In this document: positions 1 through 64,000 of the stretch, piece after piece
Layout of the letters: each line of letters begins with the position of its first letter
How positions within the stretch are numbered: the first letter of the stretch is position 1
Assembly (NCBI RefSeq): GCF_001677475.2
Contig: NZ_CP015229.1
Length of the DNA stretch: 64,000 nucleotides
Reading direction: 5' to 3' (one strand)
Source of the DNA: Escherichia coli
GTDB taxonomy: Bacteria; Pseudomonadota; Gammaproteobacteria; Enterobacterales; Enterobacteriaceae
The notes under the pieces: model-generated
The model's input: the letters and a program-made list of their open reading frames with translations, nothing else
What the model was told of the DNA's origin: nothing
Database searches by the model: none
Program-made: the position numbers and the translations under genes

Positions 1-290
1 AGCGGATCAATACAGGGCTGGTCAGGGAGAGCAAACAGGGGAAGTTTTACGCCAAATTTAATGCCGGAGCATTGTTGCGTGGCGACATGAAATCCCGCTT
101 TGAAGCGTATGCCACGGGGATCAACTGGGGTATTTATTCCCCTAATGACTGCCGTGATCTGGAAGATATGAATCCCCGACCGGGCGGTGATGTGTATCTG
201 ACACCGATGAACATGACCACCAGTCCCTCTGCTGGCGATGACAACGGTAAGAAAAAGGAGAGTGGAGATGCAGACAAAACAGCGTCTTGA
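1..290 (+). CDS. Phage portal protein, C-terminal end (5' part outside window)
   Basis: Open frame running in from the window edge and ending just upstream of, and overlapping, the prohead protease start. Position matches HK97-type portal-protease-capsid order; the family call rests on synteny more than on recognised motifs. Confidence 0.5.
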   Translation, partial: RINTGLVRESKQGKFYAKFNAGALLRGDMKSRFEAYATGINWGIYSPNDCRDLEDMNPRPGGDVYLTPMNMTTSPSAGDDNGKKKESGDADKTAS

Positions 291-918
291 TATACCGCTG
301 AACCTGAAATCCGTCAGTGATTCTGGTGAGTTTGAAGGTTACGGCTCTGTTTTTGGTGTTAAGGACAGCCACGATGATGTGGTGATCCCCGGAGCCTTTA
401 CCACAACACTCCAGAAATGGAGCGAAAAAAAGGCGCTGCCTGCGTTGCTCTGGCAGCACCGTATGGATGAGCCCATCGGTGTGTACACCGAAATGAAAGA
501 AGATGATGTCGGGCTTTATGTCAGGGGGCGATTACTCGTTGATGATGATCCCCTGGCAAAACGTGCACATGCCCATATGAAGGCCGGTTCTTTAACCGGC
601 CTTTCTATTGGCTACATCCTGAAAGACTGGGAGTACGACCGTGAAAAAGGGGTATTCCTGCTGAAAGAGATCGACCTGTGGGAGGTCAGTCTGGTGACGT
701 TTCCTTCCAATGATGAGGCACGCATCAGCGATGTGAAAAATGCGCTGGCGCGTGGGGAGATCCCTGAGCAGAAAATCATTGAGCGGGTCCTGCGCGATGT
801 TGGACTCTCGCGAACCCAGGCCAAAGCATTCATGGCAGGGGGATATGGCGCTTTATCCCTGCGTGATGCTGAGGATGTGGATGCCGCACTGAATGCACTG
901 AAAAATCTTAAATTTTAA
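268..918 (+). CDS. Phage prohead protease (HK97 family, peptidase U35-like)
   Basis: ORF 238..918 with probable start at ATG 268 (MQTKQRL) after GGAGAGTGGAG RBS. Sits directly upstream of the major capsid gene; sequence resembles HK97-type prohead proteases. Confidence 0.75.
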   Translation: MQTKQRLDIPLNLKSVSDSGEFEGYGSVFGVKDSHDDVVIPGAFTTTLQKWSEKKALPALLWQHRMDEPIGVYTEMKEDDVGLYVRGRLLVDDDPLAKRAHAHMKAGSLTGLSIGYILKDWEYDREKGVFLLKEIDLWEVSLVTFPSNDEARISDVKNALARGEIPEQKIIERVLRDVGLSRTQAKAFMAGGYGALSLRDAEDVDAALNALKNLKF

Positions 919-1779
919 CCAGGAGAAAAATAATGGCTGACATTAAAGATGTGGAGCAGGTCGCGCAGGAGTTGCAGCAGAAGTTTGACGATTTTAAGGC
1001 AAAAAACGACAAGCGCATTGACGCGATCGAACAGGAAAAAGGCAAGCTGGCCGAACAGGTGGAAAGCCTGAACGGGCAAATCAGCGAGCTGGAGAACCTG
1101 AAAAGCGACCTGGAAAAAGAGCTGGCAGACATCAAGCGTCCGGCAGGCGGCACGCAAAATAAAGTTGCCAGTGAACACAAAGAAGCGTTTATCGGATTTA
1201 TGCGCAAGGGGCGTGAAGACGGCCTGCGTGAGCTGGAGCGTAAGGCGCTGCAGGTGGGCAATGATGAAGATGGCGGTTATGCCATTCCGGAGGAACTGGA
1301 TCGCACCATTCTGACGCTACTGAAAGATGAGGTGGTGATGCGCCAGGAAGCCACCGTGATCACCCTCGGTGGCTCGGATTATAAAAAACTGGTGAATCTG
1401 GGCGGCACAGCGTCCGGATGGGTGGGGGAAACGGATGCACGTCCAGAAACCGCCACATCAAAACTGGGTCTGATTGAACCCTTTATGGGGGAAATCTACG
1501 GCAATCCGCAGGCCACCCAGAAAATGCTCGATGATGCTTTCTTCAATGTGGAAGACTGGATCAACAGTGAGCTGGCGCTGGAATTTGCCGAACAGGAAGA
1601 AATTGCCTTTACCAGTGGCGACGGCAGCAAAAAACCAAAAGGTTTTCTGGCTTACGAGTCCACCGATGAAGATGACAAGACCCGTGTATGAGACGACAAT
1701 AACTCAGTCCGCCTGGCGCCGATTATTCTGGCCGGTTTTGTAACCTGAGTGTCATTTACATGATCCAACAGGAAATGGC

Positions 1780-3279
1780 GTGACGCTCAATACTTCTCAG
1801 GTCAGTTACTATATGACTCAGCGTAAGAAAGGTATAACTCAGCATATCTCGGCCATGAAGGCTGGTATCTCAGTCCGTTCTGGTCGTCGGATCGAAAAAG
1901 GAGAGTGGGCAAAAAACAGTGTTCGGCACTGGCGCACACGCAAAGATCCTCTGGAAGCTGTGTGGGACAGCATGCTTGTTCCTCTGTTGAAAGAGAGGCC
2001 GGCTCTGACACCAACAACTCTACTGGAGATGCTACAGGATAAATATCCCGGCCAGTACCCCAACAGCCTTCGAAGAACAATGCAACGGCGGGTTCGCGAA
2101 TGGAAACTACAGTATGGTACAGAGCAGGAGGTCATGTTCCGCCAGCAACATCAGCCCGGCCTGCGAGGCCTGTCGGACTTTACTGAACTGAAAGGTGTAG
2201 TTGTCACCATCGCCGGTAAGTTGTTGGCGCATAAGTTGTATCACTTCCGTCTGGAATGGAGCCACTGGAGCTGGATGCGGGTTGTTCTGGGTGGTGAGAG
2301 CTTCTCTGCTCTGGCTGAAGGCCTGCAGGAAGCCCTCGGACAACTGGGCGGAGTGCCGGTAGAACATAAAACGGACAGCCTGAGGGCAGCATGGAAACAA
2401 CAGGGCGAAGATGGACGCCGCGAGCTGACTGAGCGTTATGCTACTCTCTGTCAGCACTACGGAATGCAGGGCGTACACAATAATGCCGGTCGGGGCCACG
2501 AAAATGGCTCGGTTGAAAGTGCCCACGGACATCTGAAAAGGCGTATCTGTCAGGCGCTGATACTGCGGGGCAGTAACGACTTCAGCACCATAGAAGAATA
2601 TCAGGCCTTCATCACTCAGCAGGTTATGCGGCACAACCGTAACAATCAGGATCTGGTCAAGGAAGAACGTCTTCATCTGAAACCGCTGCCGCTTCGTCGC
2701 AGTGCTGACTATGATGAGCTGACTGTGAGGGTTAGTCGCAGCAGTACCATCAATGTGAAGCACGTCGTCTACAGCGTACCTTCCCGGCTTGTAGGTCAAC
2801 TGTTACGGGTCAGGTTATGGGACGATCGTCTGAGCTGTTACGTTGGCAGCAGCGAGGTCATGAGCTGCCCTCGCGTCAGACCAGAAAAAGGGAAGACGCG
2901 GGCCCGTCGTATCGACTTCCGACATGTGATCGACAGTCTGGCAAAAAAGCCCGGTGCGTTCTGCCATGCAACGCTGAGAAATGACATCCTGCCGGACGAT
3001 GAATGGCGGAGGCTGTGGCGTCGCTTATGTAATCATCTGGAGCCCGATATGGCAGGAAGGCTGATGGTACATGCCCTGAAACTGGCTGCAGGATACGACG
3101 ATATCTCAGTCGTGGCAAAAGGTATGGAGCAGATGCTGAATACCCCGGGAAACGTGGATCTGCACCGGCTGATGCGCTTCCTGGGTATAAAAGAAAAGGC
3201 GTTGCCGGTAGTCAATGTGATACAGCATAACCTGAGCAGTTATGAGCAACTACTGCGTGGCAAGGGAGGTTCGCAGTGA
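1780..3279 (+). CDS. istA: IS21-family transposase IstA
   Basis: 499-aa ORF directly upstream of and overlapping the IstB-like gene; GTG start at 1780, alternative ATG at 1813. Confidence 0.75.
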   Translation: MTLNTSQVSYYMTQRKKGITQHISAMKAGISVRSGRRIEKGEWAKNSVRHWRTRKDPLEAVWDSMLVPLLKERPALTPTTLLEMLQDKYPGQYPNSLRRTMQRRVREWKLQYGTEQEVMFRQQHQPGLRGLSDFTELKGVVVTIAGKLLAHKLYHFRLEWSHWSWMRVVLGGESFSALAEGLQEALGQLGGVPVEHKTDSLRAAWKQQGEDGRRELTERYATLCQHYGMQGVHNNAGRGHENGSVESAHGHLKRRICQALILRGSNDFSTIEEYQAFITQQVMRHNRNNQDLVKEERLHLKPLPLRRSADYDELTVRVSRSSTINVKHVVYSVPSRLVGQLLRVRLWDDRLSCYVGSSEVMSCPRVRPEKGKTRARRIDFRHVIDSLAKKPGAFCHATLRNDILPDDEWRRLWRRLCNHLEPDMAGRLMVHALKLAAGYDDISVVAKGMEQMLNTPGNVDLHRLMRFLGIKEKALPVVNVIQHNLSSYEQLLRGKGGSQ

Positions 3280-4031
3280 GCAATATCCATCACCTTGAAC
3301 ATAGCCTGCGTAAACTACGCCTGACACGAGTTGGAGCTGAATGGCACGCTCTGGAAAAACGAGCGCTGGCAGAAGGCTGGACACCATCGCGCTATCTTCT
3401 GACGCTATGCAATGAAGAACTCCTGTGGCGCGAGAGTGAAAAACTGCGTCGTTATAAAAAGGAGGCCCGGTTGCCAGTTGCCAAAACGCTGAGCGAATAC
3501 GACTTCAGTCAGGTGCCGGAACTGAATGGAGCTCAGTTCCGGCAACTCTGTGAAACGACAGACTGGGTTGATGCAGGAGAAAACGTTCTGCTGTTCGGAG
3601 CCAGCGGGTTGGGGAAAAGCCATCTGGCGGCAGCGATCGTGGATGGCGTAGTAGGTCAGGGCTACCGGGCCCGGTTCTACAGCGCAGGAGAGCTGTTGCA
3701 GGAACTACGTAAAGCCAGAGCTCAGTTGAAACTGAATGAGCTGCTACTGAAACTGGATCGCTACCGGGTGATAGTGGTGGATGATCTTGGCTATGTCAAA
3801 CGCGATAGTGCCGAAACGGGTGTGCTGTTCGAGTTAATAGCGCATCGCTATGAACGTGGGAGCCTGGTGATAACCAGTAACCATCCGTTCAGCATGTGGG
3901 GCAGCATCTTCGTGGATGAGACTATGGCGGTGGCTGCGGCAGACAGGCTGATCCATCACGGATATATGTTCGAACTGAAAGGGGAAAGCTACAGGAAAAA
4001 GACAGCGAAGGCAGTAACAAGCGCGACTTGA
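3276..4031 (+). CDS. istB: IS21-family helper ATPase IstB
   Basis: 251-aa ORF with P-loop GASGLGKSHLAAA and a DnaA/IstB-like AAA+ layout (Walker B-like VIVVDDLGY). Confidence 0.85.
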   Translation: MSNIHHLEHSLRKLRLTRVGAEWHALEKRALAEGWTPSRYLLTLCNEELLWRESEKLRRYKKEARLPVAKTLSEYDFSQVPELNGAQFRQLCETTDWVDAGENVLLFGASGLGKSHLAAAIVDGVVGQGYRARFYSAGELLQELRKARAQLKLNELLLKLDRYRVIVVDDLGYVKRDSAETGVLFELIAHRYERGSLVITSNHPFSMWGSIFVDETMAVAAADRLIHHGYMFELKGESYRKKTAKAVTSAT

Positions 4032-4616
4032 TGTCGCCCTGAAGGGTGCGGCCAGTATAGTTGGCGCGAGTCGGCAAAACTAGTTGACGTCTAATACCCG
4101 TGCGTTTGGCAAACTTCAGCACATTGCTTCCGGTGCGGCTTCCGGCGTGACTACCGATGCGATCATTAAACTGATTTACACCCTGCGCAAGGCGCACCGC
4201 AGCGGCGCGAAGTTCATGATGAACAACAGCAGCCTGTTTGTCATTCGTCTGCTGAAGGATAACGACGGAAATTATCTGTGGCGTCCGGGTATTGAGCTGG
4301 GGCAGCCTTCTTCACTGGCGGGGTATGGCATCGTTGAGAATGAGCAGATGCCGGATATTGCTGCCGATGCAAAAGCTATTGCGTTTGGTAACTTCAAACG
4401 CGGCTATACCATCGTTGACCGCATCGGTACCCGTATCCTGCGCGATCCGTACACCAACAAACCGTTTGTGGGCTTTTATACCACCAAACGAACCGGCGGT
4501 ATGCTGGTGGATTCTCAGGCGATTAAGCTGATGAAGATCGGTGCTGCAACCCGCCAGAAAGCCGCTGAGTAATGCAGTTTTTTATGCCCGCACAGTATTG
4601 CGGGCAGGAGTTTCTG

Positions 4617-4934
4617 ATGGCAGCAATAGTGGAAAAACTCAGGGCGCAGTGCCGTATTGATACAGATGATGCAACTGATGATGAGTTACTGATGCTGTAT
4701 TTCCGGGCTGCCTGCCGCAAGGCAGAAAATTTTATCAACCGTAAGCTTTATGAGGAGACGGTGCCGGAGGGGGATCCAGAAGGGGTGCTTATAGCTGATG
4801 ATGTTTTGCTGGCGCTTATGTTGCTGGTCGGACACTGGTACGAAAACAGGGAAAATTCCTCAGATGTCAGCAAGGCACCAATCCCGTTTGGTTTTTCTTC
4901 TCTGCTGGAGCCTTATCGTTTTATTCCTTTGTAG
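4617..4934 (+). CDS. Head-tail connector / DNA-packaging protein (phage gp6-like)
   Basis: ORF 4572..4934 with probable start at ATG 4617 after AGGAG; small acidic protein directly downstream of the capsid gene. Confidence 0.6.
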   Translation: MAAIVEKLRAQCRIDTDDATDDELLMLYFRAACRKAENFINRKLYEETVPEGDPEGVLIADDVLLALMLLVGHWYENRENSSDVSKAPIPFGFSSLLEPYRFIPL

Positions 4935-4942
4935 GAGGAACC

Positions 4943-5281
4943 ATGCAGGCGGGCAGATTACGTGATCGCGTAATTATTCTGAATGTCACCACCGCCCGCT
5001 CTCCGTCAGGGCATCCGGTGGAGACGGTGACGGAGGGAGCTACCGTATGGGCAGAAGTTAAGGGTATCAGCGGGAGGGAGATAATCTCAGGCGGAGCAGA
5101 AACCGCTCAGGCTACGGTCAGAGTCTGGATGAGATTCCGGCGCGATGTGACAGCGACTTCACGTCTGAAAGTGCTGACCGGTGCATTTAAAGGGGCAATT
5201 CTGGGTATAGAAGGTCCACCAATACCGGATGCACGCGCTACCCGGCTTGAAATACTCTGCAGCCTGAAGGGGAATGTGTGA
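4943..5281 (+). CDS. Head-tail adaptor / head closure protein
   Basis: 112-aa ORF following the gp6-like gene with RBS AGGAGG; conserved position in HK97-like head modules. Confidence 0.6.
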   Translation: MQAGRLRDRVIILNVTTARSPSGHPVETVTEGATVWAEVKGISGREIISGGAETAQATVRVWMRFRRDVTATSRLKVLTGAFKGAILGIEGPPIPDARATRLEILCSLKGNV

Positions 5282-5727
5282 TGGATTTCAGTCTTGATTT
5301 TTCAGGTCTGGCGGATATTGCACGGGATCTGGAGACGCTCAGCAGGGCAGAAAACAATAAGGTACTGCGCGATGCCACCCGTGCCGGTGCTGAAGTTATG
5401 CGGGATGCAGTTGCTGAACGTGCGCCGGAGCGAACCGGGAAACTGAAGAAAAATGTGGTTGTTCTCACTCAGCGTTCAAAGCGTCGGGGGGAAATTATCT
5501 CGGGTGTCCACATTCGTGGACGGAACCCGCGAACCGGAAACAGTGATAACAGCATGAAAGCCAGCGATCCCCGAAATGCGTTTTACTGGCGCTTTGTGGA
5601 GCTGGGAACGATAAACATGCCCGCGCATCCGTTCATTCGCCCGGCATTCGACACGACAGAGGAACTGGCAGCACAGATTGCCATACAGCGAATGAATCAG
5701 GCTATTGATGAGGTCTTAAGTAAATGA
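5278..5727 (+). CDS. HK97 gp10-like phage protein (tail completion / neck)
   Basis: 149-aa ORF with ATGA start/stop overlap to the upstream gene; N-terminal MMDFSLDFSGLADI resembles the HK97 gp10 family. Confidence 0.6.
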   Translation: MMDFSLDFSGLADIARDLETLSRAENNKVLRDATRAGAEVMRDAVAERAPERTGKLKKNVVVLTQRSKRRGEIISGVHIRGRNPRTGNSDNSMKASDPRNAFYWRFVELGTINMPAHPFIRPAFDTTEELAAQIAIQRMNQAIDEVLSK

Positions 5728-6068
5728 GGGAGACCGCACTGTATTCCCTGCTGTCTCAACTGGCCGGAGGACAGGTTTATCCTTATGTGGTCCCGCTGAC
5801 GGAGGGAAAGCCTGCGGTATCTCCGCCGTGGCTGGTGTTTTCTGTGGTGTCTGACACGGCGTCTGATGTGCTTGATGGTCAGGCTGAATCAAGAATTACC
5901 GTGCAGATCGATGTCTGGGCAACAGTACCTGATGACGCAGATGATATCCGTGAGCAGGCGCTTGATGCGGTAAGGCAACTTGCACCCTCCGTTATTTCTA
6001 AAACTCAGGGTTATGATCCTGATTCCCGTCTGAGCAGAGCCACGCTTGAATTTCAGGTAATAGCCTGA
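5724..6068 (+). CDS. Tail terminator / DUF3168-like tail component
   Basis: 114-aa ORF, translationally coupled, located just before the major tail protein gene. Confidence 0.5.
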   Translation: MRETALYSLLSQLAGGQVYPYVVPLTEGKPAVSPPWLVFSVVSDTASDVLDGQAESRITVQIDVWATVPDDADDIREQALDAVRQLAPSVISKTQGYDPDSRLSRATLEFQVIA

Positions 6069-6127
6069 GGTCGTTAATGATTTTACCCACCCGCCGCTGG
6101 CGGGTTTTTTATTTTCAGGAGACGAGT

Positions 6128-6832
6128 ATGTCCTCTAATTTTGAGCGTTCGCAACTGACGAAAATTATGATTTCGTCTGCACCGGTAACAGCAGAAACCT
6201 TGGATTCTGCCAGCTATCTTGGCCTGAGCTGTACAATCAAAGAGGTGCAGTTTACCGCAGGACAAAAGCAGGATATTGATGTCACCACGCTGTGTTCTGT
6301 TGAGCAGGAACATATTAACGGCCTTGGTGCCGCGTCAGAGATTTCCATGTCAGGCAACTTTTACCTCAATGCTGCCCAGAACGCGTTGCGCAGTGCCTAT
6401 GACAATGACACCACGTATGGCTTTAAAGTTATTTTTCCGTCAGGCAACGGATTTACCTTTATGGCAGAGGTGCGTCAGCATACCTGGTCTGCAGGAACCA
6501 ATGGTGTTGTGGCTGCAACGTTTTCCCTGCGCCTGAAAGGTAAACCTGTGCTGACGACAGAGCCGCTGAAAGTGAAGGTCGATTTAAACAGCACGCTGCA
6601 GGTTTCTGCCGGAGCAAAACTCGAAATGGTGGTTGAGGCTGCCGGTGGTGTGCCGCCTTATTCTTATGTCTGGAAGAAAGGTGGTTCTCCTGTTTCCGGA
6701 CAGACGGCGGCAACGTTCAGTAAGGCATCAGCAGCATCCGGTGATGCCGGTGCGTATACCTGCGAGATTTCTGATTCAGCAAGCCCTGTTAACAAGGTGA
6801 CCTCCACTTCCTGCACTGTTACCGTCAGTTAA
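6128..6832 (+). CDS. Major tail protein with C-terminal Ig-like (Big_2-like) domain
   Basis: ORF 6077..6832 with probable start at ATG 6128 after AGGAGACGAG. The C-terminus has an Ig-like decoration domain as in lambda gpV. Confidence 0.7.
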   Translation: MSSNFERSQLTKIMISSAPVTAETLDSASYLGLSCTIKEVQFTAGQKQDIDVTTLCSVEQEHINGLGAASEISMSGNFYLNAAQNALRSAYDNDTTYGFKVIFPSGNGFTFMAEVRQHTWSAGTNGVVAATFSLRLKGKPVLTTEPLKVKVDLNSTLQVSAGAKLEMVVEAAGGVPPYSYVWKKGGSPVSGQTAATFSKASAASGDAGAYTCEISDSASPVNKVTSTSCTVTVS

Positions 6833-7218
6833 TGAGGATAGATGTGATGACTAAAAATATCCGTAATCTGGCACTGGCAACGATGTCGGGGTTTCGTCAT
6901 AAAACCGTTGATGTGCCTGAATGGGAAGGAGCAACGGTTGTGTTACGGGAACCTTCTGCAGAAGCCTGGTTGCGCTGGCAGGAGATCGTTAAAGCCAGGG
7001 AAGATGATACATCGCCATCCGTTGCAGAGCGTGCCCGCCGAAATCTTGAGGCGGACGTTGAACTGTTCATTGATGTTCTGTGTGATACCGGGCTGCAACC
7101 CGTATTTTCAGAGGATGATCGTGAACAGGTGATTGCCGTGTATGGCCCGGTGCATGCCCGACTTCTTCGCCAGTCTCTGGAACTGATCAGTGGTGCCGGA
7201 GAGGTTAAAAAAAAGTAG
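6832..7218 (+). CDS. Tail assembly chaperone (gpG-like)
   Basis: Lies between the major tail and tape measure genes and ends ...GEVKKK* on an A-run. Alternative start ATG 6847 has a better RBS (GAGGA). Confidence 0.75.
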   Translation: MRIDVMTKNIRNLALATMSGFRHKTVDVPEWEGATVVLREPSAEAWLRWQEIVKAREDDTSPSVAERARRNLEADVELFIDVLCDTGLQPVFSEDDREQVIAVYGPVHARLLRQSLELISGAGEVKKK

Positions 7219-7520
7219 CGCTTCCGGGGATGCGTTTTCTGATGATGCTGGCGCTCAGGATGGGGCGCACATTGTCAGAGTTACGCCGGGAAATGTCCGC
7301 ATCAGAAATCATGATGTGGGCAGAATTTGACAGGTTCAGCCCGCTGGGGGACGAACGGGCTGATATCCGGGCTGCCCAGATTGTTTCAGCTGTTTACGGT
7401 GCGCAGGGAGTCAAAGTGCCACTGAATGATGCACTTCTTCAGTGGGAGAAGGAGCAGACAGAAGGTGCCTCAGATCCATTTGCCGGAATGGAAAACGCGC
7501 TTTTAATAGTGTCTCAGTGA
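7209..7520 (+). CDS. Tail assembly chaperone -1 frameshift extension (gpT-like part of the G-T fusion)
   Basis: The -1 frame is open from 7209 through the ORF 7230..7520 and is entered at the slippery heptamer A AAA AAG (7209-7215). Confidence 0.7.
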   Translation, partial: KKVALPGMRFLMMLALRMGRTLSELRREMSASEIMMWAEFDRFSPLGDERADIRAAQIVSAVYGAQGVKVPLNDALLQWEKEQTEGASDPFAGMENALLIVSQ

Positions 7521-7560
7521 GTCAACATAACCGCTTCGGCGGTTTTTTTTCGTCCGGAGA

Positions 7561-10500
7561 ATGAGTGTGGCGACATTACGTGAACTGATTATTAAAATCT
7601 CGGCAAACTCCCGGTCCTTCCAGTCGGAGATCGCCCGGGCTTCGCGTATGGGGCAGGATTACTACCGCACCATGCAGAACGGAGGCCGACAATCCGCTGC
7701 TGCATCACGTGAAATGCGGCGTGCACTGGCAGAAGTGACGGATCAGATAAATACGGCGAAGTCTTCGGCACTGAATATGGCGGGGGCATTTGCCGGGGCT
7801 TTTGCCACCGGACATCTTATTTCCCTTGCTGATGAGTGGAATTCAGTAAATGCCCGTCTGAAACAGGCTACGCAATCCAGTGATGATTTTCAGGCATCAC
7901 AACGTGAATTAATGGCAATCAGCCAGAGAACGGGGACGGCTTTTTCAGATAACGCCAGTCTTTTTGCCCGCTCTGCTGCTTCCATGCGGGAGTATGGCTA
8001 CAGTTCTGAGGAGGTACTGAAAGTCACCGAGGCGATCTCCACGGGCCTGAAATTATCCGGTGCCAGTACAGCAGAAGCCAGTTCGGTGATCACGCAGTTC
8101 AGCCAGGCACTGGCGCAGGGAGTGCTGCGCGGTGAAGAGTTTAACGCCGTGAATGAGAGCGGTGATCGTGTTATTCGTGCGCTGGCTGCGGGAATGGGCG
8201 TTGCCCGTAAGGATCTGAAGGCTATGGCGGATGATGGAAAGCTGACCGCCGATAAGGTTGTTCCTGCGTTGATTAGTCAGCTTGGGGCGTTGCGTGATGA
8301 ATATGCAGCAATGCCTGATACGGTTTCATCCTCTGCAACCAAAGTTGAAAACGCCTTTATGGCCTGGGTTGGTGGTGCGAACGAGGCAAGCGGAGTGACG
8401 AAGACGCTTTCCGGAGTGCTGAATGGTGTTGCAGGCAATATTGATACCGTTGCAACCGCTGCCGGTGCTCTGGTTGCCGTCGGGGTAGCCCGATATTTGG
8501 GCAATATGGCGTCTTCTGCTGGAGCTGCAACTGCCGGATTAATTACCGCAGCCAGAAACGAAGTGGCTCTTGCGGAAGCGCAGCTCCGGGGAACACAGAT
8601 AGCAACAGCCAGGGCGCGTGCGGCGGTTTATCGTGCGCAACAGGCGGTTGCGGCTACCCGTGGTACTGAAAGGCAGGCAGCCGCAGAAGCGAAACTGGCT
8701 GCTGCCCAGGCGTCACTTACCCGTAATATTGCGGCCAGAACAGCAGCACAGACAACGCTGAATACTGTCACGTCAGTGGGGAGTCGTCTGTTAAGTGGGG
8801 CACTGGGGCTGGTTGGTGGTGTGCCGGGGCTTGTCATGCTGGGGGCTGCGGCCTGGTACACGATGTATCAGAATCAGGAGCAGGCCAGAGAATCTGCACG
8901 CCAGTATGCCGCAACAATCGACGAAATTCGCCAGAAAACGTCGGCAATGTCGCTTACTGAAGCGTCAGATAATGAGGAAAAGACGCGACAGGCACTGAAG
9001 GAGCAGAACAGGTTAATTGACGAGCAGAAAAGTAAGATTAAATCCTTACAGGAAAAAATTGCTGGCTATCAGTATGTGCTGGCAAACCCGGGCTGGACAA
9101 CCGATAACGGTTTTATGATTAACCACATGACGTCGGTAAAAACTGTCACAGAAGGGCTTGCAGAAGCAACAAATCAACTGGCAGTTGAACAGTCTCGCCT
9201 CACTCAAATGCAGGGCAAAGCGCAATCCATTCAGGATGTGCTTGCCGGGCTGGAGGAGCGACGGGTGGCGTTGATCCGTCAACAGGCGGCGGAACAAAAT
9301 AAAGCGTATCAGTCCCTGTTGATCATGAATGGGCAGCATACCGAGTTTAATCGTCTTCTCGGGCTTGGTAATGAGTTACTTCAGCAGCGTCAGGGGCTGG
9401 TGAATGTACCATTACGACTGCCACAGGCCACCCTGGATGATAAACAGCAGAATGCGCTGAATAACAGCGAGCGCGAACTGGCTCTGTCCCGCCTGAAGGG
9501 GGAAGCCCGTGAGCGTGCCCGACTGGGTTATGCTGCGGATGATCTCGGCTTTGTGGGAGAGGCGTATCAGACAGCCAGACAGAATTATATCAATAACTCA
9601 CTGGATGCCTGGCGAAATAACCAGGCAAATAAACCCAAAGCGCATAAAAAGACCGAAGCGGAAAAAACAGAAGATATTTATAAACGGCTGATTAAACAGC
9701 AGAAAGAGCAGATAGCACTGGCAGGGCAGAATACTGAACTGGCTAAGATGAAATATCAGGTCAGTCAGGGCGAATTATCAACCCTGTCAGAAGCGCAGAA
9801 AAAAACGCTTTTGCAGAATGCAGCACTCATCGACCAGAAAAAGATTCGTGAGCAGCTTGCTGCGTATGAGAGCAGTCTGGCGGACAGTAATGCCAGTGCC
9901 CGGGCATCTGACGAAGCGCAGTTGCTGGGATATGGTGAAGGCTCACGGATGCGTGAACGACTCCAGGAAATGTGGAGTATCCGGCAGACGTTTGAGCAGA
10001 AAAATAACGAGCTGCTGAGACAGTATCAGGCCGGAGAAATTGAAGAAGCCCTGTGGAAACAGGAGAAAGAACTGAATAAAAAATATCTGGAAGAGCGTCT
10101 CGGCGATCAGCAGGATTATTATGCAAAGGCTGATGCTTTACGCAGTAACTGGAATGCCGGACTCCAGGAGGGACTGACCAACTGGGCAGACAGTGCCACC
10201 GATTATGCTTCACAGGCGGCAGATGCTGTCGTTTCCACGATGGACGGGCTGGTATCAAATATTTCCGATGCACTGGCCGGAAATGTTGTGGACTGGAGAA
10301 ACTGGGGGAGTTCAATTCTCCAGGAAGTTTCAAAAATTCTGATGAACGCTGCCATCGTTAACGGGCTGAAGTCACTTTCCAAAAGCATGTCCGGTGCCGG
10401 AGGATGGCTTGGTACGGTCGGCGACTGGCTTTCCGGTGCAGTGGCAAACGCAAAAGGTGGTGTTTATACATCGGCAAATCTGAGTGCTTACAGTAACACC

Positions 10501-10806
10501 ATTGTGGATACCCCGACGTATTTTGCTTTTGCGAAAGGTGCCGGGCTGATGGGCGAGGCAGGGCCTGAAGCTATCATGCCACTGACTCGGGCAGCGGACG
10601 GCTCTCTTGGAGTCAGAGCCATTGGCAATGTGAATGGTGGCGGTGGATTTGTTTATTCTCCCGTGTATCACATCAGTATTCAGAATAAAGGGAGCAATGG
10701 CGAGATAGATACGCAGTCAGCCAGGGGGCTGGTGGATCTGATCGACAGCAGGGTTGTGTCAATTATGCAGTCATCACGTCGGGACGGAGGATTATGCAGT
10801 GCCTGA
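7561..10806 (+). CDS. Tail tape measure protein
   Basis: 1081-aa ORF directly after G/GT. Ala/Gln-rich, coiled-coil-like, with a Gly-rich C-terminal region. Confidence 0.9.
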   Translation: MSVATLRELIIKISANSRSFQSEIARASRMGQDYYRTMQNGGRQSAAASREMRRALAEVTDQINTAKSSALNMAGAFAGAFATGHLISLADEWNSVNARLKQATQSSDDFQASQRELMAISQRTGTAFSDNASLFARSAASMREYGYSSEEVLKVTEAISTGLKLSGASTAEASSVITQFSQALAQGVLRGEEFNAVNESGDRVIRALAAGMGVARKDLKAMADDGKLTADKVVPALISQLGALRDEYAAMPDTVSSSATKVENAFMAWVGGANEASGVTKTLSGVLNGVAGNIDTVATAAGALVAVGVARYLGNMASSAGAATAGLITAARNEVALAEAQLRGTQIATARARAAVYRAQQAVAATRGTERQAAAEAKLAAAQASLTRNIAARTAAQTTLNTVTSVGSRLLSGALGLVGGVPGLVMLGAAAWYTMYQNQEQARESARQYAATIDEIRQKTSAMSLTEASDNEEKTRQALKEQNRLIDEQKSKIKSLQEKIAGYQYVLANPGWTTDNGFMINHMTSVKTVTEGLAEATNQLAVEQSRLTQMQGKAQSIQDVLAGLEERRVALIRQQAAEQNKAYQSLLIMNGQHTEFNRLLGLGNELLQQRQGLVNVPLRLPQATLDDKQQNALNNSERELALSRLKGEARERARLGYAADDLGFVGEAYQTARQNYINNSLDAWRNNQANKPKAHKKTEAEKTEDIYKRLIKQQKEQIALAGQNTELAKMKYQVSQGELSTLSEAQKKTLLQNAALIDQKKIREQLAAYESSLADSNASARASDEAQLLGYGEGSRMRERLQEMWSIRQTFEQKNNELLRQYQAGEIEEALWKQEKELNKKYLEERLGDQQDYYAKADALRSNWNAGLQEGLTNWADSATDYASQAADAVVSTMDGLVSNISDALAGNVVDWRNWGSSILQEVSKILMNAAIVNGLKSLSKSMSGAGGWLGTVGDWLSGAVANAKGGVYTSANLSAYSNTIVDTPTYFAFAKGAGLMGEAGPEAIMPLTRAADGSLGVRAIGNVNGGGGFVYSPVYHISIQNKGSNGEIDTQSARGLVDLIDSRVVSIMQSSRRDGGLCSA

Positions 10807-11140
10807 GTCTGAAGTTTTTAACTGGATCCCCCGCGAGGGGATGGAGACGACACGAAAGCCATCTGTTATTACGGTAAAGTTCGGTGACGGATATGAACAG
10901 CGACGGGCTGGTGGTCTGAATGCAGATCTGAAAACGTTTAAACCGGTATTTCGTGTCACGGATGAATATTCCCGTGCCGCGCTGGACAGTTTTTTATCCC
11001 GTCATGCCGGGATGCGTGCTTTTTTGTGGCGTCCGCCAAAATATAACAGGACCGTCCGGGTTGTCTGCAGGGAGTGGAGTATTTCGGATAATGCCATGTA
11101 TACCGATTTTAACTGTACCTTTGAAGAGGTCACTCACTGA
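10754..11140 (+). CDS. Minor tail protein (lambda gpM-like)
   Basis: Shares motifs with lambda M (VKFGDGYEQR, FLWRPP). The true start may be GTG 10799, which would avoid the 50-bp overlap with the tape measure gene. Confidence 0.8.
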   Translation: MCQLCSHHVGTEDYAVPESEVFNWIPREGMETTRKPSVITVKFGDGYEQRRAGGLNADLKTFKPVFRVTDEYSRAALDSFLSRHAGMRAFLWRPPKYNRTVRVVCREWSISDNAMYTDFNCTFEEVTH

Positions 11141-11838
11141 TGCAGGATATACAGCAGGAAACACTCAATGAGTGCACTAAATCGGAGCAATCCGCGCTGG
11201 TCGTGCTCTGGGAAGTCGATCTGACGGAGGTCGGCGGAGATCGTTATTTCTTCTGTAATGAGCAGAACGAAAAAGGTGAACCAGTCACCTGGCAGGGGCG
11301 GCAGTATCAGGCGTACCCCATTCAGGGGAGCGGCTTTGAGATGAACGGTAAGGGCAGCAGCGCACGTCCCACACTTAAGGTATCTAACCTGCACGGCATG
11401 GTCACCGGTATGGCGGAAGACCTGCAGAGTCTGGTCGGCGGAACGGTGGTCAGGCGTAAGGTTTACGCCCGTTTTCTGGATGCGGTGAACTTCGTCAACG
11501 GAAACAGTGACGCCGATCCGGAGCAGGAGGTGATCAGCCGCTGGCGCATCGAGCAGTGCAGCGAACTGAGCGCTGTCAGTGCCTCTTTTGTACTGTCCAC
11601 ACCGACTGAAACGGATGGTGCTGTTTTTCCGGGGCGCATCATGCTGGCTAATACCTGCACCTGGACCTATCGCGGTGATGAGTGCGGTTATAACGGTCCG
11701 GCGGTCGCGGATGAATATGATCAGCCGACGTCCGATATCACGAAGGATAAATGCAGCAAATGCCTGAGTGGCTGTAAGTTTCGCAATAACCTCGGCAACT
11801 TTGGCGGTTACCTTTCCATCAACAAACTTTCGCAGTAA
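11140..11838 (+). CDS. Minor tail protein (lambda gpL-like)
   Basis: 232-aa ORF with a C-terminal Cys cluster (CSKCLSGC); position and size match lambda L. Confidence 0.85.
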   Translation: MQDIQQETLNECTKSEQSALVVLWEVDLTEVGGDRYFFCNEQNEKGEPVTWQGRQYQAYPIQGSGFEMNGKGSSARPTLKVSNLHGMVTGMAEDLQSLVGGTVVRRKVYARFLDAVNFVNGNSDADPEQEVISRWRIEQCSELSAVSASFVLSTPTETDGAVFPGRIMLANTCTWTYRGDECGYNGPAVADEYDQPTSDITKDKCSKCLSGCKFRNNLGNFGGYLSINKLSQ

Positions 11839-11842
11839 TCCC

Positions 11843-12586
11843 ATGACAGAGACAGAATCAGCGATTCTGGCGCACGCCCGGCGATGTGCGCCAGCGGAGT
11901 CGTGCGGCTTCGTGGTGAGAACGCCGGAAGGGGAAAGATATTTTCCCTGCGTGAATATCTCCGGTGAGCCGGAGGAGTATTTCCGGATGGCTCCGGAGGA
12001 CTGGCTGCGGGCAGAAATGCAGGGTGAGATTATGGCGCTGGTCCACAGCCACCCCGGTGGTCTGCCCTGGCTGAGTGAGGCCGACCGGCGGTTGCAGGTG
12101 CAGGGTGATTTGCCATGGTGGCTGGTCTGCCGGAGAGCGATTCACAAGTTCCGCTGTGTGCCGCATCTTACCGGGCGGCGCTTTGAGCACGGGGTGACGG
12201 ACTGTTACACGCTGTTCCGGGATGCTTACCATCTGGCGGGGATTGAGATGCCGGATTTTCATCGTGAGGATGACTGGTGGCGTCACGGTCAGAATCTCTA
12301 TCTGGATAATCTGGAGGCCACGGGGCTGTATCAGGTGCCGCTGTCAGCGGCGCAGCCGGGCGATGTGCTGCTGTGCTGTTTTGGTTCATCGGTACCGAAT
12401 CATGCAGCCATTTACTGCGGTGATGGCGAGCTGCTGCACCATATTCCTGAACAACTGAGCAAACGAGAGAGGTATACCGACAAATGGCAGCGACGCACAC
12501 ACTCCCTCTGGCGTCACCGGGCATGGCACGCATCTGCCTTTACGGGGATTTACAACGATTTGGCCGCCGCATCGACCTTCGTGTGA
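11843..12586 (+). CDS. Tail assembly protein K (lambda gpK-like; MPN/JAB plus NlpC/P60 domains)
   Basis: ORF 11768..12586 with start at ATG 11843 (MTETES). Contains a JAMM-like HSHPGG motif. Confidence 0.85.
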   Translation: MTETESAILAHARRCAPAESCGFVVRTPEGERYFPCVNISGEPEEYFRMAPEDWLRAEMQGEIMALVHSHPGGLPWLSEADRRLQVQGDLPWWLVCRRAIHKFRCVPHLTGRRFEHGVTDCYTLFRDAYHLAGIEMPDFHREDDWWRHGQNLYLDNLEATGLYQVPLSAAQPGDVLLCCFGSSVPNHAAIYCGDGELLHHIPEQLSKRERYTDKWQRRTHSLWRHRAWHASAFTGIYNDLAAASTFV

Positions 12587-13131
12587 AAACGGGGGCTGAA
12601 GCCATCCGGGCACTGGCCACGCAGATCCCCGCATTTCGACAGAAACTGAATGAGGGCTGGTATCAGGTGCGCATTGCAGGGCGTGATGCAGGTGAAACCG
12701 AATTATCTGCCCGTCTTAATGAGCCGCTGGCAAATGGTGCCGTGATCCACATCGTACCGCGTCTGGCGGGTGCCAAAAGTGGCGGTATTTTTCAGGCGGT
12801 GCTGGGGGCGGCGCTGATTGCGGTGGCATGGTGGAACCCTGTGGGCTGGCTGGGTGCCGCGGCTGTATCGGGCATGTATGCGGCAGGGGCCAGTATGATC
12901 CTGGGCGGAGTGGCGCAGATGCTGGCACCGAAAGCCAGGACGCCCACGGCAGCAAGTACAGATAACGGCAAACAGAACACCTATTTCTCCTCACTGGATA
13001 ACATGGTTGCCCAGGGCAATGTTCTGCCCGTTCTGTACGGTGAAATGCGCGTGGGGTCGCGGGTGGTCTCTCAGGAGATCAGCACGGCAGACGAAGGGGA
13101 TGGTGGTCAGGTTGTGGTGATTGGTCGCTGA
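12484..13131 (+). CDS. Tail assembly protein I (lambda gpI-like)
   Basis: 215-aa ORF overlapping the end of K, with a hydrophobic Gly/Ala-rich C-terminal half as in gpI. Alternative start ATG 12523. Confidence 0.8.
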   Translation: MAATHTLPLASPGMARICLYGDLQRFGRRIDLRVKTGAEAIRALATQIPAFRQKLNEGWYQVRIAGRDAGETELSARLNEPLANGAVIHIVPRLAGAKSGGIFQAVLGAALIAVAWWNPVGWLGAAAVSGMYAAGASMILGGVAQMLAPKARTPTAASTDNGKQNTYFSSLDNMVAQGNVLPVLYGEMRVGSRVVSQEISTADEGDGGQVVVIGR

Positions 13132-13190
13132 TGAAAAACGTTTATGTGAAACCGCCTCCGGGCGGTTTTGTCGTTTATGGAGCGTGAGGA

Positions 13191-16100
13191 ATGGGTAAAG
13201 GCAGCAGTAAGGGGCATACTCCGCGCGAAGCGAAGGACAACCTGAAGTCCACGCAGTTGCTGAGTGTGATCGATGCCATCAGCGAAGGGCCGGTTGAAGG
13301 TCCGGTGGATGGATTAAAAAGCGTGCTGCTGAACAGTACGCCAGTGCTGGACAGTGAGGGGAATACCAATATCTCCGGCGTCACGGTGGTGTTCCGGGCC
13401 GGTGAGCAGGAGCAGACACCGCCGGAGGGATTTGAATCCTCTGGCTCCGAGACGGTGCTGGGTACGGAAGTGAAATACGACACGCCGATCACCCGGACCA
13501 TCACGTCGGCAAACATTGACCGACTGCGTTTTACCTTCGGCGTGCAGGCACTGGTGGAAACCACCTCAAAGGGGGACAGGAATCCGTCGGAAGTCCGCCT
13601 GCTGGTTCAGATCCAGCGTAATGGTGGCTGGGTGACGGAAAAAGACATCACCATTAAGGGCAAAACCACCTCGCAGTATCTGGCCTCGGTGGTGGTGGGT
13701 AACCTGCCGCCGCGCCCGTTCAATATACGGATGCGCAGGATGACGCCGGACAGCACCACAGACCAGCTGCAGAACAAAACGCTCTGGTCGTCATACACCG
13801 AAATCATCGATGTGAAACAGTGCTACCCGAACACGGCACTGGTCGGCGTACAGGTGGATTCGGAGCAGTTCGGCAGCCAGCAGGTGAGCCGTAATTATCA
13901 TCTGCGCGGGCGCATTCTGCAGGTGCCGTCGAACTATAACCCGCAGACGCGGCAATACAGCGGTATCTGGGACGGAACGTTTAAACCGGCATACAGCAAC
14001 AACATGGCCTGGTGTCTGTGGGATATGCTGACCCATCCGCGCTACGGCATGGGGAAACGTCTTGGTGCGGCGGATGTGGACAAATGGGCGCTGTATGTCA
14101 TCGGCCAGCATTGCGATCAGTCGGTGCCGGACGGTTTTGGCGGCACGGAGCCGCGCATCACCTGTAATGCGTACCTGACCACACAGCGCAAGGCGTGGGA
14201 TGTGCTCAGTGATTTCTGCTCTGCGATGCGCTGTATGCCGGTATGGAACGGGCAGACGCTGACGTTCGTGCAGGACCGACCGTCGGATAAGGTGTGGACC
14301 TATAACCGCAGTAATGTGGTGATGCCGGATGATGGTGCGCCGTTCCGCTACAGCTTCAGCGCCCTGAAGGACCGCCATAATGCCGTTGAGGTGAACTGGA
14401 TTGACCCGAATAACGGCTGGGAGACGGCGACAGAGCTTGTGGAGGACACGCAGGCCATTCTCCGTTACGGTCGTAACGTCACGAAGATGGATGCCTTTGG
14501 CTGTACCAGTCGGGGGCAGGCACACCGCGCCGGGCTGTGGCTGATTAAAACAGAACTGCTGGAAACGCAGACCGTGGATTTCAGCGTCGGCGCAGAAGGG
14601 CTTCGCCATGTGCCGGGCGATGTTATTGAAATCTGCGATGATGACTATGCCGGTATCAGCACCGGCGGGCGCGTGCTGGCGGTGAACAGCCAGACCCGGA
14701 CGCTGACGCTCGACCGTGAAATCACGCTGCCATCCGCCGGCACCACGCTGATAAGCCTGGTTGACGGAAGTGGAAATCCGGTCAGCGTGGAGGTTCAGTC
14801 CGTCACCGATGGCGTGAAGGTAAAAGTGAGCCGTGTTCCTGACGGCGTTGCAGAATACAGTGTGTGGGGGCTGAAGTTGCCGACGCTGCGCCAGCGCCTG
14901 TTCCGCTGTGTGAGTATCCGTGAGAATGACGACGGCACGTATGCCATCACCGCCGTGCAGCATGTACCGGAAAAAGAGGCCATCGTGGATAACGGGGCGC
15001 ACTTTGACGGCGACCAGAGCGGCACGGTGAATGGTGTCACGCCGCCCGCGGTGCAGCACCTGACCGCCGAAGTCACCGCAGACAGCGGGGAATATCAGGT
15101 GCTGGCGCGCTGGGACACGCCGAAGGTGGTCAAGGGTGTGAGCTTCCTGCTTCGCCTGACCGTGGCAGCGGATGACGGCAGTGAGCGGCTGGTCAGCACA
15201 GCCCGGACGACGGAAACCACATACCGCTTCAGGCAGCTGGCGCCAGGAAATTACAGTCTGACGGTCCGGGCGGTAAATGCCCGGGGACAGCAGGGGGATC
15301 CGGCGTCGGTATCGTTCCGGATTAACGCCCCGGCAGCGCCTGCCACAATTGAACTGATACCGGGGTATTTTCAGATAACGGCGGTCCCGCGTCTTGCGGT
15401 GTATGACCCGACGGTGCAGTTTGAGTTCTGGTTCTCGGAAAATCAGATTACGGATATCCGGCAGGTTGAAACCACAGCCCGCTATCTCGGTACGGCGATG
15501 TACTGGACAGCTGCCAGTATTAATATCAGGCCGGGCCATGATTATTACTTTTATATCCGCAGTGTGAACATCGTCGGTAAATCAGCGTTTGTGGAAGCTG
15601 TTGGCCAGCCGGTTAATGATGCTGAGGTGTATCTCAATTTTTTTGAAGGGAAAATAAACAGCACCCTGCTGGGACAGGAGCTGAACGATCGTATTAATGC
15701 CTCGGCATTGCGCAGTGAAGTTGAGCAACTGGAGGATGAGATCAATCAGCAGATAGAGAGTGATATTGCTGAAGTGACCCAAAAAATCGGGGAGACAGAA
15801 AACAGCCTCACACAGCTGGTTGCGAAAAAAAATGATGAGCTGTCACTGGGTATATCACAGGTGAGCCAGAGAGTGGATAACGTCAGCAGCGAACTCACGC
15901 AGACGGTCAGTCAGAGTAATGAGGAGAATGCACGCCAGATAGCGCAGGTTCGCCAGTATGTGGATCAAAAAAGCAGTGAAATCATGACGACAACGGACCA
16001 AAAGCTGGGAGATCAGGAGGCCACCATCCAGCAGATACAAAAGGTTCAGACGGACACCAGTAATAACCTGAACAGTATGTGGGCCGTGAAACTGCAGCAG

Positions 16101-16445
16101 ATGCAGGATGGTCGCCTTTATATTGCGGGTATCGGTGCCGGTATTGAGAATACCCCTGACGGTATGCAGAGCCAGGTGCTGCTGGCGGCAGACAGGATTG
16201 CGATGGTTAATCCTGCGAATGGTAATACAACACCCTTGTTTGTGGCTCAGGGGGATCAGCTGTTCCTGAATGAGGTTTTCATGTCCAGGGCGACGATTGA
16301 TTTTGCGGAAATTACGGGGGTTCTTCGTTCTTCGGGATTTGAAGTCAGGGGACAGGGAGGCTGGGATCTGAGCCGGGAACTGAACTGCTTCAGGGTCGAT
16401 GATGAAAACAATGTCATTCGGGTGAGAATGGGCAGGTTACTCTGA
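13191..16445 (+). CDS. Host specificity / tail tip protein J (central tail fibre)
   Basis: 1084-aa ORF after K and I. Conserved gpJ-like N-terminal two-thirds, fibronectin-like middle region, and a divergent coiled-coil C-terminus. Confidence 0.9.
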
Positions 16446-16454
16446 GGAGCGAAT

Positions 16455-16826
16455 ATGTCATTGCAATATGGCTGGCAAATCATGGATGCAACGGGCAGGG
16501 TGGTTACGGATACGTCTGCAATTATGTGCAGACGTTTATTCTCATATCATGTTCCGATCATTGAAGCACTGGCATCAAATATCCCGTGGTCAGTGACATT
16601 TGGTGTCAGTTTTAACAATGGAACCCCATTCACACATTGTGTGACACGGAAGGGGATTACGGTGCCTTCCGGCAGGGTATGGTATCCGGTGGCACCGGAT
16701 ATTATCATCAACGGTAACAGCGTCACCTTAACCTATACAGCAAGACATGTTTCATATCCTGATGATTTGGGGTATCTCCTGGCTGTTGGCGGTGTGGATG
16801 TTCATTGTGGGGTTTACCACCGATGA
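16455..16826 (+). CDS. Hypothetical phage protein (unknown; paralogous to the N-terminus of the next gene)
   Basis: 123-aa ORF with RBS GAGGAG upstream. Visibly AT-richer than J. Confidence 0.5.
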   Translation: MSLQYGWQIMDATGRVVTDTSAIMCRRLFSYHVPIIEALASNIPWSVTFGVSFNNGTPFTHCVTRKGITVPSGRVWYPVAPDIIINGNSVTLTYTARHVSYPDDLGYLLAVGGVDVHCGVYHR

Positions 16827-17614
16827 GCGGTTATGGCATTCAGCTAATTAATGACTATGGACTGACAGTGGCAGATGCGGAAGATGTGAATTATGTTTTG
16901 CGAAGTGCCGGTCAGTTCAGTAATGGTCATTTTATCTCCGGCGGGAACACGACGAGCGCAATCAGTCTGATAACAACCGGGATGAACAGTCCTTTATTGT
17001 TTCTGAAGATGAATACAAATAATTCGAGGCTGACACAAAAAGCCGGGGTCAATAAGCTGTCCCCTGATTTTGTTAATCCCGGAACATATATATCGGTGAC
17101 AAGTATAGACGTGTTTAAATGGTGGAATATAAATATTGGCACGGTTCAGTATTATATTTTTGACAAGTGGATACCGCCGGAGCGAAGTTCATACGGTATG
17201 CAACTGTTTGATGGTTCAGGCGGAATTATATTTGATTCCGGGTGGTATTTTCTGAAATTACGGGATGTGAAATGGCTTGAACCGCAATATCCAAACCATT
17301 CAGGGCATGAAAGCGGTAGTAACTGGAGTAATGTCGGGCATGTTTCCGATGATGTCAATAACACAGCATTATCAATGCCTCTGGGCAGGGGCTGGATTGA
17401 GTCATCCTTACAGGGTGGATATTACTATAATGAGTGTTGTCATCTTGACGGTAACGGTAATCTCTATATATCCATAATACCGACAGGTGTTTATCTCGAT
17501 ATATCACCGACAGGCGGCTGGGTTGGCTCAATGAAAACCCAGGTCATGGTTGCGGATGTATCCGGCTTACCGACGAATTATAACCCTGTGGAGATAAGGA
17601 ACGTTAACGGTTAA
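16823..17614 (+). CDS. Hypothetical phage protein (unknown; internally repeated YG-Q-L motif)
   Basis: ORF 16805..17614; the probable start ATG 16823 overlaps the upstream stop (ATGA). Followed by a strong intrinsic terminator. Confidence 0.5.
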   Translation: MSGYGIQLINDYGLTVADAEDVNYVLRSAGQFSNGHFISGGNTTSAISLITTGMNSPLLFLKMNTNNSRLTQKAGVNKLSPDFVNPGTYISVTSIDVFKWWNINIGTVQYYIFDKWIPPERSSYGMQLFDGSGGIIFDSGWYFLKLRDVKWLEPQYPNHSGHESGSNWSNVGHVSDDVNNTALSMPLGRGWIESSLQGGYYYNECCHLDGNGNLYISIIPTGVYLDISPTGGWVGSMKTQVMVADVSGLPTNYNPVEIRNVNG

Positions 17615-17665
17615 GTGCTGTAACGAAATCACGGCAAAATGAAACAGAAAATCTGAATGTAATCA

Positions 17666-17694
17666 CAGCCCGCCGGAACCGGCGGGCTTTTTTG
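17666..17694 (+). terminator. Rho-independent terminator (GC stem-loop plus T-run)
   Basis: GCCCGCCGG-AACC-GGCGGGC followed by TTTTTTG. Confidence 0.7.
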
Positions 17695-17704
17695 TGGGGT
17701 GAAT

Positions 17705-19801
17705 ATGGCAGTAAAGATTTCAGGTGTCCTGAAAGACGGAGCGGGTGAGCCTGTCGTAAACTGTGCGATTGAATTGCGTGCCAGAAGAACCAGTCCGACA
17801 GTTGTGGTTAATATTGTGGCAACCTGTCTTACGGGAAGTGATGGCGGGTATACTATTAATGCTGAGCCGGGATTTTATGATGTATTTTTGTCCCGCACAG
17901 GGCATCCTCCTGTAAAGGCGGGGGAAATTTATGTTGCACCGACAGATGAGCCGGATACGCTGAATGCTTTTCTGGATGCACCAAAGGAGGGTGATTTACG
18001 CCCTGAGGTAATGAAGCGTTTTGAGGAAATGGTAAATACCGTTGTTCGCTTGTCTGAGCAGGTGGTCAGTGACAGGGAGAGAGCAGAAACAGCTGCTGAT
18101 GATGCAATTAATGCAGCAACATCTGCGGCGGGTAGTAAGGATGAGGCAGAAGAGCTAAAAAATCAGACACAGCAGAGCGCCGAAGCTGCAGCCGGAAACG
18201 CACAGCAGACGGCACAGGATGTGACGACAACCGCAACGGCCCGTGATGATGCGGAACGTTTTGCGAATGAGGCTGAAAACAGCGCACAGTCATCAGGCAC
18301 AGCGCGGGACGAATCAGTCGATGCCGCCGAACGCGCCCGCCTTTATCATAATGCCGCATCAGCAGCAGCGACCAGTTCAGAACTGTCGGCAAATGCGGCG
18401 CTGGGGCACAAAAACAGTGCCGCCGAATACGCCCGACAGGCTAAAGCCAGCCAGGATGCAGGTGCAGACAATGCGCAGGAAGCGAAACAGTTCAGGGATG
18501 AGGCACAGCAGATTGTTGATGACCTGAATGCAACAAATGCCAGCACGACAGAAAAAGGTCTGGTGCAACTCTGTAGTGATACGGACAACGACAGCGAGGA
18601 ACTGGCTGCCACGCCAAAGGCTGTCAGACTCGTCATGGACGAGACGAAAACAAAAGCGCCACTGGACAGCCCGGCTTTCACCGGCATCCCAACCACCCCA
18701 ACCCCACCGGATGATGCCGCCGGTCTGGAAGCAGCGAACGCAGCGTTTGTGCGCAAACTGCTTGCTGCGCTGGTTGGCTCATCGCCGGAAGTTCTGGACA
18801 CCCTGAACGAACTGGCAGCGGCGCTGGGCAATGACCCGGAGTTTGCGACCTCAATCATGAATGCGCTGGCAGGCAAACAACCGCTTAATGACGTCTTAAC
18901 GGCAATCAGCGCACTGACGCAACGGTCAGATAATCTTCTGTACTTCAATACGGACGGGAATGCCTCACTGTCTCTGCTGTCAGAGAAGGGCCGCGCATTA
19001 CTGGCGCATGACACAGCTGAAGCCATGCGCACGGAGCTTGAGCTGAAAGCAGCTGCGACGATGGAACCCCAGAGTGATATTCGCGACCGCACATCCGGCA
19101 GGCTGGCGCTGTCCGGGATGTATGGGTTTGGACAGGCATTCACCAGCGCCGACGCTCTGTCATTTAACGGACAGGCTGATTTCGTTGAGTGGTTGAAGAA
19201 AGTCACGCCGGGGCGGTATGCGGTCAGTATTACAGACTCCTCGCAACTGCTTACCGGTACCACGCAATTTAACGGCATTATTGATGTGATGTGGTCACCG
19301 TACGCCAACAGTGAATCTGATACAGTCCGCAAATTTAAAACCCTGATGTGTTACAACCAGTATTATCAGGGTGAACACTGTATTCACTATATGCAGTACC
19401 GGTACAACGACAGTGATAACAGCTGGAACATGTCATCGCGGGTAGTTGTATACGACGGAGATTCTCTCGCTTATTTATTATCGCGGTTATCCGGTAATGG
19501 TCCGTTCTCATATTACCAATACCCGGCCGTCGGTGTGCCGATTATGGCGGTATATCAGGGAGAAAGTTTTGGTGAAAATGCTTCTCTGGGACTCGGTGAT
19601 ACTGTGCCGGGTTCCCGTCTTGGTCCTCTGGCCATGAGTGCACCGGTTAGTGATACAGGGACATACGCATCCTCACCGCAGGTTGTGATTGGCGGTGCCG
19701 GTGAATACAACTTCCCCGGTCGTTACATGGCGCTTTCGGGCTTAGGTAACAATTATGGTACTCAGCGTGGCTTTATCGGTCTTTTTGTACGCATTGAGTA
19801 A
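17705..19801 (+). CDS. Side tail fibre protein (lambda Stf-like N-terminus)
   Basis: Starts MAVKISGVLKDGAGEPV, matching the conserved Stf N-terminal domain. Has a coiled-coil middle and a divergent C-terminal receptor-binding region. Confidence 0.85.
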   Translation: MAVKISGVLKDGAGEPVVNCAIELRARRTSPTVVVNIVATCLTGSDGGYTINAEPGFYDVFLSRTGHPPVKAGEIYVAPTDEPDTLNAFLDAPKEGDLRPEVMKRFEEMVNTVVRLSEQVVSDRERAETAADDAINAATSAAGSKDEAEELKNQTQQSAEAAAGNAQQTAQDVTTTATARDDAERFANEAENSAQSSGTARDESVDAAERARLYHNAASAAATSSELSANAALGHKNSAAEYARQAKASQDAGADNAQEAKQFRDEAQQIVDDLNATNASTTEKGLVQLCSDTDNDSEELAATPKAVRLVMDETKTKAPLDSPAFTGIPTTPTPPDDAAGLEAANAAFVRKLLAALVGSSPEVLDTLNELAAALGNDPEFATSIMNALAGKQPLNDVLTAISALTQRSDNLLYFNTDGNASLSLLSEKGRALLAHDTAEAMRTELELKAAATMEPQSDIRDRTSGRLALSGMYGFGQAFTSADALSFNGQADFVEWLKKVTPGRYAVSITDSSQLLTGTTQFNGIIDVMWSPYANSESDTVRKFKTLMCYNQYYQGEHCIHYMQYRYNDSDNSWNMSSRVVVYDGDSLAYLLSRLSGNGPFSYYQYPAVGVPIMAVYQGESFGENASLGLGDTVPGSRLGPLAMSAPVSDTGTYASSPQVVIGGAGEYNFPGRYMALSGLGNNYGTQRGFIGLFVRIE

Positions 19802-20400
19802 TGAGGAAATCAGGCATGAAAATCAGAGCGGTGAAAGGCATCAGAAACGCACATTATCTTGAAAATGGTGCGATTGACTGCGAGGTGTTATTTGAAGGTG
19901 AAACGGAGTTCGCCATGTATACCGCCATACAGGATGATACAGCCCCGACAGGCCAGCACATCTGGCAGGAGCTGCAAAGCGGGAAATGGGGCGAAATCGT
20001 CCCGTTCACCGTCACGCCTGAACTTATTGCAGCGGCAAAGGATGCCAAAAGGCGGGAGATTGAGGCATGGCGCGACAGTCAGGAAAACGTTGAGTTTATT
20101 TTCACGTTTGATGGTCGTCGTTTTGATGGTGGAAAAACCTCGCAGTCACGCCTTGCGCCCGTGGTTGCAACAGCACAGGCCGGACTGCTTCCGGAGGGTT
20201 TTTTCTGGACTGATGCGGATAATAACAACGTCGTACTGACCAGGGAGAAACTTATTGCGCTGAACGATGCCATGATGGTGGCCATGGTGGCGGAGGGCTT
20301 TAAAATCCACGAACGTCAGCGGGAGATGAAAGAGGAGCTGAGTAGCCTCGAGGATTTACACTCAATCAGGAAGTTGCTCGTTAACTCAGAAAAAATTTGA
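19801..20400 (+). CDS. Putative tail fibre assembly protein (atypical Tfa-like)
   Basis: 199-aa ORF overlapping the stf stop and last gene before the tRNA. Assigned by position; it does not closely resemble canonical lambda Tfa. Confidence 0.45.
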   Translation: MRKSGMKIRAVKGIRNAHYLENGAIDCEVLFEGETEFAMYTAIQDDTAPTGQHIWQELQSGKWGEIVPFTVTPELIAAAKDAKRREIEAWRDSQENVEFIFTFDGRRFDGGKTSQSRLAPVVATAQAGLLPEGFFWTDADNNNVVLTREKLIALNDAMMVAMVAEGFKIHERQREMKEELSSLEDLHSIRKLLVNSEKI

Positions 20401-20508
20401 GATACCAAAGACATCAAAGAGGTGCTGGCGGGAAAATATCGCAGATATTAAAAACTGAAAATATACCAATTGGTATACCAAGTTTATACCAAGAACCCAA
20501 AAAGCAAA

Positions 20509-20530
20509 GGGGCTACCATTTGGTAACCCC
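20509..20530 (-). terminator. Hairpin plus T-run downstream of serT (probable tRNA terminator)
   Basis: On the minus strand GGGGTTACCA-AA-TGGTAGCCCC is followed by TTTGCTTTTT. Confidence 0.5.
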
Positions 20531-20539
20531 TTGATTATT

Positions 20540-20627
20540 TGGCGGAAGCGCAGAGATTCGAACTCTGGAACCCTTTCGGGTCGCCGGTTTTCAAGACCGG
20601 TGCCTTCAACCGCTCGGCCACACTTCC
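20540..20627 (-). tRNA. serT: tRNA-Ser (anticodon UGA)
   Basis: Reverse complement reads GGAAGTGTGGCCGAGCGGTTGAAGGCACCGGTCTTGAAAACCGGCGACCCGAAAGGGTTCCAGAGTTCGAATCTCTGCGCTTCCGCCA: 88 nt with long variable arm and encoded CCA. Confidence 0.95.
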
Positions 20628-21053
20628 GGAATGACGCGCACTATAAACATCCCGATGCGGCGTGTAAACCCCTAATTTGTTTGTTTGCCTGAAAAACAGC
20701 CAAAAGAGCATTGATAGCATGAAATAACAGCAGATTGATCATTTCATCACCATGAATTCCTTCTCTTTTACTCGTTTAGCAACCGGCTAAACATCCCCAC
20801 TGCCCGGCAAAAAGAAAAATAGGTCCATTTTTATCGCTAAAAGATAAATCCACACAGTTTGTATTGTTTTGTGCAAAAGTTTCACTACGCTTTATTAACA
20901 ATACTTTCTGGCGACGTGCGCCAGTGCAGAAGGATGAGCTTTCGTTTTCAGCATCTCACGTGAAGCGATGGTTTGCCTTGCTACAGGGACGTCGCTTGCC
21001 GACCATGTGCGCCCGGTGTCCTGCCGGTGTCGCAAGGAGAAGAGACGTGCGAT

Positions 21054-22172
21054 ATGAATAACGAGGAAACATTTTACCAGGCCATGCGGCGTCAGGGCGT
21101 TACCCGGCGCAGCTTTCTCAAATATTGTAGTCTGGCTGCCACGTCGCTGGGATTAGGCGCGGGAATGGCACCAAAGATTGCCTGGGCGCTGGAGAACAAA
21201 CCGCGCATTCCGGTGGTATGGATCCACGGTCTGGAATGCACCTGCTGTACCGAATCTTTTATCCGCTCCGCTCACCCACTGGCGAAGGACGTCATCCTTT
21301 CCCTGATTTCCCTCGATTACGACGATACTTTGATGGCAGCCGCCGGAACCCAGGCGGAAGAAGTCTTTGAAGACATCATCGCGCAATACAATGGCAAATA
21401 TATCCTCGCAGTAGAAGGTAATCCGCCGCTGGGCGAGCAGGGGATGTTCTGTATCAGCAGCGGACGACCGTTTATTGAGAAACTCAAACGTGCCGCTGCC
21501 GGAGCCAGTGCGATTATCGCCTGGGGAACCTGCGCGTCCTGGGGCTGCGTGCAGGCCGCGCGACCCAATCCGACGCAGGCAACGCCTATCGACAAAGTCA
21601 TCACCGACAAACCTATTATCAAAGTACCTGGCTGCCCGCCGATTCCGGATGTGATGAGCGCCATCATTACTTACATGGTGACCTTTGATCGCTTGCCAGA
21701 TGTCGACAGAATGGGCCGTCCGTTGATGTTCTATGGTCAGCGAATCCACGATAAATGCTATCGCCGCGCTCACTTCGACGCCGGAGAGTTCGTCCAGAGT
21801 TGGGATGATGACGCTGCCCGCAAAGGTTACTGCCTGTACAAAATGGGCTGCAAAGGGCCTACCACCTATAACGCCTGTTCCTCCACACGCTGGAATGATG
21901 GCGTTTCTTTCCCAATCCAGTCTGGTCACGGCTGCCTGGGCTGTGCGGAAAATGGTTTCTGGGATCGCGGTTCGTTCTACAGCCGCGTGGTCGATATTCC
22001 ACAAATGGGCACTCATTCCACCGCCGATACCGTCGGTTTAACCGCGCTTGGCGTGGTAGCAGCGGCTGTTGGTGTGCACGCAGTCGCCAGCGCCGTTGAC
22101 CAGCGCAGACGTCATAACCAGCAACCTACAGAAACCGAACATCAGCCAGGCAATGAGGATAAACAGGCATGA
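21054..22172 (+). CDS. hyaA: Hydrogenase-1 small subunit
   Basis: Starts [29 protein letters not shown] with a Tat motif (RRSFLK); 372 aa. Confidence 0.95.
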
Positions 22173-23962
22173 GCACTCAGTACGAAACTCAAGGATACAC
22201 CATCAATAATGCCGGACGCCGCCTGGTGGTCGACCCGATTACGCGCATTGAAGGCCACATGCGCTGCGAAGTGAATATTAACGATCAGAATGTGATCACC
22301 AATGCCGTCTCCTGCGGCACCATGTTTCGCGGGCTGGAGATCATCCTGCAAGGGCGCGACCCGCGCGATGCGTGGGCGTTCGTTGAACGTATCTGCGGCG
22401 TCTGTACTGGTGTACACGCCCTGGCTTCGGTTTACGCCATCGAAGATGCCATCGGTATTAAAGTGCCGGACAACGCCAATATCATCCGCAACATTATGCT
22501 GGCAACGCTCTGGTGCCACGATCATCTGGTGCACTTCTATCAGCTTGCCGGGATGGACTGGATCGATGTGTTAGATGCGCTGAAAGCCGACCCGCGGAAA
22601 ACCTCCGAACTGGCGCAAAGCCTCTCCTCATGGCCGAAATCATCCCCTGGCTATTTCTTCGACGTACAAAACCGCCTGAAGAAATTCGTTGAAGGTGGCC
22701 AGTTGGGGATCTTCCGCAATGGCTACTGGGGGCACCCGCAGTACAAACTGCCGCCAGAAGCCAACCTGATGGGCTTTGCCCACTATCTCGAAGCTCTCGA
22801 TTTCCAGCGTGAAATTGTCAAAATCCACGCGGTCTTTGGCGGTAAAAACCCGCATCCAAACTGGATTGTCGGCGGGATGCCTTGCGCCATTAACATTGAC
22901 GAAAGCGGCGCGGTCGGGGCGGTCAATATGGAACGCCTGAACCTGGTGCAGTCGATTATCACCCGCACGGCGGATTTCATTAACAACGTGATGATCCCCG
23001 ACGCCTTAGCCATTGGTCAGTTCAACAAACCGTGGAGCGAAATCGGCACGGGTCTTTCTGATAAATGTGTCCTCAGCTACGGCGCATTCCCGGATATTGC
23101 CAACGACTTTGGCGAGAAAAGTCTGCTGATGCCTGGCGGCGCGGTGATTAACGGCGACTTTAAAAATGTGCTGCCAGTGGATTTAGTTGATCCGCAGCAG
23201 GTGCAGGAGTTTGTTGACCATGCCTGGTATCGTTATCCCAACGATCAGGTTGGGCGTCATCCGTTCGATGGCATTACCGACCCGTGGTACAACCCCGGCG
23301 ATGTTAAAGGCAGCGATACCAACATTCAGCAGCTGAATGAACAGGAACGCTACTCGTGGATCAAAGCGCCACGCTGGCGCGGTAACGCGATGGAAGTGGG
23401 GCCGCTGGCACGCACGTTAATCGCTTATCACAAAGGCGATGCGGCGACCGTTGAGTCGGTCGATCGCATGATGTCGGCGTTGAACCTGCCACTTTCCGGC
23501 ATCCAGTCAACGTTGGGCCGCATTTTGTGCCGCGCGCACGAAGCGCAGTGGGCCGCAGGTAAGTTGCAGTATTTCTTCGACAAGCTGATGACCAATCTCA
23601 AAAACGGCAATCTTGCCACCGCCTCCACTGAAAAATGGGAACCTGCAACCTGGCCGACAGAGTGCCGTGGTGTCGGTTTTACCGAAGCGCCGCGCGGGGC
23701 GTTAGGCCACTGGGCTGCCATTCGCGATGGCAAGATTGATCTCTACCAGTGCGTGGTGCCGACCACCTGGAACGCCAGCCCGCGCGATCCTAAAGGGCAA
23801 ATTGGCGCTTATGAAGCGGCGCTGATGAACACCAAAATGGCGATCCCCGAGCAACCGCTGGAGATCCTGCGTACTCTGCACAGCTTTGATCCGTGCCTCG
23901 CCTGTTCAACACACGTGCTGGGCGACGACGGTAGCGAGCTGATCTCCGTGCAGGTGCGTTAA
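22169..23962 (+). CDS. hyaB: Hydrogenase-1 large subunit ([NiFe])
   Basis: 597 aa with N-terminal RICGVC and C-terminal DPCLACSTH nickel-binding motifs. Confidence 0.95.
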
Positions 23963-23980
23963 CAGCGAAGGAGAATCATC

Positions 23981-24688
23981 ATGCAACAGAAAAGCGACAA
24001 CGTTGTCAGCCACTATGTCTTTGAAGCGCCAGTGCGTATCTGGCACTGGCTGACGGTGTTATGCATGGCGGTGTTGATGGTCACCGGTTACTTTATCGGC
24101 AAGCCGCTGCCTTCGGTCAGCGGTGAGGCGACGTATCTGTTCTATATGGGCTACATCAGGTTAATTCACTTCAGCGCCGGGATGGTTTTTACCGTGGTCT
24201 TGCTGATGCGGATCTACTGGGCTTTTGTCGGCAATCGCTACTCACGCGAGCTTTTCATCGTGCCAGTATGGCGTAAAAGCTGGTGGCAGGGCGTGTGGTA
24301 TGAAATCCGCTGGTATCTGTTTCTGGCAAAACGTCCGAGTGCCGATATTGGCCATAACCCCATCGCCCAGGCGGCGATGTTCGGCTATTTCCTGATGTCA
24401 GTTTTTATGATCATCACCGGCTTTGCGCTCTACAGCGAACACAGCCAGTACGCTATTTTTGCGCCGTTCCGTTATGTGGTGGAATTTTTCTACTGGACGG
24501 GCGGCAACTCAATGGACATTCACAGCTGGCATCGGCTGGGGATGTGGCTGATTGGCGCGTTTGTGATCGGTCATGTCTACATGGCGCTGCGTGAAGATAT
24601 CATGTCCGACGACACGGTGATCTCCACCATGGTCAACGGCTACCGTAGCCACAAATTTGGCAAAATAAGTAACAAGGAGCGTTCATGA
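23981..24688 (+). CDS. hyaC: Hydrogenase-1 cytochrome b subunit
   Basis: 235-aa membrane protein in operon position. Confidence 0.9.
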
Positions 24689-25272
24689 GCGAGCAACGCG
24701 TGGTGGTAATGGGGCTGGGCAACCTGCTGTGGGCCGATGAAGGTTTCGGCGTGCGGGTGGCGGAACGGCTGTATGCCCATTACCACTGGCCCGAGTATGT
24801 GGAGATTGTCGATGGCGGTACTCAGGGACTGAACTTGCTGGGGTATGTCGAAAGCGCCAGCCATCTGTTGATTCTCGATGCCATTGACTACGGGCTGGAA
24901 CCTGGAACGCTGCGAACCTATGCCGGAGAACGCATTCCGGCTTATCTCAGCGCGAAGAAAATGAGCCTGCACCAGAACAGTTTCTCCGAAGTGCTGGCGC
25001 TGGCAGATATCCGCGGACATCTGCCAGCACATATTGCCCTCGTCGGTCTGCAACCCGCAATGCTCGACGACTACGGCGGCAGCCTGAGCGAACTGGCACG
25101 GGAGCAACTGCCCGCTGCTGAACAATCGGCGCTGGCGCAGCTGGCTGCATGGGGAATTGTGCCGCAACCGGCTAATGAATCGCGCTGTCTCAATTATGAC
25201 TGTCTGTCGATGGAAAATTACGAAGGCGTTCGCTTGCGCCAGTACCGGATGACACTGGAGGAGCAGGGATGA
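24685..25272 (+). CDS. hyaD: Hydrogenase-1 maturation protease
   Basis: 195 aa in operon position. Confidence 0.9.
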
Positions 25273-25667
25273 GCAACGACACGCCATTTGATGCGTTGTG
25301 GCAACGAATGCTGGCGCGCGGCTGGACGCCGATCAGTGAATCCCGTCTTGACGACTGGCTTACGCAAGCGCCAGACGGCGTGGTGTTATTAAGCAGTGAC
25401 CCGAAACGCACGCCAGAGGTCAGCGATAATCCGGTAATGATTGGCGAATTACTGCGCGAGTTTCCCGACTACACATGGCAGGTGGCGATTGCTGACCTTG
25501 AGCAGAGCGAAGCCATCGGCGATCGCTTTGGCGTCTTTCGCTTTCCCGCCACTTTAGTGTTTACCGGCGGAAACTATCGCGGCGTGCTGAATGGTATTCA
25601 CCCGTGGGCGGAACTGATAAACCTGATGCGTGGGCTTGTCGAACCACAACAGGAGCGTGCCTCATGA
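25269..25667 (+). CDS. hyaE: Hydrogenase-1 operon protein HyaE
   Basis: 132 aa in operon position. Confidence 0.9.
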
Positions 25668-26521
25668 GCGAAACTTTTTTCCATCTGCTGGGGCCAGGAA
25701 CGCAACCGAACGATGACAGTTTCAGCATGAATCCACTGCCGATCACCTGTCAGGTGAATGATGAACCGAGTATGGCGGCCCTGGAACAATGTGCTCACAG
25801 CCCGCAGGTGATTGCGCTGTTAAACGAGTTACAACATCAACTAAGTCAACGCCAGCCGCCGTTGGGCGAGGTGCTGGCAGTCGATCTGTTAAATCTCAAC
25901 GCCGACGATCGTCACTTTATCAATACGCTTCTCGGGGAAGGGGAAGTGTCAGTGCGCATTCAGCAGGCTGACGACAGTGAAAGTGAAATACAGGAGGCGA
26001 TCTTCTGCGGATTATGGCGGGTGCGCAGACGTCGCGGCGACAAGTTGCTGGAGGACAAACTGGAGGCTGGCTGCGCGCCGCTGGCGTTGTGGCAGGCGGC
26101 AACGCAAAATCTCTTGCCGACAGATTCGCTGTTACCGCCGCCCATTGATGGCCTGATGAATGGCCTACCGTTGGCGCATGAGTTACTGGCACATGTACGT
26201 AACCCCGACGCGCAGCCGCACAGCATTAATCTGACGCAATTACCCATCAGCGAGGCTGATCGGCTTTTTCTCTCACGTCTCTGTGGGCCGGGAAATATTC
26301 AGATTCGTACCATTGGCTATGGCGAGAGCTATATCAACGCCACGGGGTTACGCCATGTCTGGCATTTACGCTGCACGGACACCTTAAAAGGCCCGTTACT
26401 TGAGAGTTATGAAATCTGCCCGATACCGGAAGTGGTGCTGGCAGCGCCAGAAGATTTGGTCGACTCTGCGCAGCGGCTTAGTGAGGTATGTCAGTGGCTG
26501 GCGGGAGGGGCACCGTCGTAA
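25664..26521 (+). CDS. hyaF: Hydrogenase-1 operon protein HyaF
   Basis: Start ATG 25664 ([10 protein letters not shown]); 285 aa. Confidence 0.9.
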
Positions 26522-26654
26522 AAAGACGGTAAGTATCGCTTTCAGGCTTATGAATATCGCAATCGGCGAATACCTCTGGTCGTAGAGTTTCAGGATAAAG
26601 AGGGAGATCTACCATTAACGGGTTATTTTTCTCTCTTCGCCTACAGGAGTGCGC

Positions 26655-28199
26655 ATGTGGGATGTCATTGATTTATCGCGCTGGCAGTTTGCTCTGACCG
26701 CGCTGTATCACTTTTTATTTGTACCCCTTACCCTGGGGCTGATTTTTTTGCTGGCTATCATGGAAACCATTTACGTGGTCACCGGCAAAACAATCTACCG
26801 CGATATGACGCGCTTCTGGGGTAAGCTCTTCGGTATCAACTTTGCTCTTGGCGTGGCTACCGGCCTGACGATGGAGTTTCAGTTTGGTACTAACTGGTCA
26901 TTCTATTCCAACTATGTGGGCGATATTTTTGGCGCACCGCTGGCGATGGAAGCATTAATGGCCTTCTTCCTCGAATCCACCTTTGTCGGGCTGTTCTTCT
27001 TCGGCTGGCAACGGCTGAATAAATACCAGCACCTGCTGGTGACGTGGCTGGTGGCGTTCGGTTCAAATCTCTCTGCGTTGTGGATATTGAATGCCAACGG
27101 TTGGATGCAATACCCGACCGGTGCGCATTTTGATATCGACACCCTTCGTATGGAAATGACCAGCTTCAGCGAGCTGGTCTTTAACCCGGTCAGCCAGGTG
27201 AAATTTGTGCACACCGTAATGGCGGGCTACGTGACCGGGGCCATGTTTATTATGGCGATCAGCGCCTGGTATTTACTGCGCGGACGGGAGCGCGATGTCG
27301 CATTACGCTCGTTTGCCATCGGTTCCGTCTTCGGTACTCTGGCGATTATCGGCACGCTGCAACTCGGAGACAGTTCTGCGTATGAAGTCGCGCAAGTACA
27401 ACCGGTAAAACTGGCGGCGATGGAAGGGGAGTGGCAAACGGAACCTGCACCTGCACCGTTCCATGTGGTTGCCTGGCCGGAACAGGATCAAGAGCGTAAC
27501 GCCTTTGCTATCAAAATTCCCGCGCTGCTAGGGATCCTCGCCACTCACTCATTAGATAAACCCGTGCCGGGTCTGAAGAATTTGATGGCTGAAACCTACC
27601 CACGCTTGCAACGCGGACGTATGGCCTGGCTGTTAATGCAGGAAATATCGCAAGGCAATCGTGAGCCGCATGTGTTGCAGGCATTCCGGGAGCTGGAAGG
27701 CGACCTTGGTTACGGCATGTTGCTCTCCCGCTATGCGCCGGATATGAATCATGTCACAGCCGCACAGTACCAGGCGGCGATGCGTGGCGCGATACCTCAG
27801 GTTGCGCCGGTATTCTGGAGTTTCCGCATCATGGTGGGCTGTGGTTCCCTGCTGCTACTGGTGATGCTGATTGCGCTTGTCCAGACGCTGCGTGGCAAAA
27901 TCGACCAGCATCGCTGGGTGCTGAAAATGGCGCTCTGGAGTTTGCCGCTGCCGTGGATTGCGATTGAAGCCGGGTGGTTTATGACCGAGTTTGGTCGTCA
28001 GCCGTGGGCGATACAGGACATCTTACCGACATACTCCGCGCACTCCGCTTTAACCACAGGACAACTGGCTTTCTCACTGATCATGATCGTAGGGCTTTAC
28101 ACCCTGTTCTTAATCGCCGAAGTCTACCTGATGCAGAAATATGCCCGTCTGGGGCCGAGCGCGATGCAGAGTGAACAACCGACGCAGCAACAGGGGTAA
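26655..28199 (+). CDS. appC: Cytochrome bd-II ubiquinol oxidase subunit I
   Basis: Starts [20 protein letters not shown]; 514 aa. Confidence 0.95.
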
Positions 28200-28210
28200 A
28201 GGAGAAAATC

Positions 28211-29347
28211 ATGTTTGATTATGAAACATTGCGCTTCATCTGGTGGCTGCTGATTGGCGTGATCCTGGTAGTCTTTATGATCTCCGATGGATTTGACATG
28301 GGGATCGGCTGTCTGCTGCCGCTGGTGGCGCGTAATGATGATGAACGCCGGATAGTGATAAACAGCGTTGGTGCACACTGGGAAGGCAACCAGGTCTGGC
28401 TCATCCTCGCAGGTGGGGCATTATTTGCCGCCTGGCCCAGAGTGTATGCAGCGGCGTTTTCCGGCTTTTATGTGGCGATGATCCTGGTGCTGTGCTCGCT
28501 GTTCTTCCGCCCGCTGGCCTTTGATTATCGCGGAAAAATTGCCGATGCACGCTGGCGTAAAATGTGGGATGCCGGTCTGGTCATCGGCAGTCTGGTGCCG
28601 CCGGTAGTCTTCGGTATCGCCTTCGGCAACTTGCTGCTCGGCGTGCCGTTTGCCTTCACACCGCAATTACGCGTGGAGTATCTCGGCACCTTCTGGCAAC
28701 TGCTGACGCCATTCCCTTTATTGTGTGGTTTGCTTAGCCTTGGGATGGTGATTTTGCAAGGTGGCGTCTGGTTACAACTGAAAACTGTTGGTGTGATTCA
28801 TCTGCGTTCACAGCTGGCGACCAAACGCGCCGCACTACTGGTGATGCTGTGCTTTTTGCTGGCAGGTTACTGGCTGTGGGTCGGTATTGATGGCTTTGTA
28901 CTGCTCGCCCAGGATGCTAACGGTCCTTCCAATCCGTTAATGAAACTGGTGGCAGTGCTACCTGGTGCCTGGATGAATAATTTCGTCGAATCGCCCGTTT
29001 TGTGGATCTTCCCGCTGCTGGGGTTCTTCTGCCCATTGCTGACGGTGATGGCGATTTATCGTGGTCGCCCGGGTTGGGGATTTTTAATGGCGTCATTGAT
29101 GCAATTTGGCGTGATTTTCACGGCAGGCATCACGCTGTTCCCCTTTGTCATGCCGTCAAGCGTGAGTCCGATCTCCAGCCTGACGTTGTGGGACAGTACT
29201 TCCAGTCAGCTGACGCTGAGCATTATGTTGGTAATCGTGCTGATATTTTTGCCTATTGTGTTGCTTTACACTCTCTGGAGCTACTACAAAATGTGGGGAC
29301 GCATGACGACAGAAACTCTCCGCCGTAACGAAAACGAGCTGTACTAA
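28211..29347 (+). CDS. appB: Cytochrome bd-II ubiquinol oxidase subunit II
   Basis: 378-aa membrane protein. Confidence 0.95.
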
Positions 29348-29359
29348 GGAGCAGGAACA

Positions 29360-29452
29360 ATGTGGTATTTACTTTGGTTCGTCGGCATTTTGTTGATGTG
29401 TTCGCTCTCCACCCTTGTGTTGGTATGGCTGGACCCGCGTCTGAAAAGTTAA
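29360..29452 (+). CDS. appX: Cytochrome bd-II small subunit (30 aa)
   Basis: MWYLLWFVGILLMCSLSTLVLVWLDPRLKS, read by hand; below the ORF-track size cut-off. Confidence 0.8.
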   Translation: MWYLLWFVGILLMCSLSTLVLVWLDPRLKS

Positions 29453-29461
29453 CGAACGTAA

Positions 29462-29492
29462 GCCTGATGCGGCGCATTAGCGTCGCATCAGG
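29462..29492. repeat. REP (repetitive extragenic palindromic) element
   Basis: GCCTGATGCGGCGCATTAGCGTCGCATCAGGC palindrome between appX and appA. Confidence 0.7.
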
Positions 29493-29527
29493 CAATAATG
29501 TCGGATATGAAAAGCGGAAACATATCG

Positions 29528-30826
29528 ATGAAAGCGATCTTGATCCCATTTTTATCTCTTTTGATTCCCTTAACCCCGCAATCTGCATTCGCTCAGAGTG
29601 AGCCGGAGCTGAAGCTGGAAAGTGTGGTGATTGTCAGTCGTCATGGTGTGCGTGCCCCAACCAAGGCTACGCAACTGATGCAGGATGTCACCCCAGACGC
29701 ATGGCCAACCTGGCCGGTAAAACTGGGTTGGCTGACACCGCGCGGTGGTGAGCTAATCGCTTATCTCGGACATTACCAACGCCAGCGTCTGGTGGCTGAC
29801 GGATTGCTGGCGAAAAAGGGCTGCCCGCAGCCTGGTCAGGTCGCGATTATTGCTGATGTCGACGAGCGTACCCGTAAAACAGGCGAAGCCTTCGCCGCCG
29901 GGCTGGCACCTGACTGTGCAATCACCGTACATACCCAGGCAGATACGTCCAGTCCCGATCCGTTATTTAATCCCCTAAAAACTGGCGTTTGCCAACTGGA
30001 TAACGCGAACGTGACTGACGCGATCCTCAGCAGGGCAGGAGGGTCAATTGCTGACTTTACCGGGCATCGGCAAACGGCGTTTCGCGAACTGGAACGGGTG
30101 CTTAATTTCCCGCAATCAAACTTGTGCCTTAACCGTGAGAAACAGGACGAAAGCTGTTCATTAACGCAGGCATTACCATCGGAACTCAAGGTGAGCGCCG
30201 ACAATGTCTCATTAACCGGTGCGGTAAGCCTCGCATCAATGCTGACGGAGATATTTCTCCTGCAACAAGCACAGGGAATGCCGGAGCCGGGGTGGGGAAG
30301 GATCACCGATTCACACCAGTGGAACACCTTGCTAAGTTTGCATAACGCGCAATTTTATTTGCTACAACGCACGCCAGAGGTTGCCCGCAGCCGCGCCACC
30401 CCGTTATTAGATTTGATCAAGACAGCGTTGAAGCCCCATCCACCGCAAAAACAGGCGTATGGTGTGACATTACCCACTTCAGTGCTGTTTATCGCCGGAC
30501 ACGATACTAATCTGGCAAATCTCGGCGGCGCACTGGAGCTCAACTGGACGCTTCCAGGCCAGCCGGATAACACGCCGCCAGGGGGTGAACTGGTGTTTGA
30601 ACGCTGGCGTCGGCTAAGCGATAACAGCCAGTGGATTCAGGTTTCGCTGGTCTTCCAGACTTTACAGCAGATGCGTGATAAAACGCCGCTGTCATTAAAT
30701 ACGCCGCCCGGAGAGGTGAAACTGACCCTGGCAGGATGTGAAGAGCGAAATGCGCAGGGCATGTGTTCGTTGGCAGGTTTTACGCAAATCGTGAATGAAG
30801 CACGCATACCGGCGTGCAGTTTGTAA
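29528..30826 (+). CDS. appA: Periplasmic phosphoanhydride phosphatase / phytase (histidine acid phosphatase)
   Basis: Signal peptide MKAILIPFLSLLIPLTPQSAFA and RHGVRAP active-site motif. Confidence 0.95.
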   Translation: MKAILIPFLSLLIPLTPQSAFAQSEPELKLESVVIVSRHGVRAPTKATQLMQDVTPDAWPTWPVKLGWLTPRGGELIAYLGHYQRQRLVADGLLAKKGCPQPGQVAIIADVDERTRKTGEAFAAGLAPDCAITVHTQADTSSPDPLFNPLKTGVCQLDNANVTDAILSRAGGSIADFTGHRQTAFRELERVLNFPQSNLCLNREKQDESCSLTQALPSELKVSADNVSLTGAVSLASMLTEIFLLQQAQGMPEPGWGRITDSHQWNTLLSLHNAQFYLLQRTPEVARSRATPLLDLIKTALKPHPPQKQAYGVTLPTSVLFIAGHDTNLANLGGALELNWTLPGQPDNTPPGGELVFERWRRLSDNSQWIQVSLVFQTLQQMRDKTPLSLNTPPGEVKLTLAGCEERNAQGMCSLAGFTQIVNEARIPACSL

Positions 30827-30835
30827 TGCATAAAA

Positions 30836-30862
30836 AAGAGCATTCAGTTACCTGAATGCTCT
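30836..30862. terminator. Bidirectional intrinsic terminator hairpin between convergent appA and etk
   Basis: AGAGCATTCAG-TTAC-CTGAATGCTCT flanked by A-run and T-rich sequence. Confidence 0.6.
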
Positions 30863-30894
30863 GAGGCTGATGACAAACGAAGAACTGTCTAATG

Positions 30895-30931
30895 CGTAGA
30901 CCGGAAAAGGCGTTCACGCCGCATCCGGTCA
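30895..30931. repeat. REP element
   Basis: Reverse complement GTGACCGGATGCGGCGTGAACGCCTTTTCCGGTCTAC matches the REP consensus. Confidence 0.7.
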
Positions 30932-30945
30932 CTTTCCCTTCAGTT

Positions 30946-64000: not shown

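Follow-up and report, generated by a model that had tools for sequence, protein, structure and literature searches.

What kind of element occupies the first 20.5 kb of this Escherichia coli window (64,000 nucleotides of contig NZ_CP015229.1, the whole stretch analyzed), where does it end against the tRNA gene serT, and can it still produce phage particles? The reading that we favor, at a probability of roughly 0.9, is that positions 1–20534 are the late arm of a temperate lambdoid siphovirus, integrated in the 3′ half of serT, with its capsid gene disrupted by an insertion sequence and its attL and integrase outside the window. Such an arm would run from the end of the portal gene to the tail-fiber assembly gene, and would combine an HK97-type head module with a lambda-type tail tip.

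The late-gene arm and its interrupted capsid gene

All long open reading frames in positions 1–20400 are on the + strand, and the last of them stops at 20400, leaving 139 bp to the end of the tRNA; the original prediction had placed the end of the phage series about 140 bp from the CCA end of tRNA-Ser, which is accurate. Gene identities were taken from NCBIfam and PHROG profiles, and the domains of gpJ (see below) from Pfam.

3–290, + strand: phage portal gene, 3′ end only, truncated where the window begins (frame 3 open to 290)
268–918, + strand: HK97-family prohead protease (S78; TIGR01543, E 4e-50)
933–1686, + strand: major capsid gene (HK97-type), 5′ part (TIGR01554 positions 2–242 of 385)
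1687–4095, + strand: ISEc10 (IS21 family), full length, 2409 bp (profiles, annotated copies)
1780–3279, + strand: istA, within ISEc10
3276–4031, + strand: istB, within ISEc10
4096–4572, + strand: major capsid gene, 3′ part (TIGR01554 positions 241–385 of 385)
4617–4934, + strand: head-tail connector (NCBIfam/PHROG profile)
4943–5281, + strand: head closure (NCBIfam/PHROG profile)
5281–5727, + strand: HK97 gp10-like protein (NCBIfam/PHROG profile)
5724–6068, + strand: tail terminator (NCBIfam/PHROG profile)
6128–6832, + strand: major tail protein with Ig-like domain (PHROG profile)
6847–7218 and 7230–7520, + strand: tail assembly chaperones G and T (phrog_14766 spans both ORFs)
7561–10806, + strand: tail tape measure protein, 1081 aa (phrog_339, 1338 bits, full length)
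from 10799, + strand: gpM-like, first of the lambda-type tail tip genes (10799–13131; PHROG)
11140–11838, + strand: gpL (PHROG)
11843–12586, + strand: gpK (PHROG)
12484–13131, + strand: gpI (PHROG)
17705–19801, + strand: side tail fiber (PHROG; annotated likewise in N96)
19816–20400, + strand: DUF4376 tail-fiber assembly protein (PHROG; annotated likewise in N96)

Profile matches extend throughout the arm, with TIGR01560, TIGR01563, TIGR01725, phrog_347 and phrog_78 from the connector to the tail terminator (4617–6068), phrog_158 and phrog_344 in addition over the major tail protein and chaperones (6128–7520), phrog_14, phrog_18, phrog_30 and phrog_32 for the tail tip genes (10799–13131), whose lengths agree with those of annotated relatives, and phrog_2636 and phrog_1141 for the side tail fiber and its assembly protein (17705–20400). 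Head, connector, tube, tape measure, gpM/L/K/I/J and side-fiber genes thus follow one another in order on one strand, as in a lambdoid late arm. The order of portal, S78 protease and HK97-fold capsid genes is that of HK97, and the gpM-L-K-I-J tail tip followed by side tail fiber and assembly genes is that of lambda. The profiles bear out the head-to-tail order that had been predicted but not its completeness, because the series starts inside the portal gene, has no terminase in the window, and has a capsid gene split by ISEc10. Window positions 1–1748 are 100% identical to a draft contig (L008/L017), in which the portal stretch 3–290 is the end of a 413-aa Phage_portal gene; the protease corresponds in place to a 216-aa gene call in L008.

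The 5′ part of the capsid gene is 97.4% identical, up to base 1686, to the intact gene of a related prophage in strain AH19B041, and the 3′ part (4096–4572) aligns with the remainder of that gene. The intervening ISEc10 has the features of the IS21 family, namely istA and istB (NF033546, 226 bits against a cut-off of 160; NF038214, 267 bits against 200), imperfect terminal repeats, and a 7-bp target duplication, ACCCGTG, at 1680–1686 and 4096–4102. Its ends and duplication were read against the copy in RM9088, which has an 8-bp rather than a 7-bp duplication and was rejected as the same insertion event, since it sits in a different gene. The same insertion in the capsid gene was found elsewhere only in four short-read contigs, with an identical truncated protein. 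Because ISEc10 is 99.9% identical along its length to annotated copies, its insertion appears to be recent rather than a sign of long decay.

A functional prophage has an intact major capsid gene, and the one here is interrupted at profile position ~242 of 385. With ISEc10 in this gene, the prophage is predicted to be unable to make its own capsids, and as a defective element it does not belong among inducible prophages. By their profile matches the tail genes are all full length, and the window shows neither stx nor effector cargo.

A short gpJ and a putative receptor-binding locus

The tail tip genes are followed by a central tail fiber gene and two small ORFs.

13191–16445, + strand: gpJ central tail fiber, short type, 1084 aa (Pfam)
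16455–16826, + strand: 123-aa ORF in place of lom, putative receptor-binding (RBP) locus
16823–17614, + strand: 263-aa ORF in place of lom, putative RBP locus

The gpJ protein contains the Pfam domains FNIII-A_GpJ, Phage-tail_3, Ig_J, Ig_J_second and Phage_Tail_Tip (residues 945–1077) and stops just past the last of these; unlike lambda J, it has no C-terminal receptor-binding extension. Compared with the J protein of a relative it is 93% identical to residue ~835 and divergent from there on, with 150 aa fewer following the tip domain, and its C-terminal end aligns end-to-end with the J-like gp59 of Rtpvirus IME253.

Both ORFs after gpJ have homologs in the receptor-binding locus of virulent phages of the Rtp type. 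A short J-like protein followed by one or more dedicated putative RBP genes is the Rtp/T5-like arrangement, and the 123-aa and 263-aa ORFs are candidates for a separately encoded receptor-binding locus. Pfam scans of both gave no match at any E-value, and a profile of the 263-aa family gave no match by sequence to the PDB. The low GC content at 16–18 kb was considered as a possible moron such as lom, an idea that was rejected as the stretch corresponds to the J-end/RBP module. No superinfection-exclusion lipoprotein gene was found by the RBP-like ORF, and the 84-bp gap that follows (17615–17698) has no ORF, whereas IME253 carries a 61-aa gene in the corresponding place. Rtp, IME253 and Oekolampad are small virulent siphophages with an RBP locus downstream of gpJ (BASEL collection, PMC8594841); the locus described here differs in belonging to a temperate lambdoid prophage and in lying upstream of a side tail fiber. 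An RBP module of virulent-phage type in a temperate tail has modest value in predicting which hosts a phage can infect.

The junction within serT

The right end of the arm and the adjoining tRNA gene have the following features.

20401–20534, no strand: attR phage arm (P arm in the lambda convention), unlike K-12 and the same in N96
20462–20493, no strand: four clustered TATACCAA(G/T) repeats, within the attR phage arm
20507–20532, − strand: intrinsic terminator for serT, phage-supplied (terminator scan and fold, −24 kcal/mol, z −3.8)
20535–20599, no strand: att core identity block, 65 bp, TTATT plus the 3′ 60 nt of serT; sequence TTATTTGGCGGAAGC...TTTTCAAGACCG
20540–20627, − strand: serT, tRNA-Ser(UGA), intact and the same as the K-12 gene (ARAGORN, alignment)
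20589–20595, − strand: serT anticodon loop, included in the 65-bp identity block
20640–20668, − strand: promoter-like site upstream of serT (promoter scan)

ARAGORN reports a single tRNA in the window, tRNA-Ser(tga), with its CCA end at 20540. Alignment with the insertion-free K-12 genome, the check that had been proposed, places the start of identity at 20535, 5 bp beyond the tRNA, and on the right side of serT the window and K-12 are collinear between hyaA and putA. K-12 has 206 bp after the serT 3′ end and then yccA, in line with the core gene that the original prediction placed beside serT. The hairpin at 20507–20532 is unlike its K-12 counterpart and is of phage origin. The site has an intact tRNA at the junction and phage-type sequence to within 5 bp of the CCA end, as is typical of integration into a tRNA gene.

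Because K-12 identity begins at 20535 and the flanking hairpin is phage-derived, the alignment places the recombination junction somewhere inside 20535–20599, not 140 bp from the tRNA, and sets the actual limit of the accessory DNA inside serT. The original prediction described the element as abutting serT; the location is right but the wording too weak, with the junction lying within the gene, between the anticodon loop and the 3′ end. The crossover is presumably at the anticodon loop, its exact point within the 65-bp block being unreadable from sequence. Anticodon-loop crossover is a recognized class of tRNA-gene integration.

We propose that a tyrosine integrase would have inserted the phage at the yccA/tRNA-Ser(tga) site, recombining site-specifically within the 3′ half of serT by means of an attP that bears the final 60 nt of the gene and 5 bp more. 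Exchange of strands, presumably in the anticodon loop, would leave serT complete and unchanged at the tail-fiber end (attR), with a terminator of phage origin behind it, and the displaced bacterial 3′ fragment would remain by yccA with the integrase (attL), outside the window. Exact copies of TATACCAAG number just two in the 64 kb, both inside the attR phage arm, and the motif is also present in the integrase-side arm of related prophages; these repeats are putative integrase arm sites. The attR arm from ~20457 onward is common to other serT prophages with different tail-fiber genes. A second copy of the serT 3′ segment was sought in the window and only the single copy was found; therefore only one junction is visible, the tail-fiber side as predicted, and a second att copy or tandem prophage within the window is ruled out.

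Of 5426 complete E. coli genomes, 4657 have an unbroken interval from yccA to serT, so the site is empty in other strains, as expected for integration into a tRNA gene, and phage genes do not stand beside serT throughout the species. The interval is broken in about 770, always 60 nt into serT (query base 504), and the exact junction of tail-fiber assembly gene and serT seen in the window is present in 44 genomes only, consistent with the earlier view of this region as strain-specific accessory DNA.

Insertions of this kind at serT/yccA are already known. Prophage Sp4 of O157 Sakai lies between yccA and tRNA-Ser(tga) (PMC8190617), Stx2e, Stx2k and Stx2a phages use the yccA site (PMC9431244), serT is a listed prophage locus in O121:H19 (PMC8767318), and serT is given as the locus of an E. 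albertii Stx2f phage (PMC10673567). The window prophage shares its site with Sp4 of O157:H7 Sakai and these Stx2e/2k/2a and Stx2f prophages (PMC8190617, PMC9431244, PMC10673567) and is assigned to the Sp4-type integration family. Prophages of this type have the same orientation, with the integrase by yccA and the tail end by serT. Unlike them, the window prophage has no visible stx or effector cargo and an IS-disrupted capsid gene, and its structural modules are mosaic and not those of O157, Sp4 itself having been compared by site and literature. It is an ordinary lambda-like prophage at a well-known E. coli insertion site, with little significance beyond annotation.

Related prophages and the upstream end

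A prophage at serT in AH19B041 (NZ_CP196316.1, about 2997–3054 kb) is 95.8% identical over 64% of the 20.5 kb, up to serT. Its order is yccA, a 65-bp serT 3′ copy, integrase, a DUF4224 protein, exonuclease and so on to tail fiber and serT, and the 65 bp form a direct repeat bounding the prophage. O157:H7 Xuzhou21 and ETEC4073 have attL (the 65-bp copy by yccA) and integrase as in AH19B041. The integrase of these relatives is a 339-aa tyrosine integrase (PF00589) adjoining attL and yccA; among the matches listed, the exact protein adjoins yccA in 10 of 10 places, all in other strains. It reads toward attL, as in lambda, and the site is unlike that of lambda in that attB is a tRNA gene, the 3′ half of which is carried by the phage.

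The AH19B041 prophage resembles the window prophage in its HK97-type head, lambda-type tail genes and a capsid-forming satellite nested in terL, and differs in having an intact capsid gene, a long J with lom, a different side tail fiber and no ISEc10. N96, the best complete genome for the junction, was rejected as a model of the whole prophage, having a head module with a ClpP-capsid fusion and an IS66 element. The same whole prophage is absent from the complete-genome collection. The best match there, with about 95% identity, reaches 77% of the 20.5 kb, so the left arm may be different or have lost part of its length. An upstream integrase and attL, as originally predicted, are present in every related prophage examined; the corresponding end of this genome is beyond the window, and by analogy it probably shares them.

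These relatives also bear on whether serT is merely nearby, the true target being yccA or the yccA–serT intergenic region. The literature labels the site yccA (PMC8190617, PMC9431244), and the 139 bp between the last phage ORF and the tRNA could be read in the same sense; however, non-K-12, phage-type sequence reaches to 5 bp from the CCA end, relatives duplicate the 3′-terminal 60 nt of serT itself, interrupted genomes break inside serT, and yccA is intact in AH19B041, O157:H7 Xuzhou21 and ETEC4073. The junction alignment refutes this target, to which we give almost no credence.

Upstream of its overlap with the window, the matching draft contig has at least 18 kb more phage DNA (portal, terL, TerS). 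In this contig a 15-kb element, which might excise, divides terL into parts of 397 aa and 241 aa.

The split terL, together with the capsid gene split by ISEc10, suggests decay under way, and with the left end of this prophage beyond the window the late arm might alone survive by serT as a fixed, cryptic remnant, with integrase, immunity region and attL deleted. This is improbable given the upstream phage DNA of the draft contig, the full-length closest serT prophage, which has the same nested element as well as integrase and attL, and the near-identity of ISEc10 to other copies, which suggests recent insertion.

The element in terL of the draft contig is itself a cf-PICI-like satellite, with its own capsid, protease, portal, connector, HNH, TerS and TerL. 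From the 1.7-kb identical overlap we infer that it probably also lies upstream of the window in this genome.

Capsid-forming PICIs are reported to need helper tails only (bioRxiv 10.1101/2022.09.08.507074). A dead capsid gene beside full-length tail genes, with such an element in the matching terL, could then mean that the tail genes are kept for the resident satellite, the prophage being a donor of tails (and lysis) and not a phage. We regard this as unlikely: with an ISEc10 insertion that appears young and strain-specific, selection is not needed to explain why the tail genes are intact, and the satellite is known from its genes, outside the window, and is placed here by the overlap. Slightly more doubtful still is that prophage and terL-nested satellite form one composite unit, the prophage giving tails and lysis and the satellite capsid and packaging; released particles would then be satellite heads on prophage tails, with an RBP module borrowed from virulent Rtp-like phages. 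The nesting of a capsid-forming satellite in a prophage terL is a side observation which, like the RBP module, has modest value in predicting phage host range.

The serT junction and its occupancy

The only tRNA that ARAGORN identifies in the window is tRNA-Ser(tga), at 20540–20627 on the minus strand; this orientation places its CCA end on the left, at 20540. Alignment to the insertion-free genome of K-12, the check proposed with the original prediction, shows perfect identity rightward of 20535 (TTATT, then the whole tRNA), and leftward of this position the sequences differ. The phage DNA does reach the tRNA end as predicted, but it does not simply abut the gene: the junction lies inside serT, within a 65-bp identity block (20535–20599). 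The phage side of this junction (attR) contains the following.

20401–20534: attR phage arm, with four clustered TATACCAA(G/T) copies at 20462–20493
20507–20532, minus strand: serT terminator hairpin (11 pairs and a T-run; fold energy -24 kcal/mol, z -3.8)

The hairpin is shaped like that of K-12, with several paired positions changed. Because it differs from the K-12 hairpin the phage supplies the serT terminator, and from the sequence the host terminator is replaced by a structurally equivalent, predicted phage one. The exact TATACCAAG occurs twice in the 64 kb, both copies being among the 20462–20493 repeats. The TATACCAA(G/T) motif is present once in the integrase-side arm of each of three attL sequences and three times in the attR of E. 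coli AH19B041, which carries a related prophage at serT, and the arm from ~20457 onward also occurs in serT prophages whose tail-fibre genes differ. These repeats are candidate integrase arm-type sites.

A 701 bp K-12 probe running from yccA to serT matches without interruption in 4657 of the 5426 complete E. coli genomes, and in the remainder it breaks at base 504, 60 nt into serT. The junction between the window's tail-fibre assembly gene and serT is found in only 44 genomes. With most sites uninterrupted and so few genomes sharing the junction, these genes are not at serT in all E. coli, and the element is strain-specific accessory DNA, as proposed. The serT 3' segment is single-copy within the window, with no second copy there, and only one junction is visible, also as anticipated.

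The other junction (attL) can be seen in relatives. The AH19B041 prophage has a right arm 95.8% identical to that of the window and ending at serT; its far end contains, in order, yccA, a K-12-type hairpin, a 65-bp copy (TTATT and the last 60 nt of serT), and phage DNA. This copy, equivalent to window 20535–20599, ends at ...TTTTCAAGACCG, just beyond the anticodon loop. The extent of the identity block, together with what is known of tRNA-integrating phages, suggests crossover at the anticodon loop. The same attL is present in O157:H7 Xuzhou21 and ETEC4073, followed in each by genes for a 339-aa tyrosine recombinase, a DUF4224 protein and an exonuclease. The exact integrase sequence is very widespread (2281 index blocks), and adjoins yccA, tusE and yccX in 10 of 10 places among the matches listed. 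We infer the integrase and attL of the window's lineage from these relatives.

Rightward of serT, the window and K-12 are collinear over the stretch from hyaA to putA, which takes in app, gfc, tor, wrbA and rut; identity there is 97–98%, with two differences only.

38684–38692: IS1D, next to gfcA, absent here and present in K-12
56425–56459: ~140 bp difference near ymdF (ymdF/rutG)

Phage integration sites at wrbA and torS/torT have no occupant in the window. The hya-app region (21000–31000) is at most 98.3% identical to any of the 5426 complete genomes, and the intergenic and hyaA junction region at best 98.5%; with a best core identity of 98.3%, the host lineage is seemingly absent from complete RefSeq E. 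coli genomes.

The late genes and an interrupted capsid gene

Nearly every long open reading frame in 3–20400 is on the plus strand, and the structural genes, named by profile searches, are in the following order, all on the plus strand.

Portal, C-terminal end only
HK97-family prohead protease
HK97-type major capsid protein
Head-tail connector, head closure protein, gp10-like protein
Tail terminator
Major tail protein with Ig-like domain
G and T tail assembly chaperones
Tape measure protein, 1081 aa
gpM, gpL, gpK, gpI, gpJ
Two unknown ORFs
Side tail fibre, 700 aa
DUF4376 tail-fibre assembly protein, stop codon at 20400

The final stop codon is 139 bp short of the tRNA end, in agreement with the predicted ~140 bp. 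Contrary to the original description, the series is not complete: the window starts inside the portal gene, contains no terminase gene, and has its capsid gene in two pieces.

933–1686, plus strand: capsid gene 5' piece, positions 2–242 of a 385-position HK97 capsid profile
1687–4095: ISEc10, IS21 family, 2409 bp, between the capsid pieces
4096–4572, plus strand: capsid gene 3' piece, positions 241–385 of the same profile

ISEc10 encodes IstA (499 aa) and IstB (251 aa) with scores exceeding NCBIfam cut-offs, and is 99.9% identical to annotated copies; a 7-bp duplication, ACCCGTG, flanks it on both sides. Its insertion leaves the prophage unable to make a capsid of its own. An identical truncated capsid protein is recorded in four short-read contigs only, and the ISEc10 copy examined in one complete genome hit a different gene.

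A satellite nested in terL

One draft contig (GCA_002516285.1, NJSK01000038.1) is 100% identical to window 1–1748, ends 62 bp into the IS, and carries at least 18 kb of further upstream phage DNA including portal, a split terL and TerS. Its prophage terL is in 397-aa and 241-aa pieces parted by a ~15-kb element.

1275–16520 of NJSK01000038.1 (L017); also 12862–28110 of L003: ~15-kb satellite in terL

This element codes for an integrase, two AlpA proteins, Bro-N, helicase/primase, SSB and PerC, together with its own capsid, S78 protease, portal, connector, HNH, TerS and TerL, which is the gene set of capsid-forming PICIs (bioRxiv 10.1101/2022.09.08.507074); it is a capsid-forming-PICI-like satellite. 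Satellites integrated within prophages have been reported before (noted in PMC10085698), and nesting in terL recurs in AH19B041 and eight other contig contexts (at least nine others) with differing replication modules. The element contains no tail genes, and it is very improbable that the prophage tail genes now serve it.

Kinship and the region downstream of gpJ

Sakai prophage Sp4 (~48 kb) lies between yccA and tRNA-Ser(tga) (PMC8190617), the 'yccA' site is used by Stx2e, Stx2k and Stx2a prophages (PMC9431244), O121:H19 STEC prophage loci include serT (PMC8767318), and an E. albertii Stx2f prophage is downstream of serT (PMC10673567). Given these occupants, the window element is one more mosaic belonging to a known family, at an integration site that is also known. 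The identification of a lambdoid prophage at serT was essentially right, with corrections to junction, terminator and completeness, and the element is an ordinary one of an already known kind. None of the complete genomes contains the same mosaic, the best covering 77% of the 20.5 kb at ~95% identity; tail genes of isolated phages are 94–96% identical to those of the window.

The window gpJ shares 93% identity with a relative's J as far as about residue 835 and diverges beyond, ending at residue 1084 directly after the Pfam Phage_Tail_Tip domain, ~150 aa short of a lambda-type receptor-binding end. Where relatives have lom, the window instead has ORFs of 123 aa and 263 aa, neither with a Pfam match. 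Only six of the 5426 complete E. coli genomes have this module, and a Salmonella prophage contig has the same order of short J, ~120 aa and ~260 aa. In the virulent Rtpvirus IME253 the J-like gp59 is directly followed by gp60 and gp61, just as gpJ is followed by the two ORFs in the window; the ORF products share 65% and 75% identity with gp60 and gp61, respectively, and the C-terminus of gp59 can be aligned end to end with the window J. An 'RBP locus downstream of gpJ' is described for small siphophages (PMC8594841; bioRxiv 10.1101/2025.07.07.663478), and the two ORFs fit such a putative receptor-binding protein locus, which seems to have moved into a temperate tail. No superinfection-exclusion gene adjoins it there.

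The serT prophage of E. coli N96 (L002, 14167–17332) has the same attR and tail-fibre assembly gene as the window, but its head module is of the ClpP-capsid fusion type and its lom contains an IS66 insertion, illustrating the mosaic, IS-ridden nature of the occupants of this site.

What the first reader, a model, noticed from the sequence alone, without database searches (positions are those of the whole stretch)
1687..4095. IS21-family element inserted in the major capsid gene with a 7-bp target duplication
The capsid ORF is split exactly at the IS borders and ACCCGTG is present on both flanks. Deleting the IS plus one repeat copy restores a continuous capsid frame (...DKTR-AFGK...), so this is a precise insertion that should block virion production. 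The rest of the late operon looks intact, suggesting recent inactivation.
Basis: seen in the sequence. Interest (0 to 1): 0.6.

Follow-up and report, generated by a model that had tools for sequence, protein, structure and literature searches.

The report
ISEc10 splits a prophage capsid gene
A known E. coli jumping gene (ISEc10, IS21 family) has very recently landed inside the head-protein gene of a resident prophage; this is an ordinary way for a prophage to be disabled, made slightly more interesting because the same prophage carries a satellite element that makes its own heads.

Summary
A 2,410-bp IS21-family element, 98.5-99.9% identical to annotated ISEc10 copies, splits an HK97-type major capsid gene. 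Removing it and one repeat copy restores a 407-aa capsid that matches the HK97 capsid model end to end and is 403/407 identical to an intact E. coli prophage capsid.

One correction: nine ISEc10 copies all end ...CGTCTAATA. So the element is 1687..4096 and the target duplication is 6 bp (CCCGTG), not 7 bp.

The insertion is very recent. Three other assemblies match both flanks exactly and carry the uninterrupted gene. None of 5,426 complete E. coli genomes has this junction.

All 17 late genes downstream are full length, or in one case a known allele.

Upstream of the window, in the same genome, the prophage's large-terminase gene is split by a 15.4-kb satellite. It is a helper-embedded, capsid-forming PICI with its own capsid, protease, portal, connector, HNH and terminase genes.

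The IS should abolish helper heads. Published helper-capsid knockouts suggest the satellite could still spread using the intact tails; this is untested here.

This is a known element doing a known thing. Interest is low.

The parts
3..290 (+). 3' end of the helper prophage portal gene (last 95 codons); the window starts inside it
   Evidence: tblastn, 100% to portal residues 319-413 of the L011 protein
268..918 (+). HK97-family prohead protease gene, intact
   Evidence: 216/216 aa aligned, 99%
933..1691 (+). 5' capsid fragment. It encodes 251 native residues plus V and a stop codon supplied by the IS left end (252-aa truncated product)
   Evidence: This exact 252-aa product is on record in 4 public contigs
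1681..1686 (.). left copy of the 6-bp target-site duplication CCCGTG
   Evidence: a single copy in empty sites
1687..4096 (+). ISEc10 (IS21 family), 2,410 bp, in the same orientation as the late operon
   Evidence: 98.5-99.9% identity over its full length to annotated ISEc10 copies; ends fixed by comparing 9 copies
1687..1734 (.). left terminal inverted repeat (imperfect): TATGAGACG... plus an inner block GCGCCGATTATTCTGGCCG
   Evidence: I1, 71% complementary over 52 nt; gapped alignment
1780..3279 (+). istA, transposase, 499 aa, GTG start. Candidate DDE residues are D133, D199 and E246, assigned by motif only
   Evidence: NF033546, 226 bits, cutoff 160, profile 2-293 of 294. 4 of 499 aa differ from the CFT073 copy
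3276..4031 (+). istB, AAA+ helper ATPase, 251 aa. Its GTG start overlaps the istA stop (GTGA). Walker A is GASGLGKS and Walker B is VIVVDD
   Evidence: NF038214, 267 bits; PF01695, 1e-61; IS5376 IstB structures 8Q3W and 5BQ5, E 4e-45
4049..4096 (.). right terminal inverted repeat, ending ...CGTCTAATA
4097..4102 (.). right copy of the 6-bp target-site duplication CCCGTG
4097..4572 (+). 3' capsid fragment (residues about 250-407), with no start codon or ribosome-binding site of its own
   Evidence: tblastn, 98.7% to residues 251-407; sequence read
4617..20400 (+). downstream helper late genes: head-tail connector, head closure, gp10-like, gp17-like, major tail, G/T chaperones, tape measure, M, L, K, I, J (variant C-terminus), two unknown ORFs, tail fibre and fibre assembly
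   Evidence: each aligns over its full length to the intact relative L011. The J variant plus two ORFs is an allele found at over 99% identity in 6 complete genomes and passes the lambda_TipJ cutoff
20540..20627 (-). tRNA-Ser(tga) at the prophage's right boundary, followed by hyaA and chromosomal genes

Best explanation
One intact copy of the catalogued insertion sequence ISEc10 (IS21 family; istA transposase plus istB AAA+ helper) transposed into codon 251/252 of the HK97-type major capsid gene of a lambdoid prophage integrated next to tRNA-Ser (serT).

Shown:
- The element occupies 1687..4096, with imperfect terminal inverted repeats and a 6-bp duplication of CCCGTG.
- The capsid gene is split into a 252-aa truncated product and a 3' fragment with no start.
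- The empty site exists in sequence-identical relatives.

Inferred from established IS21-family biochemistry: IstA, recruited and regulated by IstB bound to target DNA, made cuts staggered by 6 bp. Gap repair then produced the duplication.

Inferred consequence: the helper phage cannot build heads, because the lost C-terminal 156 residues carry much of the HK97 fold. Precise reversal is very unlikely, because an IS has no excision system that restores the target.

The downstream connector and tail genes are intact and have their own ribosome-binding sites. No convincing terminator lies on the + strand of the IS. Q-antiterminated late transcription probably still reaches them.

In the same genome, 1.9 to 17.3 kb upstream of the window, a 15.4-kb helper-embedded, capsid-forming PICI sits in the prophage's terL. 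It encodes its own capsid, protease, portal, connector, HNH, TerS and TerL. The net effect may therefore be loss of helper virions only.
For: - Identity of the element.
- Ends and duplication. Other copies carry 5-7-bp duplications, most often 6 bp.
- Restored capsid: full-length TIGR01554 match; 403/407 aa to WP_088167443 and 391/407 to phiP27 L40, with a single ACCCGTG at the site; one continuous alignment across the junction to 6TB9.
- Real, not an assembly artefact: the junction is in an IMG/VR contig that spans the whole IS, in NCBI GCA_002516285.1 and in a Logan assembly.
- Recent: GCA_013053565.1, GCA_038037405.1 and SRR7788569 are 100% identical over window 1-1686 and 4097-5170 and carry an uninterrupted capsid. 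0 of 5,426 complete E. coli genomes carry the junction.
- ISEc10 is active: de novo insertions were recovered in CFT073 (PMC7482066). The window's IstA and IstB differ from the CFT073 proteins at 4 and 1 residues.
- Downstream genes are intact. There are no terminator-like sites above chance.
- Upstream satellite. Literature: PMC10111431 and bioRxiv 10.1101/2022.09.08.507074.
Against: - Nothing here is experimental.
- The ends are 5'-TA...TA-3', not the TG...CA usual in the IS21 family.
- Pfam finds no rve domain in IstA, only Mu-transpos_C_2 at 2e-7. No solved IstA matches by sequence. The DDE assignment therefore rests on motifs and the NCBIfam model.
- One paper gives 2,530 bp for an ISEc10 insertion (PMC8764528), against 2,409-2,410 bp in the nine copies compared here.
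- Polarity of the IS on tail-gene expression was not measured.
- The early region of the prophage (repressor, integrase, replication) was not examined.
Confidence: 0.93

Rival explanations
1. Tail-donor reading. The insertion does not end the mobility of the composite. It removes only the helper's heads. The embedded capsid-forming PICI still excises, packages itself into its own small capsids and uses the helper's intact tails. The disabled prophage then serves the satellite and no longer competes with it.
For: - The full 15.4-kb PICI is in the same genome, with all genes called.
- Its late genes pass the HK97 capsid, protease, portal, connector and TerS models.
- Its gene order (capsid, protease, portal, connector, hnh, terS, terL) and its size match proteobacterial cf-PICIs.
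- The doubled TGTATTGC motif specific to HE-PICIs is present at the published distances.
- A helper HK106 capsid knockout abolished phage transfer but not cf-PICI transfer, while tail knockouts abolished both.
- Connector and tail genes downstream of the IS are intact.
- Helper Q, lysis, HNH and terS ORFs upstream are open and of normal length.
Against: - It is untested for this satellite-helper pair.
- The IS may reduce tail-gene expression.
- Whether this prophage induces its embedded PICI is unknown.
- The insertion is in only a few assemblies, so there is no sign of selection for it.
Confidence: 0.3
2. Old lesion in a long-decaying prophage. The IS is one of many disabling mutations and says nothing about recent activity.
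For: terL is also interrupted, and the early region was not inspected.
Against: - Flanks are identical to empty-site relatives over about 2.8 kb.
- All 17 downstream late genes are full length.
- The terL interruption is a site-specific integrase-borne element with an 8-bp core. Published HE-PICIs of this kind excise precisely.
- The IS ORFs are intact, and the IS is 99.9% identical to other copies.
Confidence: 0.04
3. The duplication is 7 bp (ACCCGTG) and the IS is 2,409 bp (1687..4095).
For: ACCCGTG is literally present on both sides. 7 bp is within the family's range. One other copy (L004) has a 7-bp duplication even with the A assigned to the IS.
Against: All nine copies have A after ...TAAT. 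Four of them (L003, L005, L006, L007) have G, T, T or C at the matching left-flank position. The A therefore travels with the element.
Confidence: 0.04
4. Assembly artefact: a repeat-induced misjoin placed an IS inside the capsid gene.
For: Draft contigs break at this IS.
Against: - Both junctions carry an exact target duplication.
- Independent assemblies (NCBI, Logan, IMG/VR) share the left junction. One contig spans the whole element, at 100% identity over 5,427 nt.
Confidence: 0.01

Closest known systems
ISEc10 (IS21 family), as annotated in E. coli CFT073 and many other genomes
   Same: Same length (2,410 bp) and same termini. Nucleotide identity is 98.5% to the CFT073 copy and 99.9% to copies in strain OkiPb01695. 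IstA is 495/499 and IstB 250/251 identical to the CFT073 proteins. De novo transposition has been documented in CFT073 (PMC7482066).
   Different: Only the insertion site differs. This junction is absent from 5,426 complete E. coli genomes and from the GTDB species representatives.
IS21 and IS5376 (type and structurally studied IS21-family members)
   Same: Two-gene istA/istB layout with overlapping stop and start. The IstB AAA+ protein resembles IS5376 IstB structures at E 4e-45. The long imperfect inverted repeats have inner repeat blocks, and the duplication is short.
   Different: The termini end in TA rather than the usual CA. IstA is too divergent for a sequence hit to solved structures or to Pfam rve.
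IS-inactivated lambdoid prophages of E. coli, for example IS629 insertions in O157 prophages (from my own knowledge, not checked here)
   Same: An IS lands in a prophage morphogenesis gene and leaves an otherwise intact-looking prophage.
   Different: A different IS family. Here the prophage also hosts an embedded satellite.
Helper-embedded PICIs (Tommasini, Mageeney and Williams 2023, PMC10111431), site A:Terminase_1:245/246
   Same: The upstream element sits in terL in the same orientation as the late genes. It has int, alpA, Bro-N and replication zones and an 8-bp crossover core. The doubled TGTATTGC motif lies about 80 bp before attR and about 140 bp after attL.
   Different: It lies outside the window and is not part of the IS. 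It interrupts a late gene by reversible site-specific integration, whereas the IS insertion is effectively irreversible.
Capsid-forming PICI EcCIEDL933 (bioRxiv 10.1101/2022.09.08.507074)
   Same: 15.4 kb; int, alpA and rep genes; late-gene order capsid, protease, portal, connector, hnh, terS, terL; no tail genes.
   Different: Sequence identity to EcCIEDL933 was not measured. The paper reports that cf-PICIs use six chromosomal attB sites in E. coli. This one is embedded in its presumed helper.

Membership tests
IS21 family | istA gene encoding the family's DDE transposase | tested here: met
   NF033546 transpos_IS21, 226.4 bits against a cutoff of 160, covering profile 2-293 of 294. Motifs SDFT, KTD and SVE give candidate residues D133, D199 and E246. 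Pfam rve was not detected.
IS21 family | istB gene just downstream, encoding an AAA+ helper ATPase with Walker A and B motifs | tested here: met
   NF038214, 266.7 bits against a cutoff of 200; PF01695, 1e-61; IS5376 IstB structures, E 4e-45; GASGLGKS and VIVVDD motifs; istA stop and istB start overlap as GTGA.
IS21 family | Terminal inverted repeats of 11-50 bp, often with inner repeated blocks | tested here: met
   52-nt arms, 71% complementary (I1). The gapped alignment shows a terminal block TAT-AGACG and an inner block GCGCC..TAT.CTGGCC.
IS21 family | Termini generally end in 5'-CA-3' (a usual feature, not an absolute one) | tested here: not met
   Both ends finish ...ATA-3' in all nine copies. 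The rule is recalled from family descriptions as 'generally', so this does not exclude membership.
IS21 family | Short target-site duplication (4-8 bp) | tested here: met
   6 bp here. Seven other copies have 5, 5, 6, 6, 6, 6 and 7 bp. One nested copy has none.
ISEc10 (same IS, isoform level) | Near-identity over the full length to the named element | tested here: met
   98.5-99.9% identity over 2,410 nt to copies that RefSeq annotates as ISEc10. The ISfinder reference itself could not be consulted.
HK97-family major capsid protein (the interrupted gene) | Full-length match of the restored ORF to the family model, with colinearity to intact homologues | tested here: met
   TIGR01554, E 1e-116, profile 2-385 of 385. 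One-piece DNA match at 97.8% over 1,224 nt. Alignment to 6TB9 over residues 80-399, across the junction.
Helper-embedded PICI (upstream element, outside the window) | Integrated within a prophage late gene in the same orientation; tyrosine integrase plus AlpA; doubled TGTATTGC motif about 81 bp upstream and about 132 bp downstream of the attP centre | tested here: met
   terL is split with an 8-bp overlap at L011 2426-2433. int, alpA, alpA and Bro-N follow in order. The motif is at L093 7092-7111, before attR at about 7180, and at L096 1240-1259, after attL at about 1102. Integrase-clade phylogeny was not done.
Capsid-forming PICI (upstream element) | Encodes capsid, protease, portal, connector, HNH, TerS and TerL in that order; has no tail genes; about 15 kb | tested here: met
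   (15,401 bp), compared with the description.
Capsid-forming PICI (upstream element) | Forms its own small capsids and depends on helper tails for transfer | not testable with these tools
   This needs induction, electron microscopy and transduction assays.

The most novel reading that the evidence does not exclude
The ISEc10 insertion acts as a natural helper-capsid knockout inside a helper-satellite composite. The prophage can no longer make its own heads, but it still supplies lysis, connectors and tails. On induction the strain would release only particles of the embedded capsid-forming PICI. That would be a spontaneous step towards a prophage kept as a tail donor for its satellite.
Probability: 0.3. 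Interest if true: 0.5.

Novelty: already known. Interest (0 to 1): 0.2.

Why it matters
In itself it matters little. IS knock-outs of prophage structural genes are a routine route to defective prophages, and ISEc10 is a catalogued, demonstrably active element.

It has two modest uses.

1. The insertion has sequence-identical empty-site relatives in public assemblies. It is therefore a clean, datable example of prophage inactivation.

2. It happens to reproduce in nature the helper-capsid knockout used to define capsid-forming PICIs, and it does so in a helper-embedded configuration. The strain and its empty-site relatives form a ready-made pair for testing whether an embedded cf-PICI survives loss of its helper's heads.

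Tried and rejected
- Pfam scan of IstA found no rve or HTH domain, only Mu-transpos_C_2. A sequence search of solved structures with IstA found nothing. Catalytic residues are therefore assigned by motif only.
- An exact-junction search of GTDB representative genomes found nothing, so the source organism could not be named that way.
- A search of 5,426 complete E. coli genomes with a 600-bp junction probe found no record covering the junction.
- A terminase-based search of IMG/VR returned 80 other prophages but not the source contig. The source was reached instead by exact junction patterns and by looking up the unique truncated 252-aa product.
- The promoter and terminator scan of 1500-4700 gave counts no higher than shuffled sequence. 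No claim is made about IS-borne promoters or terminators.
- The shorter gpJ (1,084 aa against 1,159 aa), with two extra ORFs in place of lom, was considered as a second lesion and rejected. The same arrangement occurs at over 99% identity in six complete genomes with gpJ annotated as intact, and it passes the TipJ cutoff.
- A second IS copy, or any other large repeat, was looked for in the window. None was found.
Full report
**What is in the sequence**

An ORF starting at 933 encodes 251 residues of a phage capsid protein. It then reads GTA TGA (V, stop) at 1687-1691. The capsid frame resumes downstream as ...NTRAFGK... and runs to 4572.

Between the two parts lie two same-strand ORFs: 1780..3279 (499 aa) and 3276..4031 (251 aa). 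They are bounded by imperfect inverted repeats, with arms 1683-1734 and 4049-4100 that are 71% complementary.

ACCCGTG occurs at 1680 and at 4096. Removing 1687..4095 and one ACCCGTG gives a 407-aa ORF.

**Identity of the inserted element**

- The 499-aa protein passes the curated IS21 transposase model (NF033546, 226 bits, cutoff 160, whole profile).
- The 251-aa protein passes the IstB helper-ATPase model (NF038214, 267 bits, cutoff 200). It also matches Pfam IstB_IS21 and the solved IS5376 IstB structures at E 4e-45.
- Walker A (GASGLGKS) and Walker B (VIVVDD) motifs are present. The istA stop overlaps the istB start as GTGA.
- Pfam does not detect an rve domain in IstA, and no solved IstA matches by sequence. 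Candidate DDE residues D133, D199 and E246 are therefore assigned by motif only.
- At the DNA level the element matches 560 E. coli records over at least 80% of its length. The listed full-length hits are 98.5-99.9% identical, and all are annotated 'IS21-like element ISEc10 family'.
- IstA and IstB differ at 4 and 1 residues from the CFT073 proteins. De novo ISEc10 insertions have been recovered experimentally in CFT073 (PMC7482066).
- The window holds no second copy and no other large repeat.

**Exact ends and target duplication**

I compared the window copy with eight others at unrelated sites.

- All nine begin TATGAGACG and end CGTCTAATA.
- In four copies (L003, L005, L006, L007) the left flank has G, T, T or C where an A would be needed if that last A belonged to the target.
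- The A is therefore part of the IS.
- The element is 1687..4096 (2,410 bp, all of which aligns between copies).
- The duplication is the 6-bp CCCGTG at 1681-1686 and 4097-4102.
- The other copies show duplications of 5, 5, 6, 6, 6, 6 and 7 bp. One nested copy has none.

The ends finish in TA rather than the CA usual for the family. One paper quotes 2,530 bp for an ISEc10 insertion (PMC8764528). I could not consult ISfinder to resolve either point.

**The interrupted gene**

- The restored 407-aa protein matches the HK97 major-capsid model over profile positions 2-385 of 385 (E 1e-116).
- It aligns in one stretch (residues 80-399, across the junction at 251/252) with the solved capsid 6TB9.
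- The restored DNA matches annotated 'phage major capsid protein' genes in one piece over 1,224 nt, at up to 97.8% identity. It matches phage phiP27 at 94.9%.
- Protein identity is 403/407 to the best E. coli prophage capsid and 391/407 to phiP27. Both carry a single ACCCGTG at the site.

**Is it real, and how old is it?**

- The left junction occurs in IMG/VR contig IMGVR_UViG_2721755653_000010. That contig is 100% identical to the window over 5,427 nt and spans the whole IS.
- The unique 252-aa truncated product is on record in four contigs, including NCBI GCA_002516285.1 and a Logan assembly. In the NCBI and Logan contigs fetched, the contig ends inside the IS. This suggests the IS is multi-copy in those genomes, which is an inference.
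- Three other assemblies (GCA_013053565.1, GCA_038037405.1, SRR7788569) are 100% identical to window 1-1686 and 4097-5170 and carry the uninterrupted gene.
- No complete E. coli genome out of 5,426 has the junction, and no GTDB representative has it.

The insertion is therefore genuine and very recent.

**Surroundings inside the window**

Compared with an intact relative (L011), these genes are all full length: the protease, head-tail connector, head-closure, gp10-like, gp17-like, major tail, chaperones, tape measure, M, L, K, I, tail fibre and fibre-assembly genes.

gpJ has a different C-terminus, and two unknown ORFs replace lom. The same allele occurs at over 99% identity in six complete genomes and passes the TipJ cutoff, so I do not count it as damage.

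The prophage ends beside tRNA-Ser(tga) at 20540-20627. The ordinary hya-app-etk-tor-cbpA-agp-wrbA-rut chromosome follows.

No terminator-like site above chance lies on the + strand of the IS. The connector gene at 4617 has its own AGGAG ribosome-binding site.

**Surroundings outside the window**

Walking upstream in the same genome showed that the prophage's terL is split at about codon 339 by a 15,401-bp element.

- Its genes run int, alpA, alpA, Bro-N, DUF4222, AAA_25 helicase, SSB, PerC, then HK97-type capsid, protease, portal, connector, HNH, TerS and TerL.
- The two prophage arms overlap by 8 bp of the intact terL.
- The doubled TGTATTGC motif reported as specific to helper-embedded PICIs is present about 80 bp before attR and about 140 bp after attL.
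- This matches the published helper-embedded PICI class, which includes a terminase site (PMC10111431).
- It also matches the gene order and 15.4-kb size of proteobacterial capsid-forming PICIs (bioRxiv 10.1101/2022.09.08.507074).
- The same arrangement with an intact helper capsid is common in public assemblies.
- In the source genome, ORFs of the size and position of the helper's RusA, Q, holin, lysozyme, Rz, HNH and TerS genes are open and unbroken; their names follow the Pfam families and annotations of the matching genes in related contigs.

**How it most likely works**

Shown: a precise ISEc10 insertion with a 6-bp duplication truncates the helper capsid.

Inferred from IS21-family biochemistry: IstA, with IstB bound to the target, made 6-bp staggered cuts.

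Inferred consequence: no helper heads can form, and reversal is practically impossible.

The embedded satellite, however, has its own head and packaging genes. In the published cf-PICI system, a helper capsid knockout abolished phage transfer but not satellite transfer. Tail knockouts abolished both. The tails here are intact, so the satellite may remain mobile. I put this at about 0.3, because IS polarity and this particular helper-satellite pair are untested.

**Verdict**

This is a known IS doing a known thing. The novelty class is 'already known' and the interest is low. The natural helper-capsid knockout in a helper-embedded cf-PICI composite is a small bonus.

Noticed in passing
outside the window, about 1.9 to 17.3 kb upstream of position 1 (L114 3956 to L093 7179; NCBI NJSK01000038.1): A 15.4-kb helper-embedded, capsid-forming PICI is integrated in the prophage's terL at about codon 339. 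It has an 8-bp crossover core and the doubled TGTATTGC motif. The terL N-terminal ORF is extended to 397 aa by PICI sequence.
   Followed up: yes
window 16296-17614: gpJ has a divergent C-terminus (1,084 aa against 1,159 aa; no match to L011 beyond residue 962). Two ORFs of unknown function (123 aa, phrog_2427; 269 aa, phrog_4062) replace lom. The same allele is in 6 complete E. coli genomes, including RM9088 and OkiPb01695, which also hold the closest ISEc10 copies.
   Followed up: partly
window 20400-20973: The prophage's right boundary abuts tRNA-Ser(tga) on the minus strand (20540-20627), just upstream of hyaA. The att core repeat was not mapped.
   Followed up: no
window 21000-45000: The chromosomal flank (hya, app, etk/gfc, torS) reaches only 98.3% identity to the best of 5,426 complete E. 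coli genomes. This suggests a lineage or local allele that is poorly represented there. The source organism was not identified.
   Followed up: no
L096 (GCA_038037405.1), at the positions matching L093 8463 and 6749-6770: The closest empty-site relative lacks one A inside the helper portal gene, and no portal gene is called there. It also lacks a 22-bp stretch between the PICI terL and attR. These could be a real frameshift or a homopolymer sequencing error.
   Followed up: no
L102 4599-5312 (minus strand), upstream helper region: A 237-aa ORF sits between Q and the lysis genes of the helper prophage; the same-length ORF at this position in two related contigs carries AraC-type HTH Pfam families (HTH_18). 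It looks like a cargo ('moron') gene.
   Followed up: no
L062 (IMG/VR prophage): A related prophage capsid matches in two overlapping pieces (residues 2-238 and 233-405). This suggests an independent frameshift in that copy.
   Followed up: no
L008 (E. coli WP2-S18-ESBL-08): This ISEc10 copy has no flanking duplication. It sits beside another IS21-like istB and has a frameshifted istB of its own. This looks like nested or rearranged IS copies.
   Followed up: no

Follow-up and report, generated by a model that had tools for sequence, protein, structure and literature searches.

Terminator-like hairpins in the gaps of a prophage tail operon

Why does a prophage tail operon carry hairpins that resemble transcription terminators between its genes? 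We addressed this question in a 64,000-nucleotide stretch of Escherichia coli DNA (NZ_CP015229.1; hereafter, the window), which contains a tail operon of the lambda/HK97 type. Three such hairpins had been predicted, before the genes for the major tail protein, the tape measure protein and J. All three (h1, h2 and h3) were found on the + strand within 1-2 nt of the predicted sites, and the gene identities, which were assigned by PHROGs matches, agree with these positions. h1-h3 occupy the only sizeable intergenic gaps of the operon, on the coding strand. A further hairpin of the same class (h4), outside the original prediction, was found just 5′ of the side tail fibre gene. The features are as follows.

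5724-6068, + strand: tail terminator (U-like) gene, PHROG 347/78; 5′ neighbour of h1
6089-6115, + strand: h1, intrinsic-terminator motif (stem-loop 6089-6105, U-tract 6106-6115)
6128-6832, + strand: major tail protein (V-like) gene, PHROG 158, E 2.8e-108; 3′ neighbour of h1
6832-7218, + strand: tail assembly chaperone G, PHROG 344/337/14766 (G + T); 5′ of h2
7230-7520, + strand: T extension of chaperone G, -1 frame, slippery A AAA AAG at 7209-7215
7529-7550, + strand: h2, intrinsic-terminator motif (stem-loop 7529-7544, T-run 7543-7550)
7567-10806, + strand: tape measure protein gene, PHROG 339, E = 0, GTG start; 3′ neighbour of h2
12484-13131, + strand: tail assembly protein I-like gene, PHROG 32; 5′ neighbour of h3
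13148-13178, + strand: h3, weaker intrinsic-terminator motif (stem-loop 13150-13167, extendable to 13148-13169)
13191-16445, + strand: central tail fibre J gene, PHROG 31, E = 0, ATG start; 3′ neighbour of h3
17667-17698, + strand: h4, same class (hairpin 17667-17688)

The three gaps (U/V, 59 nt; T/H, 46 nt; I/J, 59 nt) contain only a hairpin, a U-tract and a Shine-Dalgarno sequence. In each gap, the order is stop codon, 8-20 nt, GC hairpin, U-tract, Shine-Dalgarno sequence and start codon. The h1 stem-loop is ACCCGCC-GCT-GGCGGGT (7 bp, 6 of them GC), followed by the U-tract TTTTTATTTT, which reads T6 A T4 when the stem T is counted; h1 lies 20 nt past the tail terminator stop codon and 22 nt ahead of the major tail ATG. 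The h2 stem-loop is AACCGC-TTCG-GCGGTT (6 bp with a cUUCGg loop), with a run of 8 T (7543-7550, stem T counted), and is located 8 nt past the stop codon of the T frame and 22 nt ahead of the tape measure GTG. The h3 stem-loop, AACCGCC-TCCG-GGCGGTT (7-9 bp), is located 18 nt past the I stop codon and 23 nt ahead of the J ATG. h4 consists of AGCCCGCCG-GAAC-CGGCGGGCT followed by TTTTTGTGG and is the strongest hairpin (dG -19). A folding energy calculation, which had been proposed together with the prediction, gave dG values of -12.0 (h1), -8.0 (h2) and -12.3 kcal/mol (h3; -15.3 with the A/U extension). The predicted arrangement, a GC stem-loop followed by a T-run, holds in full for h1 and h2; at h3 the stem stands, and the T-tract is interrupted (TTTTGTCGTTTAT; only T4, then GTCGTTTAT) with a borderline score. 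h1 and h4 are strong and h2 is intermediate; h3 has the weakest terminator signature of h1-h3.

For h1, h3 and nearly all orthologs, the hairpin is the MFE structure of the sequence in its context. In the MFE fold of the T/H gap of the window, the GGAG of the tape measure gene is base-paired to the loop and 3′ arm of h2. Translational control via h2 was rejected as a conserved mechanism because this alternative fold is missing in JLK-2012, HK97, OS31, Kp4872-1 and the relative L064.

The capsid gene of the window prophage is interrupted by an IS element, and the operon is already broken. Therefore, the hairpins here are inherited features. The window begins within the head genes, and the late promoter and Q gene of this prophage lie outside it. 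In the intact relative PhiR49_2 (95.6% identical), in which h1-h3 are identical, cI, cro and an annotated antitermination protein Q (14530-14910) are located upstream of the equivalent operon. Among relatives, the U/V gap is 59 or 60 nt long and the T-run differs by 1 nt. Such T-run indels mark the intergenic gaps as non-coding. Furthermore, the 1-nt indels would frameshift a gene beginning at the upstream ATG (6077), and thus the major tail gene starts at 6128, a position preceded by an AGGAG Shine-Dalgarno sequence.

Frequency and class of the hairpins

We scanned positions 4084-20400 for hairpins with a perfectly paired stem of 5 bp or more, dG of -7 or lower and a T-tail score of at least 2.9. 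Five sites were found on the + strand and none on the - strand; 200 dinucleotide-preserving shuffles gave a mean of 0.38 sites with a maximum of 3. Four of the five sites are inside about 250 nt of intergenic sequence. Thus, the hairpin density in the tail operon is well above chance. The reverse complements of the hairpins have no T-tails, and six late operons, when pooled, contained 35 sense versus 10 antisense sites. Another hairpin (16513-16534), inside the ORF at 16455-16826, was present in only 1 of 80 relatives and is probably due to chance. A separate terminator scan overlooked h3 solely through greedy G-T stem extension. The d-score (the d'Aubenton-Carafa formula) shifts with the stem boundaries, from -3.8 to about +10 for h3, and served qualitatively only.

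h1-h3 possess the properties of intrinsic terminators: a stably folding, GC-rich stem that spans 5 bp or more and closes a loop of 3-8 nt; a U-tract directly 3′ of the stem, which is full at h1 and h2 and borderline at h3; and an above-chance occurrence in sense-strand, non-coding sequence 3′ of a stop codon (by 20, 8 and 18 nt, respectively). The covariance models of Rfam 15 gave no match overlapping the hairpins at the gathering threshold or at E ≤ 1 (positions 5900-18000). Two other explanations for the junctions were rejected. A scan for internal promoters after the hairpins gave 10 sites versus 15.0 ± 3.9 in shuffles, with only a weak 9/12 match at 7570-7598. Hfq sRNA genes of the kind found in EHEC prophages are described at the moron site immediately 3′ of the late promoter, not at the tail junctions (PMC4104026). 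No entries for stfR, lomR, stfE or stfQ are present in the supplementary data of the E. coli K-12 3′-end map, and a literature search on term-seq and EHEC prophages, and on h1-h3 or their orthologs including those of lambda, found no RNA 3′-end or read-through data.

Equivalent putative terminators in known phages

The feature is already known: putative rho-independent terminators are annotated within the late operons in the GenBank records of HK97, HK544, N15, ES18 and phi80. Because the same feature is annotated at equivalent junctions in HK97, N15, HK544 and ES18, the finding is ordinary, and the hairpins carry little weight as a discovery. Hairpins at the junctions of lambdoid intra-operon terminators are carried by HK97, HK544, N15, ES18, JLK-2012, Kp4872-1, OS31 and lambda. 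The closest likeness is to HK97 and HK544, in which putative terminators are annotated at the same three junctions (tail terminator/major tail, and immediately 5′ of the tape measure gene and of J).

HK97 (NC_002167), 6692-6719: annotated terminator, h1 ortholog
HK97, 8398-8422: annotated terminator before the tape measure gene
HK97, 15107-15129: annotated terminator before J
HK544 (JQ086374), 6645-6670: annotated terminator, h1 ortholog
HK544, 8350-8372: annotated terminator before the tape measure gene

The U/V stem of these phages has the same sequence as that of h1 (ACCCGCC/GGCGGGT), although the loop differs. The order of hairpin, U-tract and Shine-Dalgarno sequence is also the same, and the hairpins are 16-23 nt 5′ of the start codon. 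In contrast to the window, in which the 46 and 59 nt gaps are empty, the HK97 sites before the tape measure gene and J follow morons (gp15 and gp22/23, respectively), which are promoter-ORF-terminator cassettes (Juhala et al. 2000, reviewed in PMC3594210). The pre-tape-measure hairpin of HK97 also differs (GACCCGC-TATCAA-GCGGGTT).

In lambda, the I/J hairpin (15465-15480) is near-identical to h3 except for the loop (TGCG instead of TCCG), and the lom-stf hairpin (19612-19633) is the h4 ortholog with one G-C to G-U change; these hairpins are unannotated in the RefSeq record. In N15, the stem_loops 15307-15330 and 20021-20045 are annotated as putative rho-independent terminators, the former at the I/J (h3) site. 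However, lambda and N15 do not possess the U/V and T/H gaps, and hence lack h1 and h2, despite their homologous tails. Phage L, as well as ES18 and phi80 (NC_006949, NC_021190), also has predicted intrinsic terminators inside a single-promoter, antiterminated late operon, and the annotated ES18 terminator 13262-13283 adjoins the tape measure gene after three morons. These phages possess other virion modules (P22-like podovirus; ES18, SPP1-like head), and their junctions are only partly equivalent. In a study of the P22-like phage L, such intra-operon terminators were described as common, with roles not known, and partial termination was one of two possibilities proposed (Zaworski et al. 2021; PMC8022706). 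The functions originally suggested for h1-h3, namely attenuation, RNA stability or processing, match this published speculation.

If the hairpins were leaky attenuators, a fixed fraction of polymerase, even Q-modified polymerase, would stop at each of them, and the mRNA would step down in the order head > V-G-T > H to I > J > fibre, helping to set virion ratios. The order of the hairpins roughly parallels the falling copy number downstream of V-G-T, and their strengths are graded, as described above. However, h1 separates the low-copy U on its 5′ side from the most abundant tail protein's gene on its 3′ side, which is the wrong direction, and a handful of mostly read-through sites cannot yield differences of at least 100-fold. 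Sampson et al. (1988) reportedly attributed the lambda late-gene ratios to translation initiation, and this also counts against attenuators. Because lambda and N15 manage without h1 and h2, a stoichiometry-setting role is unlikely; moreover, Q-loaded polymerase is terminator-resistant by mechanism and ignores such hairpins (PMC9388147). Even with the published suggestion of partial termination in its favour, we hold attenuation to be very unlikely.

Conservation of stems and U-tracts

h1 was present in 78 of 80 close relatives and h2 in 74 of 80, with AACCGC-AGAA-GCGGTT in 4 more. Seven lineages possess hairpins at the same junctions, even where protein identity has fallen to 35-66%; the lineages compared include JLK-2012/Stx phages, HK97/HK544, N15, lambda, Klebsiella phage Kp4872-1 and Serratia phage OS31. 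Some same-junction hairpins are non-homologous, for example those at JLK I/J and before H in HK97. In the I/J stem, 98% of cells were paired and double changes were observed in 3 of 7 pairs, a covariation that was matched by 1 of 500 shuffles. In a set of about 39 close relatives, none of the 12 h3 stem columns was variable, compared with 13 of the 47 other columns. When stem and non-stem polymorphism was compared in the 80 close relatives, the support for h3 was weak (p = 0.035), there was no depletion of stem polymorphism for h1, and the result for h2 was inflated by non-homologous moron flanks. The U/V hairpin is common to the window and JLK-2012 despite differing flanking major tail genes. 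In the relative L078, a duplication is flanked by two h3 copies, and in OS31 an IS150 element sits in the loop of the U/V hairpin.

U-tracts are located 3′ of the hairpins that precede the V, H, I and J genes; the exception is the non-homologous I/J hairpin of JLK-2012, in which the T-run is interrupted. In lambda, N15, HK97, Kp4872-1 and OS31, the genes of the major capsid and major tail proteins are also followed by hairpins. These hairpins are typically without a U-tract (the HK97 capsid hairpin has only a 4-T run), and no such hairpin follows either gene in the window.

This distribution bears on a role in mRNA stability or processing, by which the hairpins would persist after read-through and, after RNase E cleavage in the AU-rich tract, would shield the upstream segment from 3′ exonucleases, so that groups of cistrons would have differing half-lives. 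The hairpins are stable, and terminator hairpins are known to raise the stability of upstream mRNA (PMC11696848). The relatives' hairpins with no U-tract or at most 4 T directly follow the genes of the major capsid and major tail proteins, a position that suits a stabiliser. However, the window lacks these better candidates, and h1-h3 follow the low-copy genes U, T and I, not the abundant ones. Furthermore, a U-tract, which a pure stabiliser does not need, is kept at all three window sites (full at h1 and h2, interrupted at h3). In its pure form, the RNA-stability role would therefore leave the conserved U-tracts unexplained, and we consider it unlikely; a secondary effect on mRNA 3′-end stability after processing is conceivable.

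Morons at the hairpin junctions

Between the T stop codon and an identical h2, seven IMG/VR relatives possess a cassette of about 400 bp that contains a membrane ORF of 113 aa and a promoter-like TTGACT. In 4 relatives, another, lipoprotein-like ORF occupies the T/H slot and is followed by AACCGC-AGAA-GCGGTT. An extra ORF with its own promoter, as in a moron, is present in the relatives L014 and L064. Homology between the window and the moron-bearing relatives restarts exactly at the h2 hairpin. In other phages, the T/H slot holds gp15 (HK97), an ORF (Kp4872-1) or gp18-20 (ES18), each with a terminator behind it that borders directly on the tape measure gene (PMC3594210). At these junctions, moron cassettes have the terminator beside the downstream late gene as their 3′ element. 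In contrast, neither an ORF nor a promoter-like site was found in the three gaps of the window, which are at most empty or vacated moron slots.

These relationships raise the idea that the hairpins are evolutionary by-products, either scars of lost morons or conserved boundary sequences for module recombination, and play no part in regulation today in the window, which has no moron. The morons of relatives at the same junctions and the exact homology boundary at h2 fit this idea, as do the U/V hairpin kept between the window and JLK-2012, the L078 duplication and the IS150 insertion in OS31. However, stems and U-tracts are kept with compensatory changes at 35-66% protein identity, at which neutral scars would have decayed, and the orientation is strictly sense. 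In addition, the I/J terminator of N15 has no moron although the homologous hairpin of HK97 is accompanied by morons, and therefore the terminator is older and more widespread than the moron. We judge the by-product explanation to be quite unlikely.

Proposed insulation against polymerase without Q

The evidence points to insulation from non-antiterminated transcription together with an association with moron slots, neither of which was part of the original prediction. On the basis of sequence comparison, we give an even chance to the proposal that h1-h4 are intrinsic (Rho-independent) terminator modules that insulate against non-antiterminated polymerase and are read through by polymerase carrying Q. 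RNA polymerase without the phage Q antiterminator would stop at the hairpins; possible sources of such polymerase are leakage past the late terminator, spurious promoters inside the operon and moron promoters at the junctions. A prophage capsid cluster has coding-strand internal transcription start sites (PMC7067206). Because Q-less polymerase would be stopped at the hairpins, we propose that the lysogen keeps its tail genes silent. In the lytic phase, polymerase loaded with Q would be unable to form hairpins in the RNA exit channel and would read through all of the sites, producing one long late transcript. Terminator hairpins are kept from forming by the Q nozzle, which acts processively for tens of kilobases (PMC9388147), and the single 27-gene late transcript of lambda is Q-dependent (PMC10695390). 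Terminators that silence a long mobile-element operon until an antiterminator is loaded are known from processive antitermination systems (lambda Q/N; conjugative elements, PMC8191782; the Tn916 insulator terminator, PMC11658703). The terminators in those systems were experimentally tested, whereas h1-h3 are predictions and their antiterminator gene is outside the window.

A closely coupled ribosome strongly represses termination at such stop-to-hairpin distances (PMC4824070). Because the hairpins are 8-20 nt past stop codons, termination on translated transcripts may be low. Furthermore, lambda and N15 manage without h1 and h2, and therefore any benefit of these hairpins is dispensable.

The sites may double as pre-insulated slots, in which a moron placed 3′ of the upstream stop codon and 5′ of the terminator would borrow the latter as a 3′ end. 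We further speculate, as an unlikely extension, that the terminators are conserved docking slots that preceded and enabled moron capture. They would be ribosome-gated, firing mainly on untranslated or uncoupled transcripts, and overridden by Q, and would be an architectural driver of the placement of lysogenic-conversion genes in lambdoid tail operons. [quoted passage not shown]

If the hairpins are insulators and moron slots, this would explain how 20 kb of virion genes stay silent in the prophage while embedded accessory genes are expressed, and why morons for superinfection exclusion and virulence are concentrated at a small number of junctions between tail genes. Annotation would also be affected, for example at the start of the major tail CDS of PhiR49_2, which is annotated from the upstream ATG and reads through the terminator.

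Hairpins in the gaps of the tail gene operon

The original prediction placed GC stem-loops followed by T-runs before the major tail gene, the tape measure gene and J. Inspection of the sequence bore this out: all three hairpins (h1, h2 and h3) are present on the + strand, and the assumed gene order was confirmed by PHROG searches. Folding energies were calculated and are listed below, together with a fourth hairpin (h4). Junctions are named by lambda gene letters (U, tail terminator; V, major tail; H, tape measure).

Features of the tail region (genes from PHROG searches; dG in kcal/mol)
5724-6068, tail terminator (U-like) gene, upstream of h1
6089-6105, + strand, h1, ACCCGCC-GCT-GGCGGGT, dG -12.0, then TTTTTATTTT
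6128-6832, major tail gene, downstream of h1
6832-7218 and 7230-7520, G/T chaperones, between the major tail gene and h2
7529-7544, + strand, h2, AACCGC-TTCG-GCGGTT, dG -8.0, cUUCGg loop, within a run of eight T
7567-10806, tape measure gene, downstream of h2
M, L, K and I genes (I, 12484-13131), between the tape measure gene and h3
13150-13167, + strand, h3, AACCGCC-TCCG-GGCGGTT, dG -12.3, or -15.3 including an A/U extension; U-tract interrupted, TTTTGTCGTTTAT
13191-16445, J gene, downstream of h3
17667-17688, with tail to 17698, sense strand, h4, dG -19, T5; the strongest, immediately ahead of the side tail fibre gene

A generic terminator scan recovered h1 and h2 and missed h3, only because its T-tract was eaten by greedy G-T extension. 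The three gaps contain the hairpin, a U-tract and the Shine-Dalgarno sequence of the next gene, and nothing else. The stem begins 20 nt (h1), 8 nt (h2) or 18 nt (h3) after the stop codon and ends 22, 22 or 23 nt, respectively, before the start codon. The T-runs vary by one base between close relatives, giving a U-V gap of 59 or 60 nt. Because this difference would frameshift an ORF beginning at ATG 6077, the start of the major tail gene is placed at 6128. The gaps are non-coding. In PhiR49_2 (25948-26703), the deposited major tail CDS begins at the ATG equivalent to window position 6077 and crosses h1. Both the T-run polymorphism and an AGGAG that precedes the second ATG point to a true start 51 nt downstream. 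The G/T chaperone region also carries a -1 slippery site, A AAA AAG (7209-7215).

The occurrence of the hairpins is non-random. We scanned 4084-20400 for perfect stems of at least 5 bp with dG of -7 or lower and a d'Aubenton-Carafa T-tail score of at least 2.9. Five sites were found on the + strand and none on the - strand, while dinucleotide-preserving shuffles (n=200) gave a mean of 0.38 sites and a maximum of 3. Four of the five lie in intergenic DNA, which totals about 250 nt. The fifth (16513-16534), probably a chance match, falls within an ORF and is seen in 1 of 80 relatives. When six late operons were pooled, there were 35 sense and 10 antisense matches. About 45 relatives share a further hairpin, GGCCGGTTCTTTAACCGGCC (582-601; dG -13.2, weak T-tail), within the head maturation protease gene; it probably arises by coincidence from the coding sequence.

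Conservation of the hairpins in related phages

We compared 80 IMG/VR loci selected for a major tail protein with at least 97% identity. h1 was found in 78 of them. A terminator directly precedes the tape measure gene in all 78 loci that extend that far, and every one of the approximately 39 that reach h3 carries it, with an invariant stem and a loop of TCCG, TGCG, TCAG or CCCG. One relative (L078, ~16920-17850) has a duplication of about 800 bp that has doubled the 3' end of I, h3 and the first ~60 codons of J. This suggests recombination at or near the h3 hairpin.

In lambda, the I-J gap is nearly identical to that of the window (ACCGCC-TGCG-GGCGGT, 15465-15480), and the lom-stf hairpin (19612-19633) is the ortholog of h4, differing by one G-C to G-U change. 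Further lambda hairpins lie at D-E, E-FI and J-lom. The lambda U-V gap is 7 nt and T and H overlap; therefore, lambda has neither h1 nor h2. At lambda D-E (6100-6134), the hairpin precedes T7, six nucleotides of spacer (ACGGGA) and another T7 that adjoins the start codon of E. The arrangement is similar to the hypothetical "Q-dependent terminator" of PMC9388147, made up of a hairpin, a spacer and a U-tract.

In JLK-2012 and Stx-type phages, at about 75% DNA identity, h1 is retained with an enlarged loop and h2 with the loop TGAG; their hairpins at I-J and J-lom are non-homologous. HK97 and HK544 possess a U-V hairpin (ACCCGCC-AGAT-GGCGGGT) and different ones before H, I and J. Terminator hairpins at U-V and before H persist even in Klebsiella phage Kp4872-1 and Serratia phage OS31, at only 35-66% protein identity to the window, and OS31 has them before I and J as well. 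OS31 gene I is flanked by identical 16-nt terminators (ACCCGCTCCGGCGGGT plus T7). An IS150 (IS3-family) element (5057-6555) lies exactly within the loop of the OS31 U-V hairpin. Its junctions, ...CCGCCTCCG on the left and TCCGGGCGGTTTTTTT on the right, suggest a TCCG target duplication.

The I-J stem covaries. In an alignment of only eight sequences, anchored on the hairpin, 98.2% of cells in the 7 pairs were paired and three pairs showed compensatory double changes; 1 in 500 shuffles was equally good. If the hairpins had originated as scars or recombination boundaries, this would agree with the mosaic joints, but it is at odds with stems that are maintained and covary.

Hairpins of this class have been recognized before, and orthologous sites carry annotations. 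Such terminators within late operons are marked in public GenBank/RefSeq records, and several phages have them at precisely the junctions seen here. HK97 carries "putative terminator" features at 6692-6719 (U-V), 8398-8422 (before H), 13799-13824 (before I), 15107-15129 (before J) and elsewhere, and the corresponding places in HK544 are labelled "rho-independent terminator". In N15, "putative rho-indep. transcription terminator" features mark D-E, E-FI, V-G, I-J and cor-stf. ES18 and phi80 are annotated similarly. Moreover, Zaworski et al. (PMC8022706) already speculate on such sites; thus, the leaky attenuators and the RNA-stability or processing sites of the original prediction restate published speculation.

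Possible role of the hairpins

Of the roles considered, the most likely, with about an even chance of being correct on sequence evidence, is insulation against non-antiterminated transcription together with use as terminators in moron slots (morons are accessory genes inserted among conserved phage genes). Three lines of observation speak for insulation: the retained U-tracts, the morons found at these junctions and the way Q works. Polymerase without an antiterminator would be halted at the hairpins, insulating the tail operon, and morons in the junction slots would use them as 3' terminators. Expression of the operon despite the hairpins would be accounted for by Q, the late antiterminator. 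The Q nozzle constricts the channel through which RNA exits, keeps terminator hairpins from forming and remains attached for tens of kilobases (PMC9388147). In lambda, a single Q-dependent late transcript spans 27 genes (PMC10695390). Internal coding-strand transcription starts have been mapped in a prophage capsid cluster (PMC7067206); thus, spurious transcription exists to be stopped. In a reporter system, the trailing ribosome partially or completely suppressed terminators that lay less than about 27 nt from a stop codon (PMC4824070). Because the window hairpins lie 8-20 nt past stop codons, h1-h3 may act chiefly on poorly translated transcripts.

In the lineages examined, each hairpin before V, H, I or J has a U-tract after it, except for the non-homologous I-J hairpin of JLK-2012, which has an interrupted T-run. 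In contrast, hairpins after the major capsid and major tail genes (lambda, N15, HK97, Kp4872-1 and OS31) typically have no U-tract, or only a run of four T (HK97 capsid hairpin). Therefore, selection at the three window sites seems to act on termination itself, beyond a stable 3' stem. Stabilization of mRNA is possible as a secondary effect, but would leave both the U-tracts and the position after low-copy genes unexplained.

Attenuation that sets the ratios of late proteins, as originally proposed, is unlikely. h1 lies before the gene of the most abundant tail protein. Homologous tails form in lambda and N15, which lack h1 and h2, and Q complexes are termination-resistant. The lambda late-gene ratios were reportedly put down to translation initiation by Sampson et al. 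in 1988.

Use as moron terminators is consistent with the T-H junction. In seven close relatives, an AT-rich cassette of about 400 bp lies between the T stop codon and an identical h2; it contains the promoter-like sequence TTGACT and an ORF for a 113-aa membrane/zinc-ribbon protein (CxxC...CxxC motif). Four others have a lipoprotein-like ORF followed by AACCGC-AGAA-GCGGTT.

Morons at T-H in close relatives
L014 ~8945-9392, 113-aa membrane moron; also L018, L046, L050, L057, L068 and L070
L064 ~11394-11843, 123-aa lipoprotein-like moron, AT-rich; also L065, L073 and L079

The two morons are mutually unrelated, and homology to the window restarts exactly at the hairpin. HK97 gp15, a Kp4872-1 ORF and ES18 gp18-20 occupy this slot too, and in each case the terminator at the end adjoins the tape measure gene. 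Thus, morons recur at T-H, which makes this junction a hot spot. The HK97 moron gp15 serves superinfection exclusion and has a promoter and terminator of its own (PMC3594210). N15 has the I-J terminator and no moron, whereas HK97 has morons gp22/23 inserted upstream of a homologous hairpin before J; therefore, the terminator is the more widespread element.

The prophage carrying the hairpins

The window holds the right arm of a lambdoid prophage, ending at the tRNA-Ser(tga) gene (20540-20627, - strand). Its major head gene is interrupted by an IS21-family element, and the fragments 933-1691 and 4084-4572 match consecutive parts of phrog_10.

Genes inside the split head gene
1780-3279, istA
3276-4031, istB (IstB/DnaC-like ATPase gene)

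Because of this insertion, the prophage copy is defective for capsid production. Neither its Q gene nor its late promoter falls within the window. PhiR49_2, an intact relative (95.6% identity over 5700-13300), has identical h1-h3 in the same late operon, together with cI and cro, genes for replication and lysis, and an antitermination protein annotated as Q. The tRNA-Ser region has a terminator-like hairpin of its own (20509-20530). In the host flank, Rfam identified a cspA thermoregulator (39430-39852, +) and naRNA4 (50536-50613, -).

Follow-up and report, generated by a model that had tools for sequence, protein, structure and literature searches.

The region considered here is the tail module of an HK97-like prophage of Escherichia coli. 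It belongs to a continuous stretch of 64,000 nucleotides (contig NZ_CP015229.1 of assembly GCF_001677475.2), called the window below. According to the list of open reading frames and the PHROG matches, the genes follow each other in the order major tail gene, G, T and tape measure gene, with the two small ORFs of a G/GT arrangement lying in between. The module consists of the following features.

6128..6832, + strand: major tail protein gene with a C-terminal Ig-like domain (PHROG 158, E 7e-110); AGGAG stands before ATG 6128
6847..7218, + strand: tail assembly chaperone gene G, 123 aa, read in the 0 frame and ending GEVKKK-TAG (PF06222 Phage_TAC_1)
7215..7520, + strand: T segment of the predicted G-T fusion in the -1 frame, VALPGMRFLMM...LIVSQ, 101 codons plus stop (PF06223 Phage_tail_T, Minor tail protein T)
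7529..7552, + strand: putative terminator-like hairpin between T and the tape measure gene (AACCGCTTCGGCGGTT followed by T8), found as a consensus scan match
7561..10806, + strand: tail length tape measure protein gene (PHROG 339, E 0)

Relatives in RefSeq carry an equivalent 705-nt CDS of the major tail gene. The true start of G is likely to be ATG 6847, which stands behind a Shine-Dalgarno (SD) sequence, GAGGA, at 6834-6838 and gives the 123-aa protein known from RefSeq relatives. The assignment of both small genes rests on several independent profiles. G matches PHROG 344 and, at E 2.6e-49, PDB entry 2OB9, the HK97 tail assembly chaperone, and T matches PHROG 337. When the two halves are joined into a single G-T protein, PF06222 covers residues 1-123 (E 1e-56) and PF06223 covers residues 151-219 (E 1e-18). 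A further family, PHROG 14766, has 224 positions, of which G matches 1-121 and T matches 126-220; because this family spans G and T, the two halves are already one protein in phage annotation. A search of NCBIfam with G and T returned no family for either.

In this copy the prophage is probably defective. Inserted into its major capsid gene is an IS21-family element with a transposase gene (1780..3279), a gene for an IstB-like ATPase (3276..4031) and imperfect terminal inverted repeats (1683-1734 and 4049-4100). The capsid gene is thereby split into 933..1691 and 4084..4572, and its flanks are contiguous in phage phiP27. Because of this insertion, the site described below may lack selection or productive expression in this host.

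Anatomy of the G-T junction

The original prediction placed a programmed -1 ribosomal frameshift at the end of G, and the elements on which it was built can be read directly from the letters. The region 7180-7240 (+) contains GGT GCC GGA GAG GTT AAA AAA AAG TAG CGC TTC CGG GGA TGC. In the translation, the ORF that runs from 6832 to 7218 (+) has the C-terminus GEVKKK*, encoded by GAG GTT AAA AAA AAG TAG, so the predicted end of the chaperone gene agrees with both the sequence and its translation. The last 0-frame codons of G are AAA 7207-09, AAA 7210-12, AAG 7213-15 and TAG. The elements that delimit the junction are listed here.

7206..7208, + strand: TAA in the -1 frame, seen in the -1 translation; 5' limit of the zone that permits a shift into the T frame
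7209..7215, + strand: slippery heptamer A_AAA_AAG, read from the sequence, in the 0 frame of G and inside a run of eight A's (A8, 7207-7214)
7216..7218, + strand: 0-frame stop TAG, read from the sequence, which abuts the 3' end of the heptamer and ends G; a possible pause element

The heptamer therefore stands in the 0 frame, as had been claimed, since its last two codons are the AAA and AAG codons of G. The -1 frame is open from 7209 to a stop at 7518-7520 and is in phase with ATG 7230, which bears out both the predicted run into the downstream ORF and the predicted lack of a -1-frame stop between 7209 and 7230. Because TAA 7206-7208 closes the -1 frame on the 5' side, the switch into the T frame is confined to the 10 nt between the opening of the -1 frame and the stop of G (7209-7218), and the heptamer lies inside this zone. 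The heptamer as such is not rare. AAAAAAG was counted 22 times in the 64-kb window, against 11 expected, so that its significance comes from position and conservation and not from mere occurrence.

Any -1 slip within 7209-7218 gives ...GEVKKK-VALPGMRF, with three lysines. The predicted fusion of G and T is supported. The junction originally written as GEVKK- was one lysine short, and GEVKKK-VALPG is the correct form. The fusion is predicted to have 224 aa (about 24.7 kDa), and G alone has 123 aa. The predicted junction peptide is VKKKVALPGMRFLMMLALRMGRTLSE; trypsin cuts inside KKK, and the tryptic peptide VALPGMR is encoded in the -1 frame by the stretch that lies 5' of and over ATG 7230.

Conservation of the slip site and the explanations that compete with it

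The junction was compared across 133 loci, comprising 80 close relatives from IMG/VR, 46 loci from GTDB genomes and additional phage records. The 46 GTDB loci come from different species, and their G proteins share 46-72% identity with G. In 131 of the 133 loci, T is in the -1 frame relative to G. Both exceptions are changes in the length of the A-run. In L016 the run is A7 and G continues into the +1 frame, and in L121, a Symbiopectobacterium assembly, the run is A9 and G and T are fused in frame. When the fusion was used as a tblastn query, it was found as two pieces in different frames in every listed phage record that carries both halves. Three single-ORF G-T proteins (P0001-P0003) were considered as natural fusions, treated as errors or rare variants and kept out of the evidence: P0001 and P0003 show more frame changes elsewhere in the gene and each comes from a single short contig, while P0002 implies a 10-nt deletion.

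In a protein alignment, 15 diverse G proteins all share the last lysine of the window's G. At the nucleotide level, the 131 loci fall into 57 distinct junctions, with G identities of 29%-100%, and in all 57 the invariant lysine is encoded by AAG with an A before it. This choice does not follow the general codon usage of these genes. Elsewhere in the same G genes, lysine is encoded by AAA 234 times and by AAG 85 times (27% AAG), whereas the lysine of the slip site is always AAG. The codon before this AAG always ends in A, and the residue that it encodes varies (K, E, A, V or G). The heptamer at the slip position takes several forms among the 57 junctions, namely A_AAA_AAG (about 40 junctions), G_GAA_AAG, G_GGA_AAG, A/G_GCA_AAG and G_GTA_AAG. 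The comparative set thus shows a slip site that drifts between A_AAA_AAG, G_GAA_AAG, G_GGA_AAG and the non-canonical NCA/GTA_AAG around a fixed A_AAG core. The position of the slip, its frame and the codon choice are kept across Enterobacterales and Burkholderia phages.

A 0-frame stop follows directly after AAG in 41 of the 57 distinct junctions. It does so in all eight junctions in which the codon before AAG cannot re-pair (GCA_AAG_TAA and GTA_AAG_TAA), and these eight keep the -1 architecture. This distribution suggests a contribution of the adjacent stop, which may help shifting by making the ribosome pause.

A run of eight A's also invites an explanation at the level of transcription. RNA polymerase could add one A at A8 7207-7214, and transcripts with nine A's would encode GEVKKK-VALPG, the same fusion as the frameshift product, with ribosomal shifting playing a minor part. 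The run reaches the length (An, n>7) that is implicated in programmed transcriptional realignment (PMC3711429), and runs of nine A's slip efficiently (PMC5009743). Run-length variants do occur in assemblies, as in L016 (A7) and L121 (A9), and a run of A6 or A7 would follow from some called ORFs (P0001 and P0006-P0008). The comparative data point the other way. A-runs at the slip site range from 3 to 8 across homologs, and relatives with runs of only 3, 4, 6 or 7 keep the -1 architecture; what is conserved is the in-frame A_AAG and not the length of the run. The invariant use of AAG instead of AAA as the last codon matters for slippage of tRNA-Lys and not for slippage of the polymerase. Since homologs have 3-7 A's and an ortholog that shifts at 7% in a reporter has only six, polymerase slippage cannot be the mechanism of the family. 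As the principal explanation of the window's fusion it is regarded as improbable. It could nevertheless contribute in the clade of the window, since runs with n>7 are implicated, and the A8 run of the window might add a transcriptional component to a ribosomal shift.

A second explanation needs no fusion at all. T could be made alone, by independent initiation or by termination and reinitiation at ATG 7230 (or at 7242/7245). In-frame ATGs are indeed found 12-27 nt past the TAG, and G and T are separate CDS in GenBank or RefSeq for nearly all close relatives. The start codons are, however, poorly kept. The original prediction gave the downstream ORF as 7230..7520, and its frame and end hold, but ATG 7230 is not conserved as a start: L052 has GTG in its place, most relatives have a codon there that is no start codon, and RefSeq places the start of T at the equivalent of ATG 7242. 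The Met of the conserved 'FLM' is Leu in L095 and L122. No convincing SD sequence precedes the candidate ATGs.

The stretch in front of these ATGs also speaks against an independent start. The -1-frame peptide after the slip is conserved as V-x-x-P-x-x-x-F-L-M-x-L-A-L-R. Over the first nine codons of the -1 frame, mean entropy at codon positions 1, 2 and 3 is 0.86, 0.87 and 1.42, and the onset of third-position variability in this frame coincides exactly with the slip site. From there to the ATGs, the codons evolve as -1-frame coding sequence, with an invariant Pro codon. Because this stretch shows -1 periodicity and is thus coding, it can be reached only from G. Experiments on other phages agree, since the reporter of an ortholog yielded the fusion as a GST-containing species (PMC3711429) and lambda genetics show that T must be linked to G (PMC5009743). 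That T is initiated independently is unlikely, and as a full replacement for the fusion this is given very little probability.

It might also be thought that the heptamer is only the lysine-rich C-terminus of G, coincidental or decayed, and without function in a defective prophage. The number of copies of AAAAAAG in the window and the interrupted capsid gene can be cited for this. Chance, however, predicts no conservation of A_AAG, whereas position, frame and codon choice are conserved in Enterobacterales and Burkholderia phages. The frameshift cassette itself is intact, and the relative L007 from IMG/VR has an identical junction. Coincidence or decay is accordingly considered next to negligible.

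Relation to known frameshift systems and proposed mechanism

Frameshifting of the G/GT type in the tail chaperone genes of long-tailed phages is reportedly a -1 class described by Levin in 1993 and by Xu, Hendrix and Duda in 2004. Judged by its sequence, the locus of the window is orthologous to gp13/gp14 of HK97, and lambda G/T is a remoter analog.

The likeness to HK97 (NC_002167) is close. The fusion is 61.5% identical, the Pfam families, the gene position and the -1 relation are the same, and the slip falls on the same aligned Lys AAG codon. The HK97 genes gp13/14 carry an annotated join, with the remark 'translated due to a -1 frameshift', and an equivalent -1 frameshift join is annotated for 69/69' of Burkholderia phage Bcep176. 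The two loci differ in detail. The heptamer of HK97 is G_GAA_AAG within GGGAAAAG, and G ends 5 codons further downstream there, whereas A_AAA_AAG in the window is followed at once by TAG. T and the tape measure gene are separated in HK97 by a moron gene, gp15, and in the window by the terminator-like hairpin only.

Another counterpart of the junction is found in phage YYZ-2008 and an E. coli O157 lambdoid prophage, which have A_AAA_AAG_TAG at the same position; between YYZ-2008 and the window, the fusion is 63% and G is 67% identical. The flanks differ. Upstream, YYZ-2008 reads AGA AAA AAG (A6) where the window reads GTT AAA AAA AAG (A8), and downstream it reads CCC GCC CGG where the window reads CGC TTC CGG. 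In YYZ-2008 the -1 frame is open from 18 nt before the heptamer, and in the window from 3 nt before it.

The junction of YYZ-2008 has already been examined experimentally. Antonov et al. (PMC3711429) described a cluster of phage tail assembly chaperones (GeneTack 'Phage_TAC') with 41 genes similar to HK97, and two of its members gave 6% and 7% frameshifting in an E. coli GST-MBP reporter. The insert that gave 7% -1 frameshifting reads ...AGA_AAA_AAG_TAG_CCC... (PMC3711429 Table S2), and it matches phage YYZ-2008 (L006:746) exactly; the second insert tested there is of the G_GGA_AAG type. In the work of Sharma et al. (PMC4066793), cluster A_AAA_AAG_25 includes ECs1801, given as 'tail assembly chaperone [true]'. 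Because the orthologous cluster of the site has been described and tested, the site itself counts as already known, and its interpretation is supported. The class to which it belongs has been characterised thoroughly.

Lambda offers a functional parallel. The window shares with it the proposed mechanism, the order V-G-T-H and the T family PF06223. Lambda is unlike the window in its heptamer, G_GGA_AAG, and in its G, which belongs to another Pfam family, PF06894. Pairwise BLASTP of the window's proteins against lambda G and T was not significant, and only the Pfam profile of T connects the locus with lambda. In lambda, the G:GT ratio is about 30:1 and both G and the fusion are needed for tail assembly; lambda G binds the tape measure protein and T recruits the major tail protein, and neither is found in virions (PMC5009743).

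The heptamer of the window is, as originally pointed out, that of the E. coli dnaX gene, and A_AAA_AAG ranks with the heptamers that are most prone to shifting in E. coli (PMC5009743, PMC4066793). The slippage logic of tRNA-Lys is also shared with dnaX, which produces gamma and tau (PMC5009743). In dnaX, about 50% of ribosomes shift with the help of an SD-like element on the 5' side and a stem-loop on the 3' side (PMC3711429). The window differs from dnaX in that no such stimulators are conserved in its family, and in that the shifted product is the longer protein in the window and the shorter one in dnaX. In one reporter, A_AAA_AAG gave 0.29% when no stimulator was present, 4.3% with that of IS911 and 39% with that of IS3 (PMC4066793 Table S3), and the values for lambda's G_GGA_AAG were almost identical (PMC4066793).

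Stimulatory elements were looked for on both sides of the slip site. RNAalifold found 0 consensus pairs in 44 diverse junctions. In the window, the 85 nt on the 3' side (7216-7300) fold at -33.3 kcal/mol, with a marginal z of -1.9 relative to shuffled sequences. The outer stem of this candidate downstream structure is broken by substitutions in close relatives, and the candidate was rejected. The same holds for the one locally conserved hairpin, GCGCUC-N6-GGGCGC, about 36 nt from the slip site, in which five of six pairs are broken in 8-15 of the 44 junctions and no covariation is seen. On the 5' side, the heptamer of the window is preceded by GGAG and GAGG (together GGAGAGG) at distances of 7 and 4 nt. 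As a conserved element, an SD-like stimulator was also discarded, with GGA replaced by GGC or GGT (synonymous Gly codons) in the 95% clade and the SD core present in 29 of 57 junctions. Overall, the 57 junctions (44 for structure) gave no conserved SD-like element or stem-loop of the kind that makes up a dnaX- or IS3-type stimulated signal.

Taken together, the site very probably directs programmed -1 ribosomal frameshifting of the G/GT type in the tail module of an HK97-like siphophage, at low efficiency and with a 224-aa G-T protein as product beside G. The original reading of the site as a programmed frameshift is consequently upheld, as far as sequence comparison reaches, by gene order, protein families, the -1 relation, the heptamer and its conservation. 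The anatomy of the site, the homology of both halves and the conserved frame relation with its A_AAG slip site are matters of observation; the later steps are conditional. Most ribosomes would translate G (6847..7218) and stop at TAG 7216-7218 to give the 123-aa protein, and a few per cent would slip back by one base on A_AAA_AAG 7209-7215. At this point, the single E. coli tRNA-Lys would re-pair from AAG to AAA, while the P-site tRNA-Lys would re-pair from AAA to AAA. The shifted ribosomes would then read GTA GCG CTT... in the -1 frame as far as 7520 and complete the 224-aa fusion with the junction GEVKKK-VALPGMRF. That this exact sequence shifts at a few per cent is suggested by analogy with its tested orthologs. 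The roles of the two products are likewise drawn from analogy, in this case with lambda. G and the G part of GT would bind the tape measure protein, the T part would recruit the major tail protein, and a fixed low GT:G ratio would be needed for tail assembly. A G : G-T ratio set by low-efficiency frameshifting would let siphophages build tails of the right length.

It is possible, but tentative, that the essential conserved signal is not the canonical heptamer and is instead the tetranucleotide A_AAG, usually abutting a 0-frame stop. Peptidyl-tRNA-Lys would slip from AAG to AAA while the ribosome waits at the stop, and the stop would act as the stimulator. This would explain why the -1 architecture is kept in relatives that have GCA_AAG_TAA or GTA_AAG_TAA and in which re-pairing of the preceding codon is impossible. 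It would also explain the difference between 7% for the native A_AAA_AAG_TAG and 0.29% for the bare heptamer, two values that come from different reporters.

Distribution and annotation

The practical value of the programmed frameshift reading lies in annotation. A 1.6-kb segment of the tail module is present in 901 of 5,426 complete E. coli genomes, and 11 phage records of E. coli match it at 95-98% identity. RefSeq gives the two halves as separate CDS, 'phage tail assembly chaperone' and 'phage tail assembly protein T', with no join between them. In the RefSeq and GenBank records examined, G and T are annotated apart, T is given an arbitrary start and there is no ribosomal-slippage join, so that their protein sets lack the predicted 224-aa product. 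One GenBank phage record divides the same region into three small CDS.

Possible slippage outside the canonical heptamer

The slip sites of related loci do not all follow the X_XXY_YYZ pattern. HK97 has its annotated -1 frameshift on G_GAA_AAG because the 0-frame at this place (L003:763-769 in the collected HK97 locus; NC_002167 around 7834-7840) reads CGG GAA AAG. The site is located within GGGAAAAG and is an imperfect match to the canonical heptamer, and the stop codon of G, the gene for the tail assembly chaperone, lies five codons further downstream. In eight relatives from Klebsiella, Pantoea and Silvania, the canonical heptamer is missing, and the following junctions are found instead:

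around positions 1836-1890 of each locus: GCA_AAG_TAA (L096, L108, L110, L123, L126, L128, L131)
around positions 1836-1890 of the locus: GTA_AAG_TAA (L130)

The codon that precedes AAG, GCA or GTA, is unable to re-pair in the -1 frame. Nevertheless, the -1 architecture is retained in these relatives, and a TAA stop directly follows AAG in all eight of them. This pattern suggests that slippage would involve a single tRNA on A_AAG, helped by the adjacent stop.

Length variants and annotation of the chaperone locus

Public assemblies contain length variants of the A-run, both among the collected loci (L016 and L121) and among protein-database ORFs (P0001-P0003 and P0006-P0008). Two are placed as follows:

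L016:1861: A7 variant
L121:1854: A9 variant

With A7, G continues into the +1 frame, which gives ORFs of 159-160 aa, and A9 or A6 results in an in-frame fusion of G with T, the -1 frame segment. For P0002, a 10-nt deletion that joins G and T is implied. Either sequencing errors or genuine mutations at a homopolymer hot spot could account for such variants.

The longest ORF of G starts at ATG 6832 and overlaps the stop of the major tail gene (window 6832-6849). ATG 6847, with GAGGA upstream, is the start of the 123-aa form annotated in relatives. The annotation of the G-T locus is inconsistent, and one case is the record of phage vB_EcoM-606R7 (ON470580.1, L001:2348-3021), which divides the region into three small CDS that overlap one another and are named "tail assembly chaperone", in place of G plus a joined G-T.

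The surroundings of the locus and the mosaic prophage

The block of the major tail gene, G and T is flanked by two strong terminator-like hairpins with T-runs:

6089-6115: after the tail terminator/completion gene and before the major tail gene
7529-7552: after T and before the tape measure gene

At the corresponding places in HK97, putative terminators and a moron (gp15) are annotated.

Compared with phiP27 and HK97 over window 1-16445, the prophage is a mosaic. Its head protease and capsid genes are ~95% identical to those of the Stx2e phage phiP27, and its tail chaperone genes are HK97-like, with 61.5% protein identity. The tail segment 6000-7600 shows 95-98% identity to a large group of E. 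coli prophages with different head genes. The major capsid gene is broken by an IS21-family insertion sequence (window 1686-4097):

933..1691 and 4084..4572: two pieces of the major capsid gene
1683-1734 / 4049-4100: inverted repeats
1780..3279 and 3276..4031: transposase and IstB/DnaC-like ATPase ORFs

The repeat ACCCG is present at each end of the element, and the flanking sequences are contiguous in phiP27. Capsid production by this prophage is probably no longer possible.

Further features lie downstream:

13191..16445: large J-like tail gene
20540-20627, - strand: tRNA-Ser (anticodon TGA)
39430-39852, + strand: cspA thermoregulator (Rfam match)
50536-50613, - strand: naRNA4 (Rfam match)

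The tRNA gene, ~4 kb past the J-like gene, may mark the attachment side of the prophage. The region beyond it, with both Rfam matches, is presumably host chromosome.

Follow-up and report, generated by a model that had tools for sequence, protein, structure and literature searches.

A two-gene cassette after gene J of a lambda-like Escherichia coli prophage is probably an exchanged receptor-binding module with FepA as the predicted receptor

We analyzed a 64,000-nucleotide stretch of an Escherichia coli genome (contig NZ_CP015229.1), hereafter called the window, in which a lambda-like prophage carries two small genes between gene J and the side tail fibre gene. The last ∼51 codons of J together with these two genes, ORF1 and ORF2, most likely form a receptor-binding module that was exchanged horizontally and that replaced the receptor domain of J and lom. 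By homology to the virulent phage IME253, and given the correlation between the allele at this locus and the receptor used, the ferric-enterobactin transporter FepA is the probable receptor. Receptor-binding proteins (RBPs) encoded separately after gpJ and exchanged as cassettes are already known, also in temperate phages. What we present as new is a FepA-associated allele of this kind in a lambda-like prophage, with both junctions of the replacement mapped.

RESULTS

A coupled gene pair directly follows gene J

Direct reading of the sequence confirmed two ORFs of the lengths given in a preliminary description (123 and about 263 aa), joined by an ATGA overlap. ORF1 (16455..16826, + strand; 123 aa) is predicted to fold as a small beta-sandwich. 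ORF2 (16823..17614, + strand) encodes 263 aa from its ATG; it is the predicted RBP, and its model is all-beta with two units. In the mechanical ORF list, ORF2 reaches back to a TTG at 16805; we took the ATG as the start because M-x-x-YG opens every homologue. The ATGA combines the stop of ORF1 with the start of ORF2, and overlaps of 4 to 8 nt were seen in 9 distinct related loci. Upstream of ORF1, a Shine-Dalgarno sequence read from the DNA, GAGGAG (16444..16449, + strand), overlaps the J stop codon and is separated from the ATG by 5 nt. The distance between J and ORF1 is 9 nt in the window and ranges from −4 to 42 nt across related loci.

The strong terminator previously said to end the pair was located as an intrinsic terminator-like hairpin with a T-run (17667..17694, + strand), the hairpin itself (17667-17688) having 9 pairs, 8 of them G-C. 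No promoter-like site was found on the + strand between 16000 and 18000. Predictions of signal peptides and transmembrane (TM) segments, which the preliminary description had proposed as a check, detected no such segment in either ORF1 or ORF2 (maximum KD19 of 1.18 and 1.05). Another terminator-like hairpin, with 9 pairs, 5 of them G-C, and without a proper T-run, lies inside ORF1 (16512-16535, + strand) and probably arose by chance.

J is mosaic and ends in a short tip

Gene J (13191..16445, + strand) encodes a mosaic central tail fibre/tail tip protein of 1084 aa. Compared with J of the lambdoid phage PhiR49_2, it is 96-100% identical over aa 1-750 and 48-76% identical over aa 751-1033, where homology stops. 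In PhiR49_2, J extends for another ∼200 aa, which correspond to the lambda-type receptor domain, and lom comes next. The J protein of the window lacks this ∼200-aa C-terminal receptor-binding domain and has 51 residues after aa 1033, and lom is absent from the slot. The earlier statement that this slot usually holds lom is true of lambda and of the closest lambdoid relative.

The 51-codon J tip (16290..16445, + strand) is proposed to be the end on which the separately encoded proteins dock. Its C terminus carries a signature, GGW...D.NN.V.R...G.L, that is common to cassette-bearing phages. When we searched 50,697 phage genomes with the J tip by tblastn, significant matches were obtained only in BREN6, VLCpiS8a, and VAC2, all of which have the cassette. 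That the J tip travels with the cassette is, we propose, a new observation.

On the right-hand side, positions 17658-17700 of the window are 93% identical to lambda 19603-19645, within the lom-stf intergenic region. The terminator therefore stems from the former lom gene, and the replaced segment has its right-hand junction here. Together, the end of J homology on one side and the lambda match on the other indicate that the J receptor domain and lom were swapped for the J tip, ORF1, and ORF2, with the old terminator kept.

A second mosaic junction lies inside J at window position 15440 (∼aa 750), where identity to J of PhiR49_2 falls from 96-100% to 48-76% and GC content falls from 0.60 (GC3 of 0.72) to 0.49 (aa 751-1033). 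As both drops coincide, it seems that the shaft of the fibre and its tip module differ in history. The pair had been described as AT-richer than the flanking tail genes. Its GC content is indeed low (0.446, compared with 0.596 over J aa 1-750 and a window average of 0.523), but the drop starts already inside J, at ∼15440. The value for the pair is close to those of the IME253 cassette (0.41) and of the IME253 genome (44.2%). A 582-aa open frame runs antisense to J (13791-15539, − strand) in its GC-rich part, where GC3 is 0.72; this frame is most likely a by-product of composition and not a gene.

In the six complete E. coli genomes that contain the cassette, PGAP calls gpJ a pseudogene ("incomplete; missing C-terminus"; for example, L003 4798-8010). 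Since the ORF is intact and ends in the tip common to cassette phages, this call is probably an annotation artefact of the shorter J architecture.

The pair follows J in prophages and in virulent phages

At the DNA level, we found the pair in 6 of 5426 complete E. coli genomes, with 99.3-99.5% identity and always as two hypothetical proteins after gpJ. In strain GB089, the cassette-bearing prophage adjoins yodB/zinT, a different site from that of the window prophage. In the window, a tRNA-Ser gene (anticodon TGA; 20540-20627, − strand) lies just past the tail-fibre assembly gene and a hyaA-like gene for the hydrogenase-1 small subunit lies beyond it, in the region from 20973 onward, starting at about 21050; thus, the end of the prophage adjoins the tRNA.

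In the phage collection, the virulent Rtpvirus phages IME253, Rao1, ZL19, TR3, and phiA2-1 had the two-gene unit immediately downstream of gpJ, at 70% nucleotide identity to the pair. Among named relatives, the genes that follow gpJ in IME253 are closest, with 65% amino acid identity for ORF1 (APU93260) and 75% for ORF2 (APU93261). More distant copies occur in Klebsiella Webervirus phages, including VAC2, and in Brenneria phage BREN6. The ORF2 family is small, with 23 clusters among 5.8 billion proteins, all from Enterobacterales; its sources include phages of Klebsiella, Serratia, Phytobacter, Pantoea, and Brenneria.

We examined the gene context in Rtpvirus phages, VAC2, BREN6, Serratia and Phytobacter prophages, three metagenomic contigs reached via distant ORF1 homologues, and 15 IMG/VR loci. 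The pair directly followed a J-like gene in all of the 27 related loci examined, including those of strictly virulent Drexlerviridae. The order was the same in every locus: a J-like gene, an ORF of ∼117-130 aa, and an overlapping ORF of ∼241-283 aa, the latter two matching the respective family profiles. The ORF1 homologue always abutted the ORF2 homologue, on its upstream side.

A natural swap at the homologous locus links the cassette to FepA

For the genes after gpJ in small siphoviruses, the term "bona fide RBP loci" has been used, with alleles that correspond to the terminal receptor and with IME253 listed as the FepA case (Maffei et al. 2021, PMC8594841). That IME253 requires FepA and TonB was established by knock-outs, complementation, and adsorption assays (Li et al., PMC6499177), and phage Rtp is LptD dependent (PMC8594841; PMC13035648). 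We compared the two phages and found that their J proteins are 98.3% identical up to aa ∼1082 and that the flanking DNA is 97% and 90% identical. The unrelated stretch starts with the last ∼30 codons of J and continues with rtp44/rtp45 in Rtp or, in IME253, with ORF1/ORF2, a lipoprotein gene, and two further small genes. Rtp and IME253 thus represent a natural swap, in which 97%-identical phages differ essentially only at this locus and use LptD and FepA, respectively, as the receptor. The swap junctions are sharp, and the cassette is shared by lambdoid prophages and Drexlerviridae with a discontinuity in GC content, as expected for horizontal exchange. In the tail-tip block of Rtp-like phages, we also observed HNH homing endonuclease genes, between the I and J homologues in IME253 (L001 1848-2336) and between the L and K homologues in Rtp (L011 21464-21979).

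The window locus shares the following attributes with such RBP loci: it lies directly downstream of gpJ, its J lacks the lambda-type C-terminal domain, and its allele matches that of a receptor-typed phage. In published datasets (including PMC8594841), alleles at this locus with >30% identity over full coverage share the same receptor. As ORF2 is 75% identical to the IME253 protein over 100% of its length, well within this range, we predict that the receptor is FepA and that infection would be TonB dependent. The literature that we found on FepA-binding RBPs in Drexlerviridae or lambdoid phages consists only of the IME253 receptor assignment and of locus-level statements.

The ORF2 model resembles a solved phage RBP

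Profile- and structure-based searches, which the preliminary description had also proposed, gave contrasting outcomes: the profile libraries yielded no function, whereas the ORF2 model matched a solved phage RBP. Scans of both proteins against Pfam, NCBIfam, and PADLOC returned no match (none in Pfam even at E≤10; 0 PADLOC families at E≤1). PHROGs yielded families of unknown function only, apart from a weak partial match to a "membrane associated protein" family, and the sole match of ORF1 was phrog_2427, also of unknown function. Nothing meaningful was retrieved when the PDB sequences were searched with both family profiles. ORF1 had phmmer matches to proteins of 1000-3000 aa (P0037, P0038, and P0043), which we rejected as repeat proteins in which many weak stretches are summed.

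An AF2 model of ORF2, computed from a 24-sequence alignment, was all-beta and of moderate confidence (pLDDT of 77, pTM of 0.79). This predicted model matched the LptD-binding RBP of phage Oekolampad (Bas18; PDB 9RPT chain C) at a level of similarity indicative of the same fold. When compared with predicted viral structures by Foldseek, ORF2 resembled about 20 uncharacterised phage proteins of similar size. Sequence comparisons of ORF2 with DUF6453 (PF20051) were negative, with an hhalign probability of 3% and no significance for the single sequence or for a 13-sequence alignment. The link of ORF2 to a proven RBP is therefore structural in kind, by way of a predicted model. The preliminary description had set homology to a known structural component against its own reading of the pair; such homology appeared at the level of structure, in the 9RPT chain C fold, and not at the level of sequence. 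We present as new that a FepA-associated RBP is predicted to have the fold of an LptD-binding RBP, even though the RBP families of this locus are described as unrelated in a recent survey. DUF6453 proteins are also encoded on genomic contigs of E. coli.

A hairpin motif opens each predicted unit

The motif previously noted at the N termini of both ORFs and inside ORF2 was confirmed as three 15-aa copies. They are YGWQIMDATGRVVTD in ORF1 (aa 5-19; 16467..16511, + strand), YGIQLINDYGLTVAD in ORF2 (aa 4-18; 16832..16876, + strand), and YGMQLFDGSGGIIFD in ORF2 (aa 124-138; 17192..17236, + strand), the last of which opens the second unit within the most conserved block. The pattern YG.Q..[DN]..G....D has exactly 3 matches in the six-frame translation of the window (starting at 16467, 16832, and 17192) and did not occur in 100 shuffles. 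Its residues correspond to invariant or near-invariant columns in both the ORF1 and ORF2 families.

Profile comparison of ORF1 with the second ORF2 unit gave an E value of 4e-6 and a probability of 87%, with the similarity limited to ∼18-25 residues. Unit-by-unit comparisons of ORF1, the ORF2 halves, and the thirds of Rtp44 likewise gave a signal over the ∼18-aa hairpin only. The sequence support for the proposal that the two genes are paralogous and share a duplicated domain is therefore confined to the unit-opening hairpin. Paralogy is also consistent with the fold class. In the ORF2 family, the most conserved block (aa 108-141) surrounds the second hairpin, and the most variable segments (aa 38-50, 83-95, and 196-201) are plausible candidates for receptor-contact loops.

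DISCUSSION

We propose the following course of events for the window prophage. J, ORF1, and ORF2 would be transcribed together in the late tail operon, with ORF1 and ORF2 translationally coupled. ORF2 would be the RBP at the end of the central fibre, mounted noncovalently on the distal tip of J. ORF1, a one-unit relative of ORF2, would act between the trimeric J tip and ORF2. It is most likely an adaptor or a second subunit, because it always occurs with ORF2, is coupled to it, and shares the opening hairpin of both ORF2 units. During infection, the side tail fibres (Stf/Tfa, 17699-20400) would bind first and reversibly, and the tip complex would then bind an outer membrane TonB-dependent transporter, most likely FepA, leading to DNA ejection. 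In the published cryo-electron microscopy (cryo-EM) study of the T1 tail tip, the distal end of J was not resolved, and the study hence offers no attachment model.

Comparison with known systems

The arrangement corresponds to the small-siphovirus type (Drexlerviridae, Dhillonvirus, Queuovirinae), in which J has no receptor domain and a separate RBP sits on its distal tip. IME253 is the nearest case, with the J tip, a 123-aa ORF, a 4-nt overlap, a 265-aa ORF, three motif copies, and low GC content. It differs in being virulent, in having a J that is only 28% identical overall to that of the window, and in carrying on the opposite strand, directly after the pair, a gene for a Cor-like 61-aa lipoprotein that the window does not have. 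The LptD-binding RBPs (that of Bas18, 9RPT_C, and Rtp44; PF20051/DUF6453), which are accompanied by the exclusion lipoprotein Rtp45, have no detectable sequence similarity to the pair. Their locus holds a single 310-aa gene on the opposite strand, whereas the window has two co-oriented genes, and both the receptor, LptD, and the sequence of the J tip are different. Phage T5 resembles the proposed module of the window in having a separately encoded RBP, pb5, on the tip of the central fibre with a TonB-dependent transporter as the receptor, and the T5-like phage H8 uses FepA. T5 also has an exclusion lipoprotein partner, Llp, of a kind present in some cassette relatives. With lambda, the window shares the genomic place and the terminal receptor-recognition task, a J that is lambda-like up to aa 1033, and the conserved terminator; in lambda, however, the LamB-binding domain is part of J itself, in place of a 51-aa tip and two separate genes without lom.

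Lipoproteins with the lipoboxes LAGC, LISC, and VSGC are encoded directly after the pair in IME253 (L001 6953-7138, −) and in two metagenomic or IMG/VR loci (L013 6162-6452, +, and L029 3848-4078, −), respectively. That of IME253 matched the Cor superinfection-exclusion family weakly (E of 0.002), and these lipoproteins may be FepA-directed exclusion proteins. No cognate lipoprotein was found in the window, either by tblastn with the IME253 homologue or by a lipobox scan after ORF2. This absence counts against our preferred reading. Exclusion lipoproteins next to the RBP are described as frequent but not universal at the locus downstream of gpJ (PMC8594841).

Alternative explanations

The module may act at the tail tip as proposed and yet recognize another receptor, such as CirA, Fiu, FhuE, IroN, or a different outer membrane protein, a possibility that we take seriously even though we do not favor it. 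Relative to the IME253 protein, 25% of the ORF2 positions are changed, and the most variable segments of the family are plausible contact loops. Moreover, the family extends to phages of Klebsiella, Serratia, Phytobacter, Pantoea, and Brenneria, and T5-like RBPs with ∼30% identity bind different receptors (preprint 10.64898/2026.04.02.716166). The level and full-length extent of the ORF2 identity, well inside the range in which receptors are shared, speak for FepA. As for ORF1, a role as an assembly chaperone is rather unlikely but conceivable; ORF1 would then leave after helping ORF2 to fold or to attach to J and would not be a component of the virion. Its small size, its strict co-occurrence and translational coupling with ORF2, the frequency of dedicated chaperones among fibre or adhesin genes, and the fact that LptD-type loci need just one RBP gene all agree with such a role. 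ORF1 nevertheless had no Pfam or NCBIfam match to known tail-fibre chaperones, and it lies upstream, not downstream, of ORF2.

The preliminary description had offered two roles for the pair, a tail-tip accessory or a lysogenic-conversion function (superinfection exclusion or defence). The former gained support, since the pair is homologous to an RBP locus after gpJ and the ORF2 model resembles a solved RBP. The latter found none, and we consider it highly improbable that the pair is a moron in the lom slot, although lambda has lom at the same position and the low GC content, the terminator at the end, and the rarity among E. coli genomes would suit one. Indeed, the pair occurs in strictly virulent phages and always after J, no promoter-like site was found on the + strand between 16000 and 18000, neither protein has an export signal or a PADLOC match, and the predicted fold of ORF2 is that of an RBP. 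Furthermore, its terminator was inherited from the lambda lom-stf spacer, and its low GC content fits a Drexlerviridae-like source. In one related locus (L012), lom lies downstream of the pair, which shows that lom and the pair are not simply alternatives. We give hardly any credence to a role of the pair as an attachment or assembly factor for Stf, which the adjacent stf gene in the window and the Serratia prophage might suggest. In Drexlerviridae, the lateral fibre gene lies kilobases away on the opposite strand, while the pair stays with J; in the window, the terminator separates the pair from stf, and Stf is served by an assembly gene of its own further downstream (19801-20400; DUF4376).

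A possible common design of FepA- and LptD-type RBPs

Rtp44 (L011 26752-27687, − strand) contains three similar stretches that could open units: QGIYIDLNDG at aa 3, QGIYVADSTD at aa 114, and PGINIFNSNN at aa 208. The last of these is in register with the ORF2 motif YGMQLFDGSGG. This pattern suggests that Rtp44 is built of three units, although it falls short of statistical significance. As Rtp44 has three hairpins and so do ORF1 and ORF2 combined, the pair may represent an RBP of three units that is divided between two chains. As a speculative extension, which we offer with little confidence, ORF1 and ORF2 would form one receptor-binding body of three related ∼120-aa beta-sandwich units, each opened by a YG.Q..D..G....D hairpin, and this pseudo-threefold cap would match the trimeric J tip. 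The end of J (..V.D.NN.V.RV..G.L) would be a similar hairpin, and the single-chain LptD RBPs (DUF6453) would be a fused version of the same design. If this were true, FepA-type and LptD-type RBPs, so far held to be unrelated, would share one ancestor and a docking principle, and the latter could be used for phage re-targeting.

Implications

Our preferred reading, an exchanged tail-tip module directed at FepA, gives two "hypothetical proteins" a function and corrects a habit of PGAP, in that the J protein called incomplete is probably complete, its receptor binder being encoded separately. The RBP fold match, the conserved J tip, and the hairpin motif offer starting points for engineering receptor specificity. 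A receptor module that virulent T1-like phages exchange would thus circulate in lambda-like prophages of E. coli as well, and the host range of the phage is predicted to be set by FepA, an iron-regulated TonB-dependent transporter.

Follow-up and report, generated by a model that had tools for sequence, protein, structure and literature searches.

A DUF4376-class gene behind stf probably supplies the assembly chaperone of a distinct tail fibre tip in an Escherichia coli lambdoid prophage

The last gene of a lambdoid prophage in Escherichia coli (contig NZ_CP015229.1; "the window" denotes the whole 64,000-nucleotide stretch that was analysed) probably encodes an intermolecular chaperone of the DUF4376 class for tail-fibre assembly, translated from 19816-20400 right after the side tail fibre protein Stf and from the same late transcript. 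This reading draws on DUF4376 and PHROG membership, experimentally validated homologues, gene order, natural hybrids, co-variation between the fibre tip and the chaperone N-terminal domain, a remnant at the same serT site in another strain, and an AlphaFold2 (AF2) model. A sequence-only reading of the region had proposed a distinct fibre tip with its own noncanonical chaperone, and the family assignment, validated homologues, synteny and co-variation all support that proposal. The features under discussion are as follows.

17699..19801 (+): stf, encoding the 700-aa side tail fibre from a GTG start (PHROG 2636 'tail fiber protein', E 2e-180)
19079..19513 (+): Stf residues 461-605, variable Tyr-rich distal subdomain, candidate receptor-binding part (composition, AF2)
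19514..19798 (+): conserved module at the end of Stf (residues 606-700), putative chaperone docking/nucleation site (fibre C termini of 73 pairs)
19803..19809 (+): Shine-Dalgarno-like GAGGAAA, with GAGGA 8 nt upstream of ATG 19816 (sequence and junction comparison of homologous loci)
19816..20400 (+): gene for tail fibre assembly, DUF4376 class, 194 aa and a stop codon
19816..20013 (+): chaperone N-terminal domain (residues 1-66), three beta strands and a helix, fibre-specific module (AF2 pLDDT 94-98, co-variation)
20014..20397 (+): DUF4376 domain in the C-terminal part of the chaperone (residues 67-194), conserved, exchangeable module (Pfam, AF2, hhalign)
20498..20627 (-): host DNA resumes, prophage/host junction at about 20498 (BLASTN to K-12)
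20507-20532 (-): serT terminator hairpin (terminator scan)
20540-20627 (-): tRNA-Ser(TGA) serT (ARAGORN)

The gene is genuine: it matched PHROG 1141 over its full length (E 9e-82) and scored 69.4 bits against a Pfam DUF4376 cutoff of 25. A 100% identical copy is present in an IMG/VR contig (L009). The mechanical open reading frame spans 19801-20400 (+; 199 aa), its upstream ATG at 19801 adding MRKSG to the product, and it is in this frame that the Tfa-like overlap with the stf stop had been seen, as a 1-nt TAATG overlap. The second ATG, at 19816, lies 14 nt past the stf stop (19799-19801). It is most likely the true start, judging from the GAGGA Shine-Dalgarno sequence, from the PHROG 1141 profile and all homologues, which begin at this codon, and from the 97% identical copy in E. 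coli N96, where the junction reads TAATAA and leaves the second ATG as the sole usable start. The overlap thus holds for the mechanical frame but gives way to a 14-nt spacing for the likely gene. Tight coupling of the two genes holds throughout: across the family, the fibre/chaperone junctions of this N-domain class overlap by at most 4 nt or leave a gap of at most 20 nt.

Homology to K-12, an E. coli free of the prophage, begins at 20498 (BLASTN, yccA-serT-hyaA), which leaves roughly 97 nt between the stop codon and the prophage/host junction; beyond this junction lie the tRNA-Ser gene serT and then hyaA. The ORF list and ARAGORN confirmed that this ORF is the last of the prophage before tRNA-Ser(TGA), as had been claimed.

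Next, the family of the protein was examined. The Pfam match is to PF14301 (DUF4376; E 4e-19, profile positions 1-96 of 106, nucleotides 20032-20346), a family with 1,551 clusters at 90% identity (E<=1e-3) and 359 representatives at 50% identity, most of which align only over residues 65 to 185 or so. Besides this above-threshold match, the protein shares with the family homology to V22 gp27, a fibre-adjacent gene and a two-part architecture. No match to Caudo_TAP (PF02413) was found in a Pfam scan at E<=1, in which the positive controls lambda Tfa, Mu U, phiP27 L55 and Rac-SA53 tail2 scored between E 1e-18 and 1e-43. BLASTP against lambda Tfa returned only 12-residue chance matches, hhalign of the family alignment against the Caudo_TAP alignment gave a probability of 0.8%, the C-terminal Caudo_TAP motif (…W..Y…L..VD…EWP..PE) is absent, and the N-terminal domain resembles no canonical Tfa-type N-domain. 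The suspicion that this is not a canonical lambda Tfa is therefore upheld, and the profile search against tail fibre assembly families that had been suggested as a check places the protein in DUF4376 instead. By profile comparison, then, the protein belongs to a known, little-studied family and not to the classic lambda Tfa family. A published statement that TfaMu contains DUF4376 (PMC7882524) was set aside, as our Pfam scan identified Mu U as Caudo_TAP only. Searches of the PDB by sequence and by profile with the chaperone found nothing. The protein is currently labelled 'DUF4376 domain-containing protein' by NCBI and 'tail fiber protein' in PHROGs.

Members of the DUF4376 family have been studied in a few phages (V22 gp27 and A5 gp9 by Gonzalez-Serrano et al. 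2020, 2023). Alteromonas phage V22 gp27 is needed for a functional receptor-binding protein, gp26, and separates from it on size exclusion chromatography (SEC) (PMC7289586); a DUF4376 gene downstream of the H-fibre of the Campylobacter CJIE1 prophage is required for a functional fibre (PMC7882524); and, as a point against the chaperone reading, the DUF4376 member A5 gp9 is dispensable for fibre function (PMC10579305). V22 gp27 itself scores E 3e-21 against Pfam DUF4376 and aligned with our family alignment over 112 columns (hhalign probability 96.8%, E 2e-10). The two proteins are alike in size and layout (195 aa with DUF4376 at 87-187 versus 194 aa with DUF4376 at 73-177), both genes lie 12 to 14 nt downstream of the fibre gene, and in the V22 and A5 chaperones, too, a beta region at the N terminus precedes a helical body that carries hairpins (PMC10579305). 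They differ in that the N-terminal domains do not align and there is no BLAST-level similarity; in that gp26 is unrelated to Stf and ends in …ITVNF, without the GLFVRIE module; and in that the phages are myo- and podoviruses with a marine gammaproteobacterium as host, not a lambdoid prophage.

The AF2 model of the chaperone (pLDDT 96.5, pTM 0.82) has the expected two-domain layout, and its DUF4376 domain is predicted to consist of a long helix, a hairpin, a helix, a second hairpin and a long helix. Twelve residues of this domain (W85, R86, E90, W103, D104, R112, W131, N136, I164, Q168, R169, and K172) are near-invariant in the family. Fold searches with the model returned generic helical hairpins only (prefoldin and designed bundles), none of them significant, besides chromo-like matches to the small N-terminal domain, also none significant; we do not take the prefoldin match for homology. 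A single-chain AF2 fusion of Stf(461-700)-(GGGGS)6-chaperone, run with a paired alignment, reached a pTM of 0.47; neither an interface nor the relative placement of the two parts was predicted with confidence, which weighs against the chaperone reading.

Stf begins with a prophage tail-fibre N-terminal domain (residues 3-136, PF08400, E 1e-40) and contains a Phage_fiber_2 repeat (residues 282-321, PF03406, E 2e-13). Its C terminus had been described as divergent and Cys/Tyr-rich. Tyrosine makes up 7.9% of the last 240 residues and 15% of residues 541-620, compared with 1 to 2% elsewhere, but the only cysteines of this region are C551 and C561, so that the description stands for tyrosine and not for cysteine. 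The C terminus is unlike that of lambda Stf, yet it is a common tip: homologues fall into 66 clusters, 54-89% identical, from E. coli and Salmonella prophages. The AF2 model of the distal subdomain is beta-rich (pLDDT about 70 to 85). The tip had no Pfam match, and Foldseek of its model against the PDB found nothing with E<0.1, so 'distinct' is a fair description. Following the variable subdomain, a terminal module of about 95 residues is common to every fibre paired with this type of chaperone N-domain; its consensus, from a MAFFT alignment of 32 distinct tips, is …P.vG…A.Y…G.tvPGSRL…G.Y…P…PG.Y.ALSG…GLFVRIE.

Uncharacterised homologues from E. coli phages are paired with fibres that end in a similar way. 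PhiP27 L57, Rac-SA53 'tail4', P-Eib ORF-191 and Av-05 gp77 are 32-55% identical to it over their full length and have the same N-domain class, and their fibres carry the terminal motif …ALSG…LF(V/M/Q)RI(A/V) as in Stf. Upstream of the terminal module these fibres are unlike Stf, and the C-domains of their chaperones belong to other DUF4376 sub-types (e.g., …ARxxxxWGDADN… versus …LPEGFFWTDADN… here).

For the co-variation analysis, similarities were expressed as BLAST bit scores normalised to self-scores, with several fibre segment lengths; percent identity from global alignments was discarded because it gave noisy, partly opposite results, as was single linkage, which merged all sequences. Among 63 nonredundant pairs, the chaperone N-domain co-varied with the 70 C-terminal residues of the fibre (Mantel rho 0.70, partial 0.67; 0.83 within class I), although part of this could be plain linkage, since the N-domain coding region adjoins the 3' end of the fibre gene. 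The C-domain gave a rho of 0.31 (partial 0.17) against the same 70 residues, and no tip cluster was common to different N-domain classes in the 63 pairs. With fibre segments of 150 to 250 aa, the C-domain correlated equally well or better, which we read as shared phage background.

Recombination breakpoints in relatives lie somewhat beyond the N-terminal domain, near chaperone residues 85 to 90 (about nt 20085); in many E. coli genomes the match to the gene is confined to nt 1-270, and one relative (P0007) is a mosaic. A hybrid from locus L040 (P0144) is 47% identical to lambda Tfa over residues 1-117 of both (E 4e-39) and continues as DUF4376; the tip of its fibre shares 53% identity with lambda Stf across 200 aa, and both end in …NIAFNYIVRLA. 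Other hybrids, of 223 aa, join an N-domain like that of Mu U/U' (40-53% identity, E 1e-22 to 1e-27) to DUF4376. By BLAST, the fibres paired with these Mu-U-like N-domains matched Mu S in a shaft motif only and not in their tips, so the argument for tip/N-domain matching across families rests on the lambda-like case. Taken together, the sequence comparisons indicate that the N-terminal 66 to 90 or so residues of the chaperone vary in step with the final 70 residues of the fibre and that the DUF4376 part is exchangeable with the C-terminal part of Caudo_TAP.

The order of genes is conserved. A fibre gene followed by a DUF4376 gene occurs in lambdoid, Rac-like, Stx, P2-like, phiP27 and Vequintavirinae phages; the DUF4376 gene directly follows the fibre gene in phiP27, Rac-SA53, GER2, P-EibA, Av-05, P2-like prophages and more than 60 IMG/VR loci. 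The co-oriented arrangement recurs in 73 related loci, which were gathered by single-protein queries, those with P0125 and Av-05 giving one locus each. PhiP27 and Rac-SA53 each have two fibre genes, one with a Caudo_TAP gene and the other with a DUF4376 gene, showing that the two families fill the same functional slot. The serT site of E. coli 10035776-3 also holds a prophage; it carries a Mu-like fibre and a Caudo_TAP Tfa, and behind these lie 43 codons left over from a DUF4376 gene, the scar of a cassette replacement.

Lambda Tfa has the same gene position and the same size (194 aa) as the chaperone, but it, Mu U (TfaMu) and P2 G, all PF02413 proteins, show no sequence or profile similarity to it. 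Caudo_TAP proteins, as summarised from North et al. 2019 in later papers (PMC9608196, PMC7882524), have a variable fibre-binding N-domain and a conserved C-terminal assembly domain. The chaperone appears to share this modular logic (a fibre-specific N-domain, a generic C-domain and an adjacent gene) as a functional analogy only and not by membership. We tentatively suggest that DUF4376 may be a second, nonhomologous 'universal' C-module interchangeable with the Caudo_TAP C-domain; that the unit by which enterobacterial prophages exchange host range may be a cassette comprising the last 70 to 100 or so residues of the fibre and the first 66 to 90 or so of the chaperone, recombining between two conserved anchors, the fibre shaft and the DUF4376 core; and that Stf may represent an uncharacterised class of receptor-binding tip whose conserved module of about 95 residues would dock this N-domain class.

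A chaperone may also be part of the fibre itself. In Peptidase_S74 systems, it is the fibre's own C-terminal domain, with an autoproteolytic Ser-Lys dyad. Stf had no Pfam match to Peptidase_S74, the chaperone here is a separate gene, and the DUF4376 alignment has no invariant Ser; the pair does not fall into the intramolecular class. Peptidase_S74 domains (T5 pb1, K1F endosialidase) and cyanophage Pam3 gp25 illustrate the same proposed principle, in which trimerisation is nucleated at the fibre tip by a helical trimer of C-terminal domains bearing beta 'tentacles' (PMC10579305, PMC9608196), and the folds of the V22 and A5 chaperones have been claimed to be similar to the intramolecular chaperone domains of T5 pb1 and the K1F tailspike.

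These observations suggest a working mechanism. The N-terminal 66 to 90 or so residues of the chaperone would recognise the 95-residue terminal module of Stf (…PGSRL…ALSG…GLFVRIE) through putative contact surfaces, and the C-terminal DUF4376 domain, with its helical hairpin and two beta hairpins, would supply a generic function. By analogy to TfaMu, Pam3 gp25 and AlphaFold-Multimer models of the V22 and A5 chaperones, the domain probably self-associates as a trimer, which would align three Stf C termini in register so that trimerisation of the fibre could start at the tip; the chaperone would then leave or stay loosely attached as a cap.

Whether the protein remains on the particle bears on a different reading, in which it is a structural component of the fibre tip, a cap or adhesin that aids receptor recognition or transiently masks the tip. 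The gp38 protein of T2 and S16 remains on the fibre tip as an adhesin. PHROG 1141 and several GenBank records name homologues 'tail fiber protein', the variable N-domain is specific to the type of tip, TfaMu remains fibre bound, and the authors of the A5 study suggest that DUF4376 chaperones act as a transient cap (PMC10579305). We nevertheless consider a structural role unlikely, given the full separation of V22 gp27 from the functional fibre on SEC (PMC7289586). The part under strongest conservation, which holds the 12 near-invariant residues, is common to fibres with unrelated tips, which fits a generic assembly role and not receptor binding. In addition, Pfam (E<=1) gave DUF4376 only and no adhesin family, and the best PHROG matches are DUF4376-type. 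The protein does not resemble gp38-type tip adhesins (T2, T6, S16): its conserved part is the C-terminal half, and no gp38-like glycine-rich or hypervariable segments were noted in the family alignment.

The gene could instead be an intact-looking relic of a defective prophage whose function has been lost. The close relative of the gene in E. coli N96 lies in a prophage with lom disrupted by an IS66 element, strain 10035776-3 has a DUF4376 pseudogene remnant at this site, and the left half of the prophage is outside the window. That the present copy is such a relic is improbable, as the full-length ORF keeps every near-invariant family residue, upstream of it stf and the J, I and K-like genes are intact within the window, and the same genome has two paralogues at 93-94%, each of which follows an intact fibre. 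That it is a moron, lysogenic-conversion or defence gene unrelated to the fibre, like the morons lom, bor and eib found at prophage ends, is very improbable: the gene is terminal and close to attR, its P-Eib homologue directly precedes the eib moron, and there is a weak PADLOC match (E 0.004, 13.8 bits), but that match spans 45 residues and is far below significance, the gene also follows the fibre gene in the strictly lytic phage Av-05, it lies mid-operon in P2-like tail operons at the position of P2 gene G, and both its tight coupling to the fibre stop and its homology to proven chaperones argue against the idea.

For the biology of the window, the chaperone gene is one of the ordinary late genes of a lambdoid prophage. 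Its wider relevance lies in the fact that tail-fibre chaperones decide the folding of engineered or swapped receptor-binding proteins and are therefore a practical bottleneck in the retargeting of phages, pyocins and tailocins. For many fibres of E. coli and Salmonella prophages, the partner is of the DUF4376 type and not of the lambda Tfa type; when such pairs are designed or annotated, the N-terminal part of the partner must match the last 100 or so residues of the fibre, and the DUF4376 part can be exchanged.

The ORF that directly follows the side tail fiber gene stf had been judged unlike canonical lambda Tfa in the sequence-only reading, and database searches bore this out. The protein had no match at an E value of ≤1 to Caudo_TAP (Pfam PF02413), whereas lambda Tfa, Mu U, phiP27 L55, and Rac-SA53 tail2 were all strong Caudo_TAP matches in the same Pfam scan. 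BLASTP against lambda Tfa found nothing, and profile-profile comparison of the protein's family with the Tfa type gave a probability of 0.8%. The profile searches which that reading had proposed assigned it, not to Caudo_TAP, but to Pfam DUF4376 (69 bits; cutoff, 25) and, over its full length, to PHROG 1141 (E = 9e-82). This large family forms 1,551 clusters when grouped at 90% identity and is covered by 359 representatives at 50%; NCBI labels its members "DUF4376 domain-containing protein." One candidate, P0154 (1,027 aa; 18 short matched stretches), was repetitive or low in complexity, matched many unrelated Pfam families, and was excluded as an artifact.

A near-full-length close copy was present in only 19 of 5,426 complete E. 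coli genomes. The identical sequence occurs in an IMG/VR prophage contig (L009; UViG 2721755653 contig 000010), whose source genome has two more prophage contigs (L010, 000008; L012, 000004) with 93 to 94% DUF4376 paralogues. Both paralogues lie behind an stf bearing the terminal module described below; poly-lysogenic (STEC-like) E. coli typically carry such a set. That the gene is a dead relic is less likely than that it serves the fiber.

From 20498 onward the window is E. coli chromosome, with 97% identity to K-12 yccA-serT-hyaA, and its hya genes share 98.3% identity with those of thousands of E. coli genomes. The region upstream of 20498 is the tail end of a lambdoid prophage. The features are, in order:

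Upstream part of the prophage tail end, K-like and I-like genes
13191-16445, J
16455-16826, plus strand, small ORF (123 aa)
16805-17614, plus strand, small ORF (about 263 to 269 aa)
17699-19801, stf (700 aa; Pfam phage_tail_N and Phage_fiber_2)
19801-20400, plus strand, the ORF under study
20540-20627, minus strand, tRNA-Ser(TGA) (serT)

Because of this gene order and the junction at 20498, the ORF is the last prophage gene, its stop lying ∼97 nt short of host DNA. The junction is ∼44 nt past the serT 3' end, in or beside the serT terminator hairpin (20507-20532, minus strand); viewed from the window side it is not inside the tRNA gene itself, and the window does not include the other att copy. 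The two ORFs between J and stf occupy the slot of lom in lambda, had no match in Pfam or PADLOC, and belong to PHROG families without assigned function. The larger has 75% identity to "hypothetical" proteins of the lytic siphophages IME253, TR3, Rao1, and ZL19 and 50 to 54% identity to Klebsiella phage proteins. Together they may form a J-associated tip module.

The overlap with the stf stop, read earlier as Tfa-like, holds for the mechanical ORF, whose ATG shares one base with that stop (TAATG), but not for the likely start at 19816, which lies beyond it. This second ATG is taken as the start because it has a GAGGA Shine-Dalgarno sequence 8 nt upstream, because the PHROG profile and all homologues start there, and because E. 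coli N96, whose copy is 97% identical, has a TAATAA junction that permits only the second ATG (PGAP product, 194 aa). Fiber and partner genes are always tightly coupled in the family: at one extreme they overlap by 4 nt, and at the other they are 20 nt apart.

A fiber gene followed by a DUF4376 gene is also the order in phiP27, Rac-SA53, Stx phage GER2, and P-EibA, in the lytic myovirus Av-05, and in dozens of IMG/VR loci; in P2-like prophages the DUF4376 gene follows the fiber gene at the position of gene G. phiP27 and Rac-SA53 have two fiber genes each; in both phages, a Caudo_TAP gene comes after one of them and a DUF4376 gene after the other. At two further loci (L036 and L037; contigs DAQBVP010000080.1 and JAPMMQ010000067.1), the gene for P0140 (4001-4591; 196 aa, same N-domain class) lies 9 nt past the central tail fiber gene J, not stf, in the order J, P0140, hok/gef toxin gene, stf; this is either a J with its own DUF4376 partner or a rearrangement.

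Natural hybrids are the most telling comparative cases for function. In a 248-aa P2-like protein, residues 1 to 117 are 47% identical to lambda Tfa 1 to 117 (E = 4e-39) and are followed by DUF4376; the adjacent fiber tip has 53% identity to lambda Stf over 200 residues, with the same …NIAFNYIVRLA ending. In hybrids of 223 aa, DUF4376 is preceded by an N-domain resembling that of Mu U/U' (E = 1e-22 to 1e-27). DUF4376 therefore stands where canonical Tfa proteins have their conserved C-terminal part, in agreement with the modular model of TfaMu, in which a variable N-domain binds the fiber tip and a conserved C-domain mediates oligomerization and assembly (North et al. 2019, as described in PMC9608196 and PMC7882524). 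The TfaMu C-terminus has itself been called DUF4376 (PMC7882524), but a Pfam scan of Mu U (2976-3503 of locus L008) gave Caudo_TAP only; hybrids with a Mu-U-like N-domain may explain the confusion.

To compare partner and tip, 73 fiber/partner pairs were extracted (63 nonredundant), and BLAST scores normalized to self-scores were analyzed by Mantel tests (500 permutations). Against the last 70 fiber residues, the partner N-domain gave a rho of 0.70 (partial, 0.67; within this N-domain class, 0.83) and the DUF4376 C-domain a rho of 0.31 (partial, 0.17; within class, 0.41). No fiber-tip cluster was shared across N-domain classes. The C-domain correlation climbed with longer fiber segments, which we interpret as shared phage background flanking an exchanged cassette of tip plus N-domain; part of the N-domain signal could come from the physical linkage of neighboring sequences. 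In many E. coli genomes the match to the gene is limited to nt 1 to 270 (19816-20085; residues 1 to 90), at 84 to 89% identity. This limit, where the DUF4376 core starts (…EIEAWR…), marks a breakpoint at which recombination has recurred; the homologue P0007 is a mosaic of this type. At the same serT site in E. coli 10035776-3 (L105; NZ_CP159170.1, 2282-2995), a prophage has genes for a Mu-S-like fiber and a Caudo_TAP Tfa, after which lies a DUF4376 gene remnant: 43 codons of the 3' end, closely resembling the C-terminus of the window protein. The remnant looks like the trace of a replaced cassette. The partial matches and this remnant support the cassette idea. That the gene is a moron unrelated to the fiber is a less likely reading.

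The Stf C-terminus had been described as Cys/Tyr-rich. Tyrosine is abundant in the last 240 residues (7.9% overall; 15% in 541 to 620), but there are only two cysteines. This region had no Pfam domain, and its homologues were E. coli and Salmonella prophage fibers only. Many NCBI records for fragments of the tip (P0280 to P0326, homologues of 461 to 700) read "shikimate transporter, partial," evidently a propagated misannotation. A terminal module of ∼95 residues (…P.vG…A.Y…PGSRL…PG.Y.ALSG…GLF.RI[A/E]) is common to all fibers whose partner has this class of N-domain, and it is kept whether a 140-residue Tyr-rich globular part (window Stf) or collagen-like repeats (P-EibA) precede it.

The AlphaFold2 model of the chaperone (115-sequence alignment) was very confident (pLDDT, 96.5; pTM, 0.82), with these predicted elements:

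N-domain: strands 6-14, 20-26, and 33-37; helix 44-54
DUF4376 part: helix 68-90, hairpin 94-105, helix 107-121, hairpin 130-140, long helix 143-177

A co-fold was modeled as a single-chain Stf(461-700)-linker-chaperone fusion with a paired alignment. The tip was β-rich and moderately confident (pLDDT, about 70 to 88); in this crude, monomeric model of an expected 3:3 assembly, the relative placement of tip and chaperone was not confident (pTM, 0.47). For the tip in this fusion model, there was no PDB match at an E value of <0.1.

Among characterized relatives, V22 gp27 is needed for a receptor-binding-competent fiber gp26 and comes apart from it on gel filtration (PMC7289586). Its sequence has a Pfam DUF4376 domain (E = 3e-21) and aligned to the profile of the window protein's family (probability, 96.8%; 112 C-terminal columns); therefore, the window protein shares a domain family with a proven chaperone. 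A5 gp9 binds its fiber yet is dispensable; AlphaFold-Multimer models gave a 3:3 complex in which N-terminal chaperone strands extend the fiber-head sheet, and the A5 authors proposed a transient cap (PMC10579305). A Campylobacter prophage H-fiber requires the DUF4376 gene downstream of it (PMC7882524). By analogy with relatives, where these steps have been shown in part, the N-domain would dock on the conserved Stf terminal module, the DUF4376 domain would self-associate to hold three chains in register, and the chaperone would afterwards be released or loosely retained. A permanent structural cap or adhesin is a less likely reading. DUF4376 membership, gene order, covariation of N-domain and tip, and the lack of a Pfam or PDB match for the tip thus support the proposal of a noncanonical tail fiber assembly gene serving a distinct Stf tip. 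The protein adds a new E. coli member to the known DUF4376 chaperone class but does not represent a new kind of protein.

Follow-up and report, generated by a model that had tools for sequence, protein, structure and literature searches.

What are a perfect palindrome and a cluster of short repeats doing between the last gene of a prophage and an intact tRNA gene? The DNA that we analysed is a 64,000-bp stretch of Escherichia coli sequence (hereafter, the window). To the left of the repeats lie the last two prophage genes: a 700-aa tail-fibre gene (17699-19801, plus strand), whose homologue in strain N96 is annotated as 'prophage tail fiber N-terminal domain-containing protein', and a tfa-like gene (19801-20400, plus strand) that matches Pfam DUF4376 (E = 4e-19), a family of tail-fibre assembly/chaperone genes. 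To the right lies serT, the gene for tRNA-Ser(UGA) (20540-20627, minus strand), which ARAGORN, the Rfam tRNA model and its identity to the K-12 gene all identify as intact. A promoter-like site for serT, recognised by consensus match only (TTTACA, 17-nt spacer, TATAGT; 20640-20668, minus strand), is on the bacterial side, and hyaA follows to the right. The placement of the repeats between tfa and serT, as given in the first-pass annotation, is thus correct, since the DUF4376 reading frame ends at 20400 and the tRNA starts at 20540.

We consider it likely that the block in question is the phage half of attR, left by a lambdoid prophage inserted in serT, and that it comprises Int arm-type repeats together with a terminator supplied by the phage. 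The observations behind this reading are the phage origin of the DNA, its boundaries, the contiguity of the corresponding attP, the homology of the integrase to that of lambda and the retention of site positions while the motif itself changes. The mechanism is classical and the element, as represented by Sp4/CP-933M and phage Evi, is common; the locus is a real and well-defined example of an ordinary and well-known kind.

The repeats and the palindrome

An inverted-repeat search returned the perfect 16-bp palindrome TATACCAATTGGTATA at 20462-20477, as the first-pass annotation had it. Around it the 8-mer TATACCAA is present in three direct copies that start at 20462, 20474 and 20485, with start-to-start distances of 12 and 11 nt. 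The further TATACCA copies noted previously at 20474-20480 and 20485-20491 are real, although what is repeated is in fact a 9-mer rather than TATACCA alone. We refer to the three direct copies as candidate arm-type sites T1 (TATACCAAT, 20462-20470), T2 (TATACCAAG, 20474-20482) and T3 (TATACCAAG, 20485-20493), all on the plus strand; measured from the end of the attP/attB identity described below, they are at -138, -126 and -115. An inverted copy, which reads TATACCAAT on the minus strand, occupies 20469-20477 (its counterpart in Evi is at -130), and it is the overlap of the inverted 8-mer within it (TTGGTATA, 20470-20477) with T1 and T2 that makes the palindrome. The window contains four copies of TATACCAA, all of them within 31 bp, against 1.09 expected window-wide, and the cluster is therefore not a product of chance.

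That the repeats might form a structured RNA or belong to a known RNA family was considered and rejected, as an Rfam scan returned the tRNA alone, with all remaining matches far under the gathering scores, and the fold of the palindrome on the serT-sense strand was not unusual (z = -0.48). No promoter-like site was predicted at the palindrome. A 45-aa reading frame with a TTG start (20397-20534) covers both the repeats and the terminator and is almost certainly not a gene. Repeats of other kinds are also present in the window. REP/BIME-like palindromic units, GCCTGATAAGACGCG...AGCGTCGCATCAGGC, were seen in its chromosomal part at 50530-50670, 29479-29498 and 30904-30928, and two adjoining 62-nt direct repeats that are 73% identical, apparently in coding sequence, are found at 56235-56362.

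Phage origin of the block and the structure of attR

When a 701-bp query around the site was compared with 5426 complete E. coli genomes, matches were found in 5425 of them and full coverage in only 44. In the majority, K-12 derivatives included, the alignment extended only from 20500 rightwards; in a second class, to which O157:H7 belongs, it began at window position 20458. A 61-nt probe for the repeat block was present in 702 of the 5426 genomes, nearly always from 20458. About 13% of complete E. coli genomes have this attachment module, and Sp4/CP-933M of O157:H7, which carries effectors, is among its bearers. Among 14 sampled sequences with at least four different left flanks (tfa, EspV/TccP2 remnants and others), the homology started at 20458, 4 nt ahead of the first repeat, whatever the left neighbour. 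A 36-nt block, AAAATATACCAATTGGTATACCAAGTTTATACCAAG, was unchanged in 13 of the 14, the exception (L130) having one substitution in T3, and the bases directly after this block varied.

The empty site in K-12 TOP10 has the order yccA-serT-hyaA, with no TATACCAA within 600 bp and with a terminator stem, GGGGTTAGC-ATTT-AGCTAACCCC, that differs from that of the window. It follows that neither the repeats nor the hairpin of the window are the native flank of serT. A bacterial origin of the repeats was accordingly rejected on the strength of both the K-12 comparison and the genome survey; the repeats are absent from prophage-free serT loci, the comparison on which the first-pass annotation had wished its reading to be judged.

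The free phage Evi (LR597642.1) provides the contiguous attP to which this DNA corresponds, with 98.6% identity over 20458-20599 (142 nt). In the orientation of the window, the order in Evi is tail fibres, an EspV remnant, the repeat block, the same hairpin and the 3' 60 nt of serT, after which come a 141-bp second arm, int and a DUF4224 gene, the latter two on the minus strand. The same contiguous arrangement of arm, core, arm and int was found in three IMG/VR contigs (L096, L116 and L121). In strain N96 (L001) the junction is 99.7% identical to that of the window, and a second copy of window positions 20507-20599 lies beside int at the far end of the prophage. The window itself begins inside the late genes and contains neither attL nor int. 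The cognate int being outside the window, we took the integrase from N96 and Evi, two cases in which the junction shares 98.6-99.7% identity with that of the window. A clean attL was taken from IMG/VR L031, since the N96 DNA past int belongs to another prophage remnant; in L031 the order is int, second arm, serT 3' half and a K-12-type terminator. The comparison with the other prophage end that had been recommended at the outset is thus available from two sources, the N96 copy and the L031 attL with its K-12 terminator.

The region past int in N96 (48900-49340, reverse strand) is of some interest in its own right. In the place of yccA it holds a further prophage remnant with a partial lom, and the att copy of this remnant has a single TATACCA and a hybrid phage/K-12 terminator, which is what a tandem insertion in serT with a decayed arm looks like. 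The serT gene is a recognised prophage site, tandem insertions included (PMC10132054, PMC8767318).

The identity between attP (Evi) and attB (K-12) is limited to a 65-bp block at 20535-20599, made up of the 3' 60 nt of serT with 5 nt of flank; the strands must be exchanged somewhere within these 65 bp. The identity ends just past the anticodon loop, and this end point in the tRNA is shared by all relatives. Judging from other integrases that target tRNA genes, we infer that the strands are exchanged within the anticodon loop itself, at 20589-20595, which would form a 7-bp overlap region at the edge of the identity block. The serT gene in the window is identical to that of K-12, its 3' 60 nt having been donated by the phage and its 5' 28 nt being bacterial. 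The window therefore contains attR, and the phage contributed all of the DNA leftwards from about 20599, among it the terminator and the 3' two-thirds of serT; that 20458-20599, the attP arm plus the attB-identical segment, is the att arm of a phage seems to us virtually certain. This fixes the right-hand boundary of the prophage to the base, inside serT at about 20599, and it accounts for serT having stayed intact and terminated despite the insertion. The possibility that attP carries a reconstituted tRNA 3' flank, raised in the first-pass annotation, is borne out, with the addition that the terminator in the window is the phage version and not that of K-12.

A terminator scan places the intrinsic serT terminator at 20497-20532 on the minus strand. 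It has an 11-bp stem and a 4-nt loop (20507-20532) followed by UGCUUUUUGG, and it lies 7 nt from the 3' end of serT, on the same strand. The hairpin had been noted before, just ahead of the tRNA 3' end; we find it at 20509-20530, or 20507-20532 when two extra A-T pairs are counted. On the serT strand its fold is -23.9 kcal/mol (z = -4.55), with UGCUUUUUGG as the U-run after it, as compared to -21.6 kcal/mol for its K-12 counterpart, which is followed by UUUUUCUUUUG. The two stems, GGGGUUACC/GGUAGCCCC in the window versus GGGGUUAGC/GCUAACCCC in K-12, differ by compensatory changes (C-G to G-C and U-G to U-A), and the stem is also kept in BUCT708, S.Kent and IMG/VR attP variants, albeit in a small sample. 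The simplest reading of these sequences is that the phage brings a replacement intrinsic terminator for serT, the native one having been displaced, in which case serT transcription would stop before running antisense into the tail genes. The suggestion that the hairpin might be a recombinase site is in this respect replaced by that of a serT terminator, although an IHF consensus match does overlap it.

Duplication of the tRNA 3' part from the anticodon loop onwards, such that the gene stays intact, is a feature of attP in the tRNA-targeting elements P22, P4 and HP1. What distinguishes the present phage from these is that it supplies a complete alternative terminator hairpin as well.

With regard to the identity of the element, the O157:H7 prophage at serT carries a frameshifted EspF-repeat gene and tccP2 has been reported on Sp4/CP-933M (PMC2884950), and we therefore equate the O157:H7 serT prophage with Sp4/CP-933M. 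Sp4/CP-933M and Evi share with the window the arm-core block (98.6% over 142 nt) and an integrase that is 98% identical, that is, the same attachment module; they differ in having EspV and TccP2 remnants next to the arm, where the window has tfa directly adjoining. In Sp4/CP-933M-like prophages (L003, which is O157:H7 FRIK2533, at 1729-2987, and also L128 and L129), pseudogenes of EspV and TccP2 (EspF-repeat) separate the tail fibres from the arm and stop 4 nt short of its first repeat, with the cargo thus gathering exactly at the outer edge of attP.

The contiguity of attP also bears on the idea that a tail-fibre DNA invertase of the Hin/Gin/Pin type uses the palindrome for crossover. The position of the palindrome beside the tail-fibre and tfa genes invites this idea, and two phages with related integrases, ST64B and BUCT708, carry a pin-like recombinase gene near attP. 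Nonetheless, there is no inverted partner for the palindrome anywhere in the window and no invertase gene between tfa/tail fibre and serT, and the block is already accounted for by attP. We give this possibility almost no weight. The half-site of the palindrome is also not known to resemble the hix and gix half-sites.

The integrase and its candidate arm-type sites

The N96 integrase aligns with full-length lambda Int (1z1b, 1z1g, 5j0n) from residue 1, over residues 1-339 (E = 1e-16). This alignment takes in the N-terminal arm-binding domain, the N-terminal motifs of which also align, and on this homology an arm-binding domain is predicted for the N96 protein. The attP of each of six free phages with related integrases was then set beside that of Evi, namely Chris1 (integrase 61% identical), BUCT708 (54%), KpF5 (51%), ST64B (49%), Fostie (43%) and mEp390 (42%), with all positions counted from the end of the tRNA-identical segment. 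Three tandem direct sites are found at -139/-140, -126/-127 and -115/-116; on the other arm there is a core-proximal inverted site at +40/+41 in all six relatives and a distal direct site at +103 to +106 in Chris1, KpF5, ST64B, mEp390 and Evi, with no match to the distal copy in Fostie or BUCT708. The tandem positions hold in Evi, Chris1, KpF5, ST64B and BUCT708, and in mEp390 and Fostie the tandem array is about 20-30 nt further out (-171 to -140).

The 8-mer at these positions varies by phage. Across the seven phages, whose integrases are 42-98% identical, it is TATACCAA, TATTCTAA, TTTTCTCA, ATGGCGAA or ATTATGAA, and in a matrix of own-motif and cross-motif matches each phage fitted its own 8-mer and not those of the others. 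A TATTCCAAG type (L202) likewise has exact inverted and direct copies at the two right-arm positions. In Evi the motif is present at -138, -130 (inverted), -126 and -115, and an exact TATACCAAG is found at +104, so that both arms are represented. Concerted change of one motif at five fixed positions, spread over both arms, is what marks Int arm-type sites. We therefore favor this assignment and consider it likely, going by sequence comparison, that the repeats are predicted binding sites of Int in the present attR.

The repeats might alternatively be functionless, either as an AT-rich remnant of a defective prophage or by chance. Many E. coli prophages are defective, the remnant adjoining the N96 prophage keeps just one repeat, and ompW prophages (PPompW, see below) hold a decayed copy of the entire site. 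Four lines of evidence argue against this for the block in the window: (i) all four 8-mers fall within 31 bp; (ii) the block is invariant where adjoining bases vary; (iii) Evi, which was recovered as a free phage genome, has the block too and (iv) the site positions are conserved across divergent phages. We regard a relic as very unlikely.

The first-pass annotation had left open whether integrase or Xis/IHF would be the protein that recognises the repeats. In the case of Xis, the direct repeats would be sites for an excisionase (RDF), here the DUF4224 protein, comparable to X1-X1.5-X2 of lambda; three direct repeats about one helical turn apart on a single arm do resemble the site of a Xis filament, and a DUF4224 gene always precedes int. 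However, the motif is also found on the other arm, at +104 and, in the relatives, at +40, which is a hallmark of Int arm sites and not of Xis sites, and the layout fits the five Int arm sites of lambda. Moreover, the motif does not co-vary with the DUF4224 protein, a putative excisionase: L085 and BUCT708 share TATTCTAA with DUF4224 proteins that are only 26% identical, and those of L085 and N96 are 62% identical yet their motifs differ. We judge excisionase sites to be an unlikely explanation, and it is the Int arm-type half of the original suggestion, supported by the presence of the motif on both arms at fixed positions, that we retain.

Consistent with a role for Int, in a set of 46 loci the motif class followed the first beta-strand of the Int N-terminal domain, a correlation that is confounded by shared ancestry and by the small number of independent lineages. 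The residues concerned are V-T/R with TATACCAA, V-Y with TATTCYAA (TATTC(C/T)AA) and V-F-F with TTTTCTCA; identity over the whole domain was uninformative as a predictor of the motif, and only the residues of the first beta-strand tracked it. For these loci the triplet search was run from 80 nt upstream of the int stop codon, given that int overlaps the repeats in most of them. Integrases that are 71-78% identical (L080, L081 and L083) and the 'RVSKT(R/K)TRYYYK' group had no tRNA or triplet beside int and were left out. The pairing of N-domain variants with arm motifs (TATACCAA, TATTCCAA, TATTCTAA, TTTTCTCA and ATGGCGAA) at fixed positions amounts to a testable specificity code for a widespread family of lambda-type integrases, with the known mechanism left unchanged.

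The likeness to lambda extends beyond the integrase, which is homologous over its full length including the N-domain. We checked the topology of lambda attP directly: P1 is direct, P2 inverted, and after the core come P'1-P'3, direct and at 10-11 nt, followed by int. In both systems a motif that has nothing in common with the core occurs five times, three of the copies being in tandem, direct and about one helical turn apart, and in the present integrase family the other arm has, as in lambda, a core-proximal inverted and a distal direct copy. In both, the outermost arm site is the edge of attP, and the putative IHF sites, one consensus match in each arm, may be a further point of likeness. 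The differences are in the motif (GTCACTAT in lambda, TATACCAAG in the window), in the identity core, which in the window is in a tRNA gene and 65 bp long as opposed to 15 bp in lambda, and in the distance of the tandem sites from the crossover side, which at 115-138 bp is unlike that in lambda as the tRNA 3' half and the terminator come between.

As for IHF, the consensus match AATCAAGGGGTTA, which fits WATCAANNNNTTR, is located at 20524-20536 on the minus strand and is one of four such matches in the 64-kb window. There are only two exact WATCAANNNNTTR matches in the 6.1-kb Evi locus (0.23 expected), both in attP, at -76..-64 (equivalent to window 20524-20536) and +72..+84; these are consensus matches only. 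The IHF consensus is not kept in all relatives, being missing in BUCT708, and it is also missing in the K-12 flank.

A likely scenario for how these elements work together is as follows. The phage attP carries the 3' 60 nt of serT and then its own terminator, and a lambda-type tyrosine integrase would cross over at or near the serT anticodon loop. Integration would rebuild an intact serT with the phage terminator (20497-20532), and the native serT 3' half and terminator would end up at the opposite end of the prophage. The direct TATACCAA(T/G) repeats, three in number, probably correspond to the P'1-P'2-P'3 triplet of lambda and act as docking sites for the small N-terminal domain of the integrase, with bends introduced by IHF (consensus at 20524-20536) and arm-bound integrase together providing reach to the core sites in both integration and excision. 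Within this scenario, binding by the Int N-domain, the use of IHF and the exact crossover point are the steps that we infer. It would give the conspicuous palindrome a concrete, if putative, function.

There is precedent for the activity of an integrase from this family. The ST64B Int, putatively the IntA (Sb28 product) of that study, catalyses attP x attB recombination in vitro (PMC12455584); arm-type sites are not mentioned there. We found no description of arm-type sites for this integrase family in the searchable literature, and the specific sites reported here appear to be undescribed in it.

Several further features of these loci came to light during the comparison. In the TATTCCAA and TATTCTAA types (L088 and L167-L202, which are of the 606R7 type, and L005/L142), the int reading frame runs into the tandem repeats, its stop codon falling 11-25 nt past the start of the first repeat, and the C-terminal codons of Int are its own arm sites. 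In Evi (L004, about 3262-3280) a second perfect 16-bp palindrome, CCAGAAAATTTTCTGG, is situated directly downstream of int, before the +104 site, and this may be an int terminator or a retroregulation element like lambda sib. BUCT708 (L005, 3001-3126) was deposited as Stenotrophomonas phage vB_SmeS_BUCT708. Its attP holds the 3' 59 nt of serT in exactly the E. coli sequence, many IMG/VR prophages (L131-L144) have a near-identical integrase, and an intact serT-like tRNA lies next to the att arm in one of these (L142); to us the stated host seems questionable. Lastly, a TATACCAA triplet with 12/11 spacing is found inside a 245-aa reading frame of an unrelated metagenomic phage (L099, 3435-3465; also L124). 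From its N-terminal sequence the L099 product looks replisome-organizer-like, and the triplet probably represents origin iterons, a chance match unrelated to att.

An inverted attP and the place of the palindrome

The relatives of the window phage are those that combine this type of Int with DUF4224 (ST64B, Chris1, KpF5, mEp390, Fostie, BUCT708 and the 606R7 type). Their targets are serU, serT and another tRNA, their integrases are 42-61% identical, their arm sites agree in position to within 1-2 bp and, as in the window, their attP includes the tRNA 3' half; Chris1 and many IMG/VR prophages even have the very same TATACCAA motif. They are unlike the window in having a spacing of 13/11 or 13/10, an inverted site at +40 and no palindrome. 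Where a relative was seen to have the triplet beside int, the repeats directly adjoin the 3' end of the gene or overlap with it, at 13/11 or 13/10. The window/Evi/Sp4 type differs from every relative examined in that its attP, about 260 bp long, is turned round as a whole with respect to int; its triplet is int-distal, with a spacing of 12/11, and prophages of this type consequently sit in the opposite orientation to the target tRNA. The inversion can be seen by comparing Evi (L004, 3001-3300) with L087, L089, L090, L091 and L005, as the triplet arm, the tRNA 3' half and the second arm are all inverted with respect to int. Four serT-type loci (L094, L103, L106 and L111) have int on the usual side of the relatives but 0.9-2 kb off.

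The number of sites per arm is also unusual in this type. Instead of the canonical 3 + 2 layout, the window/Evi type has three direct sites and one inverted site on one arm and one site on the other. The +40 inverted site is absent from the Evi type, in which this position reads CTGAAAAG, and a candidate arm site at +60 in Evi (AACACCAAG) was dropped as it is not conserved in L096. One locus, L105, has both the canonical +40 and +104 sites. The positional analogy with lambda is thus weaker for the window/Evi type, in that the tandem arm is int-distal, the spacing is 12/11, there is no +40 site and the inverted copy lies inside the tandem array and not on the other arm.

Salmonella (S.Kent) and other serT-type sites have three direct repeats at 13/11 and no palindrome. 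As the relatives keep the triplet without the palindrome, the conserved functional unit is the triplet. The earlier proposal that palindrome and repeats together make up the site consequently stands for the direct repeats and not for the palindrome, given that Salmonella and other relatives lack the latter.

This also speaks to the possibility that a dimeric regulator, from phage or host, uses the palindrome as its operator to control an adjoining gene, with no role in recombination. A perfect dyad is typical of the operators of dimeric helix-turn-helix proteins and, by our calculation, with T1 and T2 spaced 12 nt apart only about 1 in 256 spacers yields a palindrome. On the other hand, no promoter-like site is predicted at the palindrome, the block travels with the att core even though the left-hand genes differ among prophages, relatives retain the three direct repeats and lose the palindrome, and a second copy is absent both from the window and from the 50-kb N96 prophage. 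There is in our estimation a very slight chance that this is an operator.

Returning to the Int arm-type reading, the palindrome is lineage-specific, and it is either incidental or a relocated P2-like site. In a diverged PPompW fossil the 12-nt spacing is accompanied by an inverted copy that matches at 7 of 8 positions, a hint that the inverted copy predates the extant E. coli clade. We offer as a tentative proposal, and one that we think somewhat less probable than its negation, that the lineage comprising the window, Evi and Sp4/CP-933M has been rewired, its attP having been inverted with respect to int and the P2-like site having been lost from the short arm and re-created in the triplet. 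If this were true, four of the five Int arm sites would be on attR after integration and one on attL, a naturally occurring 4 + 1 layout in place of the classical 3 + 2, with consequences for directing excision.

The fossil just mentioned is a degenerate serT-type attP, 84% identical, that is found in ompW prophages (PPompW_132418, which is L006, at about 2990-3200; hits H45-H54). It includes a mutated tRNA fragment and has the host-specificity gene on one side and the genes for T3SS effectors (espO, nleG and espM) on the other, a layout that looks as if effector cargo had been appended beyond an old att site.
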